A stretch of DNA of 55,435 nucleotides from a virus. Lineage: Duplodnaviria > Caudoviricetes. Position 1 is the first letter of the stretch. The number at the start of each line of letters is the position of its first letter. Below the pieces are notes generated by a model. That model saw only the letters and a list, made by a program, of their open reading frames with translations, had not been told where the DNA came from and did no database searches. The position numbers and the translations under genes are program-made. This document shows, piece by piece, positions 1 to 55,435 of the stretch. The stretch covers positions 1-55,435 of IMG/VR virus record IMGVR_UViG_3300006919_000067; one strand, written 5' to 3'.

Positions 1-737
1 ATTCTAAGACGATCTGCACCAGGAGATGTTAAGTTAGGCGTACTTCCTGAGTTGTCAAAAAGTGCAATATTATCTGCAGTAGTGACAATATCTTCTGTCA
101 CTTTAAATCCTATAACTCCTGTGAAGTCAGGTGAGTACTTTGAAAGAACTAATGTCTGAGCCTCAACCATAACTAGATGATTAGCAGCAAACGTGTCGAA
201 CTGTGGAACTTCAGCAATAGATGCCTTACCAACAGCATCGTTGACAGACTGAATGGTAATATTACCTAAACTTGTAGTAAGAGTTGCACCTGCTGCAAAA
301 GGTTTAGACACAGTAGTATTAGTTGCTGTAGAGGCTCCACCAGATTGACCTTTCGTCATTTTTACAAATATAGTATCAGGATCACTACCTGCAGCAGGTA
401 GTACCTCTTTTACGATTGCAAACAGATCTCCATCATTTATTTCAGTGCCTTTTAGTTGAGCATAGCCAACAGGTAAAGAGTTAACCTTAAGATAAGTATA
501 TGAGAATGCATTAACGCCTGAGGCTAAGTTACCACTATTATTGAAAATGGCACCTTCATTAACAATGAACTTAGAAAGTCTACCCAGTTCTTGTTGAATA
601 ATAGTCTGAGACTGTGTTAGTTCACGTGCCTGTAGTGCTCTTCCGTTATTAAACAGAATACGATGGTAATGATCACTATCTCTGAAATCATCATTGTATT
701 CGCTTAAAAATGTTGTACTAGTGAGATTAGTAGCCAT
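1..737 (-). CDS. Large virion structural protein, DUF4815/VrlC-like (N-terminal part; runs off the window)
   Basis: Not in ORF track. Manual translation from ATG at 737: MATNLTSTTFLSEYNDDFRDSDHYHRILFNNGRALQARELTQSQTIIQ...SPGADRLR, typical of the DUF4815 N-terminus. Follows gp8. Confidence 0.8.
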   Translation of the reverse strand, partial: MATNLTSTTFLSEYNDDFRDSDHYHRILFNNGRALQARELTQSQTIIQQELGRLSKFIVNEGAIFNNSGNLASGVNAFSYTYLKVNSLPVGYAQLKGTEINDGDLFAIVKEVLPAAGSDPDTIFVKMTKGQSGGASTATNTTVSKPFAAGATLTTSLGNITIQSVNDAVGKASIAEVPQFDTFAANHLVMVEAQTLVLSKYSPDFTGVIGFKVTEDIVTTADNIALFDNSGSTPNLTSPGADRLR

Positions 738-746
738 GGTTTACCC

Positions 747-2165
747 TTAAAGTTTAATAACGATTTTAATATCTTCAGTTTGGTCAGCGTCTCTTGCAAT
801 CTTTGCCTGATTATTTAGGAACAATAAATCACCTGAGAATATGTCTATATCTGGTTCAACCCTATCACCAATAGTAAACGATCCTGTTTTACCTGAAATC
901 GTGATTGTCTCACCAGTTCTAAATGGCGTGAAACCAGTTTCTTCATCTTGATGATACCATATAGTTGCGGAGTCGTCAAAGAAATCGATCCATGCTTGAG
1001 CATTACTATCACCGTTTACAGTAACATCATCTGCCCATGATAGTCCACCTGTAATAGGTGCTGTCAATACAAGTTGCTTAAGACCAAGACCTTCAGTAAG
1101 TTGGAACAGAGTTCCACTAGCAGAGTCTAAAATATTTTTTAGAAGACCTACTTGACGGTATTCATTATCTACCACCCACTTATTATTAACATTACCTTCA
1201 GGTTTAATGTTGAACATCATATTAGTGGATCTTAAATCTGTTCTTGCGTCTGCCCCTAGTCCACCTGTAGGTGCAAAAATAGGATACACTTCTGCATTGA
1301 TACCTGATGTTAAGTTAGTCTGATCTACTCTAACAGAAGCTTTATTGTAACCTGAACCTAAGACAGATCCAATGGAAACAAAAGCTCCCGCTCCTGCGCC
1401 TGTACCCACAGTATCGCTATCGCCAACTTCGACTGCTGCTAGTTTACCTGTAGCATCAAGTATTCCATGTGCTTTAGCACCACTACCATCACCAATAACC
1501 GTAAGAGTAGGGGCAGCAGAGTACACACCTGTGTTTGGTTCTACTCTATATCCAATAAGCTGACCATCGATTGCAGCATTCTGCACAGCAAGTTGAGGTG
1601 CCTCAGGGTCTGTTGGTTCTGCTGAATCCACAAACTTAACTGGCATAAAGTTAGAAGTTAAAAATCTGTTTGCATCTGCAGTTGTAATAGTGTACAAATA
1701 CTTCCAAATATATCCATCGGTTTCTACTGGCAAAGACGTGTTCGTATGATCAGGAACAAACTGTGACACAACTGCCGAACCAAAACTATTTTTACCTTGA
1801 CGAATACACACGTATACGTTATTATCAGCAGTTCTTACATAGTATGCAGGAGTTGGTTGACCTACAATATTATCGTTAAAAGCAGGATAAACTGTGTTGG
1901 TTGTCCAATCAGTTAATGGAACAACAAAAGAAAACGCTTCAACAGCTTTCACAGATTGAAGATTGTATCTAAATAAGCGGCGGTCTCTTTCGGTATTACT
2001 TGGATTTACAGTAACATCTGTGTTATCACCTGTTTGCCAAATCTGAGAGTGTCCTACACCAATGTAGAAATAGTTGTCAGAATCTCCAAGGGTTGTACCT
2101 TGGTTCTCATCAAATATTTGCTGTGCAAACTGTCTTTTTAATTTATCTGTAATAATTGCTGGCAT
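747..2165 (-). CDS. gp8: Baseplate wedge subunit gp8
   Basis: YYVRTADNNVYVCI, DGYIWKYLYTI, EYRQVGLLKN and the C-terminal QTEDIKIVIKL are typical of gp8 in marine T4-like phages; synteny fits. Confidence 0.85.
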   Translation of the reverse strand: MPAIITDKLKRQFAQQIFDENQGTTLGDSDNYFYIGVGHSQIWQTGDNTDVTVNPSNTERDRRLFRYNLQSVKAVEAFSFVVPLTDWTTNTVYPAFNDNIVGQPTPAYYVRTADNNVYVCIRQGKNSFGSAVVSQFVPDHTNTSLPVETDGYIWKYLYTITTADANRFLTSNFMPVKFVDSAEPTDPEAPQLAVQNAAIDGQLIGYRVEPNTGVYSAAPTLTVIGDGSGAKAHGILDATGKLAAVEVGDSDTVGTGAGAGAFVSIGSVLGSGYNKASVRVDQTNLTSGINAEVYPIFAPTGGLGADARTDLRSTNMMFNIKPEGNVNNKWVVDNEYRQVGLLKNILDSASGTLFQLTEGLGLKQLVLTAPITGGLSWADDVTVNGDSNAQAWIDFFDDSATIWYHQDEETGFTPFRTGETITISGKTGSFTIGDRVEPDIDIFSGDLLFLNNQAKIARDADQTEDIKIVIKL

Positions 2166-2175
2166 TGTCTATTTC

Positions 2176-3177
2176 CTATACGACTGCGTATCCATAACCA
2201 CCGATAATATTCCAACCATTGTTTCCATCCCAAATAAGTTGTGCTGTATCTAATGGATCAAATTCTATACTAGTTCCTTGTGCAAATGTAGCAGGTGTTA
2301 ATGTTACTGTTCCAGACCCACCCCCACGTCTTGCAAATATTTTTATTTCGCCGTTAACTGTACCATCAGCTAGTGTGACTGTACCTGAAGAACTACCAGT
2401 TAACGATACAAACCCTGCACCAACAGGTGCTGCCGCACCATTAGCTGCAGTTATATAACTCATAGCAGCTTTGCTTATTTTTACAGATCCAGTTCCTTTT
2501 GAAACCAAATCTAGATTTATATTAGTATCAGATCCTATAGCTTCGACAATAGGTGCTGTACCTGCAGCCTGATCAGATATTTTAACATTATTTCTACTAG
2601 GGCTAAATGTATCAGTAAAAGATAATACCGCATTCCCAAGAGAGTCTGCTAAATATTCATGAACTCTAGGTCTTTGTACAACAGGAGAAGTCAGAGTTTT
2701 ATTTGTAATAGTTGCTGAGTTGTTATTTAAAACAAGAGTATCGCTATCCGTTAGACTAGGCACATTAAGATTATGATTTGCAGTTAAAGAACCTGCAACA
2801 ATAGAGTATTTGTGACTTGAGTTATCATCAAATATATTCATATTAAGCAGTGATGGATTGTTTAGTTGAGCACTGTCCAGAGTTTTATTACTCATAGTCT
2901 GAATGGCAGTATCTACTAAAACTGTTCCTGATGAATCTGGCAAGTCGATATTAACTTCAACATTACCACCAACAGCACCCAATTTAGTACGTGCTGTTGT
3001 ACCTAAAATATCTAATCCACTGTCTGTAAGTTGTGATGTACCTACGCCAATATTAGATCCACCTAAAACATTATATAGTTCTGTGAAGTTGGCATTGATC
3101 TTTATACCAGTAGTACGTAAAGTATCTCCTGTTCTGTCATTTGCAGAAAGACCTGTATTGATTGTTTGTTTCGCCAT
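2176..3177 (-). CDS. Baseplate/tail-fibre connector, gp9/gp10-like N-terminus
   Basis: MAKQTINTG...ANDRTGDTLR...KINANFTELY is the gp9/gp10 N-terminal motif; TNKTL repeats follow. Confidence 0.7.
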   Translation of the reverse strand: MAKQTINTGLSANDRTGDTLRTTGIKINANFTELYNVLGGSNIGVGTSQLTDSGLDILGTTARTKLGAVGGNVEVNIDLPDSSGTVLVDTAIQTMSNKTLDSAQLNNPSLLNMNIFDDNSSHKYSIVAGSLTANHNLNVPSLTDSDTLVLNNNSATITNKTLTSPVVQRPRVHEYLADSLGNAVLSFTDTFSPSRNNVKISDQAAGTAPIVEAIGSDTNINLDLVSKGTGSVKISKAAMSYITAANGAAAPVGAGFVSLTGSSSGTVTLADGTVNGEIKIFARRGGGSGTVTLTPATFAQGTSIEFDPLDTAQLIWDGNNGWNIIGGYGYAVV

Positions 3178-3203
3178 AACTTACTCTCTAGCTTGATTTA
3201 TAT

Positions 3204-3211
3204 TATTTATA
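3204..3211 (-). promoter_or_regulatory. T4-type late promoter TATAAATA
   Basis: Exact TATAAATA on the minus strand upstream of the gp9-like gene; contains the TAA stop of the upstream gene. Confidence 0.8.
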
Positions 3212-4268
3212 CATGTTGGAATGGATAATGTGCCGAATCTGCAGCATTATCTGAATCGAATAATGTTGAGAACTTACCACCATCCATAGTAGATTGTACT
3301 GTAATGACACCATCTGAATCTTGGTCCATAGTGAGAACCAAACCATTTGCAGAGTCATCCATAAATGTACCTGAAAGACCCAAGATGTCATAAGCATCTC
3401 TTTCAGCATCCAAATCTTGGATTTGAATCTCGCCAAGGTCTCTGAACTCAGTTCCTGTTGCAAAACGTCTAATGCCTATGTCACTGTCTGCTAGAAGAAG
3501 TGTCATAGAAGTTTCTGCTTGCATACTCATCGTAGCGATTTCTTCAGAGAAGATTTGTTCTGTAACTGGATCTCCGATTTCATCTTGAATAATAGAAAGA
3601 CCTATATCATTAACAAGTTCTAATAAAAGTTCTGAACCAAGATATACACCTGCAGGATGAACAAATAGTTTATAGGTGTCAACCCAATCTTTAAGAGGAA
3701 GACCAATCCTAACCAATACTGACATAACTTGGTATAGTTTATCATCAGTAATAAACTTACGTGATTCAGGACCAATAACAGAGGCAAACTCTTTTATCTG
3801 TTCTCCACCTGTATTGATGCTATCCTGTTCATAATCAATAGCAGGACCGACTTTAAATATATTTTCTTTAGGATATAATATCTGTGGATCTTGTCCAAAG
3901 AAGCCTCTAAAGAACTGCTCAATACTGTACTTAGTACCTTTAGATCTGTAAAGAGTATTGGAAAACTTAATAGCTTCTCTTTTATTTAAGAAACCACCAA
4001 AGTATGCTTGACCCAGAAGAAGTTCGTCCTCAAGATATTGTAATAACTTATCAGGAACTTGTGTAGCATCTCTAGAAGAATATAATCTTTTTATTTGACC
4101 AGATGGGTTGTCTGCAGAATCCATGAACTCATAATACGCTTCAAATAAAGATTTAATATTTGGGAAATCTTCTTTGAAATATTCTGGCAATACATTATCA
4201 ATCTCATTTCTAAAGAGATTTAAGTCTGTACGATTATTGTCTAGTAATGTTTTATCTTGCTTTGACAT
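3207..4268 (-). CDS. Baseplate wedge protein, gp7-like (short form)
   Basis: LPEYFKEDFP..FEAYYEFM, YRSKGTKYSIEQFFR and KLFVHPAG motifs; directly follows gp6. Confidence 0.7.
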   Translation of the reverse strand: MSKQDKTLLDNNRTDLNLFRNEIDNVLPEYFKEDFPNIKSLFEAYYEFMDSADNPSGQIKRLYSSRDATQVPDKLLQYLEDELLLGQAYFGGFLNKREAIKFSNTLYRSKGTKYSIEQFFRGFFGQDPQILYPKENIFKVGPAIDYEQDSINTGGEQIKEFASVIGPESRKFITDDKLYQVMSVLVRIGLPLKDWVDTYKLFVHPAGVYLGSELLLELVNDIGLSIIQDEIGDPVTEQIFSEEIATMSMQAETSMTLLLADSDIGIRRFATGTEFRDLGEIQIQDLDAERDAYDILGLSGTFMDDSANGLVLTMDQDSDGVITVQSTMDGGKFSTLFDSDNAADSAHYPFQHV

Positions 4269-6274
4269 TAGTTTGTAGCACTTACGGTTACAGCAGTTGT
4301 GGTTGATCTATCAGCATCAAAGTTTAAAATCTCATTTCTTGTAGGAGCTAATGCACTTTGATTAGCTGGTACAGCAGCTAGTTTGATAAAAGTTAGTCCT
4401 GCAGATATACTTGTTGGATTAAAGTAGTTGATGGTGACCACCCCGGTTACAGGATTAAAGTTGCCAATGTTATCGACTAGTACAGTATTACCTGCAATAG
4501 AGATAATTTGAATGATGTTAGAACTTAGTTTGTTTCTGAGCACACAGGTTTGTGCCTGAAAGGTAAATTCATTACTAGTAATAATATATTGATCATCATC
4601 AGGTGCAGCAATAGCTACAGGATATTGTAACTGTTGACTAATAGAAACTTTTGTTGCAGAAAGTTTTGATCTAATGGTGGTGGTATTTTCTCCTGACAAA
4701 CTATTTAATACCATGAAGTTTGCAGCGTCATTGTACCTTTGACTTACAACAAAATCAACAATCGTATTGATATCATCAACAGATGTAGCATCAACATCTA
4801 AAAGTAAGCTATTAATAACAGAAATCAGAGTAGGCGCTGTGGGTGTGAACCTCTGCTGCATTCTAATGTTCGCTCTGGAAGACAGAATAGAAGTGGACGA
4901 TTCATCTACGAGAGATAAGACATTTGATCTTCTAAAGGCTTGTTTGAACCCACCAGTGTTATTAGTAAAGTAAGAAGATATTGTAGTGTTAACTTGATCT
5001 TGAACAGCATTCAAAGTTAAGTCTGTGAGTTTAGGGTTGAACTGGAAGAAAGTGTCTATTTCAATGAATGTTTCTATTGGATCAATAAATCTAATATTGA
5101 AGGATACAATAGAAAGTTGTGCTGCTAGTTCTCGTATCGCTTGCTTTGTGTTTGCAATGGTAGCTGCAGTCACATCATCTTCAAACAAGATTGATATGTA
5201 TACTGCACCAAACTCAGGTTCTACTGCTTCTTCCCCACCCCATGATGCAATGTCTTCAATAAGTGTAGAATAACTTTGCAGGATTAAGGACGAATAGTCC
5301 TCTGCAGTAACCATGCGGTTTTGAGTAGCATATTGGAAAGGTGCATTTTTACGAATAGATTCAATGCTTTCTTTTTCATCTCCACCGATAGAGTTGACAT
5401 ATGTTACAACATTTATATCAGAGGTTATAACACCTGATGTAAACTGAGAAACAGGAGTGAATACAGTAGCATTATTGGCAGCATTTCCTTTTACTGATAG
5501 ATATTCAACTTCAATACGATTACCTGCCTGTGGTGCTATACCAAATGTCTCTCCATCACCAAAGGATAGCTCAAAATATCCATTAGGAGATTCTTTTAAA
5601 ATGTAGATAGTAGAGTTAGAACTAATAGATGTAGCATTCACAATGTTTTGATACGTAGTAAAATCTACTGAGGTAGCACTGGTATATACTTTTATAGTAA
5701 CAGTATCAGCGTCTAAAGTACCATCAGGAATAACATAGACAGGATTATCTTCATATTCACCAACCAAAAATGTTTTAGTTTTCAATGTTCCTTCAAAAAT
5801 AGAAATACGATTAGAACCATCATTTGTTTTAAACTCATAAAATCCTGTTCCATCATCAGTTGCAGTGAAAGACTCTACGGTTTGAAACGTGTATGACACA
5901 TCGTCAACATTTGAAGTAAACTGTGTGTATGCAGGTAAAGATACTGTTTGCTCACGTCCTGCTGCATTAGTATTAAACGTAAGTCTAACCTTTGCTTGTG
6001 ATGCAGTATCTGTATCAGGAACATATCCAATACCTTCAGATAACGATACGACTGAACTTCTCAACTGTGCAGTTGGGAGATACGACTCGTTTAAAGCAAA
6101 GTTTGCAATCAAAGCATTTAAGTGCGTGTTATATGCCAACACATCAAGAATATTTGACAAGCCTGATGCCTCAAAGTTATAGTCTTTGAATTCATCTTTA
6201 TTAGCAAGATAGTCTTTTAGATTACTCTTGATATTATTAAAGTCTAAGGCTGATGATTTAATCGTTGTTGCCAT
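4268..6274 (-). CDS. gp6: Baseplate wedge subunit gp6
   Basis: LDFNNIKSNLKDYL..FKDYNFEASGLSNILDVLAYNTH, FGDG and QNRMVTAEDY motifs. Confidence 0.95.
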   Translation of the reverse strand: MATTIKSSALDFNNIKSNLKDYLANKDEFKDYNFEASGLSNILDVLAYNTHLNALIANFALNESYLPTAQLRSSVVSLSEGIGYVPDTDTASQAKVRLTFNTNAAGREQTVSLPAYTQFTSNVDDVSYTFQTVESFTATDDGTGFYEFKTNDGSNRISIFEGTLKTKTFLVGEYEDNPVYVIPDGTLDADTVTIKVYTSATSVDFTTYQNIVNATSISSNSTIYILKESPNGYFELSFGDGETFGIAPQAGNRIEVEYLSVKGNAANNATVFTPVSQFTSGVITSDINVVTYVNSIGGDEKESIESIRKNAPFQYATQNRMVTAEDYSSLILQSYSTLIEDIASWGGEEAVEPEFGAVYISILFEDDVTAATIANTKQAIRELAAQLSIVSFNIRFIDPIETFIEIDTFFQFNPKLTDLTLNAVQDQVNTTISSYFTNNTGGFKQAFRRSNVLSLVDESSTSILSSRANIRMQQRFTPTAPTLISVINSLLLDVDATSVDDINTIVDFVVSQRYNDAANFMVLNSLSGENTTTIRSKLSATKVSISQQLQYPVAIAAPDDDQYIITSNEFTFQAQTCVLRNKLSSNIIQIISIAGNTVLVDNIGNFNPVTGVVTINYFNPTSISAGLTFIKLAAVPANQSALAPTRNEILNFDADRSTTTAVTVSATN

Positions 6275-6275
6275 T

Positions 6276-6722
6276 TTATCTTAACCTTGATAGTGAAGTT
6301 GTGAATGTTACAACTTCTTCTGTGTTTATAACTTGAAACTCTATGTAAATACTTATAGAGTTTCTTTCCTCTTGATAGTTTACTGACACTTCTCTTACAA
6401 TCGCTCTTGGTTCATAAGCATTGATAGCTCTTATTATGTTTTCACGTGTCTCTTCTTCAACCTCATCGTCAGCAAGTTCAAATAATAATGCTCTTATATT
6501 ACCGCCATAAAAAGGCTCAAACGGCTTTTCGAAATAGTCTGTCAAAATAAGATTTTTTACAGCTTGCTTTACAGCAGCCGCTTCTTTTTTAACAAATATT
6601 TCTCCATTTGTTTTAGCAGTAAAAGACAGATCTATATCTTTATATTCTTTACGTCTACTACCGATTAAAGTAGATTGACTAAGATTACCATCTTCCTTTG
6701 CTAATACTCTAGTTGTTGCCAT
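6276..6722 (-). CDS. gp25: Baseplate wedge subunit gp25
   Basis: YKDIDLSF, AVKQAVKNLILT...EKPFEP, YEPRA motifs; immediately upstream of gp6. Confidence 0.92.
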   Translation of the reverse strand: MATTRVLAKEDGNLSQSTLIGSRRKEYKDIDLSFTAKTNGEIFVKKEAAAVKQAVKNLILTDYFEKPFEPFYGGNIRALLFELADDEVEEETRENIIRAINAYEPRAIVREVSVNYQEERNSISIYIEFQVINTEEVVTFTTSLSRLR

Positions 6723-6744
6723 TAGGTCTTCTCTATTTTACTGT

Positions 6745-6752
6745 TATTTATA
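6745..6752 (-). promoter_or_regulatory. T4-type late promoter TATAAATA
   Basis: Exact motif upstream of gp25; overlaps the TAA stop of the upstream gene. Confidence 0.8.
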
Positions 6753-9180
6753 ATGATTTTGCGAAGGAAACATCAAAACCTGCGTTCCAAGTTCCTGCAG
6801 ATCCTGCACCATTTTGTCTCCAAGTACTCTCATCATAATGAATAAATTTTTCATAGCCGCCAATACCAGGACGTATTCCTTTTGCTTTTGCGTTACGCAC
6901 AAGAATACGAATATAACGCTGATACAAGGAATAGTTATCTTCTGGGTTAACCCTCTTTCCTGCCAACAATAAGAAGTGATCTGCCGCTTCTCCTTTTGGA
7001 TGATTTTGAGTTCCAGTATCCCTTTTGGCTCTACCGCCATTTGAAGTTATCTGCGCAGTATATTCCTGACCAAGTTCACGAACAGCAGCCGCAATCGCAT
7101 CAACAATATTTTGATTAGGCCAATTTATTCGGTCTGGTCCTCTAGAGTGAGTTACAACACCATCACTTGGTGGAATGGCAGACCGTTCTATTGCACGTGC
7201 TTTTAACGTTTCATTATCTTCTAACAAGCATTCGATTAGCTCACCTTCAGATAACAACTGTCTATTATATTCGGTAGAAACTTTTCTGTTAAATCTTCCT
7301 GTCCAGTTGTCATCAAGATCAGGCATTATTAAAATAAGTCTTGCCTTTAAAACAGGCTGATCGTTTTTACACTCTAAGGTATCATACGACAAAATCATTT
7401 CGTCAAAGAAACTCACATCTTTTACATACTCTGCGATATCAAACAAATCTAAGTTGTTTTCTGCACCACTTTGATCAATCGCTTTGTATACTACAGCCTT
7501 GCCTTTAGATTTAAAATCGTTTATGCTTTTCGGTGTTATCACTTCAGATGGACCAGGTTTGTAAATACCTTCTGATACAACTAGGTTTATACCTTTAAAC
7601 CTATCAGTATTAGCTTGTACCTTTTTCAATATAAGACTGTGTAAGTATAGGTTTCTAGCAAGATCTCTTTTCACAGACAAAGACTTAATAAACTTAAGGT
7701 TTGTCGCATCCTCTGATCCCAAAAACTTTGCTATGGCAATATTATCAGACAACTTAGTTTTTATAGTAATATCATCTTGCTTTAGTGGATTGTATTTATC
7801 TTCAGGAACAATACTTACTACATTGTTTTTGGGTATATATGTTGCAGCAAGTCTAGGCGAGTAAATACTTACAGGCTTATTACCTAAGATAGGAGTAGAC
7901 TCTTGCTTTACTGTTCTACCAATCCGTTTAGGAGTTGGATTATTATATTCAGAACAAATAAGATTTTCTTTAAGTAGTTGGCCCATAAACTGTGTGTTGC
8001 CTGAGTTAGCAGCATCTCGTAGCTTTGATCTAGCCTTGGCAGTAGTCATTTCTCCTTTAGAAATACCACCATAATCTTTTGACTTATCAATAAAGTTTTT
8101 GATATAGTCACCCTTATCAATAAGAACTTTACGGATACCTGCACGTGACTTAGTAAGTAAAGTATTAATCAACGTTGATGTTGGAGTTGTCATTACAGGT
8201 GTATCAGATGTCAATGATCCACCATCAGAAGTTGCCGCCTCACCATACGTTTGACTCTTGGTTCCTTCTGCAGTACCTTTGAGATCACCAGTAAATACAG
8301 TTGCAGTTACACCTCTATCAAATATAGCTCCATTTCCAACAAAGTCAACTCCTGTACCCCCAATCGTTCCAGATCCACCTAGCACACTCATATCGTTAGC
8401 AGAAATAGTTACGTTGTTAGATGCAATGTTGGCATAGTCCTGTGAGGTAATGTTCATTTCACCACTAGAGAATAACCCAACATTACCATTCACATTGTAG
8501 TCAAGATTACCCTTGACGTTGTGTTGATGCCCACCCAAGAACACATCTGTGACTAGACCAGTTGAATAGGTTGTTATTGGACCTGTAACAGAAGTCTGTG
8601 ATCCGTTACCAACATTCTTTTCTTCTGATCCCTTTATGGTCTCTACCTTGTTACCATTTACTGTAACATTATAATCTAAGCAATCAACGTTAAACTCTCC
8701 TACAACCTTTATGTTTAGGTTGCCTTTATATACCAGTTGTGCATCACCTTCAACGATAACATCATTTGTACCACCTATGACTTCTACCTTTTTATTCTTC
8801 GTGCTAATGATAATACTGCCATCAGGAGATAGTTCTATACCACTGCCTTCAAAATGTTTGATAAGAATGCGTTCATTACCATCAGTGTCATCAACTTCCC
8901 ATACATGACCCTTCTCAGATTTAGAAACTTGATTCTTACCATAACTAGAAGATATCTTATCGCCTGAGGCTATTTCCATGCCATCGTATTGTGCAAAAAA
9001 CTCTAGATCGTTTCTAGCAACGCCTCTTGCTTCCTTTGCAATATTGCTTGAAAAGAAATATCCTGTCTCAGGATACTTGCCTGTAGGATCTTCAGGAAGA
9101 TTTGAAACCTTATCAGACGCTCTACGATCAATGGCTTCTTGAGGAAGTGATGATAGATTATTTGGATATTCAATAGCCAT
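6748..9180 (-). CDS. gp5 C-terminal part (spike beta-helix) fused to a C-terminal peptidase M15-like domain
   Basis: GHVWEVDDTDGNERILIKH is the gp5 post-lysozyme motif, followed by VxG beta-helix repeats. The C-terminus has NHPKGEAAD...GIGGYEKFIHYD (M15 HxxxxxxD...H zinc ligands). Confidence 0.75.
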   Translation of the reverse strand: MAIEYPNNLSSLPQEAIDRRASDKVSNLPEDPTGKYPETGYFFSSNIAKEARGVARNDLEFFAQYDGMEIASGDKISSSYGKNQVSKSEKGHVWEVDDTDGNERILIKHFEGSGIELSPDGSIIISTKNKKVEVIGGTNDVIVEGDAQLVYKGNLNIKVVGEFNVDCLDYNVTVNGNKVETIKGSEEKNVGNGSQTSVTGPITTYSTGLVTDVFLGGHQHNVKGNLDYNVNGNVGLFSSGEMNITSQDYANIASNNVTISANDMSVLGGSGTIGGTGVDFVGNGAIFDRGVTATVFTGDLKGTAEGTKSQTYGEAATSDGGSLTSDTPVMTTPTSTLINTLLTKSRAGIRKVLIDKGDYIKNFIDKSKDYGGISKGEMTTAKARSKLRDAANSGNTQFMGQLLKENLICSEYNNPTPKRIGRTVKQESTPILGNKPVSIYSPRLAATYIPKNNVVSIVPEDKYNPLKQDDITIKTKLSDNIAIAKFLGSEDATNLKFIKSLSVKRDLARNLYLHSLILKKVQANTDRFKGINLVVSEGIYKPGPSEVITPKSINDFKSKGKAVVYKAIDQSGAENNLDLFDIAEYVKDVSFFDEMILSYDTLECKNDQPVLKARLILIMPDLDDNWTGRFNRKVSTEYNRQLLSEGELIECLLEDNETLKARAIERSAIPPSDGVVTHSRGPDRINWPNQNIVDAIAAAVRELGQEYTAQITSNGGRAKRDTGTQNHPKGEAADHFLLLAGKRVNPEDNYSLYQRYIRILVRNAKAKGIRPGIGGYEKFIHYDESTWRQNGAGSAGTWNAGFDVSFAKSL

Positions 9181-9181
9181 A

Positions 9182-10678
9182 CTAGTTTCCTAAACCATCT
9201 ATTATTTGTTTTTGTGTTAAGGGTGGAGACTTTCTTGGATTATAGTCTTGTATATTTTCTTTTCCAAACCAAATCTTTGCAGCATTTTGCACATCCCACC
9301 ATGGAGATTCTGTTGTACTTAGAATATCATATAATGCCAATGTCTGTATACCAGGTTTTACATTGTAAATAGCTTCCATAACCTTCTTTACAGTTTTTAT
9401 TTGTGTCGAGTTTACTTTCCATTCAAGTTCTTCAAGAGCAATCAATATGGTTCTTTCAGAATGATCAGGTAGTTCGCCATAATATATTCCTGTACCCTTT
9501 ATCTCTAACGGTCTACCTCTATACAAAATACCCGCTTGATCTATGAAAAAATGAGGTTCTAATCCTTGATTATAATCGTTAACAAATACTTGGTGATATC
9601 CTTCAACAGTACCCTTGCCATCGCTTGCTGATACAGACCAAGCTTCCCAAACCATTTGAGTAACATCTCTTTTTAGATTTGCTACTTCTGTTTCAACTTC
9701 TGATATGTCTTCAACAGAATCGAATATTTTTGTATTAATGTTTGTTGTACTTTCTCTCCAAACATTAATATAGTTATCAGTTCTTTTTGTGGGTATGTCT
9801 ACGCTAACTGCAGTTGGTTCTAATGCTTTAGACGCTCTATTATCTATTTTTAGTATGACTTCTCGTAACTCTGCATCTGATTTATCAGAATACTTTTTCA
9901 AGATAGAAACAGCTTTATCTATATCACCTTTTTGTCTAAGCTCTACAATATCCTTTATATCATCAGATGGAATAGCTAATAAAACATCTCCTTTTTTAGC
10001 GACAGATCCTAAGAGAGTTTCTGTTGATTGAAAAGTTTTTTCTACTAGGTTTTCAACCAAACCTGAAAATCCAGAAAAAGAATTATTTACTAGTTTATTT
10101 AAAGATGATACTTGACTTATAAATGTGTTTGATGCTAATGAAGATAATCCTTTAGTAGTGTTTAAAACATCTCCTAGTACGTTGTCAAGTATGTCATCTC
10201 TTGCAAGTTCTGTCGCAACATTATCTCCAACAATATTTGTTATTTGGGCTGAACTTGCTGTGGTTGTGGATTTAACAACCTCTGCCAAAGCTTCAGGAAA
10301 TGGTGCAGAAATAGCAACATCTAAAAACCCATCTTCTGAAAGTCTACTATCTCCTGTAATGGTGGATAAATCTGTAGCATCAGATCCAACTTTTTTTATT
10401 AGTTCATCTTTCTTAGCACTAGAATCTAACTGCACCACACCAACTTTCTTTTTTATCTGATTAGGAACAGATCCATCAACACTCGATATTATGTCTCTAT
10501 CAGAGCTAGTGACACTTTTGAAACCCCCTGATGTAGAGTTATCAGGTTTATACTTAAAGCTAAATGCCGTGTCAAAAACTTCATTCAATATATTAGTATT
10601 TTCACTAGAGGCTTCTAGATCTAATAATCTTTCTATAGCATTGATACCGTCTTGTAACTTCTCCTTTGGTAATGCCAT
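9182..10678 (-). CDS. Virion protein with a C-terminal N-acetylmuramoyl-L-alanine amidase-like domain (apparently degenerate)
   Basis: HFFIDQAGILYRGRPL and TQIKTVKKVM...PGIQ..PWWDV resemble Amidase_2/T7 lysozyme, but the expected zinc-binding His residues are not evident. Confidence 0.55.
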   Translation of the reverse strand: MALPKEKLQDGINAIERLLDLEASSENTNILNEVFDTAFSFKYKPDNSTSGGFKSVTSSDRDIISSVDGSVPNQIKKKVGVVQLDSSAKKDELIKKVGSDATDLSTITGDSRLSEDGFLDVAISAPFPEALAEVVKSTTTASSAQITNIVGDNVATELARDDILDNVLGDVLNTTKGLSSLASNTFISQVSSLNKLVNNSFSGFSGLVENLVEKTFQSTETLLGSVAKKGDVLLAIPSDDIKDIVELRQKGDIDKAVSILKKYSDKSDAELREVILKIDNRASKALEPTAVSVDIPTKRTDNYINVWRESTTNINTKIFDSVEDISEVETEVANLKRDVTQMVWEAWSVSASDGKGTVEGYHQVFVNDYNQGLEPHFFIDQAGILYRGRPLEIKGTGIYYGELPDHSERTILIALEELEWKVNSTQIKTVKKVMEAIYNVKPGIQTLALYDILSTTESPWWDVQNAAKIWFGKENIQDYNPRKSPPLTQKQIIDGLGN

Positions 10679-11607
10679 TAACCTGCTCCTGACGATATTA
10701 AGTTGTTTTCTGCAGATGCCCTTAAAGAAGCTTGATAACCATCATATGCTTCTCTTGCTGCCAAAGGTCTTCTAGGATAACCTTCTTCTGCAGCCCTCTC
10801 ATATCTATGAAAGAAATGATAAGTAGAGTTCATGTCATTTTTCGGACCATCAAAGTTAGCGATATTAGCAGGGTTACTTAAATGATCCCAACATCTATGT
10901 GTACGATTTGTTTTCATGTCAAATATAAGGAACTTTAACTGTAAGAATAAATCATATGGATCTTCGTTTAGTTCTGCAGCATATGCTTCTACGCTTTGCC
11001 ATCTTCCCCATTTGGAGTTCCACTGAGCTATACCTCTAGAATCTTCTTTTTCATTTTGAAGTTTAGCATTAGGATCAAAGTTACTTTCAACCTCTAAGTT
11101 TCCACATACCCCTGCAGCCGCTTTTATTGGTAAACCATTACTAACTAAAAAATCCATAACAAGAACTCTTAACTCTGCAACCTCTGCATTACCATTTCTA
11201 TAGATTTGTTTTTGTTGTTCAGTAACAATAACTCCTTCTTTACCAATGTTCTTTGTGTCTAGAAGATTAACTCTTCCACCCTCTGCAGCCGCCCTTACTT
11301 GTGGTGAAGATGGTTGTTCGATATGGCTCATAGATCCAAGTATGATAGGATTTTGCGAAGTTACACCATCTAAAAAGAAACCAAATACCAATGCACTATT
11401 CTTTAGTTGAGGTATTTTACCTACGCCTGATACACCACCTTCTGTAGTCGGTAACATCGTTTCTGCCCATGGCAAATATTTATTTTCAACTTCTTCAGAA
11501 TGAATGCCATATATTCTAACTTGAAATCTACCAGCCTCATCAGGATCTTGACTACTGATAATCCTACCTACAAACCATCGGATGTTGTCACCATAATATT
11601 CGTTCAT
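10678..11607 (-). CDS. gp5 N-terminal OB-fold fused to a phage tail lysozyme (Phage_lysozyme2-like)
   Basis: WFVGRI...DP..GRFQVRIYGIH..LPWA...VFGFFLDG..QNPIILGS is the gp5 OB fold; AAAGVCGNLEVESNFDP...GIAQW is the tail-lysozyme motif. Confidence 0.85.
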   Translation of the reverse strand: MNEYYGDNIRWFVGRIISSQDPDEAGRFQVRIYGIHSEEVENKYLPWAETMLPTTEGGVSGVGKIPQLKNSALVFGFFLDGVTSQNPIILGSMSHIEQPSSPQVRAAAEGGRVNLLDTKNIGKEGVIVTEQQKQIYRNGNAEVAELRVLVMDFLVSNGLPIKAAAGVCGNLEVESNFDPNAKLQNEKEDSRGIAQWNSKWGRWQSVEAYAAELNEDPYDLFLQLKFLIFDMKTNRTHRCWDHLSNPANIANFDGPKNDMNSTYHFFHRYERAAEEGYPRRPLAAREAYDGYQASLRASAENNLISSGAG

Positions 11608-12959
11608 TCTTGAATACTCCGACTTGCAAGTTTACTTAAATCTAAAGCGACTGTGTGTCTTTCCCCAACAACATCAAAGCAATGACGTTTTGCCAATATT
11701 ACAAAATCACCAGATCTCTTTTCATCGATTGTAGTGTTTGTTCTAATATCAGTGTTGTTTCTTTTGACATTCATACTAACTTGATGCCCCACACATGTTT
11801 TTATATTATTTACAGAGAAAAGTAATCCTGGCATGTTTATCGAATATATGTTTTTCAGTAAATGACTAATAACACTTTTTCTTATCATAGTATATATTTC
11901 TGCTGCAGGATATGCTTCCTGACTAAATCCATTCGTGTCATTGTAAGGCTGTGAAGTAACTCTAGTTACTACTTTAGTATTGTAATCAGTAATAGACTTA
12001 TTATTTAACTTTGATGGATCTGCAATAAACTTTTTATCAAAGGCAATAAAGTTTTGTTCTCTAGGGAAAATTTCAGCTTCTGTTAGTCTAGCAAACCAAT
12101 CTCTCATATCTAGATGAAAGTTAAATGGAGATCCAGTAGTAGCATTGACAGAGTTATATTGCGCCCCCATACCACCATCTAGTGCTATCTCTAAAGTGTT
12201 TTCTAATAATCCTAAATCTAAATTGGTTATATTTACAGCTTGTGATTCAATATCGCTTTGAACGGTATTGAACTGATCAAACACGAAAGGTCTATCTTTA
12301 TTAAAAGATTCTTCTTGTATTATGGTTTGTAAGTCAGTGAGATAAAACTTATTGTCGATAACAGAGGAATATAAAAAGAATGGCAATCCACTCTCTGTAG
12401 TCATTTTACTTAATACTGTATCAATAGCACTCAAAGGATCTTGAAAAGGCACAATGTATCTAAATGCTTGTTGGAAGGAAGAAACTTTACTTTCTATAAC
12501 AACCTCTCTACCAAGCTTGTCTTTTGCAATAGCTGATATGATTTCTTCACCAGTTCCAGTATATGCCTTACTAAACCTAATGAGATCGTTGTAAAACTTT
12601 ATATCTTCTATTAAGGCTATCGACAAAAAAGAAGATTGATCATTGGTCTTTATATTGTCAGTAATCTCTTCGATTAGAAAAGTCTTTGTTATCACTCCTG
12701 ATGATTTATCAGGAGACTCAAACTCAACAACAACCTTTTCAGTACCCACAAGATCAGCTACCCTATAAATGTCTAAATCATCTTGAATGATTATACCGCC
12801 TGTTAGATATCCCTTAGATAAGTTTTCATATATATTAACCTCAACAACAACGCCAGACTTACCATTCCCTGAAAGAAACAAGGGTTGATTGTATCGATCT
12901 GCTTCCAATCGAATACTAATAATCTTAAGCTGTTCTGCTGATACTAGTGGAGTTGCCAT
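11604..12959 (-). CDS. Baseplate hub/tail protein (gp27-like position)
   Basis: EVNIYENL..GYLTG, FFLY and SGDFVI motifs; lies between gp53 and gp5. Confidence 0.55.
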   Translation of the reverse strand: MATPLVSAEQLKIISIRLEADRYNQPLFLSGNGKSGVVVEVNIYENLSKGYLTGGIIIQDDLDIYRVADLVGTEKVVVEFESPDKSSGVITKTFLIEEITDNIKTNDQSSFLSIALIEDIKFYNDLIRFSKAYTGTGEEIISAIAKDKLGREVVIESKVSSFQQAFRYIVPFQDPLSAIDTVLSKMTTESGLPFFLYSSVIDNKFYLTDLQTIIQEESFNKDRPFVFDQFNTVQSDIESQAVNITNLDLGLLENTLEIALDGGMGAQYNSVNATTGSPFNFHLDMRDWFARLTEAEIFPREQNFIAFDKKFIADPSKLNNKSITDYNTKVVTRVTSQPYNDTNGFSQEAYPAAEIYTMIRKSVISHLLKNIYSINMPGLLFSVNNIKTCVGHQVSMNVKRNNTDIRTNTTIDEKRSGDFVILAKRHCFDVVGERHTVALDLSKLASRSIQE

Positions 12960-14018
12960 TTAACTTCTCAATAGTTTTTGAAATTCACTGCTTACCTGTG
13001 CTGCAACACTTGGCGTAAATATGTTAATGTTTCTTAGTTCATTATTTGTAGCTATCAGTCTATCTAGATATGTGACAGGTATTTTATTTAGTTGTCCAAC
13101 TTGATTATCAACACCACCACCAATATTAATATTTAAATCAACAATATTTTGATTAGTGTCAGTATAATACGCAGCAGCATTATATTGCAAAGTGCTATCA
13201 GAAGTGATTAAACTTCGGACCAAATCGTCATCCCACAATAATACATTAGGTTCATTGGGTTGTGAAAAAATAGTAGTATTTCTAGGCAGTGTGAAAGAAG
13301 ATATTTGTGCAGTTGCTGTTGCCTGTGTTCCATTTGCAATATTTGGTTCTGATATGGTTATTGTTGGAGCACTAGTAAACTCTTCACCACCTGTCAATAC
13401 AGCTATTGATTGTATTGTTTGAGAAGTAAGTATAGTATCCCCATCAAGATAGGTCATAATTGCTTGCGCAGTTGCACCCTTACCACCACCACCCGATATG
13501 GTTACTGTGGGTGGAGACGTGTAACCACTGCCCCCATTAGTCAGTGTTATTGACTTAACATCAATAATAGGTTTAACTGTAAGTTGACCAAGATCATAGT
13601 TCTTCTCTAATATTTTAGCCTTAAATGCTGTTCCAAACTCATCAAGATCTGATCTATCCGCAACAACATCGCCAATATAAAACTCTCCATGCATTCGTGA
13701 CGTGGTATTGATTACTCTATTAGGATAATAAAGCTTTGCAGCATCATAAACCTCTAGACTACTCATAGGCCAGCCTTGCTTGCGAAGATCAGAGTTCAAT
13801 AAGAAAAATGTCCAATAAAAGTCAGAGGTTCCATATAACTCATACGAAAGAACATCAGGTCTTTGACCATCTTGAATATAATACTTTTCATAGAAGGACG
13901 CATCATCAGCTATTTGATCGATGAGATCAATATAAGTCGTAAGGTTGTGGAACGTGGTATCGAATGTTTCGTTACCAAAGTTATAAGCCACTGTGGGAAA
14001 GTTTCTAAAAAATGACAT
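12960..14018 (-). CDS. gp53: Baseplate wedge subunit gp53 with an internal beta-repeat insertion
   Basis: SFFRNFPTVAY, YYIQDGQRPDVLSYELYG...YWTFFLLN...WP and C-terminal NNELRNINI motifs. Confidence 0.85.
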   Translation of the reverse strand: MSFFRNFPTVAYNFGNETFDTTFHNLTTYIDLIDQIADDASFYEKYYIQDGQRPDVLSYELYGTSDFYWTFFLLNSDLRKQGWPMSSLEVYDAAKLYYPNRVINTTSRMHGEFYIGDVVADRSDLDEFGTAFKAKILEKNYDLGQLTVKPIIDVKSITLTNGGSGYTSPPTVTISGGGGKGATAQAIMTYLDGDTILTSQTIQSIAVLTGGEEFTSAPTITISEPNIANGTQATATAQISSFTLPRNTTIFSQPNEPNVLLWDDDLVRSLITSDSTLQYNAAAYYTDTNQNIVDLNINIGGGVDNQVGQLNKIPVTYLDRLIATNNELRNINIFTPSVAAQVSSEFQKLLRS

Positions 14019-14019
14019 A

Positions 14020-14982
14020 TTATCCTGCCCCTGCTGATATTACATAGTTTGGATTATCTATTGCAGTAACCTCACTTATAATATCTCTCTTAGTCAATGC
14101 TCTTTCTTCTACAAATGATAGTGAAATGTCTGTTTCTTGGAAGTTACCGTCCTTGTGAAAAGCCATACCTGTCGCATTATACACAACATCAACGTTAGCC
14201 AAGAAAGATGGTAATATCTTAGTTGCAACTCTTTTATTGTCATAGAACATTTTTATGTTGAACTTACTAGGAAATCTCAGTGCTGCATTCAATCCCTCAT
14301 CAGAAGTATCAGGATACATTTCTTCTCTAAAGAACTGAACTATCTGTTTGACTTCCTCTGCCTCTACTTGAGAAGTTGGAATCATTTTAAATGTAAACCT
14401 AAACTGTCTAACTCCAATGCCTCTGAGAGTAGATCTTCTGTTAGGGTTCAATGCAATGCCTGTTGTAGTTTCAATAGCACCTTGAACTTCAGGACTAAGC
14501 TTACTAGATAAACGAAGTGCTGCAACCTGTGCGCCCTCACTCTTAAGTCCTACATTGAAAGCCTCTTGTATTGAAGCAAAGTCTGGTGTGATATTATTTT
14601 TTATCGCACCAAGAACTGCTCTCCCACTAGCATTCGGATCTCCCAAAGAGTTTGCTGCTGCAGAACCTATGATACCAAGATCAACATTAGTGTATTCAAT
14701 GTTATCCTGAAACTGTAAGGTTGAAGGTAAATACATTGTAGCCTTACGCCCACTACCAACACGTGTAGGTATATTTCCTCTGACTGTTTTTTGTTGTCCT
14801 TTGAATCCTGTTTCAGGCTGTGTTGCACGTTCTCTATTAGTTGTTTGAGAAGCCGCTTCAACTAAGCCACTGAACACAGTTTCAGGCAGAGTCTTATAGT
14901 TCTCTTGAATAGCCTCAAAAGTTATCCTACCCTTGTAACCATCATCTTCTAGAGGAAACTTAAAGTTTTTCTTGTATGCCAT
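14020..14982 (-). CDS. gp48: Baseplate tail-tube cap gp48
   Basis: MYLP, ALNP...RQFRFTFKMIPTSQVEAEEVKQIVQFFR and ISLSFVEERALTK motifs. Confidence 0.85.
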   Translation of the reverse strand: MAYKKNFKFPLEDDGYKGRITFEAIQENYKTLPETVFSGLVEAASQTTNRERATQPETGFKGQQKTVRGNIPTRVGSGRKATMYLPSTLQFQDNIEYTNVDLGIIGSAAANSLGDPNASGRAVLGAIKNNITPDFASIQEAFNVGLKSEGAQVAALRLSSKLSPEVQGAIETTTGIALNPNRRSTLRGIGVRQFRFTFKMIPTSQVEAEEVKQIVQFFREEMYPDTSDEGLNAALRFPSKFNIKMFYDNKRVATKILPSFLANVDVVYNATGMAFHKDGNFQETDISLSFVEERALTKRDIISEVTAIDNPNYVISAGAG

Positions 14983-15012
14983 CTGCCTACCTAAATATAA
15001 AAAAGTTTCTAT

Positions 15013-15020
15013 TATTTATA
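15013..15020 (-). promoter_or_regulatory. T4-type late promoter TATAAATA (gp48 operon)
   Basis: Exact motif about 30 nt upstream of the gp48 ATG, in the divergent gp48/gp4 gap. Confidence 0.8.
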
Positions 15021-15028
15021 AGGTATCT

Positions 15029-15520
15029 ATGGCATATTCTGGCAAGTATAATGTTAAAAACCGTTCTAAGTACAAAGGTGATGCTGATAATGTAGTCTTT
15101 AGATCTCTTTGGGAAAGAAATGCGTTCAAGTGGTGTGATGATGCAAAGGATATTGTCGCATGGTCTAGTGAAGAAGTTGTAATACCTTACTTCTATGAGG
15201 TTGATAAGAAGTACCATAGATACTTCATGGATCTTAAGATCACATACAAAAATGGGAAGACAGTTCTAGTTGAAATAAAACCTAATAAAGAAACTGCACC
15301 ACCTAAGTTCAATGGTAGAAAGTCTAAAAGATATATTAGTGAAGGAATGACCTATGTAAAGAATATGAACAAGTGGGCTGCTGCACAAAACTATGCTGCA
15401 GATCGTGGATGGGGATTCCAAATTTGGACTGAGAATGAACTCAGTGCCATGGGTATCTTACCTAAACCAAAGAAAACTATAAAGCCCTTGAAGCCACTAC
15501 GCAAACCTAAAAAGAAATAG
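15029..15520 (+). CDS. gp4: Head completion nuclease gp4 (TnsA-like)
   Basis: MAYSGKY..KNRSKYKGD...RSLWE, WSSEEVVIPY, HRYFMD, EIKP and KWAAA motifs. Start moved from 14972 to the MAYSG ATG. Confidence 0.92.
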   Translation: MAYSGKYNVKNRSKYKGDADNVVFRSLWERNAFKWCDDAKDIVAWSSEEVVIPYFYEVDKKYHRYFMDLKITYKNGKTVLVEIKPNKETAPPKFNGRKSKRYISEGMTYVKNMNKWAAAQNYAADRGWGFQIWTENELSAMGILPKPKKTIKPLKPLRKPKKK

Positions 15521-15535
15521 TTAAGGAAAATAAAA

Positions 15536-16123
15536 GTGAAGATATTCATAGATTGTGGAGCAAATAAAGGTTCCGACATTGATATGTTTAAGATTAATCA
15601 TAAGGATCATCAATCGTGGAGAATGATTGCTTTTGAACCTAATCCTAAATGTGTTGATTATATGTTACTTAACGGCAAGTTAGATAATGTCGAACTTATT
15701 GAAAAGGCAGTTTGGATTGAAGATTCAACTATGACTTTTAATATTGGATCTAACACTAAATCTAGCACACTTAGATCAGATAAAAAAACACACATGTCTA
15801 ATAAAAAAATGACTGTTAAAACGGTTGATCTTTCGAAATATGTTTCTCAGTTCAATGAAGAAGATTATATAATACTTGCTTTAGATGTTGAAGGTGCTGA
15901 GTATGAAGTTCTAGAAAAAATGTTAAAGGAAAAGATAATTGATTTGGTTGATGAGATATATGTAGAATTTCATACTCAGAAAATGAAAAATAGTAAAGAG
16001 GACAACTTACAACTTAGACAAGATAAAATCACAGAACAACTAATAGAGAAACTAGGTTCAGATAATGTTTATATTCATGAAGGTCATAACGCTAAGAAAT
16101 TCAAAACACTAGTCAAAACATAG
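15536..16123 (+). CDS. FkbM-family SAM-dependent methyltransferase
   Basis: FIDCGANKG, AFEPNP, LDVEGAEYEVL and YVEFH motifs. Confidence 0.85.
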   Translation: MKIFIDCGANKGSDIDMFKINHKDHQSWRMIAFEPNPKCVDYMLLNGKLDNVELIEKAVWIEDSTMTFNIGSNTKSSTLRSDKKTHMSNKKMTVKTVDLSKYVSQFNEEDYIILALDVEGAEYEVLEKMLKEKIIDLVDEIYVEFHTQKMKNSKEDNLQLRQDKITEQLIEKLGSDNVYIHEGHNAKKFKTLVKT

Positions 16124-16154
16124 TATACTCACCCACCTCAAAGACCTCTCTTTA

Positions 16155-16182
16155 ATTATATACATTTTTAATGATTCGTCAA
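16155..16182 (-). promoter_or_regulatory. Sigma70-type promoter (TTGACG-N16-TATAAT) with GAATC overlapping -35, oriented antisense to FkbM/gp4
   Basis: Minus strand TTGACGAATCATTAAAAATGTATATAAT, near-identical to the rnh promoter at 49446-49473. Confidence 0.65.
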
Positions 16183-16195
16183 CCCCTAAAATAGA

Positions 16196-16203
16196 TATAA
16201 ATA
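16196..16203 (+). promoter_or_regulatory. T4-type late promoter TATAAATA (gp2 operon)
   Basis: Exact motif 5 nt before the gp2 ATG, implying a nearly leaderless mRNA. Confidence 0.8.
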
Positions 16204-16208
16204 ACATT

Positions 16209-16793
16209 ATGGCAAACTTATTTAAAAACCTAGAAATAGAAGCATTCAGAGCAGGTATCACCCCTAGATCAAAAGAGTCTAGGGATTGGTTCCGTAAAAG
16301 GCTTTCTGGAATTAAAAAAATAAACCGTAACGAATTGATGAAAGATGAATCAATAAATCTTAAAAATAGAACTTTGGTTGGTTCTATGCAGATGTTTTTT
16401 TATGACCCCAAGCACAAAGATACGTTGCCATACTACGATAGCTTTCCATTAGCTATTGTTATTGGTCCTGCTAAAGGTGGGTTCCTTGGACTAAACCTTC
16501 ACTATTTACCGCTTCCATTAAGAGCAAAATTCTTAGATGCACTTATGGATGTTACAACCAACAACAAGTTTAACGATAGCACTAAGTTTGATATTACCTA
16601 TGATATGCTAAAAGCTTCGACTAAGATGAAATATTTTAAGCCTTGTGTGAAGCATTATTTAAGTAAACATGTAAGAAGTAGATTTGCTAGAATACCTGCA
16701 CCCGAATGGGAAATTGCAACGTTCTTACCTACTGCTGATTGGCAGAAAAGCACCCAAACCAAAGTTTGGAGAGACTCAAGGGGAATGATTTAA
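16209..16793 (+). CDS. gp2: DNA end protector gp2
   Basis: FFYDPKHKDTLPYYDSFPL, GLNLHYLP and FKPCVKHYL motifs. Confidence 0.93.
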   Translation: MANLFKNLEIEAFRAGITPRSKESRDWFRKRLSGIKKINRNELMKDESINLKNRTLVGSMQMFFYDPKHKDTLPYYDSFPLAIVIGPAKGGFLGLNLHYLPLPLRAKFLDALMDVTTNNKFNDSTKFDITYDMLKASTKMKYFKPCVKHYLSKHVRSRFARIPAPEWEIATFLPTADWQKSTQTKVWRDSRGMI

Positions 16794-17512
16794 TGGCTAG
16801 TGTCGATCAATTAAAAAGCTTAGTGTCTAGAAAAGATGGTATAGCACGTCCAAACGTATTCAGAGTTAAGCTACCATCAATCCCTGGTGCTACCTCCGAA
16901 GAAGTAAACTTGCTCTGTAAGGACGTTGTATTGCCCGGTAAGCAGGTTCTGACGAATGAACGCAGGATTGGTATGCAAATGCAAAAGGTTCCTTATGGGT
17001 ATGCCGTTACAGACATTTCTATGACCTTCCAAGTTTTAAATGATTATGGTATCCGAAAGTACTTTGATACTTGGCAAAGTCTTGCTGTAGATCAAGATGG
17101 GCAGACAGCAGGATACCTCAGAGGCAAAGAAGGATATGGAAAGCAGATTGTGATTGAACAGTTGAAGAAAGGTATTGGTCTTCCTGTTTACTCCACACCT
17201 CTTGGCATTCCTAAACTACCATCAGAAATACAGAATAGATTGCCTAAGTTTGGTCCTATTGATCTTGCACAAGGTCAGTTTGACTTGGACTTTGTGACAG
17301 GTGATGATGTAATATATTCGTGTACGTTGTTTGATGCATTCCCCACTACCATGAACGATATTCAGTTGAACAATGATGTTGATGGTGTCGTGGAGTTAAA
17401 TGTGCAGATGTCATATACAAAATGGATTCCAAATGAAGTTGAAGCTACAAGTAACGTAGAAAAGTTTTTGACAACTCAAATAGGAACAGCAATAGGAAGA
17501 GTATTTAATTAA
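16793..17512 (+). CDS. Tail tube initiator, gp54/gp19-like
   Basis: ARPNVFRV, LLCKDVVLPG, IRKYFDTWQ, LFDAFPT and LNVQMSY motifs. Start moved to the ATG overlapping the gp2 stop (TAATG). Confidence 0.8.
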   Translation: MASVDQLKSLVSRKDGIARPNVFRVKLPSIPGATSEEVNLLCKDVVLPGKQVLTNERRIGMQMQKVPYGYAVTDISMTFQVLNDYGIRKYFDTWQSLAVDQDGQTAGYLRGKEGYGKQIVIEQLKKGIGLPVYSTPLGIPKLPSEIQNRLPKFGPIDLAQGQFDLDFVTGDDVIYSCTLFDAFPTTMNDIQLNNDVDGVVELNVQMSYTKWIPNEVEATSNVEKFLTTQIGTAIGRVFN

Positions 17513-17524
17513 AGGATGAAATGA

Positions 17525-18232
17525 ATGGCACTACCTAAACTAAATGATAAACCAAAGTATGAACTTGTTATACCTTCGTCACAGCAAGCCGTTAGATTTA
17601 GACCATATCTCGTAAAGGAAGAGAAGGTCTTGATGTTAGCAATGGAGAGTGAAGATCAAACACAAGTCTTTAATGCTATTGCAGACACTATTGAAGCTTG
17701 TGTCGAAGAACCAATAAGCAAAAGAGCACTGACTAGTTTTGATGTTGAATATATGTTCGTTAAGATTAGATCTAAGTCTGTGGGAGAAAATATAGAACTA
17801 AAGCCTAAATGTGAACATTGTGAAGCTGAAAATGAAGTAAAGATTATTCTTGATGATATAACTTTGGATATGCCTGATGTTGATTATGTTATAAAGTTAA
17901 ACAACGATATTAGTATTAGGATGCAGTATCCGACATACCTTAGTATTATGGATTTGGCTAGTCTTGATGTGAAGTCTAATACAGAACAAACATTTGCAAT
18001 GATTTTAAAGTGTATTGAATCTGTTATGACTGAAGATGAAAATATGCCGTTTAAGGATGAAACTTATAGTTCTCAGATGGAGTTTGTAGAGTCTTTAAGT
18101 TCTGAACAGTTTGATATGATTAGGAAGTTTATTGAGACCATGCCACAAGTGACCTATGATGCGTCATATGAATGTGTTGGGTGTCAAAAGAAAAATGAGT
18201 TAGTTTTGAAAGGTATGAATGATTTTTTTTAG
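17525..18232 (+). CDS. gp26: Baseplate hub assembly protein gp26
   Basis: MALPKL..PKYELVIPS...FRPYLVKEEKVL, FDVEYMFVKIRSKSVGE and two CxxC motifs; ends ...NDFF*. Confidence 0.9.
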   Translation: MALPKLNDKPKYELVIPSSQQAVRFRPYLVKEEKVLMLAMESEDQTQVFNAIADTIEACVEEPISKRALTSFDVEYMFVKIRSKSVGENIELKPKCEHCEAENEVKIILDDITLDMPDVDYVIKLNNDISIRMQYPTYLSIMDLASLDVKSNTEQTFAMILKCIESVMTEDENMPFKDETYSSQMEFVESLSSEQFDMIRKFIETMPQVTYDASYECVGCQKKNELVLKGMNDFF

Positions 18233-18426
18233 TATCTCTTTCCCATGATAACTTGGTGAACTACTATCAAGTTAATTTTCAGTTGATACAGAACCACAAC
18301 TATTCTTTAGATGATGTTGAAAATATGATGCCTTGGGAAAGAGAAATCTACTTAGCTATGTTGATCGATCAAATAGAAGAACAAAGAAGAGAAGCTGAAA
18401 GGCAGAAGATGAGCAATGGCAGATAA
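18223..18426 (+). CDS. gp51: gp51-like hub assembly catalyst; no ATG/SD of its own, probably translated by -1 frameshift from gp26
   Basis: Not in ORF track. The -1 frame reads FFLVSLSHDNLVNYYQVNFQLIQNHNYSLDDVENMMPWEREIYLAML...; ENMMPWEREIY is the short gp51 motif. Confidence 0.8.
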   Translation, partial: FFLVSLSHDNLVNYYQVNFQLIQNHNYSLDDVENMMPWEREIYLAMLIDQIEEQRREAERQKMSNGR

Positions 18427-20212
18427 TTTTGACAAACTTGTTAAAGCATTAGTTGAGAACAACAGATCTCAAGACGAAACAACCGATTCTTTAAATAAAC
18501 TTCATAAGACAATGGCTGATCAGTTTGTATTTATGCAACGTCAGGTAAAGGATGAGGAAGAAGCTAGAAGAGAAAAGGGTAAAGATAAAAGAAAAACTCA
18601 GGCTTTGCCTAAGAACTTAAAAGATTTGAACAAACAGTTAGGTCTTGGTGCTATTGGTGGATTAACAGGGATTTTGCTACCACTTACAGCAGGATTAGCG
18701 TCATTAAATCTTGCCATGGAAGGTTTGAGGGGATGGGAACTTAAAGCTATTAAGAACCTTAAAGTGTTAGATACTTTTGGAGATATTGCTCAGAAAGGCG
18801 CAATAGCTATCAAGGACAACTTATTGCGCTTAGTATTTGGTATTGGCCCAAGTGGATTACTACTTGAGGGGCAAGGGAAAAAGGGTGATTTGACTAAAGT
18901 TTTGACGGTTAATGAGGCTGTTCAGAGAAGAATAAACAATATAAGAACTTCTTTTTTAAATATGTTTGGAATTGGTGCAGATGGTAGACCCATACAATCC
19001 CCAAACAAAGGATTTAAAAAATCTTTCTCAGGCTCTGTGATCACAAAAGCAACCGATGCAATAGGAACTTTACTAAGCCCAATAGCGGATGTATCAAAAG
19101 CTATTACTGGATACATGGGTGGTGGCGGTAAGGCTTTATTTAATTGGATAGGAACTTTAGCCAAAGGCTCTGCTGGATGGTTAAGTGTTATAGGTAAAAT
19201 ACTAAAACCTATTGGGTTTATATTTTCTATAAAGGCCGCATACGATGATTTTGTGACTAGTGATAAAACTTCTCTATTAGAAAAAAGCACTGATGCTATA
19301 GGAGCCTTCTTTGGAGACTTTATTGGTGCTCCTATTGAATTACTAAAAGATTTACTTTCAGGGGCATTCAAGCTTGTAGGATGGAATGATGAGGCTAAAA
19401 CACTTGATAATATTGATCTTCAAAAAGGAATCACTGAAGCTTTCCAAGCAGTGTTAGATATCCCAAGAGAGTTGTTCAATTGGGTAGGAACTTTGTTTAG
19501 TGATCCTGCAAAAGCTGGTCAAATGGCTTGGAATACATTCTTAGCAGGATTAGGGCTTGCCGCTGATACCTACAGTACACTTGTAGATATAATGCTCTGG
19601 CCTGTCAATAAATTCTTCGGTTGGATTGGAGAATTGTTAGGGTGGAAAGATCCAGATAGCGAAGATATGGATATTAGAGCAACAGTTACTGGTTGGGTAA
19701 CAGACTTCTGGAATTTTCTTACAGGGTTTTTACCGAATATTAGTCAAATAGCATCCGACTTAACTACGTCTATTACAGCCATGTTACCTGATTGGTTGAA
19801 GGATAGTTTGGGATTAGGAACAGATTCGATTGAAGAAGATGCCGCCAATAAATTGAAACAACAGGGTTTGATAAAACAAATATTACAAGCTGATCTTAAT
19901 CAGGATGGTATTTTAACTAAACTAGAAGCTGAGAAATTTGGACAGCAGGGCATGGGTGCGGCTGATTCTTTGGCAGCATCGATAAATGCCTTGAATACTT
20001 TAAGAGGTGGTACATTAGGATCTTCTGCAGAGTTGATGAAGAATGGTCAAATGGTTATTATAAACAACGTTGATGCTTCTACAAACTCAGGTGATACCAC
20101 TTCAGTTTCTAATAGTAATGCCGGCGCAGGAAGCAGCGCATTGAGTGCTATGGATTTGATGTACTTCAGGCGAGAGATGAAGGATAATATGATACACAAC
20201 CCTAGAAGATAA
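18416..20212 (+). CDS. Tape-measure-like protein (gp29 position)
   Basis: 598 aa, helical Gly/Ala/Leu-rich with periodic W/F; follows tube initiator-gp26-gp51; size similar to T4 gp29. Confidence 0.6.
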   Translation: MADNFDKLVKALVENNRSQDETTDSLNKLHKTMADQFVFMQRQVKDEEEARREKGKDKRKTQALPKNLKDLNKQLGLGAIGGLTGILLPLTAGLASLNLAMEGLRGWELKAIKNLKVLDTFGDIAQKGAIAIKDNLLRLVFGIGPSGLLLEGQGKKGDLTKVLTVNEAVQRRINNIRTSFLNMFGIGADGRPIQSPNKGFKKSFSGSVITKATDAIGTLLSPIADVSKAITGYMGGGGKALFNWIGTLAKGSAGWLSVIGKILKPIGFIFSIKAAYDDFVTSDKTSLLEKSTDAIGAFFGDFIGAPIELLKDLLSGAFKLVGWNDEAKTLDNIDLQKGITEAFQAVLDIPRELFNWVGTLFSDPAKAGQMAWNTFLAGLGLAADTYSTLVDIMLWPVNKFFGWIGELLGWKDPDSEDMDIRATVTGWVTDFWNFLTGFLPNISQIASDLTTSITAMLPDWLKDSLGLGTDSIEEDAANKLKQQGLIKQILQADLNQDGILTKLEAEKFGQQGMGAADSLAASINALNTLRGGTLGSSAELMKNGQMVIINNVDASTNSGDTTSVSNSNAGAGSSALSAMDLMYFRREMKDNMIHNPRR

Positions 20213-20238
20213 AGGATGACCATTTCTGATCATCCTTT
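20211..20238. terminator. Hairpin between convergent transcription units (probable bidirectional terminator)
   Basis: Inverted repeat AAAGGATGAC-CATTTCTG-ATCATCCTTT between the + strand tail operon and the - strand gp32. Confidence 0.65.
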
Positions 20239-20317
20239 CGTAGGGTCTTCTGTGTACTGTTTTGTATCGAGTCTTACTCTGCATACAGGCGAGTGTGATT
20301 ACTCTACAGCGTTGCCT

Positions 20318-21235
20318 TTAGCCTTCTGCAGCAAGTTTAGCAAAGTACTGCATCGTATCGTCCTCTTCCATTGAGGACTCTGCAGTAGCCGCTACAGGCG
20401 CAGGAGTAGATGCAGCAACAGGTGCCGCTTTTGTTGTAGGCTCATCCCATGGAATGTTGTTATCCAAAGCTTCTACTTGTTTACGTGTAGCAGGAGTTGA
20501 TTCTCCCAACACAATCGCTAAACGAGCCTTTAGCTCATCATAGGATTTGTAGTTCTTTGGATCTGTCCATTCTGACATATCATGTTGCTTGTTATAGATA
20601 GCCTCTAGATCATCATCACTACCTGCCATAGCAGATGGTGACTTGAATGAAGAAGCATCATAGTTGATGTAGCCTTCAACCTTACGGATCTTTACCGTAA
20701 AGTCTGCACCCTTCCACATGTCAAATGGATTGATAGGTGCTTCATCAGGAAACTGTGGTTGCATAGTATCCATGATTTTATCAAAGATCTTCTTACCAAA
20801 ACGATACAGCTTGACCTGCCCTTCGTTCTCAGGGTTCGATGGATCAGAAATAATCAGAACGTTTGCGACATAACGTAGATTACGCTTACGCTCACGTACT
20901 GTTGCTTTGGCTTCATCAGAGCCATCTTCGTTCCACAAACGTGAGTTTGCTTCTGCCAATGGATCAGGCATACTGATAGAAGTAAGAGACTTCTCTACAT
21001 ACCACTGACCTGTTGGCCCCTTGAAGAAGTGATCCCAATAGCGTACCCATGGAGTAGGCGCATCAGCCGCTCCCGGTAAGAAACGAATAACAGCATAGCC
21101 GTTACCTGCTTTATCTCTAGTGGGTTGCCAGAAACGTTCATCATTACGATTTTCCGTTTTCTGTTCACCGCCTGATGCAGCCTGTACTAGTGCTGACAAA
21201 TCGGTGCGGCGGTTCTTTAGTTCTGCGAATGACAT
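20318..21235 (-). CDS. gp32: Single-stranded DNA-binding protein gp32
   Basis: DERFWQP..DKAGNGYAVIRFLP, FGKKIFDKI, NYDASSF and an acidic C-terminal tail ending YFAKLA. Confidence 0.96.
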   Translation of the reverse strand: MSFAELKNRRTDLSALVQAASGGEQKTENRNDERFWQPTRDKAGNGYAVIRFLPGAADAPTPWVRYWDHFFKGPTGQWYVEKSLTSISMPDPLAEANSRLWNEDGSDEAKATVRERKRNLRYVANVLIISDPSNPENEGQVKLYRFGKKIFDKIMDTMQPQFPDEAPINPFDMWKGADFTVKIRKVEGYINYDASSFKSPSAMAGSDDDLEAIYNKQHDMSEWTDPKNYKSYDELKARLAIVLGESTPATRKQVEALDNNIPWDEPTTKAAPVAASTPAPVAATAESSMEEDDTMQYFAKLAAEG

Positions 21236-21287
21236 ATTTGTATTTCTCCGTATCTTAATATGTATTATTGTATTTCTTGTTATCCAC

Positions 21288-21323
21288 GATTCTCATTATA
21301 TAGAAGTATTTATATAATGTCAA
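21288..21323 (-). promoter_or_regulatory. Composite gp32 promoter: perfect TTGACA-N17-TATAAT with an embedded late TATAAATA (21307-21314) and a GANTC just downstream
   Basis: Minus strand TTGACATTATATAAATACTTCTATATAATGAGAATC. Confidence 0.85.
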
Positions 21324-21868
21324 GTTCTTTTATATATCCATGCAACTAAAACTTCTCTGTTACCCTGTAGAACTTTGTTCACCTGATGATCTCTAAAAGA
21401 TGTAAAGAATATTGTTTCACCGACATCTAAACTTACATTATGCCCTATGTTGTACTGATCCCATATAATAAAATCTCCACCTCGTAAATCATCAGACTTA
21501 CTAATGATGGTTGATGTAGAAAATACTCTACCATTAGGATCACGTTCTCCATCTATTTTTATATGGTCATGATGTCTTACAAAGTGATCGCCTTCTCCGT
21601 ATTTCAAATAGTTAAACTCTTTAACAATATAATCAGCAGGATTTAAAGTGCTATCCCAAATTGAAATCATGTCTGTTAAAGATTTGGTTATTTCTGGATA
21701 ATGGTCTGGGTTAATATTATTTTTATATTTAGTTGACCTAGCAGATTTATCTATTTTCGATTTATTATCTCTATAAACTCCGGCGAGACTAAAAGAAGAT
21801 TTATCATCTCTCATATCGTATAAAGATTCGATGTTTAAATCTTTTCTTTTTATATAAAGCTTATTCAT
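21320..21868 (-). CDS. 2OG-Fe(II) oxygenase (prolyl-4-hydroxylase-like)
   Basis: KYGEGDHFVRHHD (HxD), RVFS, GGDF and HQV..V..GNREVLVAW motifs. Confidence 0.85.
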   Translation of the reverse strand: MNKLYIKRKDLNIESLYDMRDDKSSFSLAGVYRDNKSKIDKSARSTKYKNNINPDHYPEITKSLTDMISIWDSTLNPADYIVKEFNYLKYGEGDHFVRHHDHIKIDGERDPNGRVFSTSTIISKSDDLRGGDFIIWDQYNIGHNVSLDVGETIFFTSFRDHQVNKVLQGNREVLVAWIYKRT

Positions 21869-22098
21869 TAGTCTACAGGCAACATATTCTGTCTTGGTAA
21901 ATAGTTCAGATTCATTGCTTCAGCCTCAAGCTTATCTTTTATTGTCGGTGAGATGAACTTACGTACATCTTCTAGATCTACTTCTATATCACTGCAAATA
22001 TGAATAACAGCATCCATGTAAGATGACCTATGATTTTTTACTGTTTTTTCTACTAGCATTGTGAACTTCGTTTTTGTTAGAAATGTTTCTTCCTGCAT
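21868..22098 (-). CDS. gp33: Late-transcription coactivator gp33
   Basis: SYMDAVIHIC...ISPTIKDKLEAEAMNLNYLPR motif. Start trimmed to MQEETFLTK. Confidence 0.88.
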   Translation of the reverse strand: MQEETFLTKTKFTMLVEKTVKNHRSSYMDAVIHICSDIEVDLEDVRKFISPTIKDKLEAEAMNLNYLPRQNMLPVD

Positions 22099-22555
22099 TA
22101 TCCTCGTCTGCCAATTCTTGTGTGTATTTACCGCCGATATCAGGATACCATACCCCGACTGTTCTTTTAGGAGTTCCATCAGGATAATATGCCATTGCCA
22201 CACACTTATACCCTACAGCATGTTGTCTCTCAGATCCCCATCTACTATCAGAATATATTCCAGTTCTCAGATAGTTTTGTAGGTTAGCTAAGTAAACCTC
22301 TTCAAGTGTGTATGCTGCTCTCTCTTTTGCATCCTTTGAGTTTTTCCATTTTCTCATGGACTGCATTTTAAGTTTAGTATTATTAATCCAACCTCGCACA
22401 CGTGGTGGAGCAAATGGATCTGTGTCAGGCAGGTTTCGAATAGACGCATCTATAGACAGTTGCTTAGATGGTGCCTTTGCTTCTCTTGCCTTGGCTAAAC
22501 GTTCACGCAACTCTTGACGTTTCTCTTCTGAAAGCTGTCGTTTTTTTCTTGGCAT
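22028..22555 (-). CDS. Conserved hypothetical phage protein (basic N-terminus)
   Basis: SD GGAG and a sigma70 promoter precede MPRKKRQ; contains ERLAKAREAK and CVAMAYYPDGTPKRTVG. Confidence 0.7.
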   Translation of the reverse strand: MPRKKRQLSEEKRQELRERLAKAREAKAPSKQLSIDASIRNLPDTDPFAPPRVRGWINNTKLKMQSMRKWKNSKDAKERAAYTLEEVYLANLQNYLRTGIYSDSRWGSERQHAVGYKCVAMAYYPDGTPKRTVGVWYPDIGGKYTQELADEDNAGRNISNKNEVHNASRKNSKKS

Positions 22556-22574
22556 ATCAAATCTCCATAATAAT

Positions 22575-22603
22575 ATAATATCAGAAATATTAGGTAGTGT
22601 CAA
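22575..22603 (-). promoter_or_regulatory. Sigma70-type promoter TTGACA-N17-TATTAT
   Basis: Minus strand TTGACACTACCTAATATTTCTGATATTAT. Confidence 0.7.
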
Positions 22604-22812
22604 TCCTCATCAAGACGTAATATTTCTGTGTCACCATTTTCATCAGTTCTATGTTTTATGAATCCTTGATCACATAAGTATACAATGGTATGCTCAACAG
22701 TCTCTTCTTGTTTTTTATTTGACCACAGATAGCCAATCATAAATGCACATACAGAAGCTAGTGCTAAAAGAACCCATTGCATAATCTCAGGATTGCTGAT
22801 TAGTGATGACAT
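22600..22812 (-). CDS. Small membrane protein
   Basis: One hydrophobic segment (WVLLALASVCAFMIGYLW). Confidence 0.6.
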   Translation of the reverse strand: MSSLISNPEIMQWVLLALASVCAFMIGYLWSNKKQEETVEHTIVYLCDQGFIKHRTDENGDTEILRLDED

Positions 22813-23506
22813 ATTTTCTTACCTTTTCTAAATCATTAGTTACAAGTGAGTTAGGTCCACCTGTATTACGTGAAACTTGTTGCCAGTTGGATAGTGTCAC
22901 TAACTTCTTGTGATAGTGATATGCTATCTGTTGACCAAGACCTTCGTATCCTAAACACAATGTGCTATGACGAATCGTTTCAAACACATAGTCTACTGGC
23001 ATCCTATAATCAACCATTTTTATAGGAATGTCAAGCTCTTTTATGAAATTATTGAAAGTATCTTTATTTATAGGCATTTTATCATGGGCCACAGGAGTAA
23101 GATTGTTCCATGGTGTCCACACACAAAGATACTCTAGATTGAAAGATTGATGTACAGGAATAAGTTTAGGATGACCTATTTTCTCGCTAACAATCTTGGC
23201 ATGTTCTTTACGTAAAAAGTTTACATATCTATTTGCATATTTTTCAAGTCTACAAATCTCGACTGTATATGGTATACAGGTTGTGATATAGTGCCGTAAT
23301 ACATTGTGTAATATATCTCTATACATCAAAGCATCAACACTAGGTTCTATCACATATCGAACAGAGACCTTTTCTCCTATAAGATATCTAATAGATTTTG
23401 CGTATGCCATGGTTCTTATAATATCACCATACCCATAGGAGTTTTGAGTGATGATTTCATATCCATCATCACTCTCTTGAAGCTTTATATCTTTTTTTAA
23501 TCCCAC
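22787..23506 (-). CDS. Putative GT-B glycosyltransferase (GT9-like); paralog of 44631-45452
   Basis: GYGDII and VDYRMP...IRHSTLCLGYEG motifs shared with the 44631 gene; reminiscent of the GT9 GxGD and GxDSG motifs. Confidence 0.5.
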   Translation of the reverse strand: MGLKKDIKLQESDDGYEIITQNSYGYGDIIRTMAYAKSIRYLIGEKVSVRYVIEPSVDALMYRDILHNVLRHYITTCIPYTVEICRLEKYANRYVNFLRKEHAKIVSEKIGHPKLIPVHQSFNLEYLCVWTPWNNLTPVAHDKMPINKDTFNNFIKELDIPIKMVDYRMPVDYVFETIRHSTLCLGYEGLGQQIAYHYHKKLVTLSNWQQVSRNTGGPNSLVTNDLEKVRKYVITNQQS

Positions 23507-23718
23507 TCGTTATCCCACTTTGTGGTTTGATGATAGACTTCGCCGTAATACTCTTTAGCATATTTAGGTGCATCAGAATAGAAGATATTGTAGAGATCCT
23601 TATCTTCATCTTCTTTTTTATTTTGATTTCGTTTTATGCCAGCTTGCTTCTTTTGCTTTCGCATAAAATCTTCATGTTGCTTTTTCAGTTCAGCTACGAA
23701 TGTATTCATACCAACCAT
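23497..23718 (-). CDS. Hypothetical protein
   Basis: ORF in a tightly packed minus-strand run. Confidence 0.6.
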   Translation of the reverse strand: MVGMNTFVAELKKQHEDFMRKQKKQAGIKRNQNKKEDEDKDLYNIFYSDAPKYAKEYYGEVYHQTTKWDNEWD

Positions 23719-23878
23719 TATCCTCTAATCGATTCTTGAAGAGTATAACCTCTTCTGTATCTAATGTCAACTCTGTTTTTTTACATTTGTTAACAAACTC
23801 ACGTAGGGTCCAAAACCCCATACCATTATTGACAACACTATAGTGCTTGTCTTTATATCGATCATTCTTATAAATCAC
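23690..23878 (-). CDS. Hypothetical protein
   Basis: ORF in a tightly packed minus-strand run. Confidence 0.55.
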   Translation of the reverse strand: MIYKNDRYKDKHYSVVNNGMGFWTLREFVNKCKKTELTLDTEEVILFKNRLEDNGWYEYIRS

Positions 23879-24290
23879 GATAAGGATCTTTCACTTTATA
23901 TGAAGTATCAGGATTTTTGTTCTGATTCTTCTGTAGTTCTTTTACACCCAAAGCATGCATGAAGCTAGGATCAGCCATAAGGATATCAATAACCTTTTCC
24001 CAATCCTGTATCTTTCCTTCAACATACTGCAATCGTCTGTCCATGTGTTGGACTTGATATTCTGACATAATCATTTTCTCCAATTCTTGAATATATTCTG
24101 CAGCCTTCCAAGCATAGTGTTCAGTACATCTAGACTTCCACTCTTCTCCTGCTTTATTTTTTAGTTTTTTTACCCACTCACTTTGAACAGTACGAGGAGT
24201 AATACCCCATCGTACATAGTTATCTCCCTTATCAACAACATCATGCTCATTTTCTTCTTTTTCGAAGCCATGGGTATTATGGGTTATCAT
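23868..24290 (-). CDS. Hypothetical protein
   Basis: TAATG-coupled to the upstream gene. Confidence 0.6.
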   Translation of the reverse strand: MITHNTHGFEKEENEHDVVDKGDNYVRWGITPRTVQSEWVKKLKNKAGEEWKSRCTEHYAWKAAEYIQELEKMIMSEYQVQHMDRRLQYVEGKIQDWEKVIDILMADPSFMHALGVKELQKNQNKNPDTSYKVKDPYRDL

Positions 24291-24637
24291 TATGCTACCT
24301 CTTTAAATCCAAAGTTTGCTACAACGTGACGGTTACCATCTTCGTCTTCGATAAGGTCACCAACAGACACAGAAGCCATACGACCCAAACGAGTGATCTG
24401 AGACTCAGGACCAATGTTGCCAACTTGAAAAACCTCATCTAAGCAAGTAGCTTCGATTTGAGCTACACCAGTATAAAGATTTTCATACAGAGCTTTTTCA
24501 ACAAGACCTACCATTTTCTCACCACGGAAGTCCATAGCCATATCTGACTTGATATCACGCTTCATGCTTTTTGTGCCAGCATTGATACCTGCGATTTCAT
24601 CATCTGTGTAACGGATTTGATAAACTGTGTATTGCAT
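24290..24637 (-). CDS. YodL-like domain protein
   Basis: YTVYQI...LDEVF...ASVSVGDLI resembles the YodL SLSVSDIV motif. Confidence 0.55.
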   Translation of the reverse strand: MQYTVYQIRYTDDEIAGINAGTKSMKRDIKSDMAMDFRGEKMVGLVEKALYENLYTGVAQIEATCLDEVFQVGNIGPESQITRLGRMASVSVGDLIEDEDGNRHVVANFGFKEVA

Positions 24638-24673
24638 TACGAATCATTCCTTCTATCTACACTACCTTTTTAA

Positions 24674-24681
24674 TATAAATA
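24674..24681 (+). promoter_or_regulatory. Late promoter TATAAATA for the + strand GT25 gene, nested in a weaker divergent sigma70 promoter (TTGACA at 24690-24695, minus strand)
   Basis: Exact late motif; the minus-strand -10 (TAAAAA) is poor. Confidence 0.65.
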
Positions 24682-24688
24682 GAGGTAA

Positions 24689-25351
24689 ATGTCAACCCTT
24701 AAAATGGATGTGAATATGTTTAAAACGATAATGATTAGAATTCCTAACAATCCAGTTTCAGAGCGTTATGCCCAGAAAGCTAGTGCTTCTTGGGAAGGAT
24801 TTAATCTTAGATATTATGACGCTATTACTCCTGAGACTTTATCAGCACAATCTGGTTTGACATTCGGAAAAAGAGGTAACGATAGAGAACTAACTGATAC
24901 TGAAAAGGCTTGTTTCTATAGTCAATACAATCTATGGAAAAAATGTGCTGCTGAGAATGTTCCTATATTAATATTAGAACATGATGCATGGTTACAAAAA
25001 CCTTCTGCTATCAACTTTAATCCTGATCTGCAAGTTCAGTTTTTTGGTCAACATGCCATGGAAGCAGTTATGTTTCATCCTCATTTTGCAAAAAGAATAT
25101 TAAATCACGTTGCAAAACATCCTGTGTCAGGTCCAATGACATTAGTTGATGGATTGTTAGGATACTTTCACAGACAAGAACAAAGTAGGTATGGTATCCC
25201 ACACGCTAGGTATATGGGTAAACATGCTCCTGTCCATTCGCTAATAGATCCAAATATTGGAACCACTGTGCAACATCCATCAGGAACAACAGTAGATAGA
25301 TTAAAAAAAGATAAAGATTTGTTTAGATTAGTTGACCTTAATAATATTTAG
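24689..25351 (+). CDS. GT25-like glycosyltransferase (true start possibly 24716)
   Basis: YDAITP, EKACFYSQYNLWKKC and ILILEHDA motifs, shared with the paralogs at 36-43 kb. Confidence 0.75.
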   Translation: MSTLKMDVNMFKTIMIRIPNNPVSERYAQKASASWEGFNLRYYDAITPETLSAQSGLTFGKRGNDRELTDTEKACFYSQYNLWKKCAAENVPILILEHDAWLQKPSAINFNPDLQVQFFGQHAMEAVMFHPHFAKRILNHVAKHPVSGPMTLVDGLLGYFHRQEQSRYGIPHARYMGKHAPVHSLIDPNIGTTVQHPSGTTVDRLKKDKDLFRLVDLNNI

Positions 25352-25357
25352 AAACTG

Positions 25358-25960
25358 TCATCTGTAATATCCTATTGTCATAAATCTTGTATAGTTAGGC
25401 ATTTTCTGAGAGTCAGTAAAAAGTCTGTGGTTTAAGTTATTTTTATTTGCTAACTCTTTGGCGCTATTCACACAGTTTATATGTTCTATAATGTTTGTAT
25501 AGTCGTTGGATTGTAGAGCATAGGTAGGTCCATATACTGCAGGAATATCCTTCATGTGTTCACAACTAGTGTTAATGATTAGATCATATGACTCATGGTC
25601 TGAAAAATCTTCAGCGTTCATTATAATACTGCTATAGTTTTTAGGCATAGCATTAATTTCAAAATAAAGATCTCTATGATGATGGCATGATTGGTTAATA
25701 TCTAAGAAATCCCAATAATCAACACTACAGTATGTGTTCATTAGTTCATATAGAAGACATCCATTCCAACTACCTAAAACGAGAACCTTCTTCCAATTCA
25801 TATTAATATTTGATATTTCTTCAACCAACCATTTCTTGCATCTGATTTGATTTGGTCTAAAACTTTCGACAAACTCTGCAATACTTTGTTTTGAGAAATC
25901 TTTCATATCAAACATATGAAAGCCAGCGTTTGCAAATCGCCCTAAAACTTTTTCATCCAT
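25358..25960 (-). CDS. Class I SAM-dependent methyltransferase-like protein
   Basis: VLVLGSWNG, LDI and LIINTSCEHM motifs. Confidence 0.65.
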   Translation of the reverse strand: MDEKVLGRFANAGFHMFDMKDFSKQSIAEFVESFRPNQIRCKKWLVEEISNINMNWKKVLVLGSWNGCLLYELMNTYCSVDYWDFLDINQSCHHHRDLYFEINAMPKNYSSIIMNAEDFSDHESYDLIINTSCEHMKDIPAVYGPTYALQSNDYTNIIEHINCVNSAKELANKNNLNHRLFTDSQKMPNYTRFMTIGYYR

Positions 25961-26438
25961 CAGGCATTACCTTTACTTCACCTATGTACATTTTATTGTT
26001 CACAGTATTATATATTAGTTCTGCAACATTAGTTTGACTATCTGTCATATATCCAATATTAAAAATATACGATTTACATTTATTTTGCTGATATGCAATT
26101 TGCATATGGGCTTCATGTAGTGCTTTCTTATGAATAGCATATGGTTGTAAATAATCTCTAACACCTATAGAGGATAAACTACCAATGTTGATAATCTTTT
26201 TATCTTTGTCTTTCCACATATCATACACTGCATAGAGAAGATCTACTTGAGAATATCTATCGTATGCATTATTAATGAACACATCACATTCATCAATTCT
26301 TTCAATAATCTTATCGATTTTTCTTATATCAAATCCATTCGATCTACTCAGTCCAACAACCATATCAGATACAGAAAACCGCTCAAAAAGAGCGGCCCCT
26401 AATCCACGTGTATGTCCTGTTATTGCTACTCTTCGCAT
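25953..26438 (-). CDS. Short-chain dehydrogenase/reductase
   Basis: TGHTRGLG, FINNA, IINIGS and YxxxK (YAIHK) motifs. Confidence 0.85.
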   Translation of the reverse strand: MRRVAITGHTRGLGAALFERFSVSDMVVGLSRSNGFDIRKIDKIIERIDECDVFINNAYDRYSQVDLLYAVYDMWKDKDKKIINIGSLSSIGVRDYLQPYAIHKKALHEAHMQIAYQQNKCKSYIFNIGYMTDSQTNVAELIYNTVNNKMYIGEVKVMPDG

Positions 26439-26605
26439 AGACTATCATACCGTTCTTTGAGTGCCATGAGCATACCATACGTTGCTCTAAGTCGGATGCA
26501 TTCTCCACGCCATGTTTCCACCATGCCCTCAGGTCCATCCGTGTTCTCTAGTATATAGTCAGCCCACTTAACACCATTGTCAAACGTAATACCTTCACCA
26601 ATCAT
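26426..26605 (-). CDS. Small hypothetical protein (59 aa)
   Basis: Manual translation MIGEGITFDNGVKWADYILEN...YDSLCEE*; TAATG-coupled to the upstream gene. Confidence 0.6.
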   Translation of the reverse strand: MIGEGITFDNGVKWADYILENTDGPEGMVETWRGECIRLRATYGMLMALKERYDSLCEE

Positions 26606-26748
26606 TACAGAGCTTCCAATTCTTTTTGAAAGTCACGTATCATAGCTTCAGCAGCAGCTACAGCAGCCATGTCAGGCTCATCCATTGCTAGATAAGTTTC
26701 GATGTTTTGGCGACAAGCGGCGATATAGTTCTCAAGCATTTCAATCAT
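26605..26748 (-). CDS. Small early protein (47 aa)
   Basis: Manual translation MIEMLENYIAACRQNIETYLAMDEPD...ELEAL*; directly behind a sigma70 promoter and GAGAG SD. Confidence 0.65.
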   Translation of the reverse strand: MIEMLENYIAACRQNIETYLAMDEPDMAAVAAAEAMIRDFQKELEAL

Positions 26749-26751
26749 TAC

Positions 26752-26804
26752 GAATCTCTCTCTTGTTACATATACAATCTAACAAAAGTTTATCTTAATG
26801 TCAA
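26752..26804 (-). promoter_or_regulatory. Early sigma70 promoter TTGACA-N17-TAGATT; GATTC between SD and ATG
   Basis: TTGACATTAAGATAAACTTTTGTTAGATTGTATATGTAACAAGAGAGAGATTCGTAATG; leader shared with the 35424-35475 unit. Confidence 0.75.
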
Positions 26805-26813
26805 GAAAAAAGT

Positions 26814-27212
26814 TTAGTAGGTGATAACTTTATTTGGCGTTTTGAAGTTTTTCTTACGCATGATTGTTTTCATTACAACGTCAAACTCATCCTTACGTTG
26901 ATCATAGGTAACTGCAACAGGAATGTTCAGATCTTTCTGAATGTCTTTTACCACTGCTTCAGCACCTGCGATACCCTTCAGAGACTTACCCTGCTTTGCA
27001 TAGATCTTCTTAATAAACTCAGCAAGCTCTTTCATGGTAATACATGGAGTGTTGCGTTCATCACTCATGCGATCTGCGAAGTGACGTGTGAAGTTAAAAT
27101 CAATATTAAACTTCTTGAATAGTTGATCAACAATCTTCTCAAACTGTTTGATCTGCTTCATACCTACAAGGTCACACTGTGCTTCCTGTAAGTGTTGTTT
27201 AAAACTAAGCAT
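26814..27212 (-). CDS. Putative virion-internal protein, possible RelE/BECR-like nuclease fold
   Basis: Start MLSFKQHLQEA overlaps the upstream stop; contains FTRHFADRM and VVMKTIMRK motifs. Confidence 0.55.
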   Translation of the reverse strand: MLSFKQHLQEAQCDLVGMKQIKQFEKIVDQLFKKFNIDFNFTRHFADRMSDERNTPCITMKELAEFIKKIYAKQGKSLKGIAGAEAVVKDIQKDLNIPVAVTYDQRKDEFDVVMKTIMRKKNFKTPNKVITY

Positions 27213-28116
27213 CCCAAGACACTCCCTTTGGTACATACGATTTGATCTTCATGCGAAGTTCTTTGTCTAGCTTTGCAGCAGGTGTTGGCGGTTTGCCTTG
27301 TCTCTTCACATAGAAGTAGTTCGCATCTTTGACATACATTCCACCCTTACCTGATTTCACAACATCTGTGTCCACACCAACCTTGTTGAATGCGAATGCG
27401 ATATCACCATCCATGTACTTGCGTAATCCCTTACCCATGTTCACAATGTCTCCCATGGTCTGTGACGCACCTCTATGAGTGTTTACAAGGATCTCTGTGG
27501 GAACTGTGCGAGAACGTGCAAGGTTCTGCGCCTTGGCAACTTCGATATCATTCACAACCCAAACTATGTGGATGTTCTCTTTTGCGTATCCGATAGACGA
27601 TACTTGACGTGTAAGCTTCTCTAACTTCTGCAAGTCTTTTAAAGTCACATCAAATATGATGTTTGGTTTTCTCTCAGGGTCTGCAGACAAGATAGATGTA
27701 TACAAAGCTTTCAGACGTTTGTTATCAAGTTTCAAGTAGTCTCCAATAATCATATGAAGCTTACCAACATTTTCAGGATCTTTTAGATTAGCAGCAAGGT
27801 TTTTAAGATCAAAGCCAAGTTCTTTCTTCACACGTTTTTGAATAGCAGGTGTAGCAGCCGCTAGTGTCTTCAGTGCATCAACATCAAAGGTGAACCCTTC
27901 GATGCCAACCAACTTGTCTTTGACGAAACCTTTACCTGATCCTGCACCACCTGCCATGATAACAACGTTACCAAACTTAGGATATGCCTTACCGCCAAAC
28001 GTGATGAGGGCTTCCATAAGTTCATCAAACTGTTCTTCGATGTATTCTTCACGAATAGGATCAGAAACAGTTTCCCCATAAATGAGTTCGTCTAGAAATG
28101 AAGAAAAGTTTTGCAT
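27205..28116 (-). CDS. P-loop kinase (AAA_33/zeta-toxin-like) with an acidic N-terminal propeptide
   Basis: Walker A GGAGSGKG, IIFDVT, and lid-like AQNLARSRTVP. Confidence 0.75.
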   Translation of the reverse strand: MQNFSSFLDELIYGETVSDPIREEYIEEQFDELMEALITFGGKAYPKFGNVVIMAGGAGSGKGFVKDKLVGIEGFTFDVDALKTLAAATPAIQKRVKKELGFDLKNLAANLKDPENVGKLHMIIGDYLKLDNKRLKALYTSILSADPERKPNIIFDVTLKDLQKLEKLTRQVSSIGYAKENIHIVWVVNDIEVAKAQNLARSRTVPTEILVNTHRGASQTMGDIVNMGKGLRKYMDGDIAFAFNKVGVDTDVVKSGKGGMYVKDANYFYVKRQGKPPTPAAKLDKELRMKIKSYVPKGVSWDA

Positions 28117-28145
28117 GTAGTTACCTTATAAAAATCTATTTCCTT

Positions 28146-28153
28146 TATTTATA
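28146..28153 (-). promoter_or_regulatory. T4-type late promoter TATAAATA
   Basis: Exact motif in the intergenic gap upstream of the P-loop kinase. Confidence 0.8.
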
Positions 28154-28157
28154 ACAT

Positions 28158-28718
28158 TTATTCTATTGGATTTCGATCTTCATCAACTTCAACTAAAGTT
28201 ATAGGACAATGAATATCAGTATAGTTATCCATATGCTCAAAGCCAAGTTCTGCTACGCCATCTTCATAGTCTTCAGCATATTTGTCTTGAACTTCTTCAA
28301 GCAACTCTTCTTGTTCTTCTTCTGAAAGATCATTTCCACCTATAAAGATATCCCAATCTTCCCAACAACCATCCCATGTTGAGTTCATTTCATATTGATA
28401 ATCTGACAACTCATGAAACGTACAAGCTTCACTGGTATCAGGCATAGCGTGTCCTATCATACCCTCTAGATCTTCTTCACCATAGTCATCTAAGACTTCT
28501 GCTAAAGACTTATAGTATTCTGCATCACCAACTTGATCGTTTGCCCATTCAATAACTTCTTCTTCAGTCTCAGGAACAAATACATCAAACTCACCCCAAC
28601 GCCAACCGATTTCTTTTCTGATCCACATATCTGGGGTATCCCCTTCCATCTTCTTACGGAAGGTATCGTACTCAACAACTGACTTTTTATAAGTCGGTTC
28701 AATCCTGTAAATTTTCAT
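28158..28718 (-). CDS. Highly acidic hypothetical protein
   Basis: D/E-rich; IGWRWGEF and WDGCWEDW segments. Confidence 0.7.
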   Translation of the reverse strand: MKIYRIEPTYKKSVVEYDTFRKKMEGDTPDMWIRKEIGWRWGEFDVFVPETEEEVIEWANDQVGDAEYYKSLAEVLDDYGEEDLEGMIGHAMPDTSEACTFHELSDYQYEMNSTWDGCWEDWDIFIGGNDLSEEEQEELLEEVQDKYAEDYEDGVAELGFEHMDNYTDIHCPITLVEVDEDRNPIE

Positions 28719-29001
28719 TATTATTTTCCTCTATCATATCACTTGCTGCAGATGGGTTGTCAACAATATACTCTAATATATTATCAACTCTTTGATTCAC
28801 TGCTTCAATTCTTCTATCATGCTGCTGATCTACTGTCTCAGATCTAGCGGCAAAGGCTGAGTGTGTGCCGGCAAGATCAATGAAAGATTGTTCTTGCATT
28901 ACTATTTGAACTTCAAGTTCATGAATTTGTTTTGCTTGTTGCTCTACCTTACTACTTAATATCCAAAACGATATAGCTGCAAAAATACTTGTAGGGTCCA
29001 T
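28699..29001 (-). CDS. Hypothetical membrane-anchored coiled-coil protein
   Basis: SD AAGGAG before MDPTSIFAAISFWILS; start trimmed. Confidence 0.6.
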   Translation of the reverse strand: MDPTSIFAAISFWILSSKVEQQAKQIHELEVQIVMQEQSFIDLAGTHSAFAARSETVDQQHDRRIEAVNQRVDNILEYIVDNPSAASDMIEENNNENLQD

Positions 29002-29025
29002 GAGATATCTCCTTTTAAGTATATA

Positions 29026-29196
29026 GGTGTGGGCAGGATTTAGGAATACCTGCATCTACTCGCCTTGGACGCTCCTGTCAACTAGCTTTCGAACTACGAT
29101 GCATCTGCTAAGACAGGGGGCTACCCTCTTCTCGTATACCTTAGAGGCACGTCCACCTCTTATTCAGTCACCACATCCTCTCTCCGTCAAGAGAGG
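29026..29196 (-). ncRNA. Candidate structured non-coding RNA (~150 nt) plus a 5' hairpin
   Basis: GC-rich intergenic island with nested helices TGTGG/CCACA, GGACG/CGTCC, CCTCT/AGAGG, CCTGTC/GACAGG and GCAGG/CCTGC. Confidence 0.65.
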
Positions 29197-29201
29197 AAAA
29201 C

Positions 29202-30194
29202 TTATTTCAGTTTATCTATAGCAGATAAACCCGCATCATCTAAAGTCTTTGAACCAATAACTGCGCCATCAATAACCTCACTTTCTACTAGTGTGTTATA
29301 CTTGTCCACAATTCTTCTAGCAATAATAATATAGTCAGTGTTACCTGCACTGTTAGCGGTCCACTTATTGGCAGTTGTTTTATGGAAATAGTTTCTCATA
29401 AACTCTTTTAAACCTTTTGCCTTTCTAGCACCAAGATGTTTATCCATTAAGAAGTTTATAGCAGTCAGTGCAAAAACTAAAGATCCGTCAACATAAGATT
29501 TATCCCATTCATTTGTGTAAATCGGCTTTAAGAAATCTACAGCATTTTTTGTGTATCTTAAATTATACTTTGTGTATGCTGAACGCAGTTTCACCCACCC
29601 ACGAACTTCAATGCCATACTCTGTATCACCTAAGTTTTCTGCATAAACGCCAACGCCTATTAGAGACTCTTCAAACTTTATAGATTCTTCATCACCGTAT
29701 GCAATACCTGCTCTATACTTATCTAAGCCACTAGCATTTTTTCTGCTCATATTCAAGTCTTCAAACATTTGAGCCTCGACTTCAACACACCTCATATGAT
29801 CCCTATCAACAGGATGTTCATATAGAATACAAGGAACTTCAAACTCAAGACCTTCACCTAAGACAGACATAATAGCTTTGTGTTGACCATCTACTATAAC
29901 ATGTGTACCATTAGGGCGTTTCCAGACAACAAGAGGTTGTAGCAATCCTAGATTAACTCTCCTAGCTTTTTGAATAGTACTTTTACTAATAAATCTTTGA
30001 TATTTACGTTCACTATATAATAATCCAACAGGAAGTTTTTGATATGTACCCCCAACTCCTATTGAACCTTTATCAAACTTTATTTTTCCTGATTGTTCTA
30101 AATTGTTAGTTAGATCTTCTACACTCATAAGTGTATCGTCTTCGCTTAATCCAGAAATAAATTGACTATTGCTCATGTTGTTTATAAAGTTCAT
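29202..30194 (-). CDS. ParB/Srx-like (DGQH) domain protein
   Basis: YQR, PLVVWKRPNG..IVDGQHK and EAQMFEDLN motifs. Start trimmed to MNFINN after AAGGAG, since the ORF-track start overlaps a tRNA. Confidence 0.7.
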   Translation of the reverse strand: MNFINNMSNSQFISGLSEDDTLMSVEDLTNNLEQSGKIKFDKGSIGVGGTYQKLPVGLLYSERKYQRFISKSTIQKARRVNLGLLQPLVVWKRPNGTHVIVDGQHKAIMSVLGEGLEFEVPCILYEHPVDRDHMRCVEVEAQMFEDLNMSRKNASGLDKYRAGIAYGDEESIKFEESLIGVGVYAENLGDTEYGIEVRGWVKLRSAYTKYNLRYTKNAVDFLKPIYTNEWDKSYVDGSLVFALTAINFLMDKHLGARKAKGLKEFMRNYFHKTTANKWTANSAGNTDYIIIARRIVDKYNTLVESEVIDGAVIGSKTLDDAGLSAIDKLK

Positions 30195-30285
30195 ATTTTT
30201 CTCCTTTTTATAATGGCTAGAGTTTAACGTCATCGCACTGATGGACAAACTTATTTTGGCTACCTGACATGATACCCTCTTGAAT

Positions 30286-30361
<76 letters not shown>

Positions 30362-30368
30362 GTTATTG

Positions 30369-30445
30369 TGGCGAACACGGAAGGATTCGAACCCTCGACC
30401 TAGTGCTTAGAAGGCACTTGCTCTAATCCACTGAGCTACGTGTCC
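30369..30445 (-). tRNA. tRNA-Arg(UCU)
   Basis: GGACACGTAGCTCAGTGGATTAGAGCAAGTGCCTTCTAAGCACTAGGTCGAGGGTTCGAATCCTTCCGTGTTCGCCA; encoded CCA. Confidence 0.95.
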
Positions 30446-30451
30446 ATTATA

Positions 30452-30643
30452 TTATTCAGTTGGCTTTTCAAGTTGCCAACAAACATTACCATCTCCATCT
30501 ATAAGAGCTAGTGTTCCTTCACCAGGAGGACGACAACCTTCGTCAATCATTTCCCACTGATAACCTTCTTGCTGTTGCGCATGAGAAAGAGCAAAAAACT
30601 CTTGATTATCATGAGCAAATAGTGCCAAAATTATTACTATCAT
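30452..30643 (-). CDS. Small hypothetical secreted/membrane protein
   Basis: Start trimmed to MIVIILALFA. Confidence 0.55.
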   Translation of the reverse strand: MIVIILALFAHDNQEFFALSHAQQQEGYQWEMIDEGCRPPGEGTLALIDGDGNVCWQLEKPTE

Positions 30644-30644
30644 A

Positions 30645-30929
30645 TTAAACTCCAAAACTTTCACCGCAACCGCAGCTTGCGGTTGCATTAGGATTCACAA
30701 CTTTCAAATAAGAACCACCTAGTTCTTTTACATAATCAATAGTACAACCAAACACAAACATCTCTGCCATAGGATCAAGCCACAGATTTTCTATGGTGGG
30801 GTCTTTATCTGTAGTTCCCCACTCATACTGAAACCCTGCACAACCCCCACCCTTTACCGTTAGTGAAACATTAGGATCACCAACTTCTTTTAGATAAGAT
30901 TTAGCTGTATCGGTTATACTTATATTCAT
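30645..30929 (-). CDS. iscA: HesB/IscA/ErpA-family Fe-S cluster carrier
   Basis: GGGCAGFQY and NPNATASCGCGESF motifs. Confidence 0.92.
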   Translation of the reverse strand: MNISITDTAKSYLKEVGDPNVSLTVKGGGCAGFQYEWGTTDKDPTIENLWLDPMAEMFVFGCTIDYVKELGGSYLKVVNPNATASCGCGESFGV

Positions 30930-31126
30930 GAGAAATGTTGCTGTAGCATTTCAATACGATCAGTTGCAGCCGCCATCTTATCAAGTTCTTCTTGAATAGC
31001 TTCTACAATATCTGAGTGTTCACCAATACCCACACTCTGATTCATATAAACCATGATGTTTGTCTTGGCACGTTCTAACTCACCTTCAGCATGCATACGT
31101 GCAGCTTTTACTAGTTGTTCTTTCAT
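30926..31126 (-). CDS. Conserved hypothetical phage protein
   Basis: VGIGEHSDIVEAI motif; SD AAGGA. Confidence 0.7.
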   Translation of the reverse strand: MKEQLVKAARMHAEGELERAKTNIMVYMNQSVGIGEHSDIVEAIQEELDKMAAATDRIEMLQQHFS

Positions 31127-31137
31127 TATATTATCCT

Positions 31138-31581
31138 TTATTTTTTAAATGGAACCACATACCGTTTACCATCTATATAGAAGCGAATGGTAGAGTGGCT
31201 ATACACTTCAACATTAGTGTTCTGATATACTGTCATATCACCACAATGACGTTCAGTCTTGTACCCTGTAACCTTAGCACCCTTTGCACTTTCATTGGCT
31301 ACAATAGCACCACCTAGAGCACCAATCGCAGCACCACTATCTTTACCAGATGCAGTACCACCAATAAGACCACCTAAGATTGCGCCAAGTAATACGTCAC
31401 CACCAGAAGCTCCTTGGCTTTGCTGATAGATTGGAACCTGTACTTCTTGACATCGTGTTTCTGTCACAGGAACAGATTGTGTCACAATTTCTGTGTGGTC
31501 AAAAACTTTGACCTTTGTTACGTTTCCTGCCATGGCAGTACTAGAGGCCAAAGCAGCCACTAGTGCTAATGAATATTTCAT
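31138..31581 (-). CDS. Secreted glycine-zipper 2TM domain protein
   Basis: Signal peptide followed by LLGAILGGLIGG...GAAIGALGGAIVA. Confidence 0.8.
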   Translation of the reverse strand: MKYSLALVAALASSTAMAGNVTKVKVFDHTEIVTQSVPVTETRCQEVQVPIYQQSQGASGGDVLLGAILGGLIGGTASGKDSGAAIGALGGAIVANESAKGAKVTGYKTERHCGDMTVYQNTNVEVYSHSTIRFYIDGKRYVVPFKK

Positions 31582-31591
31582 TGTGTTCTCC

Positions 31592-31963
31592 TTAAGAACC
31601 TGTTGTTAACTCAATGGTTCCATCTGAGTTCATTGTGAAGTCTTCAATGTAACGATGATGTGTACCTGACATAGCAATAACCCACTCAGCAGCTTTCCAC
31701 ATATCCAGCCAAGTATTACCTTGAATCTCTGTCTTGTACATGATACTAGACCGATTAGTTCCTTCTGTAATATCTTTTAAAAGATCTTCTGAAGTGGCAT
31801 CATAACGAATGCTTTCATATACGAGTTCTTTACCCTTCACATTGAGGGGCAAGTTACGATAGATTTCTTCTAACTCATAGATGGACCATACTGTATTTAG
31901 TCCTTCTTTGGAACGAATATCATCAAAATATTTCATCTGTTTTTCAAAAGTACTGTCAAGCAT
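31592..31963 (-). CDS. Hypothetical early protein
   Basis: ORF downstream of an early promoter unit. Confidence 0.7.
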   Translation of the reverse strand: MLDSTFEKQMKYFDDIRSKEGLNTVWSIYELEEIYRNLPLNVKGKELVYESIRYDATSEDLLKDITEGTNRSSIMYKTEIQGNTWLDMWKAAEWVIAMSGTHHRYIEDFTMNSDGTIELTTGS

Positions 31964-32205
31964 TAGTATACAATCTCCATTCCATTATCATATTCTTGAA
32001 GCCAACCACGGTCAATAGCGTGAAGGACAATAATATTTTTATAGTGTTCCGATAGCCAAATACCTTTTTTAACGGCCCATGCTTTCATGTCACTCTGAAC
32101 CATGCAAGATTGTTCACCTTGGGCAGGTGAAGCTTCAAGACGATTGATTTCTTCTTCAGCCATATCAAAGCCATTACGAGTTTCTTGAATCCAAGGTGTC
32201 ATCAT
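31963..32205 (-). CDS. Hypothetical early protein
   Basis: First gene after the promoter repeat at 32219. Confidence 0.7.
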   Translation of the reverse strand: MMTPWIQETRNGFDMAEEEINRLEASPAQGEQSCMVQSDMKAWAVKKGIWLSEHYKNIIVLHAIDRGWLQEYDNGMEIVY

Positions 32206-32218
32206 GTATCTTTCTCTT

Positions 32219-32260
32219 TATTACAGAATCATATTAGCAGAAGTTTAACTTGATGTCAAC
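32219..32260 (-). repeat. Early promoter repeat copy 1 (TTGACA-N17-TAATAT-GATTCTGTAA)
   Basis: GTTGACATCAAGTTAAACTTCTGCTAATATGATTCTGTAATA. Confidence 0.85.
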
Positions 32261-32262
32261 CC

Positions 32263-32847
32263 TTAAGTTAACATTTCGTAGATTTCTTTCCAACCTTGAA
32301 CGACAGTAGCAGCACCATCATATCCTGCGTTGTGGTGGTGATCAATCAAGATCCCTTCCAAACCCAAGGTGATACCAAGGTCAACGTTCTCAGGCTTGTC
32401 TTCAACCCAAACACAACCACTACCTGCATAAGGCGCAAGAGCATCATCTTTGTCAGCACCTGTATCAAGGTAGACATACTTCTCAAAGACAGTGTTACCA
32501 AACAACTCCCGAAGGTTTTTGGTCCGTAAGTGTTGAGCATACTGATCGTTGCTCAAGCTAGTGATAGCATGAAAAGTAAAGCCATGTTCTTCATGAAGTT
32601 TCTTCACATACTTGATAGCATCCCGAAGGGGACCAAGCTTCCGAATGGCAGCACTCTCGTTGAACATCCGAACAAGCTTCTTAGCTTCAGCTTTTTCAAG
32701 ACCATACTTAAGATGCATCTTGTATTCGTTCTCTTGAACAACCTCATAACCATGCCGCTTCATCCAAGCGTCAAAGGCGTACTCCCAATCAAGGAGCACA
32801 CCGTCACAGTCAGTCAGGATTGTTTTATTACTTAATACGTGAATCAT
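32263..32847 (-). CDS. HAD-superfamily 5'-nucleotidase/phosphatase
   Basis: DCDGVL (DxD), ITS, K and WVEDKPEN motifs. Confidence 0.85.
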   Translation of the reverse strand: MIHVLSNKTILTDCDGVLLDWEYAFDAWMKRHGYEVVQENEYKMHLKYGLEKAEAKKLVRMFNESAAIRKLGPLRDAIKYVKKLHEEHGFTFHAITSLSNDQYAQHLRTKNLRELFGNTVFEKYVYLDTGADKDDALAPYAGSGCVWVEDKPENVDLGITLGLEGILIDHHHNAGYDGAATVVQGWKEIYEMLT

Positions 32848-32866
32848 TTATTTTCTTTTCTCTTTC

Positions 32867-32906
32867 TTACAGAATCACAGTAGCATATTCTTGACTTGAT
32901 GTCAAG
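32867..32906 (-). repeat. Early promoter repeat copy 2 (TTGACA-N17-TACTGT-GATTCTGTAA)
   Basis: CTTGACATCAAGTCAAGAATATGCTACTGTGATTCTGTAA; contains the perfect inverted repeat CTTGAC-N5-GTCAAG. Confidence 0.85.
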
Positions 32907-33315
32907 CACTTTCTACTAGTTTATAGGGTTTATCCCACTTTCCGATATTGATATCAACATACCATGCAACATCAAAATAGTCGGTCATAATGTCGCTGTT
33001 GTTATACCAATCTGTACCATGCATAGCGTTTGAAAGTTCTTCGATAAAAGGCGCTGCCTCACCGTAGTTCTCAGGATAATTATGGTTTACTTGAATGTAT
33101 CCTTCATTGGCATAGTAAGGCATACCCCGCCGATCAGAGATTTCTTTGTTCTTAGCATTTGCCATGCCAATGAAATCAATCGGTCCTTCACGAACAGTGA
33201 CAACTAATGAGGAATGGTTATCAACACCGATAGAGCCTTTAACACCGTACTTCTTCAAAACATTTTTGATAGCAGGGGCAAGTTCTTTTTTCTTTGCTTG
33301 GGACATATAAGCCAT
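32902..33315 (-). CDS. Conserved early phage protein (LPD29-like motif)
   Basis: NSDIMTDYFDVAWYVDINIGKWDKPY. Confidence 0.6.
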   Translation of the reverse strand: MAYMSQAKKKELAPAIKNVLKKYGVKGSIGVDNHSSLVVTVREGPIDFIGMANAKNKEISDRRGMPYYANEGYIQVNHNYPENYGEAAPFIEELSNAMHGTDWYNNSDIMTDYFDVAWYVDINIGKWDKPYKLVESA

Positions 33316-33334
33316 TATATTCTCACTTTCTCTC

Positions 33335-33377
33335 TATTACAGAATCAATGTAGCATTTATTTAACTTGATGTCAAGT
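33335..33377 (-). repeat. Early promoter repeat copy 3 (identical to copy 5 over 43 bp)
   Basis: ACTTGACATCAAGTTAAATAAATGCTACATTGATTCTGTAATA. Confidence 0.9.
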
Positions 33378-33381
33378 CTTT

Positions 33382-33585
33382 TTAACAAATCTCTTCTACG
33401 GTTACACGGTACATCTTACCGTTCTCGTCAGTCATATCAATAGTTTTCTTCGTGCTCATCATCCACCCCTGATCAGGATGAAGATCATATTTGACATTGC
33501 CAACTTTGGTGACAATGTTTTCGGATTGTTGAGACCAGAACTTATGGCTGATCTCATCAGCAATATAATCACAATAGGCAAGCAT
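33382..33585 (-). CDS. Hypothetical early protein
   Basis: SD AAGGA before MLAYCDY; start trimmed. Confidence 0.65.
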   Translation of the reverse strand: MLAYCDYIADEISHKFWSQQSENIVTKVGNVKYDLHPDQGWMMSTKKTIDMTDENGKMYRVTVEEIC

Positions 33586-33595
33586 ATTGATTCCT

Positions 33596-33943
33596 TTAAC
33601 GTAAATAGTTAGGACCAGTCCATTGAATGTTGTAGTCACCATCAACAACATTACCACGTGCTTTGTTACGTGCAGGAGCATTCCAACCTGCAGCTTTCAA
33701 GATGTCACCTTTACGAAACTTCTTGTCATCGTCAGTGTTGACAACGAAACCCCAAACGCAACCATCGTTTTCTTTGGTGATCTTGATATACTTCTTACCG
33801 ATTTTATAACCAAGACCTTCAGCAAACTCTTTGATCATCTTCTGACCAGTAACAGTATCTTTAGAACCACAACGCTCTTTGAAGCCAACGTAGTCAGCAG
33901 TGATATCGTTTAGTAGGTTTTGAACTTGAAGTAGCATAATCAT
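33596..33943 (-). CDS. Conserved early protein of T4-like phages
   Basis: GKKYIKI, VWGFV and GDILKAAGWNAPARNKARGN motifs. Confidence 0.75.
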   Translation of the reverse strand: MIMLLQVQNLLNDITADYVGFKERCGSKDTVTGQKMIKEFAEGLGYKIGKKYIKITKENDGCVWGFVVNTDDDKKFRKGDILKAAGWNAPARNKARGNVVDGDYNIQWTGPNYLR

Positions 33944-33950
33944 TTCTCCT

Positions 33951-33993
33951 TATTACAGAATCACTATAACATTTATTTAACTTAATGTCAAGT
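33951..33993 (-). repeat. Early promoter repeat copy 4 (39/43 identical to copies 3 and 5)
   Basis: ACTTGACATTAAGTTAAATAAATGTTATAGTGATTCTGTAATA. Confidence 0.9.
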
Positions 33994-33997
33994 CTTT

Positions 33998-34189
33998 TTA
34001 ACAAAAAACTTGAACATCATCTTCACCAGTACCACGTTTGAACATACCGATCTTTACGTTCTCTTGACCAAACTCAGTGACAGCATCTTCATATGTCATA
34101 GATGTTGACTTCCAACGCTTTGCAGCAACAACACCGTTACCAATGTAAATGCCTGTATTCCAATCTGGTTTCACTTGAGGTATCTTCAT
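33998..34189 (-). CDS. Hypothetical early protein
   Basis: SD GGAG; ATGA-coupled to the upstream gene. Confidence 0.65.
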   Translation of the reverse strand: MKIPQVKPDWNTGIYIGNGVVAAKRWKSTSMTYEDAVTEFGQENVKIGMFKRGTGEDDVQVFC

Positions 34190-34383
34190 ACGTCTACTCC
34201 TTCAATAACGTCTGCAGCTTTATCAAACCATTCGGTATAGGTTTCACCATCAAGCAGCACAGACCATTTCATATACATATCTGAGTCAATGAAGTTCCAG
34301 TTGATAGAACCATCAGTCTCAAGATTTTCATTAAGAGAAACAAAGTGTTTCATATTTTCAAGAAACTTATCATACATCATCAT
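34186..34383 (-). CDS. Hypothetical early protein
   Basis: SD AAGGAG after promoter repeat copy 5; INWNFIDSD segment. Confidence 0.7.
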   Translation of the reverse strand: MMMYDKFLENMKHFVSLNENLETDGSINWNFIDSDMYMKWSVLLDGETYTEWFDKAADVIEGVDV

Positions 34384-34390
34384 GTCTCCT

Positions 34391-34433
34391 TATTACAGAA
34401 TCAATGTAGCATTTATTTAACTTGATGTCAAGT
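34391..34433 (-). repeat. Early promoter repeat copy 5
   Basis: Identical to 33335-33377; AT-rich UP-like tract upstream. Confidence 0.9.
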
Positions 34434-34444
34434 ATTAAATTAAA

Positions 34445-34473
34445 TAAAAAAAAGAGGGCTGTTAACCCTCTTT
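34445..34473 (-). terminator. Rho-independent terminator
   Basis: Minus strand AAAGAGGG-TTAACAG-CCCTCTTTTTTTT. Confidence 0.8.
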
Positions 34474-34602
34474 CTCATCCTCTACTAAAAATCTTACAGT
34501 TACCAGATTTCCTCTACAATCTTCTGAGTATGTGTTTTCCTGCTTTATCATATACTCAATACCAAGATCATTCAAAGCTTTTCGCAGTTCATTAAGAGTC
34601 AT
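34462..34602 (-). CDS. Small hypothetical protein (46 aa)
   Basis: Manual translation MTLNELRKALNDLGIEYMIKQENTYSEDCRGNLVTVRFLVEDEKEG*. Confidence 0.55.
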   Translation of the reverse strand: MTLNELRKALNDLGIEYMIKQENTYSEDCRGNLVTVRFLVEDEKEG

Positions 34603-34765
34603 TTCTTGACTGCCTCAACCATGCTCAAAGCGAATCCAAGAGTTGAGATATCCACTTCTTTCACTCCCTTCCAATCTTTGTCTAAGATCCGTCTCGCCAC
34701 TTCTACTACTGTCACGCCTAATCCATCCCTCTAAAGTTTCAGTTGTAATATCATCAATCGGACCA

Positions 34766-35062
34766 TCATTCTTTGTATGATTGTCTGACACTTTGCAATG
34801 CTCCTTTTATTCGTGTTGGGTATTCCCCTATGAATGTACCTGCCTCTAACATATCTATGCTTAGATGTTCCTTATGCATGTGCGTAATATTATCCCAATC
34901 TTTTAAAATCTTCTTGGCAAGTCTGTCAAACATACCATCACTGATTATGGGATTGTCTTCTTCATAATACGCATATGCCGCCATGAGATACCATGGTATT
35001 GACATATTAGTATTATCGTCACATATCTCCATACATGCTTTTTCTATTCCATTAATGTCCAA
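34766..35062 (-). CDS. Stand-alone NAD-dependent DNA ligase domain Ia-like protein
   Basis: AYAYYEEDNPIISDGMFDRL resembles LigA YY..D.P.ISD..YD.L; no catalytic KxDG domain. Confidence 0.7.
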   Translation of the reverse strand: MDINGIEKACMEICDDNTNMSIPWYLMAAYAYYEEDNPIISDGMFDRLAKKILKDWDNITHMHKEHLSIDMLEAGTFIGEYPTRIKGALQSVRQSYKE

Positions 35063-35420
35063 CCATGTATTCCTCTAATAGTTTCTTCTCCATTGCATGG
35101 GCTTCAATCTCCTGCCAACGATCTTCATAGGCACTCTCAGTATCCATGATTAAACACTTGAGATATTGACTCACGTGAACAAGCTCATGTAGAACTGTAG
35201 TTATTAGATCTGTTATGGAAAGTGATTTGTTAAGACGAATAGTAAACTCATCATCGTCTTCGAACATACAATCGCCGCAAAGTCCTTCTTTGTTAATGGC
35301 TTGAATATTTATATAAACAGCATCTTCAGAAGGGAAAAGTTTTTGTGCTCCAAAAGCAATGACATCACAGATGAGGTCTTCTTTCTTTTTGGCAAACTTA
35401 CTTTCAAACTCAACGATCAT
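35052..35420 (-). CDS. Zn-metallopeptidase-like protein (HExxH)
   Basis: LHELVHVSQY...WQEIEAH. Confidence 0.75.
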   Translation of the reverse strand: MIVEFESKFAKKKEDLICDVIAFGAQKLFPSEDAVYINIQAINKEGLCGDCMFEDDDEFTIRLNKSLSITDLITTVLHELVHVSQYLKCLIMDTESAYEDRWQEIEAHAMEKKLLEEYMVGH

Positions 35421-35423
35421 AGC

Positions 35424-35475
35424 GAATCTCTTGTTGTTACATATACAGATTACACTATGGTAGCAGTGTTGTCAA
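35424..35475 (-). promoter_or_regulatory. Early sigma70 promoter TTGACA-N17-TAATCT; GATTC before the ATG
   Basis: TTGACAACACTGCTACCATAGTGTAATCTGTATATGTAACAACAAGAGATTCGCTATG. Confidence 0.75.
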
Positions 35476-36104
35476 GCTTTTTGTGGAACATAAACCTCAA
35501 CGTTATCAGGTAGTTGGATTTTAGATTGATTATGAATATGATGAAGAACAAACTGAGTGTTCTTGAACTCACCAAAAATACCGTTCCAGATAGGTCTCCA
35601 CCTGTCTGCTAGTCTTACGTTATTAGTGGCACCTCTGTCTGAGTTCAAAACAAAGTCTGTGTAGCTTCTCATGTTCATATCAAATATGGAATCAAATCCA
35701 TACATGTGAAGAATGTCAGGCTTCAGTCTGTTTGCAGTATAGTGTACTGCCATATGTCCACAGTTAAAGTTCGTGTACATATTACCTTCATTTTCGTTTG
35801 GAAACAACTTTGTGTATGGTGGTAGAACTGTATAGAACTCCTTGATCTTATGACCAAACCTCATCTTAAAGTTGCCTTTGTTTTGGTCATACCAGATCTT
35901 AGGTCTATACCCTAGTACCCAATCTCCGGGGATCTCTACGCTTCCTTCCGTGAGTGCAGCAGACATTTTGAAGTCTACGATACAAGAAGCATATAGATTT
36001 TCAATAGCCATTGGGGGTTGATTACAAGCTACTTTGATACCCTTCGCAGGTCTATATAACTGTGCTTGATCACCATTACCTATTACATGTGCAACTCTAC
36101 TCAT
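35472..36104 (-). CDS. Putative glycosyltransferase (Maf/sialyltransferase-like motifs)
   Basis: HVIGNG, ACN, NCGHMA and MYGFDS motifs. Confidence 0.5.
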   Translation of the reverse strand: MSRVAHVIGNGDQAQLYRPAKGIKVACNQPPMAIENLYASCIVDFKMSAALTEGSVEIPGDWVLGYRPKIWYDQNKGNFKMRFGHKIKEFYTVLPPYTKLFPNENEGNMYTNFNCGHMAVHYTANRLKPDILHMYGFDSIFDMNMRSYTDFVLNSDRGATNNVRLADRWRPIWNGIFGEFKNTQFVLHHIHNQSKIQLPDNVEVYVPQKA

Positions 36105-36712
36105 TTAATCGTCTCACTACTTATTATCTTTCTGACTTCTTCTTTTCCTTTGGCCCCTGTCCAATGCACTATCTTTGGATTATTTGGATTAGTGCCATCT
36201 ATAAAATCTATTCGTAAAGTGTTATATTCTCTTGGAAGGTCAGTTATATGTATCATCCTTTTCAAAGGGCTAGTTAGCATACTGTGTAGAACTTCTTGAT
36301 CACCGACAATTGGATTTAGTGCAATCTCTGATGCCCAATCCTGTAAGATCTGAGGTTTACCCTGAAAGGCAACCACACCTGAGTTATGCCATTTCTCTCC
36401 ACGTCTTTTAGACCATGGAACATCCTCTACCATTGCAAGCTTATTAGGTTCTACATGATCAAAGATGCCATCTATGTTCTGTTTTATATGCATGTCAATA
36501 TCAAGCCAACAAACTTTGTCAACCTTTGATGCGGCATCTAGCATAGCAAATGGCTTCTTGAACCAGTTTTTAGCGTTTTGAACTGGTGTAGAAAAATCAT
36601 CAAAGTCATAAGTCAGTATAGGAGTATCTGAGTTTTCATTAAAGTTTTTCAGAAACCAATCTAACATCCATACTGTGTTACTATCATAGCCAGTAATAAA
36701 AAGATTTTTCAT
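36101..36712 (-). CDS. GT-A glycosyltransferase (GT8-like)
   Basis: WFKKP, WLDID (DxD), NSGV, GDQEVL and HWTG motifs. Confidence 0.8.
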   Translation of the reverse strand: MKNLFITGYDSNTVWMLDWFLKNFNENSDTPILTYDFDDFSTPVQNAKNWFKKPFAMLDAASKVDKVCWLDIDMHIKQNIDGIFDHVEPNKLAMVEDVPWSKRRGEKWHNSGVVAFQGKPQILQDWASEIALNPIVGDQEVLHSMLTSPLKRMIHITDLPREYNTLRIDFIDGTNPNNPKIVHWTGAKGKEEVRKIISSETIK

Positions 36713-37359
36713 TATATATCCTCTAAGACATAATCCTTGTTGTACATATGTTTGGCTAAACAGCCTTCCGTTTTTTGGATTGTACTAAAAGTTTCTCTAA
36801 CTTCCACAGGCCAAGGATAGTATTCTTCTAAGAAAGGAAATGTTGTTTTATTTAAAAATAAGTCAGTAGGTCTCGCCTGTAGTCTTGCTTCTTCAACTAA
36901 TGCTTTGGCTCCTTTTGGATTTACTCTGTACGCATGTGCGCCTGGAAAATATGGCTTAGATGTCAGAGGTTGTTTTCCAAGCATGGAAGGTTGCATAAAC
37001 TTACCATATGAAGGTCTTCCAAAAGATATACATCCATCAAAAGAAATCTCAGGTATCGAGTCCATCACTACAGCATCATGTTCAAAGATTGTCACCTCTT
37101 CATTGCATTCTGCAGAAAACTGCCATATGGAAAAGTGAGAACAAAAGGCTGCACGTGCATTGTCTTCTCTAGAAAACCTATCTCCATAAAAGAGAGTGTC
37201 GTTTATTTTTTGTTCTTTCATGAAGTCTTTAGCTTCTGATGGTACAAACGCATCATAGTAATCAACCTCAAGATCAAACCTTGCGGCTGACGCTATACAT
37301 TTAGAAGCTGCTTCTAAAGATTTATCATTTTCACGAATAGTAATAACAAAGTTTTTCAT
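36712..37359 (-). CDS. GT25-like glycosyltransferase
   Basis: YDAF, AFCSHFSIW, IFEHDA and GAHAYRVNPKGAKAL motifs. Confidence 0.8.
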   Translation of the reverse strand: MKNFVITIRENDKSLEAASKCIASAARFDLEVDYYDAFVPSEAKDFMKEQKINDTLFYGDRFSREDNARAAFCSHFSIWQFSAECNEEVTIFEHDAVVMDSIPEISFDGCISFGRPSYGKFMQPSMLGKQPLTSKPYFPGAHAYRVNPKGAKALVEEARLQARPTDLFLNKTTFPFLEEYYPWPVEVRETFSTIQKTEGCLAKHMYNKDYVLEDI

Positions 37360-37361
37360 AG

Positions 37362-38204
37362 TTATCCTGTAGTTGTTGATTGTATACCCTGAAGTTCTGT
37401 AACGAATGGGTATATTTGTTTTAGTTGATTTGGAAAAAACTGCTTACACATTAAAGCATCATTAGGCCAAAGACCTATTTCGTCAACTTTTTTCAGAAGT
37501 TTTAATGCCATGCTAGGACTAATGACATATGCAGAGTTTCCTGCAATACCTTGTGGAGTATATTTGTCATCATCAACCCAAGGTGAATCACTAACCGTAT
37601 AACCATTAAAATCTTTTGCACTATTAATATTATTTTGTAGGTTAATAACAGATTCGTAATACTTTGCAGATTTTCTAGTAGCACCCCTTGGATTGTTAAG
37701 ACCAATGATACCGTGCTTATTTAGCTTCTCGTAGGTAGTATTACTATTACCATAAAGATCAAGCTTTCTTACAAACAAAGCATCGTGTTCTAAAACTACT
37801 ATAGGGAATCTCTGAGATGCACAAACCAACCAACATCTCATGTGAGAAACCATACACGAAATAACCTTATTGATATCTTTAGCAGCATACCCTGTCAAAT
37901 GTAAACCTGATTTAATGTCTATTCTTTTTTCCCCCGCTAACGGGTACGTCCAATCCATTTTTGTCTTGTTAAAATCTTTTAAATGCTCGTCTAAATTTGA
38001 GGGAGTTGTGGCAGGTAAAATAAATGGTATAAACCTACTACCAGTATCTTCAATAGATTTCACAACTTTTCTAGTAGCTGCTGTAGACGCAGAGTTGTTA
38101 ATATCAGATATAATAAAAGCAGGAAGTTTTCCTTTAGCCGACATCACAAAGGTTGAAGCCTTTGTTTTTGATATAACGCTATCTAATGAATCTCCTATAG
38201 ACAT
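37362..38204 (-). CDS. GT25-like glycosyltransferase
   Basis: SCMVSHMRCW, VLEHDA and GNSAYVISP..ALKLL motifs. Confidence 0.8.
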   Translation of the reverse strand: MSIGDSLDSVISKTKASTFVMSAKGKLPAFIISDINNSASTAATRKVVKSIEDTGSRFIPFILPATTPSNLDEHLKDFNKTKMDWTYPLAGEKRIDIKSGLHLTGYAAKDINKVISCMVSHMRCWLVCASQRFPIVVLEHDALFVRKLDLYGNSNTTYEKLNKHGIIGLNNPRGATRKSAKYYESVINLQNNINSAKDFNGYTVSDSPWVDDDKYTPQGIAGNSAYVISPSMALKLLKKVDEIGLWPNDALMCKQFFPNQLKQIYPFVTELQGIQSTTTG

Positions 38205-38208
38205 ATCT

Positions 38209-38784
38209 CTACTTTCTTTTTAAAACTGTGTATCCAACATTTTTCTCGTTTCTCTCAACGATTCGCCAAGGATAATCAAGGCAAAAGTTTTGCAAACAAT
38301 CATATAGTCTACTGTCTTTTTTTCCATGCAAGATACTTGTATCGTGTGCTATGATATATTTATACGTATTAGAATGGTGTAAACGTAACTCTTGTATCAT
38401 ATGATTAGGATGATGTAAAGAGTCAATCATTAGCATATCCGTTTTGGTAGTTGACTTCATACTAAGAGAACTTACTTCTAGAACAGTCAAATCGATATCA
38501 TATTTCTCAGCATACTCTTCGGCTAGTGGTTTTAAGAACTTCTTATATCTACTAGTGTCAATATCAACTAGTTGAACACTCTCTGGCTTGCACAGTAAAG
38601 CAGTAGAAGCAGTACCACCCTGATGCGTACCTAGTTCCATATAGTACCTACACTCTGGCATATACTTTTTAATAGCATCATGAATGTCACAGTAGTGTTC
38701 GCCATGGGCTTCTACTTGCTGTCGAATGATTTCACTATTAAATTCCTCTAATGAAGTCACATGTCCTAGTTCAGAGTTTATCAT
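38209..38784 (-). CDS. Class I SAM methyltransferase (Methyltransf_24-like)
   Basis: MELGTHQG, DMLMIDSLH and IIAHDT motifs. Confidence 0.75.
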   Translation of the reverse strand: MINSELGHVTSLEEFNSEIIRQQVEAHGEHYCDIHDAIKKYMPECRYYMELGTHQGGTASTALLCKPESVQLVDIDTSRYKKFLKPLAEEYAEKYDIDLTVLEVSSLSMKSTTKTDMLMIDSLHHPNHMIQELRLHHSNTYKYIIAHDTSILHGKKDSRLYDCLQNFCLDYPWRIVERNEKNVGYTVLKRK

Positions 38785-38785
38785 T

Positions 38786-39646
38786 TTATACCTCGTATTT
38801 TATAGCGTCAATACACATATCTTCAAGTGATTTTTTTTGTTCAAAGTATTTGGATTTTATTGGAACAGTTGACACTGCAATGTCACCATCTCTTCTTGGG
38901 CCTTCAACTACTTCAAAGTTCGCTCTAGATACATTAGCCATAGTATCTATAACCTCTTTTACAGAGTATCCCTCAGGAGATCCTAGACAGTCAATCTCAT
39001 TAGTTGGATCATTCTCAGTAATCCTTAGGAGAGAGTCTACTATGTCTTTGACATGAGTGTAGTTCCTTATACATGTGCCATCTCTAGTGTCAAAATCTGT
39101 TCCATGAATATACAGCCTGTCAAACTTACCATTCACAACTGCTGCTGCCCTACGTATCAGATGACTATACTCATCATCATACTTTTGCATTCCATCATTT
39201 CCACTAACATTGTAAAACCTAACTAGGCTACACTTATCGTTAAACTGTTTTGCCACAAGTTCACCTGCATGCTTAGATCCTGCGTAAGGATTACTAGCAG
39301 GATTAAATGCACTTCCTGTAGAACAATATACAAAATGATTACATGGTGCCGAATCAATCACGTTCTTAGTTCCAACTACATTTGTCAAGTAATAATCATA
39401 AGGATCTTTTACAGAGTTTGGAACTTTAGTTCTTGCCGCAATATGAACGACTTTATCTACACCCACTATTTTATTTGATATAGGTTTACGAATATCCCAC
39501 TCTATGATCTTTGCACAGTATTTTTTCAAATCGTTCTGTTCGAGATTATAGTCTGTAGCAACAATGGTATGACCTGCCTCTGCAGCAACCTTTACAAAAT
39601 GAGCACCAACATATCCTGTTGCTCCTGTAACTAAAATTCTCATCAA
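38786..39646 (-). CDS. galE: NAD-dependent sugar epimerase (UDP-glucose 4-epimerase-like)
   Basis: TGATGYVG, HIAA, PYAGSK, RFYNV, DGTCIRNYTHV and RRDGD motifs. Confidence 0.88.
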   Translation of the reverse strand: MMRILVTGATGYVGAHFVKVAAEAGHTIVATDYNLEQNDLKKYCAKIIEWDIRKPISNKIVGVDKVVHIAARTKVPNSVKDPYDYYLTNVVGTKNVIDSAPCNHFVYCSTGSAFNPASNPYAGSKHAGELVAKQFNDKCSLVRFYNVSGNDGMQKYDDEYSHLIRRAAAVVNGKFDRLYIHGTDFDTRDGTCIRNYTHVKDIVDSLLRITENDPTNEIDCLGSPEGYSVKEVIDTMANVSRANFEVVEGPRRDGDIAVSTVPIKSKYFEQKKSLEDMCIDAIKYEV

Positions 39647-40320
39647 TCAAAAACCCCTGAAGTAGTTGTAGGCACATATGTCAACTCAGTCTTTAAAGCG
39701 CCACGATGTGTATCCCATTGACTTTCATGTAGAGCATTACCACCAACAACAGCATTACCGTTTCTATATGGAGTAATCTTTATCTGTTCGTACAGATTAA
39801 TATATCTATTCATATTATCATGACCTGCGAATCCCACTTTATCATATATTGCATTATATTTCAAGGCATATTCAGGATTGCATGTATAGCCATGCGTTGC
39901 TTGTTCTCTAACGCAAAGATTGATAACTCTAGAAGTATATGGTTGGTTTAAATCTAAAGGTCTTCCAACTATGGCATCATGTTCTAACACTATAGCCGTA
40001 GAACCTGTTTCAATAATCTTTTTACGAACTTCATAATGACTCATTGTCATACATTGCTGCATAACAATCATTCTATTTTCTATTTCTTTAGTGGGTTCTT
40101 TACCTGCTTTTCTTCTGTAGTTACCAAGAAGTCTTTCTCTATAATCTTCTCTTACAGGCCAACCACCATAATATTTCTCTAGTGTATATGGTGTGATAGC
40201 ATCAAATAGTATAGGGTTTATATTATTTGCTCGACATGTTTCAACACACCTTTTAGTGAGTGCTTTAACTTTATCACTTTCAAATGTATTGATAGTTGTT
40301 ATGATATATGCATCAAACAT
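39643..40320 (-). CDS. GT25-like glycosyltransferase
   Basis: FDAITP, CMTMSHY and VLEHDA motifs. Confidence 0.7.
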   Translation of the reverse strand: MFDAYIITTINTFESDKVKALTKRCVETCRANNINPILFDAITPYTLEKYYGGWPVREDYRERLLGNYRRKAGKEPTKEIENRMIVMQQCMTMSHYEVRKKIIETGSTAIVLEHDAIVGRPLDLNQPYTSRVINLCVREQATHGYTCNPEYALKYNAIYDKVGFAGHDNMNRYINLYEQIKITPYRNGNAVVGGNALHESQWDTHRGALKTELTYVPTTTSGVFD

Positions 40321-41123
40321 TACTTAAGTCTCCATTCACTTTTAGGTTTGTTGACAATAGTATGATGCCAATCACCATCTTGATTATCTGCATTCCTAAG
40401 TTGTACATGACATAGCTTTGCGACTCTATCATCCCTACCATCAAATATAGGTCTAGGATCTTGTTTAGCATCTCCTGTATAATGGATTTGAGTATTCCAT
40501 CCGTTATACATTTCAGTAATATCCATATCTGCTATAATCATATTGGCATGAAGATAGTTCTGATCAAGTCGATAAAATCTAGGTAATGATGTTGCTGCCA
40601 TAAGATCTGTATATTCTCTAAACTTCACAAATCTTTTACGTGCCTTTTCTCTTCCTTTACGTGTATATACAACAACACCTGAGTTAAAGATTTTCATATC
40701 TCCATTATCATTTAGCGGCATATCTACTTTATATTTGTTTTTAAGATAACTATTCCATAGTTTGTCATGCTTGCTAGTGAATAAACCTTCGCCTTTTGAT
40801 CTAGATATTTCTTTGTGCTCTTCCCTGCACACTCCAATGTCAGCAATGTCTTGATCAAATATACTCTCAGATAAGTCTTGAACCGCAAATATATCTGTAT
40901 CAGCAAACAATATATTATCATATTCTTCAAACACTGGATTCCAAATAACTTCAAAGGCATTGTAGTACTGAGGTATATCTGTGTATTGGTTTGCCCAAGT
41001 TGGGTTTCGCTTGAACTGATATTCGGCACCAATCCTTTTGGCATACTGTTCCATATTGTGTACGCCATGCTCTACTGCAACACCAGGAATTCCCAACCAA
41101 TACTGATATACTAAGTTCTTCAC
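40320..41123 (-). CDS. GT-A glycosyltransferase (GT8/GT34-like)
   Basis: YAKRIGAEY, ADTDIF, FNSGV and DQNYL motifs. Confidence 0.78.
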   Translation of the reverse strand: MKNLVYQYWLGIPGVAVEHGVHNMEQYAKRIGAEYQFKRNPTWANQYTDIPQYYNAFEVIWNPVFEEYDNILFADTDIFAVQDLSESIFDQDIADIGVCREEHKEISRSKGEGLFTSKHDKLWNSYLKNKYKVDMPLNDNGDMKIFNSGVVVYTRKGREKARKRFVKFREYTDLMAATSLPRFYRLDQNYLHANMIIADMDITEMYNGWNTQIHYTGDAKQDPRPIFDGRDDRVAKLCHVQLRNADNQDGDWHHTIVNKPKSEWRLK

Positions 41124-41749
41124 AGGTCTAGTTCCATTTGTCTTTTCTGTTCTGCAGGAGATTGCGCTTCTATGACTGCAGAATGAAATGCACGAATATC
41201 TCCGGGTGTGTCAATGTTTTTGAATGCAGGTAATCCACTCTCTTGATATTTTTTTTCTCTTACATTAATATACCCTATTTCTTTCATGGTGTCAATAAGT
41301 TCCTGCTTACCCCAAATATGTTTATGCTCACCACCCTGCCACATAATACCTTCAGCGCATTGATCTTGCATACGCATAAACTCCGTACCTTTAGGCGCAA
41401 ACTTATGCTTTACCACATAAAAATGATAGTAATGTTTAACCCAAGGATGATTATCAAGATCTTCTTCTTGGCGCAGCCATTCTACAAACTCCATTGGAGG
41501 CCAAATGGTTCTGATAGTACCAAAGGGTTTCATTACACGAAGCATTTCTTTTAGAAAGTTGATACCTTCTTCTTTGGTCAAGTGTTCAATAAAATGTTCG
41601 TTGTAAACACCGCTATACGTCTTATCCTTTACGCCCCTCATAGGAAGGTCACGCATATCGTATACCATGACTCCCGGCATCTTTACATCACGCACAGCAT
41701 CCCAATTCAAACCACGCTGTTTAGAACCTGCTATTTCTAGAAATCTCAT
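41120..41749 (-). CDS. SAM-dependent methyltransferase (type 11-like)
   Basis: EHFIEHL...FLKEMLRVMKPFG motif. Confidence 0.8.
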   Translation of the reverse strand: MRFLEIAGSKQRGLNWDAVRDVKMPGVMVYDMRDLPMRGVKDKTYSGVYNEHFIEHLTKEEGINFLKEMLRVMKPFGTIRTIWPPMEFVEWLRQEEDLDNHPWVKHYYHFYVVKHKFAPKGTEFMRMQDQCAEGIMWQGGEHKHIWGKQELIDTMKEIGYINVREKKYQESGLPAFKNIDTPGDIRAFHSAVIEAQSPAEQKRQMELDL

Positions 41750-42546
41750 CTCATATCCCTTATATCCACTAGCTTTGCTAGTTCTTCAATATTCTCACCT
41801 TCCATAGGCAAGACCGTCTTATGAAAGAAGTGAATAAAATGTGCCTCATGAAGTTTTTCATTAGGAACTGCATTATACAAACCATTCCACTTCCAATCTA
41901 GATGTTTTAATCGCATCTTCTCTTCCCTGATCCAAGTGTTAAGAAGAGTTTGATCTGTAGACCATTTCCATGCACCAAGACCATCAATGAATGGCTTGAA
42001 CCTTGGTCTCCTTAAAAACTGTGCAGGGGTTTCTCCATTTAAATATTTACCCATAGATTTATTCATGAGCATCATACCCATGTTAAAGAACTCAGCACCA
42101 TGCTTGTTCCATTTCCAATCTACATTTTTAATAGTGCCATACTGCATACGAGAATAGTTAGTTATCTTTTGCATATACTTTTGGCTTAACGGCATTTCTC
42201 TTTCGACAACACCTGCAAAGTCATAGGTATCATCAATCTCATCAAAGATATTAGGAGCATCTTCACGAATGTAAATATCACCATCTATCAAAGCAATCTT
42301 ATCATATGATTTGAAATATGCAAAAGCATTTTCTTTTTCGTAGATAGGAAGAAACCCACCATACTTACCATAGGATTCGTTTGATCTATTTGTTTGAAAT
42401 ATGTCAGGTTTTATCATAAGAATAGGATGCCGTTGCACAATATAGTCAGCGCCTATTCTTTCTGCGTATGCTTTAACTGATGCAGTACAAAAGTCGTAAA
42501 GTTTTTTACGCTTGCCTGTGTATACTTGATATATCAATGTTTTCAT
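41746..42546 (-). CDS. GT-A glycosyltransferase (GT8/GT34-like)
   Basis: YAERIGADY, IDGDI, FNMGM, TDQTLLN and FIHF motifs. Confidence 0.8.
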   Translation of the reverse strand: MKTLIYQVYTGKRKKLYDFCTASVKAYAERIGADYIVQRHPILMIKPDIFQTNRSNESYGKYGGFLPIYEKENAFAYFKSYDKIALIDGDIYIREDAPNIFDEIDDTYDFAGVVEREMPLSQKYMQKITNYSRMQYGTIKNVDWKWNKHGAEFFNMGMMLMNKSMGKYLNGETPAQFLRRPRFKPFIDGLGAWKWSTDQTLLNTWIREEKMRLKHLDWKWNGLYNAVPNEKLHEAHFIHFFHKTVLPMEGENIEELAKLVDIRDMR

Positions 42547-43153
42547 AATCTTGTCCTATAAAGGTTCTGTACGGCGACTTGTGATCTATTGTATTTAGAC
42601 CATCTATAATGATCTGCTCTATATAGAAAAAGTCTTTCATTTCAGTTTGTCTTTTTAAGTTCATTATACTCATCAAGTGACCATCGCTATTTCTGTCTAC
42701 TGGCTGGCAAACCGCTCTTGCAACCAATCTCTCTGCTATAGGTGGGGTGATATAATAACCTGAACCAGGAGACATAACAGTAACACCATCAGGGTCTTTC
42801 ATATAAGATAGTATTTTATAGCCTTGCTTATCAAAGTTTGGAAGAGGTTTTGATAGCATAGAATCATGTTCAATAATCACTAATGGACCTTTTTTGATAC
42901 ATTGACACCAAAGATCGAAATGGCTATACCATACAGATTTTTCAGTAGCCGTGAAAGACTTAGTTCTGCCACGTCTTTTTCTACCAAAATTTAAAGTATT
43001 TCTATATACCAAGTCTTTAGGTGTTGTTGCATCGTGTAGTATAACTTTGATGCCATGTGTATTCCAACTAGGCATTACTGTTCTCATATACATTTGGGAA
43101 ACAGGATGATCTTTAATCTGGATCATAGCGACTTTATAGTTCTGGTTGGTCAT
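42506..43153 (-). CDS. GT25-like glycosyltransferase
   Basis: DATTP, TEKSVWYSHFDLW, IIEHDS and GYYITP motifs. Confidence 0.75.
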   Translation of the reverse strand: MTNQNYKVAMIQIKDHPVSQMYMRTVMPSWNTHGIKVILHDATTPKDLVYRNTLNFGRKRRGRTKSFTATEKSVWYSHFDLWCQCIKKGPLVIIEHDSMLSKPLPNFDKQGYKILSYMKDPDGVTVMSPGSGYYITPPIAERLVARAVCQPVDRNSDGHLMSIMNLKRQTEMKDFFYIEQIIIDGLNTIDHKSPYRTFIGQDYENIDISSIHRQA

Positions 43154-43673
43154 GCATTCTAATCAGTTGATGAAAGTCATAATTAAGGATATTATTATTA
43201 TTGTATATGTAACTAAAATTAGTATTAAAACGTCTAAGTATTTTATTTGCTGTATGATGATTCATAATAAGTTTATGTCCATCATGTATATATCTAACAG
43301 GCTCGTCTTTATAATGTATCTCAATATCATCTTTAAAGTTACTAACATCAGCAAAAAGAATCATAAAGTGTTTCTTTAAAATCCTAGCTTTTCTTAATAT
43401 GGACAAATAAGAATACCACTTATAAAGTTGAGTAGTGCCTATATCACTAGCAGGAACATCAAGATAAAATCCCATGTCCTTCTGGATATCCTCAGGAGAC
43501 ATTTTACGAAGAACCATTGGAAGATCATTTACATATTGTACGGTAAAGCTATACCCAAATATCTCTAACCTTTTCTTTATATGTGAAAGGTTTATCATTT
43601 GTGGATCACTATTAGCATCACACATAATGAACACTCTAGTGTCTTTAGGTAGGTATAGAGGATCTTCTATCAT
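43134..43673 (-). CDS. Hypothetical protein, possibly a degenerate GT25
   Basis: WYSYLSIL...FMILFADV weakly aligns with the paralogs' WYSH...ILEHD. Confidence 0.45.
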   Translation of the reverse strand: MIEDPLYLPKDTRVFIMCDANSDPQMINLSHIKKRLEIFGYSFTVQYVNDLPMVLRKMSPEDIQKDMGFYLDVPASDIGTTQLYKWYSYLSILRKARILKKHFMILFADVSNFKDDIEIHYKDEPVRYIHDGHKLIMNHHTANKILRRFNTNFSYIYNNNNILNYDFHQLIRMHDQPEL

Positions 43674-44641
43674 CTGTAATCATCCAAGTTAAACTTTGTT
43701 CCATACATTTTATAGTTTTCACGTCCATGATTAGTATACACTAAAACTTCAGGATCGTCAATCAAGAAGTCACAACTCTTGCAAAAGTCAGGATAGTCTC
43801 CTGTTTCATGTTGCTTTCTAAGCGTATTATATTCATCTCCATACCAAATCTCTTCAAGCGTGTTGAGCGAACCATGTCCTAGTACTGCCTCATCATCTCT
43901 TCCTAGCACTTGACAGCAAGGGTGAATAGCACCAGTGCTATTACCAAGACCTCCAGCCCTAATAACAATATCAGGGGAAAAGGGTCTACCACAAGTTTTC
44001 TTTTCACCACTTCTATCATACTCAGGATCATATACACCACTCCAATTATGCATCTTCCAAATCTCTGTCTGAACATTAGCAGACTTCACGATTTTCTTAT
44101 ACTCTTCAACTTCATGATCAATGTTATCATTATCAAGTATTAGGTGATATGTTGCAACAACACATTTCGATTTAGAACGAACAACGTAACGTTTCATTTC
44201 GTGAAGGTTAGATATTACCCTATAGAAGTTATCACTGTTCATCCACTCCTTGTATTTATCATAGTTGTACCCTACAATACTAAACCTAAAGAAATCTAAA
44301 CCTGCATCAACACATTCTTTCATGAAGTTACCATTCATACGGTATCCATTAGAAAAGATTACAGCTTGTGCGCCATACTTCTTAACCACCTCAATATACT
44401 TTGGTAGATCCATAGAGATTGTAGCCTCGCCAGATCCATCAAGATTTACAACATTCAGTCCTGCTTCTGCACACTCTGCAACATATCTTTCGAACTCTGC
44501 CAATGGCATCTTCTTCATCCAGTTTTTACCACGTGCGCCTGTAGTACCATCAGGATTAGTCTGTGGACACATCTGACAGGTGTAGTTACATCCACCTTGT
44601 ATTTCGATAACTGCTCTGTCTATTTGCATTTTACCATCCAT
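43670..44641 (-). CDS. Radical SAM protein with SPASM/twitch domain
   Basis: CNYTCQMC (CxxxCxxC), GSGE, and C-terminal CGRP...PCC...CKSC. Confidence 0.9.
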   Translation of the reverse strand: MDGKMQIDRAVIEIQGGCNYTCQMCPQTNPDGTTGARGKNWMKKMPLAEFERYVAECAEAGLNVVNLDGSGEATISMDLPKYIEVVKKYGAQAVIFSNGYRMNGNFMKECVDAGLDFFRFSIVGYNYDKYKEWMNSDNFYRVISNLHEMKRYVVRSKSKCVVATYHLILDNDNIDHEVEEYKKIVKSANVQTEIWKMHNWSGVYDPEYDRSGEKKTCGRPFSPDIVIRAGGLGNSTGAIHPCCQVLGRDDEAVLGHGSLNTLEEIWYGDEYNTLRKQHETGDYPDFCKSCDFLIDDPEVLVYTNHGRENYKMYGTKFNLDDYR

Positions 44642-45452
44642 TCACAAATCTAAAGAATATTTCTTTAAAGTTGTCTGCTTTTTCAGTTGCACTTTCTATC
44701 ATATAGTCAATCTTTTTAAGATCTCTATCTATATAGAACCCTTTATCTGTTACCACTGCAGCAGGAGTATGCCACTTAGAAATAGAAGAAGTGCCTATCA
44801 CTATATGAGGTTTAAAAAGATTCTTACTGATATAATGCCACATTCCCTCATACGACAAACAACACTCACAAGTTCTTATATGGTATAACGCTTCTCTTAT
44901 AGGAGTTCTATAATCAATCTCTGTCACGCTATATCCAAAGTCTTCTAACCTGTCGATAAGCCTTTGCCACTCCCAATCTAAAAGTATGTGTTTATCATTA
45001 TCAACTTGTTGGGTCATATTATTGGTTGGTCTCCACAAAACTATTTTTTTATTTTGTGATGGAGTAGATATTGTGGGATCTAATGCCCAATATCGATACA
45101 TCTCAGATCTCTTATATCTCGTAATACCTTGATAAAACTGCTTATATAATGCCGTATCAGTACTATTATAAACGTATTCAACATCAACTATATCTTTCCA
45201 CATATACCTGTCTCGAATATATTCGACTCTAGCTACAACTGCTTCAGGATCTTCATAGTGATGAACATAGTCTTTTGGATGATAAAAATGTAGTTGAAAC
45301 TTTGTTGGTTTTTGATTAACAAATGCTCTCATATAAGCAATGTTAAGACCATACATACTGTCACCAATACCTACAGTAGTTTTCCATCTAATAGTATCTT
45401 TACCGTGATTATCACGCCAATTGTTTATCCAATGATGCCACAGGTCGCTCAT
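44631..45452 (-). CDS. Putative GT-B glycosyltransferase (GT9-like); paralog of 22787-23506
   Basis: VGIGDS and IDYRTP...IRTCECCLSYEGMWH motifs. Confidence 0.5.
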   Translation of the reverse strand: MSDLWHHWINNWRDNHGKDTIRWKTTVGIGDSMYGLNIAYMRAFVNQKPTKFQLHFYHPKDYVHHYEDPEAVVARVEYIRDRYMWKDIVDVEYVYNSTDTALYKQFYQGITRYKRSEMYRYWALDPTISTPSQNKKIVLWRPTNNMTQQVDNDKHILLDWEWQRLIDRLEDFGYSVTEIDYRTPIREALYHIRTCECCLSYEGMWHYISKNLFKPHIVIGTSSISKWHTPAAVVTDKGFYIDRDLKKIDYMIESATEKADNFKEIFFRFVNGW

Positions 45453-45648
45453 AATACTCAACAATCTCTTTCGCTAATCGCATGGCTTCATCAAAGTTTT
45501 TTCTAAATCTATTAGACTTATGACCGTTTTTAATAAAGTCCTTTAAGTTATGTATATTACCATCATAGCTTGGTAAATCGTAAGCCAGTCTAAATGAAAC
45601 CATTGATTCCCATTGGTATCTAAGATTTAAAATCATTTCAATTGTCAT
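45412..45648 (-). CDS. Hypothetical protein
   Basis: ORF overlapping both neighbours in the operon. Confidence 0.6.
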   Translation of the reverse strand: MTIEMILNLRYQWESMVSFRLAYDLPSYDGNIHNLKDFIKNGHKSNRFRKNFDEAMRLAKEIVEYYERPVASLDKQLA

Positions 45649-46252
45649 AGTTGCCTTCCATTTTAAATAATCCCATAATACCGGGAGATGTTATATCTTC
45701 TTTCATAAGAGAACTGTATTTTGTATTAGTGTAGAACCAATACTTAGGCTTGTATTTTTCACCCCACATTTTATTTTTTACTTTAGTTGCTCTGCGAACA
45801 TCTACTCTCTCAATATTATCTGCAAGAATATATCTTGGTTTTATCTTCATACACGAAGTAAAATCACGAAACGGTGCTTCACCATCATGCATACCATCAA
45901 CAAATATTAAATCAATATCTTTGTGACGATATTCTTTATCCCAAATGGGTTCTTTATAAAATGTGTGTTGTGGATAGAACTTTCGTATTTGTCTCGCATT
46001 TCTCGCAGAGACATCACTAGGATCATAGCTTTCTAAAGACACTAAGTTTTTAAATACATTCATCATTAAAAGAGATCCGTGTCCTGCAAACATTCCAATT
46101 TCTATAACACGTTTAGGGTTCACTATTTTCTGTATCTCAAGCCAAGCGTCAACCATATCTTTATTATTGAGATCAGTACCACCCCAACTATCTCTAGGCC
46201 AGTGTAAATAATGATCATCTATTCCTAAAATGTTCGACACCATAATCCTCAA
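45638..46252 (-). CDS. Class I SAM methyltransferase (Methyltransf_24-like)
   Basis: VIEIGMFAGHG, DLIFVDGMH and ILADN motifs. Confidence 0.8.
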   Translation of the reverse strand: MRIMVSNILGIDDHYLHWPRDSWGGTDLNNKDMVDAWLEIQKIVNPKRVIEIGMFAGHGSLLMMNVFKNLVSLESYDPSDVSARNARQIRKFYPQHTFYKEPIWDKEYRHKDIDLIFVDGMHDGEAPFRDFTSCMKIKPRYILADNIERVDVRRATKVKNKMWGEKYKPKYWFYTNTKYSSLMKEDITSPGIMGLFKMEGNYDN

Positions 46253-46841
46253 TCATCTCCCTGTCAACAGCGAACTCAAAGTTACTTGATATTATAGTTT
46301 TTCTTTGATTGCTTTTAATTTGAGGTGATCTATGATTTAAAAATGTGGGAAAGAATATCATATCACCTTCTTTCACGTCAAACTGACCAAAATTTAAAAA
46401 CTCTGTGGCTTCTGTCATTTCAGGTAGTTCAACATAATATACCATTGCCCAATGAGCATTATGTCCATGCCAACCAAAGCCTGAACCTTGTAGGTACTGT
46501 TGAAACCAATATATATTTTCTCTATCGCCTTTTTCCCTATTGATATTTTTAGATCTACAATAGTTGCCAAACATCTGTTCAAGTTCACTTATAGGATCAA
46601 AAACTATATGATCCATAAGTTTACTATATGTTCTAGGAGCGTTTTTTATGTCAAAATCGTAATAATAACCTTGAGGATTCAACTGAATGTTATTAATCTC
46701 TTTCATCTTCTCAATAGATTCTAACAGTAAAGGCTTCCAATAATCGTCATGATTATCTACAGAAAAAACATAAACAAAATCTGGAAGATTATCCTTGGAG
46801 TTGTTGGTTGTCAAGTTCGTCATGATCATACTCATCGTCAA
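46215..46841 (-). CDS. 2OG-Fe(II) oxygenase-like protein
   Basis: WFQQY..GWHGH, VYYV, EGDMIFFPTFLNH and RKTIISSN motifs. Confidence 0.8.
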   Translation of the reverse strand: MTMSMIMTNLTTNNSKDNLPDFVYVFSVDNHDDYWKPLLLESIEKMKEINNIQLNPQGYYYDFDIKNAPRTYSKLMDHIVFDPISELEQMFGNYCRSKNINREKGDRENIYWFQQYLQGSGFGWHGHNAHWAMVYYVELPEMTEATEFLNFGQFDVKEGDMIFFPTFLNHRSPQIKSNQRKTIISSNFEFAVDREMIEDYGVEHFRNR

Positions 46842-46974
46842 ACATTACTTCATTTAGCATCTGTTTATTTTCATTGCCCGATACTTCACGTATCCGTAAG
46901 TCTTTTGTTTGAGACTTGATTTTATTATTGCCACTTTTCTTGTTTCGTGGATCGTACCTAGAATATTTTGCCAT
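46789..46974 (-). CDS. Small hypothetical protein
   Basis: SD GAGG before MAKYSRYDPRNKK. Confidence 0.65.
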   Translation of the reverse strand: MAKYSRYDPRNKKSGNNKIKSQTKDLRIREVSGNENKQMLNEVMFDDEYDHDELDNQQLQG

Positions 46975-46985
46975 TTTAACCTCTC

Positions 46986-47681
46986 TTAGTATCCTAGCAT
47001 TTCTTTAGTCATTATATAATCCCTTACAAAATCAGAACGCACAATATCTTCCCATCCAAAATTTACTATAGAGAAGTTGCGTAACTGTTCCACAATCTGT
47101 AAAAACTTCATGATACCATTCTTTTCATCATCAAACTTAAAGTCGCTCTGCTTGTAATCACCACAGAAAATAATCTTACTATTCTTCCCCACACGTGTTA
47201 TGACAGAATCTAACTCATGAAAGTTCAGGTTCTGCATTTCATCTACAACTATAATACTGTTGTCATAGGTAGTTCCTCGAATAAAAGAAGTTGAATCAAA
47301 AGATATTTGACCTGAAGTTAGCATTTTATTATATGAAGATTTATCTCCAAATAGTTCGTGACATATGTTCTTATATGGAGAAGTGAATGCATCTTCTTTT
47401 TCTTCTTTAGTTCCGGGCAGGAACCCCATATCTCTTGTTGGAACCATAGATCTTATAATAACCAATCTATTATATTCTTGTGCCTCTAAAACATCTTCTA
47501 ACGCAAGGTACAATGCCATAAAGGTCTTGCCTGTACCTGCAGATCCTGTAAGAACTAAGTTATCACCATCATCCCATGCTGAATAAGCAGCTTCCTGAGT
47601 TGCTGTCAATGGATCATGCTGTAACAGATCAGCCAATCTAACAGTCATAGAGTTGTTCAAACTCTTCACACGTTTTGTCAT
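46986..47681 (-). CDS. phoH: PhoH-family ATPase
   Basis: GSAGTGKT, MGFLPG, FIRGTT, VDEMQN, GDYKQSD and DIVRS motifs. Confidence 0.95.
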   Translation of the reverse strand: MTKRVKSLNNSMTVRLADLLQHDPLTATQEAAYSAWDDGDNLVLTGSAGTGKTFMALYLALEDVLEAQEYNRLVIIRSMVPTRDMGFLPGTKEEKEDAFTSPYKNICHELFGDKSSYNKMLTSGQISFDSTSFIRGTTYDNSIIVVDEMQNLNFHELDSVITRVGKNSKIIFCGDYKQSDFKFDDEKNGIMKFLQIVEQLRNFSIVNFGWEDIVRSDFVRDYIMTKEMLGY

Positions 47682-47682
47682 A

Positions 47683-47916
47683 TTATACGTCTATCTTACT
47701 ATCTTTGCCAGAACCAGATTTAACTTTTCGAAGAACGTCTTTCCAACCATCACCTGCCTTATTGTGAGTGGAACCATGCTGAGAAATAAACTTGGGAGTA
47801 ATCAGCTTTTGTTTCCACTCACCATTAGACAGAAGCTCTTCACGCTCTGCTAGAGATAAGATCATTTCTTTTTCTTCACTTGTAGACACATTTATCATTG
47901 TGTACGTAGGCATCAT
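47683..47916 (-). CDS. Conserved hypothetical protein (MPTY N-terminus, FmdB-like position upstream of phoH)
   Basis: MPTYT...GWKDVLRKVK; lacks the FmdB cysteines. Confidence 0.65.
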   Translation of the reverse strand: MMPTYTMINVSTSEEKEMILSLAEREELLSNGEWKQKLITPKFISQHGSTHNKAGDGWKDVLRKVKSGSGKDSKIDV

Positions 47917-47959
47917 TATAACCTTTTTTAATCAGATTGGCAACCCCAATCTTTACCTT

Positions 47960-48109
47960 TTATGCAGCTTCCAACTTAGACACTAGAAAATCTCTTTTTT
48001 TATTTAACTTTGAAACTAGGTCCATCTTACCTTTTTCCTTTACTTTACTTATGTATAGGTTTAATTCTTCTAAATCTTTTCTTAGTCTATCAAGTTGGAT
48101 TCTACTCAT
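47960..48109 (-). CDS. Small coiled-coil protein (49 aa)
   Basis: Manual translation MSRIQLDRLRKDLEELNLYI...KLEAA*; strong SD AGGAG. Confidence 0.65.
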   Translation of the reverse strand: MSRIQLDRLRKDLEELNLYISKVKEKGKMDLVSKLNKKRDFLVSKLEAA

Positions 48110-48136
48110 ACCTTCTCCTATATTACATATTACATA

Positions 48137-48571
48137 CTATTTAACTATTAAATCTGGAAATGCCTCCTGTACCAGTTTCTTTGTAATGCCTTTGACAGGC
48201 ATTTTCTTATTGATCATGCCAACAAGAAGTTCAGCATCTTTTGGATGTACTGTTTCTAACATATCCAAGAAGATCTTTTCTCTCTTGACTGCCGCCATTT
48301 TTGATCCTGGTCCATTAGGAATGAAGTACGCAAACTTTTTATTGTGTTGCATTAGATTAGATGGGGTGGATCTCTCATCAGCAGGTTCATATGGTGGCTT
48401 ACCATTAGGTAAGTTCCATGTAACTAAATCATCAAAAGTGCCACGCAATATGTCTTTCATGGCCCAATTATTTTGATTTGATTTTAAGATGTTTATTTTG
48501 TCTGTGCGACTTTTAGCTTTAGAAACTTGTTCTAAAATCTCATGTACATTATATGTGGTCTTATTTACCAT
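48137..48571 (-). CDS. Conserved hypothetical protein of T4-like phages (follows rnh)
   Basis: LPNGKPPY, KREKIFLDMLETVHPKDAELL and ITKKLVQEAFP motifs. Confidence 0.75.
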   Translation of the reverse strand: MVNKTTYNVHEILEQVSKAKSRTDKINILKSNQNNWAMKDILRGTFDDLVTWNLPNGKPPYEPADERSTPSNLMQHNKKFAYFIPNGPGSKMAAVKREKIFLDMLETVHPKDAELLVGMINKKMPVKGITKKLVQEAFPDLIVK

Positions 48572-48572
48572 A

Positions 48573-49415
48573 CTAAATGAAGTCCTCTATATCCTCTAGT
48601 AACATTCGGCAACGTTTCTCTACAAAGTAGGGAAAGACTTTACCTCTGTTGTTCCACTTGTCTTGCTCTTCAAAACTATTTAGTATTTTAGATTTTACTG
48701 AACTAGGAGTTTCTTCTAAATCAATAAGTTTTTTATTGCGACAATAGTTCCTATACACTTCATCACCCATAGCTTTGATATCTTCTGTAAGTTTATCTAT
48801 AGTAGTTTGGCGCATAGGTGTTTGTCGGATGCCTTCTACAAAACAATCATCATTGCTTAGTACATTAGGAACACCATCTGATTGATCACCCTTTAAAATA
48901 AGTTCTAATAACTGTTTTCTAGGGTTACGTTCTACAACAAATGATTTCTTCAAAGGAGAGTACTGTTGAACATTAGGATGCTTTTGTAGTTGTGCAAAGT
49001 CTTTATCTGATGATACGATCATGATAGGTTCGTTCTTACCAAACTCCTGAGTTTCTTCTACAAGAGTTGCAATAACATCATCTGCTTCGCATTCTTCTAC
49101 TAACACAGTTTTATATGGAAAGTGTTCCCCAATCTCTTCATACACCTGATAGATGATCCTAAACAGTTCATCCCAATCAACGTTATCTTTCTTTCTATTA
49201 CTACCACGTTTAAACTTGTAGTTAGGAAAGAAGTCTTTACGCCAGTTCTTTCTACCATCACCACATACTACTATTTCACCATAGTTCTCTTTAAACTTAT
49301 TTCTATACATTCTAATATTATTCAAGATGAGATGACGAAAAAGATCTTCATTCATCTCATCTTTCTGTTGAATAATACTACCAATGGCTACTGCATTATA
49401 ATCAATTAATATCAT
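48573..49415 (-). CDS. rnh: T4-type RNase H (5'-3' exonuclease)
   Basis: ILIDYN, WRKDFFPNYK, EADDVI, SSDKDFAQL and GDQSDGVPN motifs. Confidence 0.95.
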   Translation of the reverse strand: MILIDYNAVAIGSIIQQKDEMNEDLFRHLILNNIRMYRNKFKENYGEIVVCGDGRKNWRKDFFPNYKFKRGSNRKKDNVDWDELFRIIYQVYEEIGEHFPYKTVLVEECEADDVIATLVEETQEFGKNEPIMIVSSDKDFAQLQKHPNVQQYSPLKKSFVVERNPRKQLLELILKGDQSDGVPNVLSNDDCFVEGIRQTPMRQTTIDKLTEDIKAMGDEVYRNYCRNKKLIDLEETPSSVKSKILNSFEEQDKWNNRGKVFPYFVEKRCRMLLEDIEDFI

Positions 49416-49445
49416 ATACTATCCTGTCTCAAAAACCTTTAGTTT

Positions 49446-49473
49446 ATTATATACTATTTTACTGATTCGTCAA
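49446..49473 (-). promoter_or_regulatory. Sigma70-type promoter TTGACG-N16-TATAAT with GAATC overlapping -35 (rnh)
   Basis: TTGACGAATCAGTAAAATAGTATATAAT. Confidence 0.75.
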
Positions 49474-49946
49474 TACTCTTTATTCATTTTCTTCATTGCT
49501 GCCTCATAATCTTCTTGAGATACAATACCTTCTGCCAACAGTCTTTCTCTGTTTTTCATGTGTGCAGCCTGTGTATCCTCTTTAGACCCACCAAAGTAAG
49601 GAACACAGTGTCCTTCTTCGATCATGATATCAGTAACCTTACGTCCATCAGGCACACGAAAGTCTCCAAGGATACGTCCAAACTTACCCTTCATATCTTC
49701 GCCATGCTTGTTTTCTGTGGTGATTAGTTTGCCGCCATCTTTCATGAGTTCTTTCAGTCTAGCCTTTGCAGCCTCACCAAACAGATCTTCTACTCTGTCA
49801 GATGTGCGTGACTCAGGTGTATCAATGCCCATGATCCGCACTCTCTCATCTTTAAGACAAACACCAAATCCTAAATCGATATCAACATCAACCGTGTCTC
49901 CATCTAGAACCTTTATTACTGTTACGTCATATTCGTTGTGTTGCAT
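49470..49946 (-). CDS. Thermonuclease (SNase-like)
   Basis: VLDGDTVDVDIDLGF, RIMGIDTPE and GKFGRILG motifs. Confidence 0.9.
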   Translation of the reverse strand: MQHNEYDVTVIKVLDGDTVDVDIDLGFGVCLKDERVRIMGIDTPESRTSDRVEDLFGEAAKARLKELMKDGGKLITTENKHGEDMKGKFGRILGDFRVPDGRKVTDIMIEEGHCVPYFGGSKEDTQAAHMKNRERLLAEGIVSQEDYEAAMKKMNKEY

Positions 49947-50357
49947 TTATTCTTTCCCTAATATGTGTTTACGATGTATCTTTCCTCCAATAAATGCATT
50001 ATAATACTCATCAGGCTTCAGGAGAACATCTCTCTCTAGCTGATATTTCATTTCATAGTAAGAGCATAGCCCCTTTGTCTTACAAAGTTTTAAGATCTCT
50101 CTGTTAAAGTTTTCTGCGCCTTTAGTTTCCACTAACATTTTTACTTCGGTACTGCTACCATAGTATTTACGCCAATCGCTCTCAGTGCGGCTCCTAACGG
50201 CTCTCTTGCGTGTTTTAGTGACAGGTAGCTTCTTTGGCTTCCAAAAAAACTTCTTGCCAATATATTTCATTCCAGTATCTAGTTCAGTGATTTCATACAC
50301 AAATCCCTGATATTCTTCAGGTGTTTCTTCAAACACTTTACCATTATAATACCACAT
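49947..50357 (-). CDS. GIY-YIG-like endonuclease
   Basis: GFVYEIT...KYIGKK, ESDWRKYYGS and YYN motifs. Start trimmed to MWYYN. Confidence 0.75.
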   Translation of the reverse strand: MWYYNGKVFEETPEEYQGFVYEITELDTGMKYIGKKFFWKPKKLPVTKTRKRAVRSRTESDWRKYYGSSTEVKMLVETKGAENFNREILKLCKTKGLCSYYEMKYQLERDVLLKPDEYYNAFIGGKIHRKHILGKE

Positions 50358-50384
50358 AAAAAAATAGCCCTGCTGTTGCAAGGC

Positions 50385-50392
50385 TATTTATA
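50385..50392 (-). promoter_or_regulatory. T4-type late promoter TATAAATA
   Basis: Exact motif in the gap upstream of the GIY-YIG-like gene. Confidence 0.7.
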
Positions 50393-50527
50393 CTAATCTT
50401 CTACTTCTTCAAACTCTATGGGAGATCCGCACATTGGGCAGTATTGTGGAACCTCTTCGCTATCTACCACTAATACCTGCGTTTCGGTCTCACAAGCGAT
50501 ACACTCTGCCCAATATTCTTCTTCCAT
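50393..50527 (-). CDS. Small CxxC...CxxC zinc-ribbon/rubredoxin-like protein (44 aa)
   Basis: Manual translation MEEEYWAECIACETETQVLVVDSEEVPQYCPMCGSPIEFEEVED*; SD AGGAG. Confidence 0.75.
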   Translation of the reverse strand: MEEEYWAECIACETETQVLVVDSEEVPQYCPMCGSPIEFEEVED

Positions 50528-50561
50528 GTTCTCTCCTATTATTGGCTTGCTACTATATAGC

Positions 50562-52790
50562 CTAGAAGGTTATTTCACATGCGCCCCCTTGACACGCAAT
50601 AGCTCCCATAGTATCGATCTCAGTGAACCGCTTTTCATCTAGTTCTGATGAGAAGTCCACAGACTGAATATTCTGTTGTATCTTTTCCCACTTGTGAAGT
50701 AAGAACACATCTTTCAGACAATACTCAGTTTCCTTAAGATCTCCCATGAAGTAGTTATCAGCAAACTTGTTGAACCGTCTAATCCACTCAGCACGTAGGT
50801 CAGAGACTTCTCCTTGATACTCAGGTGGAGTTTGTGCAATCTGTGTTGCTTCCCATAGATCACGAAACCCTTGCTTACGAGTATCCACAATCAGACCTGA
50901 TGCAAACAAAGCAGCCTTGCCATACTTAGCAACAATCTGATCTTCTGTTAATACTTCTGTCATAGGTGCTTGGGCAAAGTCTTTATCACCCATACCTGCC
51001 AAGAAACTAATACCTGCAAAGTTGTGACGATTTTCAAACACATAGTCTTCTACTTCGTTCCACATATGAGGCAACACAGTTACAGTATTTGATACGTTGT
51101 GACGTGTCTTAGGGTTTGCACATAGCTCTACATTCGTACCTGCTTCTACCCAATTATTTTGCACAGTACTTACTTTCTCAAGTAATGCTTTACCATACAA
51201 CTCTTCACGATACAAAGATCCTTCAGGAGTGATGATTGGGAATGCTACACAGTAGTCTGTGCCATTAGCAGACCATACAGACTCTTCAACCATGTATGGA
51301 TTAGTTTTTGCCAACAACTGTCCTACCTCAGTTTCTTTGTTCAACTGAATGTGACGCAAGTAACGAGCACTATGCTCTGCATGAATACCAGAAGCAGTTT
51401 CTAATAGAACTGATGCATTACCTGATGGTTTAACACAAGTAGTACGTGCTGCAGGGTTGATACCAATCAATGCTGCAACTTCCTTGTTGACAGACTTAAC
51501 AATCTCTGCGCCTTGACGTTGAGTTTCTTCATCAAACAACACATTAGGATTATTCATCCAACCAGTTACAGACACGCCCAACAGTGCTTCACGCTCAAAG
51601 ATACGCTTGCTTGTTTCTGTTAGATATTTGAAATCAGTATAACCTGCTTGTAGTGTACCTAAGATTGCTCCTGCACGACATGCCTTAAAGAACTCATCTT
51701 GGCTTGTACACTTACCACCATTGATCTCTGTTAGGTTACATCCCTGCCAACCTGATTCTCCATCAATCTGCGGATACATGCCAATCTCAACACAAGGATT
51801 AGTCGTGATATCTCTGTCTTCGACAAAGAAAAATCCGGGCTCTCCGAACTCTTTGATCGAACCCATAATCTTTTTAAACTCTTCTCTAGTGATTTCGGAT
51901 CTGACGATAACTGCTGAATTATTGCTTCGGCCCCTTTGAGGGTTATCGATGAACCAGTTCCCTGTTTTGGCATTAATCATTTCCTCATCTTCGGGTGAGA
52001 ATAAACAGATAGTCGCACTACGTCTTACACCACCTGCTAGAACCGCATCTGCAGCATGCATGGCAATGTCATAAACCTCAATAGGCTTAAGCACATCACG
52101 CCCTGATAAAACAATAGTCTGTAGGATATGCTCAATCTTATCTAGTGCTCTACGTAGTGGTTCAGGGCCAGGGGCTTTAAATCCACCGTTGATCATGGCA
52201 CCCTTTGGACGCACTTGGTTTAAATCGAAATATACTTTACGTCCTTCCATTTCAGGAAACTGTCCACCACCCACAAAGTATGATGACATAAGCGCACCTA
52301 GCGCATCAGCCCAACCTTCAACAGAATCTTCTACGATCCAACCTTTGGCTTGCTTCTTACGTTCAGCTAAATTTGGCAACTTCTCCACATGATGCTTTTG
52401 CACAGAGAACCCTGCCCCTGCGCCACAGAGAAGCACGTAGAATAGCTCTGAAAAGAAACGTGGTCTATCGGCATAGGTTGACGTACAGTTATACATTCTC
52501 ATCATATGTTTGCGTAACTGATCTCCACCAAACTGTAGAGCACGTTGAGCACCTAGTGCATACTTTAACTTATAAAGAGATTCTGCCTCATTGATCATCT
52601 GATTAAGTTCAGGTGTCATCTTGTCTTTGTAGTAATCTCTGTGCATGTTCATAACACGACTTACAGACTCATCCCAACTCTCATAGCGTTCTTTGGTGTC
52701 ATCCCACCTACTGTATCCTTCATAAAATTTAGTTTTGGACATAAGACTTCTTGTGTCTCTATCCCTATTGTTGTTGACAAGTTTGAGCAT
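50562..52790 (-). CDS. nrdJ: Class II adenosylcobalamin-dependent ribonucleotide reductase (monomeric RTPR type)
   Basis: YNC, GGVRRSA, TNPCVEI, CNLTEIN, TCVKPSGN and C-terminal ACQGGACEI; no nrdB adjacent. Confidence 0.88.
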   Translation of the reverse strand: MLKLVNNNRDRDTRSLMSKTKFYEGYSRWDDTKERYESWDESVSRVMNMHRDYYKDKMTPELNQMINEAESLYKLKYALGAQRALQFGGDQLRKHMMRMYNCTSTYADRPRFFSELFYVLLCGAGAGFSVQKHHVEKLPNLAERKKQAKGWIVEDSVEGWADALGALMSSYFVGGGQFPEMEGRKVYFDLNQVRPKGAMINGGFKAPGPEPLRRALDKIEHILQTIVLSGRDVLKPIEVYDIAMHAADAVLAGGVRRSATICLFSPEDEEMINAKTGNWFIDNPQRGRSNNSAVIVRSEITREEFKKIMGSIKEFGEPGFFFVEDRDITTNPCVEIGMYPQIDGESGWQGCNLTEINGGKCTSQDEFFKACRAGAILGTLQAGYTDFKYLTETSKRIFEREALLGVSVTGWMNNPNVLFDEETQRQGAEIVKSVNKEVAALIGINPAARTTCVKPSGNASVLLETASGIHAEHSARYLRHIQLNKETEVGQLLAKTNPYMVEESVWSANGTDYCVAFPIITPEGSLYREELYGKALLEKVSTVQNNWVEAGTNVELCANPKTRHNVSNTVTVLPHMWNEVEDYVFENRHNFAGISFLAGMGDKDFAQAPMTEVLTEDQIVAKYGKAALFASGLIVDTRKQGFRDLWEATQIAQTPPEYQGEVSDLRAEWIRRFNKFADNYFMGDLKETEYCLKDVFLLHKWEKIQQNIQSVDFSSELDEKRFTEIDTMGAIACQGGACEITF

Positions 52791-52871
52791 CTAGCACCTC
52801 TTTAAGTAAATAGTTGTTAATACCGCTAATCCGTATGACTAGCAGTCTAATGTGTTTTTTCTGATTGGTGT

Positions 52872-52913
52872 AGTATATAGTAAAAGAAAGAATCTTGCAA
52901 CTACATATTGTAA
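52872..52913 (-). promoter_or_regulatory. nrdJ promoter TTGCAA-N17-TATACT with GATTC next to -35 and a NrdR-box-like site
   Basis: CAACTACATATTGTAA at 52898-52913 fits the NrdR core CwAyATaTwG. Confidence 0.6.
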
Positions 52914-52928
52914 TAAAAAATAATATTT

Positions 52929-53801
52929 TTATGTGTAATCATAAATTATTTGTTCAGTGTCCATATTAATATCAGTTCTGACTTTTACTTTAGTTTTATT
53001 TTTTATAAAGTCTTCTAATACGTCTGCCTGATATGCGTGAGCATCTGATTCCCAATGAAAGTTATCTTCACACTTAGTAAAGCATTCGTGTTCTAAGTGT
53101 TCATAGAATCCAGTTTCAAAAGGATCTTCAAGTAACCAGTTATCTAAATTTATTAGTTTGAATACTGGGTCTTCGGAAAAATCTTTTCCGATAGGATAAT
53201 AGTTCAAAATGACTAGTGGTATGTTATTAGATTCACATATTTGCTGTAAGTGTAAAAAGCTTTTTACGAAATCAAACTTCATGTATGTTCCAGTGTGATC
53301 ACCACAAGTTCTACGATCTACTATTATGGTATTTGTTTTAGTATTGATATAGTTTGTTGTTAAAGCCGTGGACTCAGTAGGTGAACCATAATATTCCATA
53401 TGCTGTTTCATTGCAGCATGTATCATAAACTTTCGATACTTACCCATCCATGAAATCTGACTTTCTAAATCGTTGATACGATGGGCTGCATGAAACCCTG
53501 TGGCAGGAACATATGCTCTATAAAAGTCTGTAGTCTGTAATACAATCATACTAGGTATTTCATATTTTGAATCAGGCGATAATGCCCATAACAAATATGT
53601 AATAGTATCATCGACTATGCTTTTATTGCATTTCCCAGACCAGGAAATATTATATTCCGACATATTAAATTTTGATGCTAATGCGACTGAATATCTACCT
53701 TCTAAGGGAACAACATATTCTTCTGGTTCCATTCCAAGACGTGGTTTTTTTACACGATGTTGTTCACCGTATGTAAAACTACAACCATTAAAAAATATCA
53801 T
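52929..53801 (-). CDS. SGNH/GDSL-hydrolase-like protein
   Basis: FNGCSFTYG, NISWSGKCN and DNFHW motifs. Confidence 0.6.
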   Translation of the reverse strand: MIFFNGCSFTYGEQHRVKKPRLGMEPEEYVVPLEGRYSVALASKFNMSEYNISWSGKCNKSIVDDTITYLLWALSPDSKYEIPSMIVLQTTDFYRAYVPATGFHAAHRINDLESQISWMGKYRKFMIHAAMKQHMEYYGSPTESTALTTNYINTKTNTIIVDRRTCGDHTGTYMKFDFVKSFLHLQQICESNNIPLVILNYYPIGKDFSEDPVFKLINLDNWLLEDPFETGFYEHLEHECFTKCEDNFHWESDAHAYQADVLEDFIKNKTKVKVRTDINMDTEQIIYDYT

Positions 53802-55144
53802 CCAAAAACCTTAACATTATATTTGTTTTCAAATAAAATTCCATCATAACGATTATTACAGATAGGTTTTCCTCTAACATTAAGAGAAGTGTTTAGTAAC
53901 ATAGGAACTTTTGTACGTTCATAAAATTCTTCTAATATAGATCTTATGATAGATTTACAATCTTTTCTTACAATCTGAACTCTAGCAGTTCCATCAACAT
54001 GAGTCACTGATTTATAGTCGTGTTTTGCTTTTGAAACATATTGCATGTACTCGTTCATTGGACCTTCAAAATATTCATCAGCAAACTCTTCTAGTATAGC
54101 AGGAGCGAATGGTCTAAAAACTTCTCTTTGTTTTACTCTATTAACAGTATCTTTTATATCATATATAGGGTTAGCCAAGAAGCTCCGATTTCCTAACGCT
54201 CTGGGTCCAAACTCAGCTTTTCCGTGAATAACTCCACACATTCCCTTGTCTAGTAATATATTAACAACTCTTTTAGGATTTATATCAGTAATATTTTCAA
54301 ATCCAAGATAAGGATCTATCCAGTTTATTCTGTCTTTACCTGTGGCTAAAGCATAGCTTCTAGCAGCAGCGCCCAAAGCCCCACCACCATCCGTAGGGTT
54401 TATCGCTATCCACATGTCATCGAACAAATCACGAACCAAAGAATTGGCAACAACGTTTTGTGCAACACCCCCTGCATAGCAAAGCTTACTGCCATATTTT
54501 CTAGCATTCTTTGCTAGTCTAAGTATTTCTTGTTCTGCCCATTTCTGTACTGTAGCAGCAGCATCTTCTTTTTTTATACTTTTTAGGATTTTAACATTTT
54601 CAACATCTACATCAGCAGGTTCGCCAAAACTAGCCATCCCCATCACGATATATTCTTCTTCTAAAGGTTTATAACCCAATGCCTTTGTTGCCATTGCGTA
54701 TACTCCACCAATAGATTTTGGTATAACCTCTTCGTGTAATAGATTAAAGTTGTGGTCAAATATTGTTGCTGATTGATATTCTCCTGCCCCATCAATATTC
54801 AGCATTACAGTATCTTCACTTGAACTCCAAGGTCTTGTGTAGTATGAAGATGCGGCATGACTTTCATGATGCACCATACAACCAACTTTTGTGTTCACTT
54901 GAGTTTCGATATCTTGAATATTATATTCTTTAACATATGAATGATTCTTTCTAAGACTTGGATCTTCATACCAAGTCACAGAATCTTCTTTCGATATCAT
55001 GTCTATGAGTTTCCAATGAAGCGATGGATCATTTTTTCTTTTAGAAAATCTTTCGCTTTCTCCAACAAAACCTAAATCACCATTCTCTTCTACAAATGCT
55101 ATAGCTGCATTATGTAAACCACCACTAATACCACAATATTTCAT
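53798..55144 (-). CDS. Carbamoyltransferase (NodU/CmcH/TobZ family)
   Basis: ESERFSKRKND, HHESHAAS, IDGAGE, AGGVAQN, EFGPRALGNRS, FRPFAP, HVDGTARVQ and LLNTSLN motifs. Confidence 0.93.
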   Translation of the reverse strand: MKYCGISGGLHNAAIAFVEENGDLGFVGESERFSKRKNDPSLHWKLIDMISKEDSVTWYEDPSLRKNHSYVKEYNIQDIETQVNTKVGCMVHHESHAASSYYTRPWSSSEDTVMLNIDGAGEYQSATIFDHNFNLLHEEVIPKSIGGVYAMATKALGYKPLEEEYIVMGMASFGEPADVDVENVKILKSIKKEDAAATVQKWAEQEILRLAKNARKYGSKLCYAGGVAQNVVANSLVRDLFDDMWIAINPTDGGGALGAAARSYALATGKDRINWIDPYLGFENITDINPKRVVNILLDKGMCGVIHGKAEFGPRALGNRSFLANPIYDIKDTVNRVKQREVFRPFAPAILEEFADEYFEGPMNEYMQYVSKAKHDYKSVTHVDGTARVQIVRKDCKSIIRSILEEFYERTKVPMLLNTSLNVRGKPICNNRYDGILFENKYNVKVFG

Positions 55145-55435
55145 TATTCTGTTGCAGTTTCCTCTTTAGGTTCCTCTGCCAAAGCATCTTCATAGTATCC
55201 AATGATAGCCTGTGTATCCTTGATATACCTACGCATTTCTGCAATACCAAGTGCTAGGTTTTCATATCCTTTTGGAGTAATAGCAAAGAAAACCACATTA
55301 CCAGTTTTTTGCTCTAGTTCTGCTAGTTTTTCTTCTAGGTTATCTTCTGTGACAACATACCAATCCACAGGTGGGAACTGTACCGCTTTTGGTCTTTCTT
55401 GGATAGGAATGTTTTGTTTGGCGTATTCAGTCTGA
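55144..55435 (-). CDS. Probable spanin (o-spanin/Rz1-like) protein, 5' end outside the window
   Basis: The frame stays open to the window edge: PIQERPKAVQFPPVDWYVVT...YENLALGIAEMRRYI...IIGYY. Confidence 0.5.
   Translation of the reverse strand, partial: QTEYAKQNIPIQERPKAVQFPPVDWYVVTEDNLEEKLAELEQKTGNVVFFAITPKGYENLALGIAEMRRYIKDTQAIIGYYEDALAEEPKEETATE

Follow-up and report, generated by a model that had tools for sequence, protein, structure and literature searches.

A GA(A/T)TC element in the early promoters of a marine T4-like phage lineage and its possible reading as a host methylation mark

Promoter units and their GANTC sites

The window, the whole 55-kb stretch of DNA analysed here, is a fragment of the genome of an uncultured marine T4-like myovirus. 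We counted 16 intergenic sigma70-type promoter units within it (Table 1), and 13 of these contain one GANTC between the −35 element and the start codon. The tally covers intergenic units only; promoter-like matches inside open reading frames (46267, 38811, 32015, 23034 and 7292) were left out, and GANTC is absent from these five. All sites listed in an earlier note on this DNA lie where it placed them and its pattern stands, whereas its tally of 12 of 13 units has changed with three added intergenic promoter-like units, one with a site (23770-23742) and two without (47943-47915 and 30479-30451); the unit at 22575 is thus not, as had been claimed, the only one lacking the word. Relatives are distinguished by gp32 identity (G001, 99%; G003, 91%; G004, 80%; and a further 77% lineage), and every record from the site-bearing subclade is a fragment, 13-27% complete.

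Table 1. Intergenic sigma70-type promoter units in the window and the location of GANTC in each
Unit	Position	Strand	Elements and GANTC site
Early sigma70-type promoter, repeat copy 1	34403..34431	-	TGATTCT directly after -10; GANTC 34398-34402
Early promoter, repeat copy 2	33963..33991	-	TGATTCT, 33958-33962, adjoins -10
Early promoter, repeat copy 3	33347..33375	-	TGATTCT, 33342-33346, adjoins -10
Early promoter, repeat copy 4	32877..32905	-	-10 is TACTGT; TGATTCT, 32872-32876, adjoins -10
Early promoter, repeat copy 5	32231..32259	-	TGATTCT, 32226-32230, adjoins -10
gp32 promoter	21295..21323	-	Perfect TTGACA-N17-TATAAT; GAATC 21288-21292, 2 nt after -10
Promoter missed in the earlier note	23742..23770	-	GAATC 23731-23735, centre ~+3; plus strand CGATTCT
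Promoter-like unit with poor -10 (TAAAAA)	24667..24695	-	TGATTCG, 24641-24645, between SD and ATG
Promoter with leader GTATATGTAACAA	26776..26804	-	AGATTCG, 26752-26756, between SD and ATG
Promoter, leader paralogous to the 26804 unit	35447..35475	-	AGATTCG, 35424-35428, between SD and ATG
RNase H promoter	49446..49473	-	TTGACGAATCA-N-TATAAT, 16-nt spacer; GANTC 49464-49468 overlaps -35
Paralogue of the 49473 promoter	16155..16182	-	GANTC 16173-16177 overlaps -35
Promoter-like unit 5′ of the ribonucleotide reductase gene	52872..52900	-	TTGCAA-N17-TATACT; GATTC 52890-52894 adjoins -35
Promoter without GANTC	22575..22603	-	GANTC likewise absent from the 91% and 77% orthologues
Promoter-like unit without GANTC	47915..47943	-	TTGCCA-N17-TATAAT
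Promoter-like unit without GANTC, 5′ of two tRNA genes	30451..30479	-	

The five repeated promoters have the form TTGACA-N17-TAnnnT followed directly by GATTCTGTAA on the minus strand, and the gp32 promoter reads TATAAT GA GAATC, which appears as CGATTCT at 21287-21293 on the plus strand. GATTCG stands between SD and ATG at three sites (24641, 26752 and 35424), and GAATC overlaps the −35 element (TTGACGAATCA) at 16173 and 49464; in the RNase H promoter this site is centred at about −27 and reads TGATTCG on the plus strand. The site at 52890 adjoins −35 as TTGCAAGATTC. The promoter at 16155..16182 points antisense into plus-strand late genes, and the unit is kept in four lineages. There is usually one site per promoter, and the positions fall into several classes, with centres near −27, from −4 to −2, at +3, and at +16 or further downstream (those in these promoters include −27/−28, −22, −18, +3 and +16). 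The positions, called 'stereotyped' in the earlier note, do not amount to one place. The largest class lies directly after −10, centred from −4 to −2, and comprises five promoters in the window and six in G004, plus that of gp32.

Coding deficit, intergenic excess and flank preference

GA(A/T)TC is purged from the phage genes, and one copy is kept in most early promoters. Across the window, GANTC occurs 123 times against 197 expected, an overall deficit. Counted separately in genes and promoters, as the earlier note had proposed, it is deficient in coding DNA (105 observed versus 148 expected from synonymous-codon shuffles) and in excess in intergenic DNA (16 versus 7.1). Of the intergenic segments 20 nt or longer, 25 in all, 16 contain exactly one GANTC, a number that none of 1000 dinucleotide shuffles reached (mean 5.9). 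The earlier note had made its claim depend on enrichment with the duplicated copies counted once, and the enrichment persists: 12 of 21 segments then hold a site (mean 5.2; 0/1000 shuffles), and the collapsed intergenic counts are 12 versus 6.25 for GANTC (21/1000), 11 versus 3.61 for GAWTC (1/1000) and 7 versus 1.40 for YGAKTCK (0/1000). Furthermore, the intergenic/coding density ratio of GANTC in the window, 3.2, ranks first among 136 abNcd motif classes and remains first, at 2.7, after collapsing of the five repeats, supporting an enrichment specific to GANTC among comparable motifs. The coding depletion is specific to GAWTC, with observed/expected ratios for GAWTC and GASTC of 0.68 and 0.83 in the window, 0.71 and 0.95 in G004, and 0.61 and 0.93 in G003.

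The intergenic sites have flanks like those of the published GcrA box YGAKTCK/TGATTCG, in agreement with the earlier note: 11 of 17 intergenic sites in the window match YGAKTCK, versus 18 of 106 coding sites, and the corresponding shares are 10/19 versus 15/99 in G004 and 4/5 versus 10/55 in G003. Only this subset is enriched upstream of genes (11/29, versus a 14% background; other GANTC sites, 13/94). TGATTCG, the top Caulobacter GcrA consensus in the accessible part of the work describing it (Haakonsen 2015), has four copies in the window, three of them in promoters.

Among other words, AATT (84 observed versus 417 expected) and CGCG (0 versus 22) are avoided in the window. Intergenic DNA, too, has lost AATT, with 1 intergenic versus 86 coding copies in the window and 5 intergenic copies versus 32 expected in G004; in intergenic DNA, GAWTC behaves opposite to such restriction-avoided words. 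GANTC is the seventh most depleted of 32 palindromes (ratio 0.71; compare AGCT, 0.72, and TCGA, 0.67), and GATC is neither depleted nor promoter-enriched here.

Relatives, calibrator phages and host

On the whole contigs of the relatives, the GANTC density ratio ranks first in G004, an independent relative, fifth in G003 and third in G001. Intergenic counts in G004 exceed those of shuffles for GANTC (19 versus 9.7; 2/1000), GAWTC (15 versus 6.3; 0/1000) and YGAKTCK (10 versus 1.9; 0/1000), and the signal for plain GANTC is weaker under strict collapsing (13 versus 8.2; 66/1000). Orthologous promoters retain a site across lineages while its position or strand changes. In the gp32 promoter, the 99% and 80% lineages have it after −10 and the 91% lineage has it at the −35 edge; among the remaining gp32 upstream sequences examined, which are more distant, no GANTC was seen. 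In four lineages the orthologous 24641 promoter keeps GANTC between SD and ATG, as sense TGATTCG in the window and the 91% lineage and, with the strand flipped, as antisense TGATTCT in the 80% and 77% lineages. The GAATC of the 23742..23770 promoter is kept in the 91% lineage, and −10 plus GATTCTGTAA is common to six early promoters of G004 despite differing spacers. Site conservation is not distinctive: 7 of 10 aligned intergenic sites are kept between the window and G004, versus 37% of control windows, four of the seven being the repeats, and coding sites are also conserved above background (24/45 versus 35%).

The signal is confined to one subclade, which also avoids AATT, CGCG and GGCC, and the promoter-site feature arose on the same branch as this avoidance. 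The shared avoidance points to the GAWTC pattern being a host-linked adaptation. We compared six calibrator phages, two of SAR11 (HTVC008M and Mosig) and the OM43, Synechococcus, C48C1 and Rhizobium (RHph_I1_18) phages. Coding depletion was found only in the two SAR11 phages, and not in the other four. HTVC008M has 43 GANTC sites against 240 expected (GAWTC/GASTC ratios 0.15/0.17), none of the 43 matching YGAKTCK, and the ratios in Mosig are 0.72/0.57. Promoter enrichment was not found in the T4-like alphaproteobacterial phages Mosig (ratio 1.08) and RHph_I1_18 (ratio 1.05), and the accessible portion of a survey of alphaproteobacterial phage genomes gives no positional signal for GcrA sites in those scanned (Mascolo 2022).

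As to the host, a relative of 74% identity lies on a contig binned with a Rhodobacteraceae metagenome-assembled genome, and other relatives fall in Microbacteriaceae and gammaproteobacterial bins; these placements are weak hints. AATT plus CGCG methylation has been reported, in the part of the study available, for a marine Acidimicrobiia subclade and not for Alphaproteobacteria (Hiraoka 2022), and the fit of the phage's avoidance of both words to this methylation suggests that the host may be other than an alphaproteobacterium. GANTC methylation has in turn been reported in marine Alphaproteobacteria and seawater Caudovirales genomes (Seong 2022, from its available text). The earlier note proposed a search for gcrA and ccrM; neither a CcrM-type methyltransferase (PF01555) nor GcrA (PF07750) was found in the window or in five records of related viruses, of which one is 86% complete.

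Candidate readers and known systems

The best explanation of these observations is that selection maintains GA(A/T)TC, preferably as YGAKTCK (TGATTCG/TGATTCT), as a cis-element in the early sigma70 promoters of this lineage, a promoter usually having one copy, on either strand and at any point from the −35 edge as far as the SD-ATG spacer. The likeliest reader would be the transcription machinery of a host that methylates GANTC or GAWTC through a CcrM-family enzyme. That host would be an alphaproteobacterium in which the GcrA-sigma70-RNA polymerase holoenzyme favours box-bearing promoters; the phage would rid its genes of the word, avoiding stray recruitment of GcrA and RNA polymerase, and keep it where early transcription gains from it. 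This GcrA/CcrM-type reading is tentative, with somewhat less than an even chance of being correct. It is supported by the combination of coding depletion and intergenic excess, which mirrors that of CcrM-bearing Alphaproteobacteria in the accessible account of them (Gonzalez 2014). The pattern suggests, but does not prove, that early phage transcription reads a host DNA-methylation mark. The interpretation in the earlier note holds for the enrichment, its specificity to GANTC, the flanks and the coding and intergenic counts, but the commonest site position falls outside the published GcrA positions and the two T4-like alphaproteobacterial calibrators are without promoter enrichment; the 'epigenetic timer' or cell-cycle role that it envisaged would be pure conjecture. 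In the portions available, published GcrA boxes lie at −30±2, −20±1 and +5 to +30, with one box in most promoters (Wu 2023), and the phage sites centred at −27/−28, −22, −18, +3 and +16, usually single, agree with this; almost no sites occur around −10 in Caulobacter, and GcrA bound methylated probes only 1.4- to 1.7-fold above unmethylated ones in vitro (Haakonsen 2015).

The 7-bp word might instead be bound in a sequence-specific manner by a protein that has nothing to do with methylation, its match to GANTC and GcrA being coincidental, which we consider rather unlikely. Candidates would be an early or middle regulator encoded by the phage, such as a repressor switching its early promoters off, and some other factor of the host. 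A protein occupying the sites, which lie at the −35 edge, in the discriminator and in the early transcribed region, would obstruct RNA polymerase; the largest class adjoins −10, away from the GcrA positions, the −10 plus GATTCTGTAA module is lineage-specific and does not recur in distant relatives' early promoters, and many early open reading frames belong to no known family. However, a dimeric operator would not usually consist of a single 5-7-bp site whose orientation is free and whose distance varies widely, a scan of 20 early-region proteins detected no helix-turn-helix or other regulator family, and neither the GAWTC-specific coding depletion nor the branch shared with AATT, CGCG and GGCC avoidance would be explained.

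An unlikely account is that HinfI- or TfiI-like host restriction, or general palindrome avoidance, clears GAWTC from coding DNA, and that functionless promoter copies persist inside conserved duplicated promoter/leader cassettes or under the protection of bound RNA polymerase. The modest rank of GANTC among depleted palindromes, close to AGCT and TCGA, the restriction-type avoidance that the host clearly imposes (AATT and CGCG), the many promoter copies within three paralogous cassette families and the marginal G004 signal under strict collapsing would all suit it. Yet intergenic counts exceed the neutral expectation rather than merely equalling it, truly avoided words are lost from intergenic DNA too, the flanks are non-random, sites shift or flip between lineages and still stay, and the G004 repeats have the word in common although their spacers differ. 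That a word chosen after inspection of the sequence merely happens to recur in a few related promoters is very improbable: independent promoter families are few (about 10, 7 with a site, by our own grouping), but in each of two diverged lineages GANTC heads the list of 136 motif classes, no shuffle in 1000 matched the number of site-holding segments, collapsed or not, and the flank test against coding sites is independent of the choice of motif.

Promoters sensitive to Dam (GATC) methylation, such as those of Mu mom and IS10, have their activity set by N6-adenine methylation of a short promoter palindrome. The candidate reading of the phage promoters is likened to them in this respect, and the motif and enzyme family differ. 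No TTAA-N7-TTAA motif of the CtrA type occurs in the window. Host CtrA boxes are reported in alphaproteobacterial phages, and phiCbK-like phages encode GcrA homologues, in the available text of Mascolo 2022; on the candidate reading, phage gene expression would here likewise be wired to a host cell-cycle regulator, although the regulator and motif are others and no gcrA homologue was found. The closest parallels are drawn from the accessible parts of the Caulobacter crescentus GcrA/CcrM studies (Haakonsen 2015; Wu 2023), in which sigma70-type promoters usually have a single GANTC box no further than about 40 bp from the start, share the consensus TGATTCG/YGAKTCK with the phage promoters and, like them, place the box on both sides of −10 (about −30, about −20 and downstream) in free orientation. 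Unlike these, the present promoters belong to a phage genome rather than a chromosome, and their commonest box adjoins −10 (centre about −4), where Caulobacter has almost none. CcrM-bearing Alphaproteobacteria have the same overall and coding GANTC deficit with intergenic excess (Gonzalez 2014, in part), and the GAWTC-specific depletion is shared with SAR11 and Rhizobiales genomes that have GAWTC-specific CcrM homologues (Hiraoka 2022, in part), whereas the pattern here is that of a lytic phage and is limited to one subclade of its group. Lineage-specific GANTC depletion also occurs in pelagiphages, in about half of their genomes, and is discussed as possible past or strain-specific restriction in the portion of that study available (Seong 2022); unlike the pelagiphages, for which depletion only is described there, the phage lineage analysed here concentrates its retained sites in promoters, with GcrA-type flanks.

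Gene content and predicted promoters of the window

The window is the entire IMG/VR record and represents part of the genome of a T4-like myovirus, with a CheckV completeness of 26% and a G+C content of 35-39%. Between the gp33-like gene and two tRNA genes there is a run of small early ORFs; these tRNAs are all that Rfam found in the window. Phage C48C1, without a recorded host, is the closest isolate, with 24-65% protein identity over 12 of the 14 proteins compared; behind it stand Pelagibacter, Methylophilales and Synechococcus myoviruses at about equal distances. A structured RNA in the G+C-rich spacer 29050-29205 was considered and rejected, as its folding was no better than that of shuffles (z -0.71).

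Coordinates of genes, predicted promoters and GANTC sites in the window
Feature	Coordinates	Strand	Site centre	Details
Baseplate and tail genes	747-14982	-
Late block	14972-20212	+		gp4-like, FkbM-like methyltransferase, gp2-like and gp26-like genes included
Late promoter, T4 type	about 16192-16199	+		TATAAATA, in spacer 16155-16208, for the gp2-like gene
Predicted antisense promoter	-35 end at 16182	-	-27	TTGACGAATCA
gp32	20318-21235	-
Predicted gp32 promoter	-35 end at 21323	-	-2
gp33-like coactivator	21868-22203	-
Predicted promoter, added here	23770-23742	-	+3
Family 25 glycosyltransferase	24689-25351	+		sole plus-strand gene inside the minus-strand early region
Early protein	27205-28116	-		weak match to Zeta-toxin-like / AAA_33 kinase fold (E 9.5e-07)
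tRNA-Thr(TGT), tRNA-Arg(TCT)	30286-30445	-
Predicted promoter, added here	30479-30451			no site
Five predicted early promoter repeats	34431-34403, 33991-33963, 33375-33347, 32905-32877, 32259-32231	-	-4
Glycosyltransferase-rich island	about 35.4-45.5 kb
Predicted promoter, added here	47943-47915			no site
Predicted RNase H promoter	-35 end at 49473	-	-27	TTGACGAATCA
Sites between SD and ATG			+16 and further downstream
Remaining genes				PhoH, RNase H, class II ribonucleotide reductase, Nol-like carbamoyltransferase

The predicted core promoters precede an SD and a start codon and match TTGACA-N16-17-TAnnnT at 9-12 of the 12 positions. An earlier note had proposed that 12 of 13 such sigma70-like units carry GANTC at stereotyped positions. 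Every site it listed was found in its place, and with three further units the tally became 13 of 16 intergenic units, excluding promoter-like hits within ORFs, which have no site. The positions proved not to be one common place: with the transcription start taken as 7 nt past the -10 throughout, the site centres spread over several classes, from -27 to downstream of +16, and the sites lie on both strands across promoters. A role of GAUUC at the RNA level, in the 5′ leader, was rejected because either strand can carry the site and because some sites, at the -35 edge, precede the transcription start.

In T4 middle promoters of the MotA type, an activator box at -30 takes the place of the -35 element and the phage carries motA. 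Here the -35 hexamer is intact (TTGACG) and the position of the word varies, and motA (PF09114) was not found in the window, in a search run without a positive control on a record only 26% complete. The CtrA box (TTAA-N7-TTAA) is absent from the window. The late promoter of the gp2-like gene stands back to back with the 16182 promoter, which is antisense into late genes 14972-16123, is conserved in four lineages and is a paralogue of the RNase H promoter, leader included (AGGTYTTTGAG). The start of the family 25 glycosyltransferase gene overlaps the -35 of the divergent promoter 24695.

Distribution and flanks of GANTC

GANTC is rare overall, depleted in coding DNA and in excess between genes. 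The whole window holds 123 copies versus 197 in dinucleotide shuffles (100 of 100 shuffles reached at least 123), and coding DNA holds 105 versus 148.4 in synonymous-codon shuffles (z -5.0, O/E 0.71), a depletion that is only the seventh strongest among 32 palindromes tested. The intergenic set comprises 25 segments of at least 20 nt (2,515 nt in total), 16 of which contain exactly one GANTC. With the curated gene list, the intergenic-to-coding density ratio of 3.2 ranks first of 136 abNcd motif classes. The earlier note had named loss of the promoter enrichment on counting the five duplicated copies once as a refuting outcome; the enrichment persists under that count (12 sites in 21 segments; ratio 2.7, rank 1 of 136).

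Dinucleotide shuffles inside each intergenic segment (n=1000, repeats collapsed) gave a mean of 6.25 for the 12 observed GANTC sites (21/1000 shuffles reached the observed value), 3.61 for 11 GAWTC sites (1/1000), 1.40 for seven YGAKTCK sites (0/1000) and 5.16 for the 12 segments with a site (0/1000). With each site oriented so that its middle base is G or T, YGAKTCK accounts for 11 of 17 intergenic sites and 18 of 106 coding sites, a bias that replicates in the contigs of the 80% and 91% gp32 lineages (G004 and G003). Of the four copies of TGATTCG in the window, three are in promoters. The 100 nt ahead of start codons contain 11 of 29 YGAKTCK sites, versus a background of 14.2%, and 13 of 94 other GANTC sites; the enrichment upstream of starts is limited to the YGAKTCK subset. 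Separately, TGNCA is over-represented in the coding DNA of the window (280 copies, where synonymous-codon shuffles give 209; z +6.8).

Relatives and calibrator phages

Searching IMG/VR with gp32 yielded 80 loci at 55-99% identity, and a separate gp32 protein search returned 7890 relatives; a 150-kb contig carries the 91% gp32 (P0006). Among the gp32 upstream sequences inspected, only the three nearest lineages have GANTC in the gp32 promoter, 2 nt past the -10 (99% lineage), at the -35 edge (91%) and 1 nt past the -10 (80%). In most loci of the window lineage and of L002-L010, L008 excepted, GANTC is about two to three times as dense between genes as in coding DNA, and more distant loci mostly have no such excess. 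In G004, six early promoters share a common -10 plus GATTCTGTAA with different spacers. The 16182 promoter keeps TTGACGAATC in four lineages, and promoter 24695 keeps its SD-ATG site in four lineages, with GcrA-type flanks on opposite strands between lineages. When the G004 repeats are strictly collapsed the replicate is weaker, with GANTC at 13 versus 8.2 (66/1000) and YGAKTCK at 5 versus 1.66 (23/1000), and conservation of aligned sites between the window and G004 gave no convincing separation of intergenic from coding sites.

As a side observation, GTGGAYAA is conserved just downstream of the gp32 -10, within a few bases, in almost every relative (window 21267-21295; L002-L081). It matches eight of nine bases of the reverse complement of the DnaA-box consensus; it may be a DnaA box, or else a leader element through which gp32 regulates itself.

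GANTC in related contigs and calibrator phages (ratios from an automated ORF call, rank out of 136)
Genome	Intergenic/coding ratio (rank)	Coding O/E GAWTC/GASTC	Whole-contig rank	Details
Window	3.76 (1)	0.68/0.83
G001			3	29 kb, 99% lineage, largely the same DNA as the window
G004	2.83 (1)	0.71/0.95	1	45 kb, 80% lineage, 19 intergenic vs 99 coding sites
G003	2.05 (5)	0.61/0.93	5	27 kb, 91% lineage
HTVC008M	1.84 (14)	0.15/0.17		SAR11
Mosig	1.08 (64)	0.72/0.57		SAR11
Melnitz	0.66 (102)	0.98/0.87		OM43
S-MbCM100	0.85 (99)	1.12/1.04		Synechococcus
C48C1	0.85 (70)	1.09/1.09		no host on record
RHph_I1_18	1.05 (66)	1.24/0.98		Rhizobium

The window's ratio is higher here than with the curated gene list because of the automated ORF call. 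Among these genomes, depletion is therefore seen only in the subclade of the window and the two SAR11 phages, and promoter enrichment, set against the six calibrator phages, only in the subclade. HTVC008M (L092-L094) has 43 GANTC versus 240 expected, or 18% of expectation, and none of the 43 is YGAKTCK, for which codon shuffles predict 57 in coding DNA; the GcrA-preferred subset is completely purged from this SAR11 phage.

Several other words are avoided in the same lineages. Coding DNA of the window contains 84 AATT versus 417 expected and no CGCG versus 22 expected. L002-L010 and L026 (77% gp32) have AATT at O/E 0.07-0.59, zero copies of CGCG and GGCC at O/E 0-0.44, and G003 and G004 share this avoidance; sister lineages mostly lack it, as do all six calibrator phages. 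The occurrence of the GAWTC, AATT, CGCG and GGCC features on one branch is consistent with a move to a host that imposes its own DNA-word constraints.

Clues to the host are weak. A megablast search with 20 kb hit nothing but tRNA pieces among 50,697 phage records, a literature search on Phage C48C1 returned nothing relevant, and a gp32 scan of species genomes yielded three binned contigs from three different phyla or classes, giving no consistent host. Near-identical DNA occurs in metagenomes labelled seawater, estuary and freshwater from 19 studies, which describes habitat, not host. The gene psbA is missing from all ten clade records searched, including one of 86% completeness, which makes a cyanobacterial host unlikely. 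Both tRNAs decode A-ending codons; this may indicate a host of higher G+C content than the phage and would then speak against one of the SAR11 type. AATT and CGCG methylation has been described in a marine Acidimicrobiia subclade (Hiraoka 2022). Searches for the CcrM-type methyltransferase domain PF01555 in the window and five related viral records, and for the GcrA domain PF07750 in the window and related records, all fragments, found neither; among 301 alphaproteobacterial genomes sampled, two of them unpublished, 200 contain PF07750.

Readings of the pattern and known GcrA systems

The GAWTC promoter pattern is real, word-specific and replicated in diverged relatives, and chance is a very improbable source of it. 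We tentatively favour the reading that selection maintains GAWTC as an early-promoter element in the form of a GcrA box, and that this element would reflect a GANTC/GAWTC methylation and reading system of the host. The word could instead be a by-product of restriction avoidance together with conserved cassettes, and the avoidance of AATT, CGCG and GGCC suggests that the host has restriction systems to match. Avoidance of the HinfI/TfiI type entails depletion throughout, non-coding DNA included, which GAWTC does not show: intergenic copies are in excess (15 versus 4.1 expected from shuffles), whereas AATT is depleted in coding and intergenic DNA alike. Restriction avoidance would therefore not be expected to yield such a promoter excess. 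We regard the by-product explanation as unlikely. A site bound by a protein irrespective of methylation is also rather improbable, if less so. Centres at -27/-28, -22, -18, +3 and +16 fall at or near the published GcrA positions; the most numerous class adjoins the -10, with centres at -4 to -2, and falls outside them.

It is more doubtful than the favoured reading of the word itself that this phage lineage needs host GcrA for its early transcription and senses methylation in doing so. Early promoters would then fire from fully CcrM-methylated GAWTC boxes on some DNA molecules, and boxes on newly replicated, un- or hemi-methylated phage DNA would fire poorly, such that the host's cell-cycle methylation mark would act as an early-to-late switch or as a gate restricting infection to a stage of the host cell cycle. 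HTVC008M, which lacks GcrA-type boxes entirely, would have answered the same pressure in the opposite way. Should the GcrA reading be right, a lytic phage would have built its promoters around an epigenetic mark of the host and the host's sigma70 cofactor; uncultured marine phages could be assigned to hosts by a signature read from sequence alone, made up of coding depletion, retention in promoters and flanks of the GcrA type; and the purging of GANTC in some pelagiphages would be explained, although SAR11 reportedly lacks a matching restriction enzyme.

To our knowledge, the only methylation-sensitive GcrA promoters described so far lie on the chromosomes of Alphaproteobacteria. The portions of the phage literature consulted cover CtrA boxes, phage-borne gcrA or ccrM genes and GANTC depletion, and within them we found no report of GANTC-bearing phage promoters; in alphaproteobacterial phages, one survey describes CtrA boxes, and GcrA sites without positional signal (Mascolo 2022). 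GANTC methylation has been reported in marine Alphaproteobacteria and Caudovirales genomes, with GANTC depletion in about half of pelagiphages (Seong 2022), and GAWTC-specific CcrM homologues and depletion in SAR11 and Rhizobiales (Hiraoka 2022). CcrM-bearing Alphaproteobacteria show a GANTC deficit of at least two-fold and an intergenic excess above 1.5-fold (Gonzalez 2014). GcrA prefers TGATTCG / YGAKTCK at sites around -20 and +2 to +30, with almost none at -10 (Haakonsen 2015), and acts as a monomer tethered to sigma70, most promoters having one box, at -30±2, -20±1 or +5 to +30 (Wu 2023). The predicted window promoters resemble those of the GcrA regulon in their sigma70-type core, in a GANTC within about 40 bp of the assumed start, usually one per promoter (13 of 16 units), and in the GcrA-type flanks of 10 of the 13 promoter sites.
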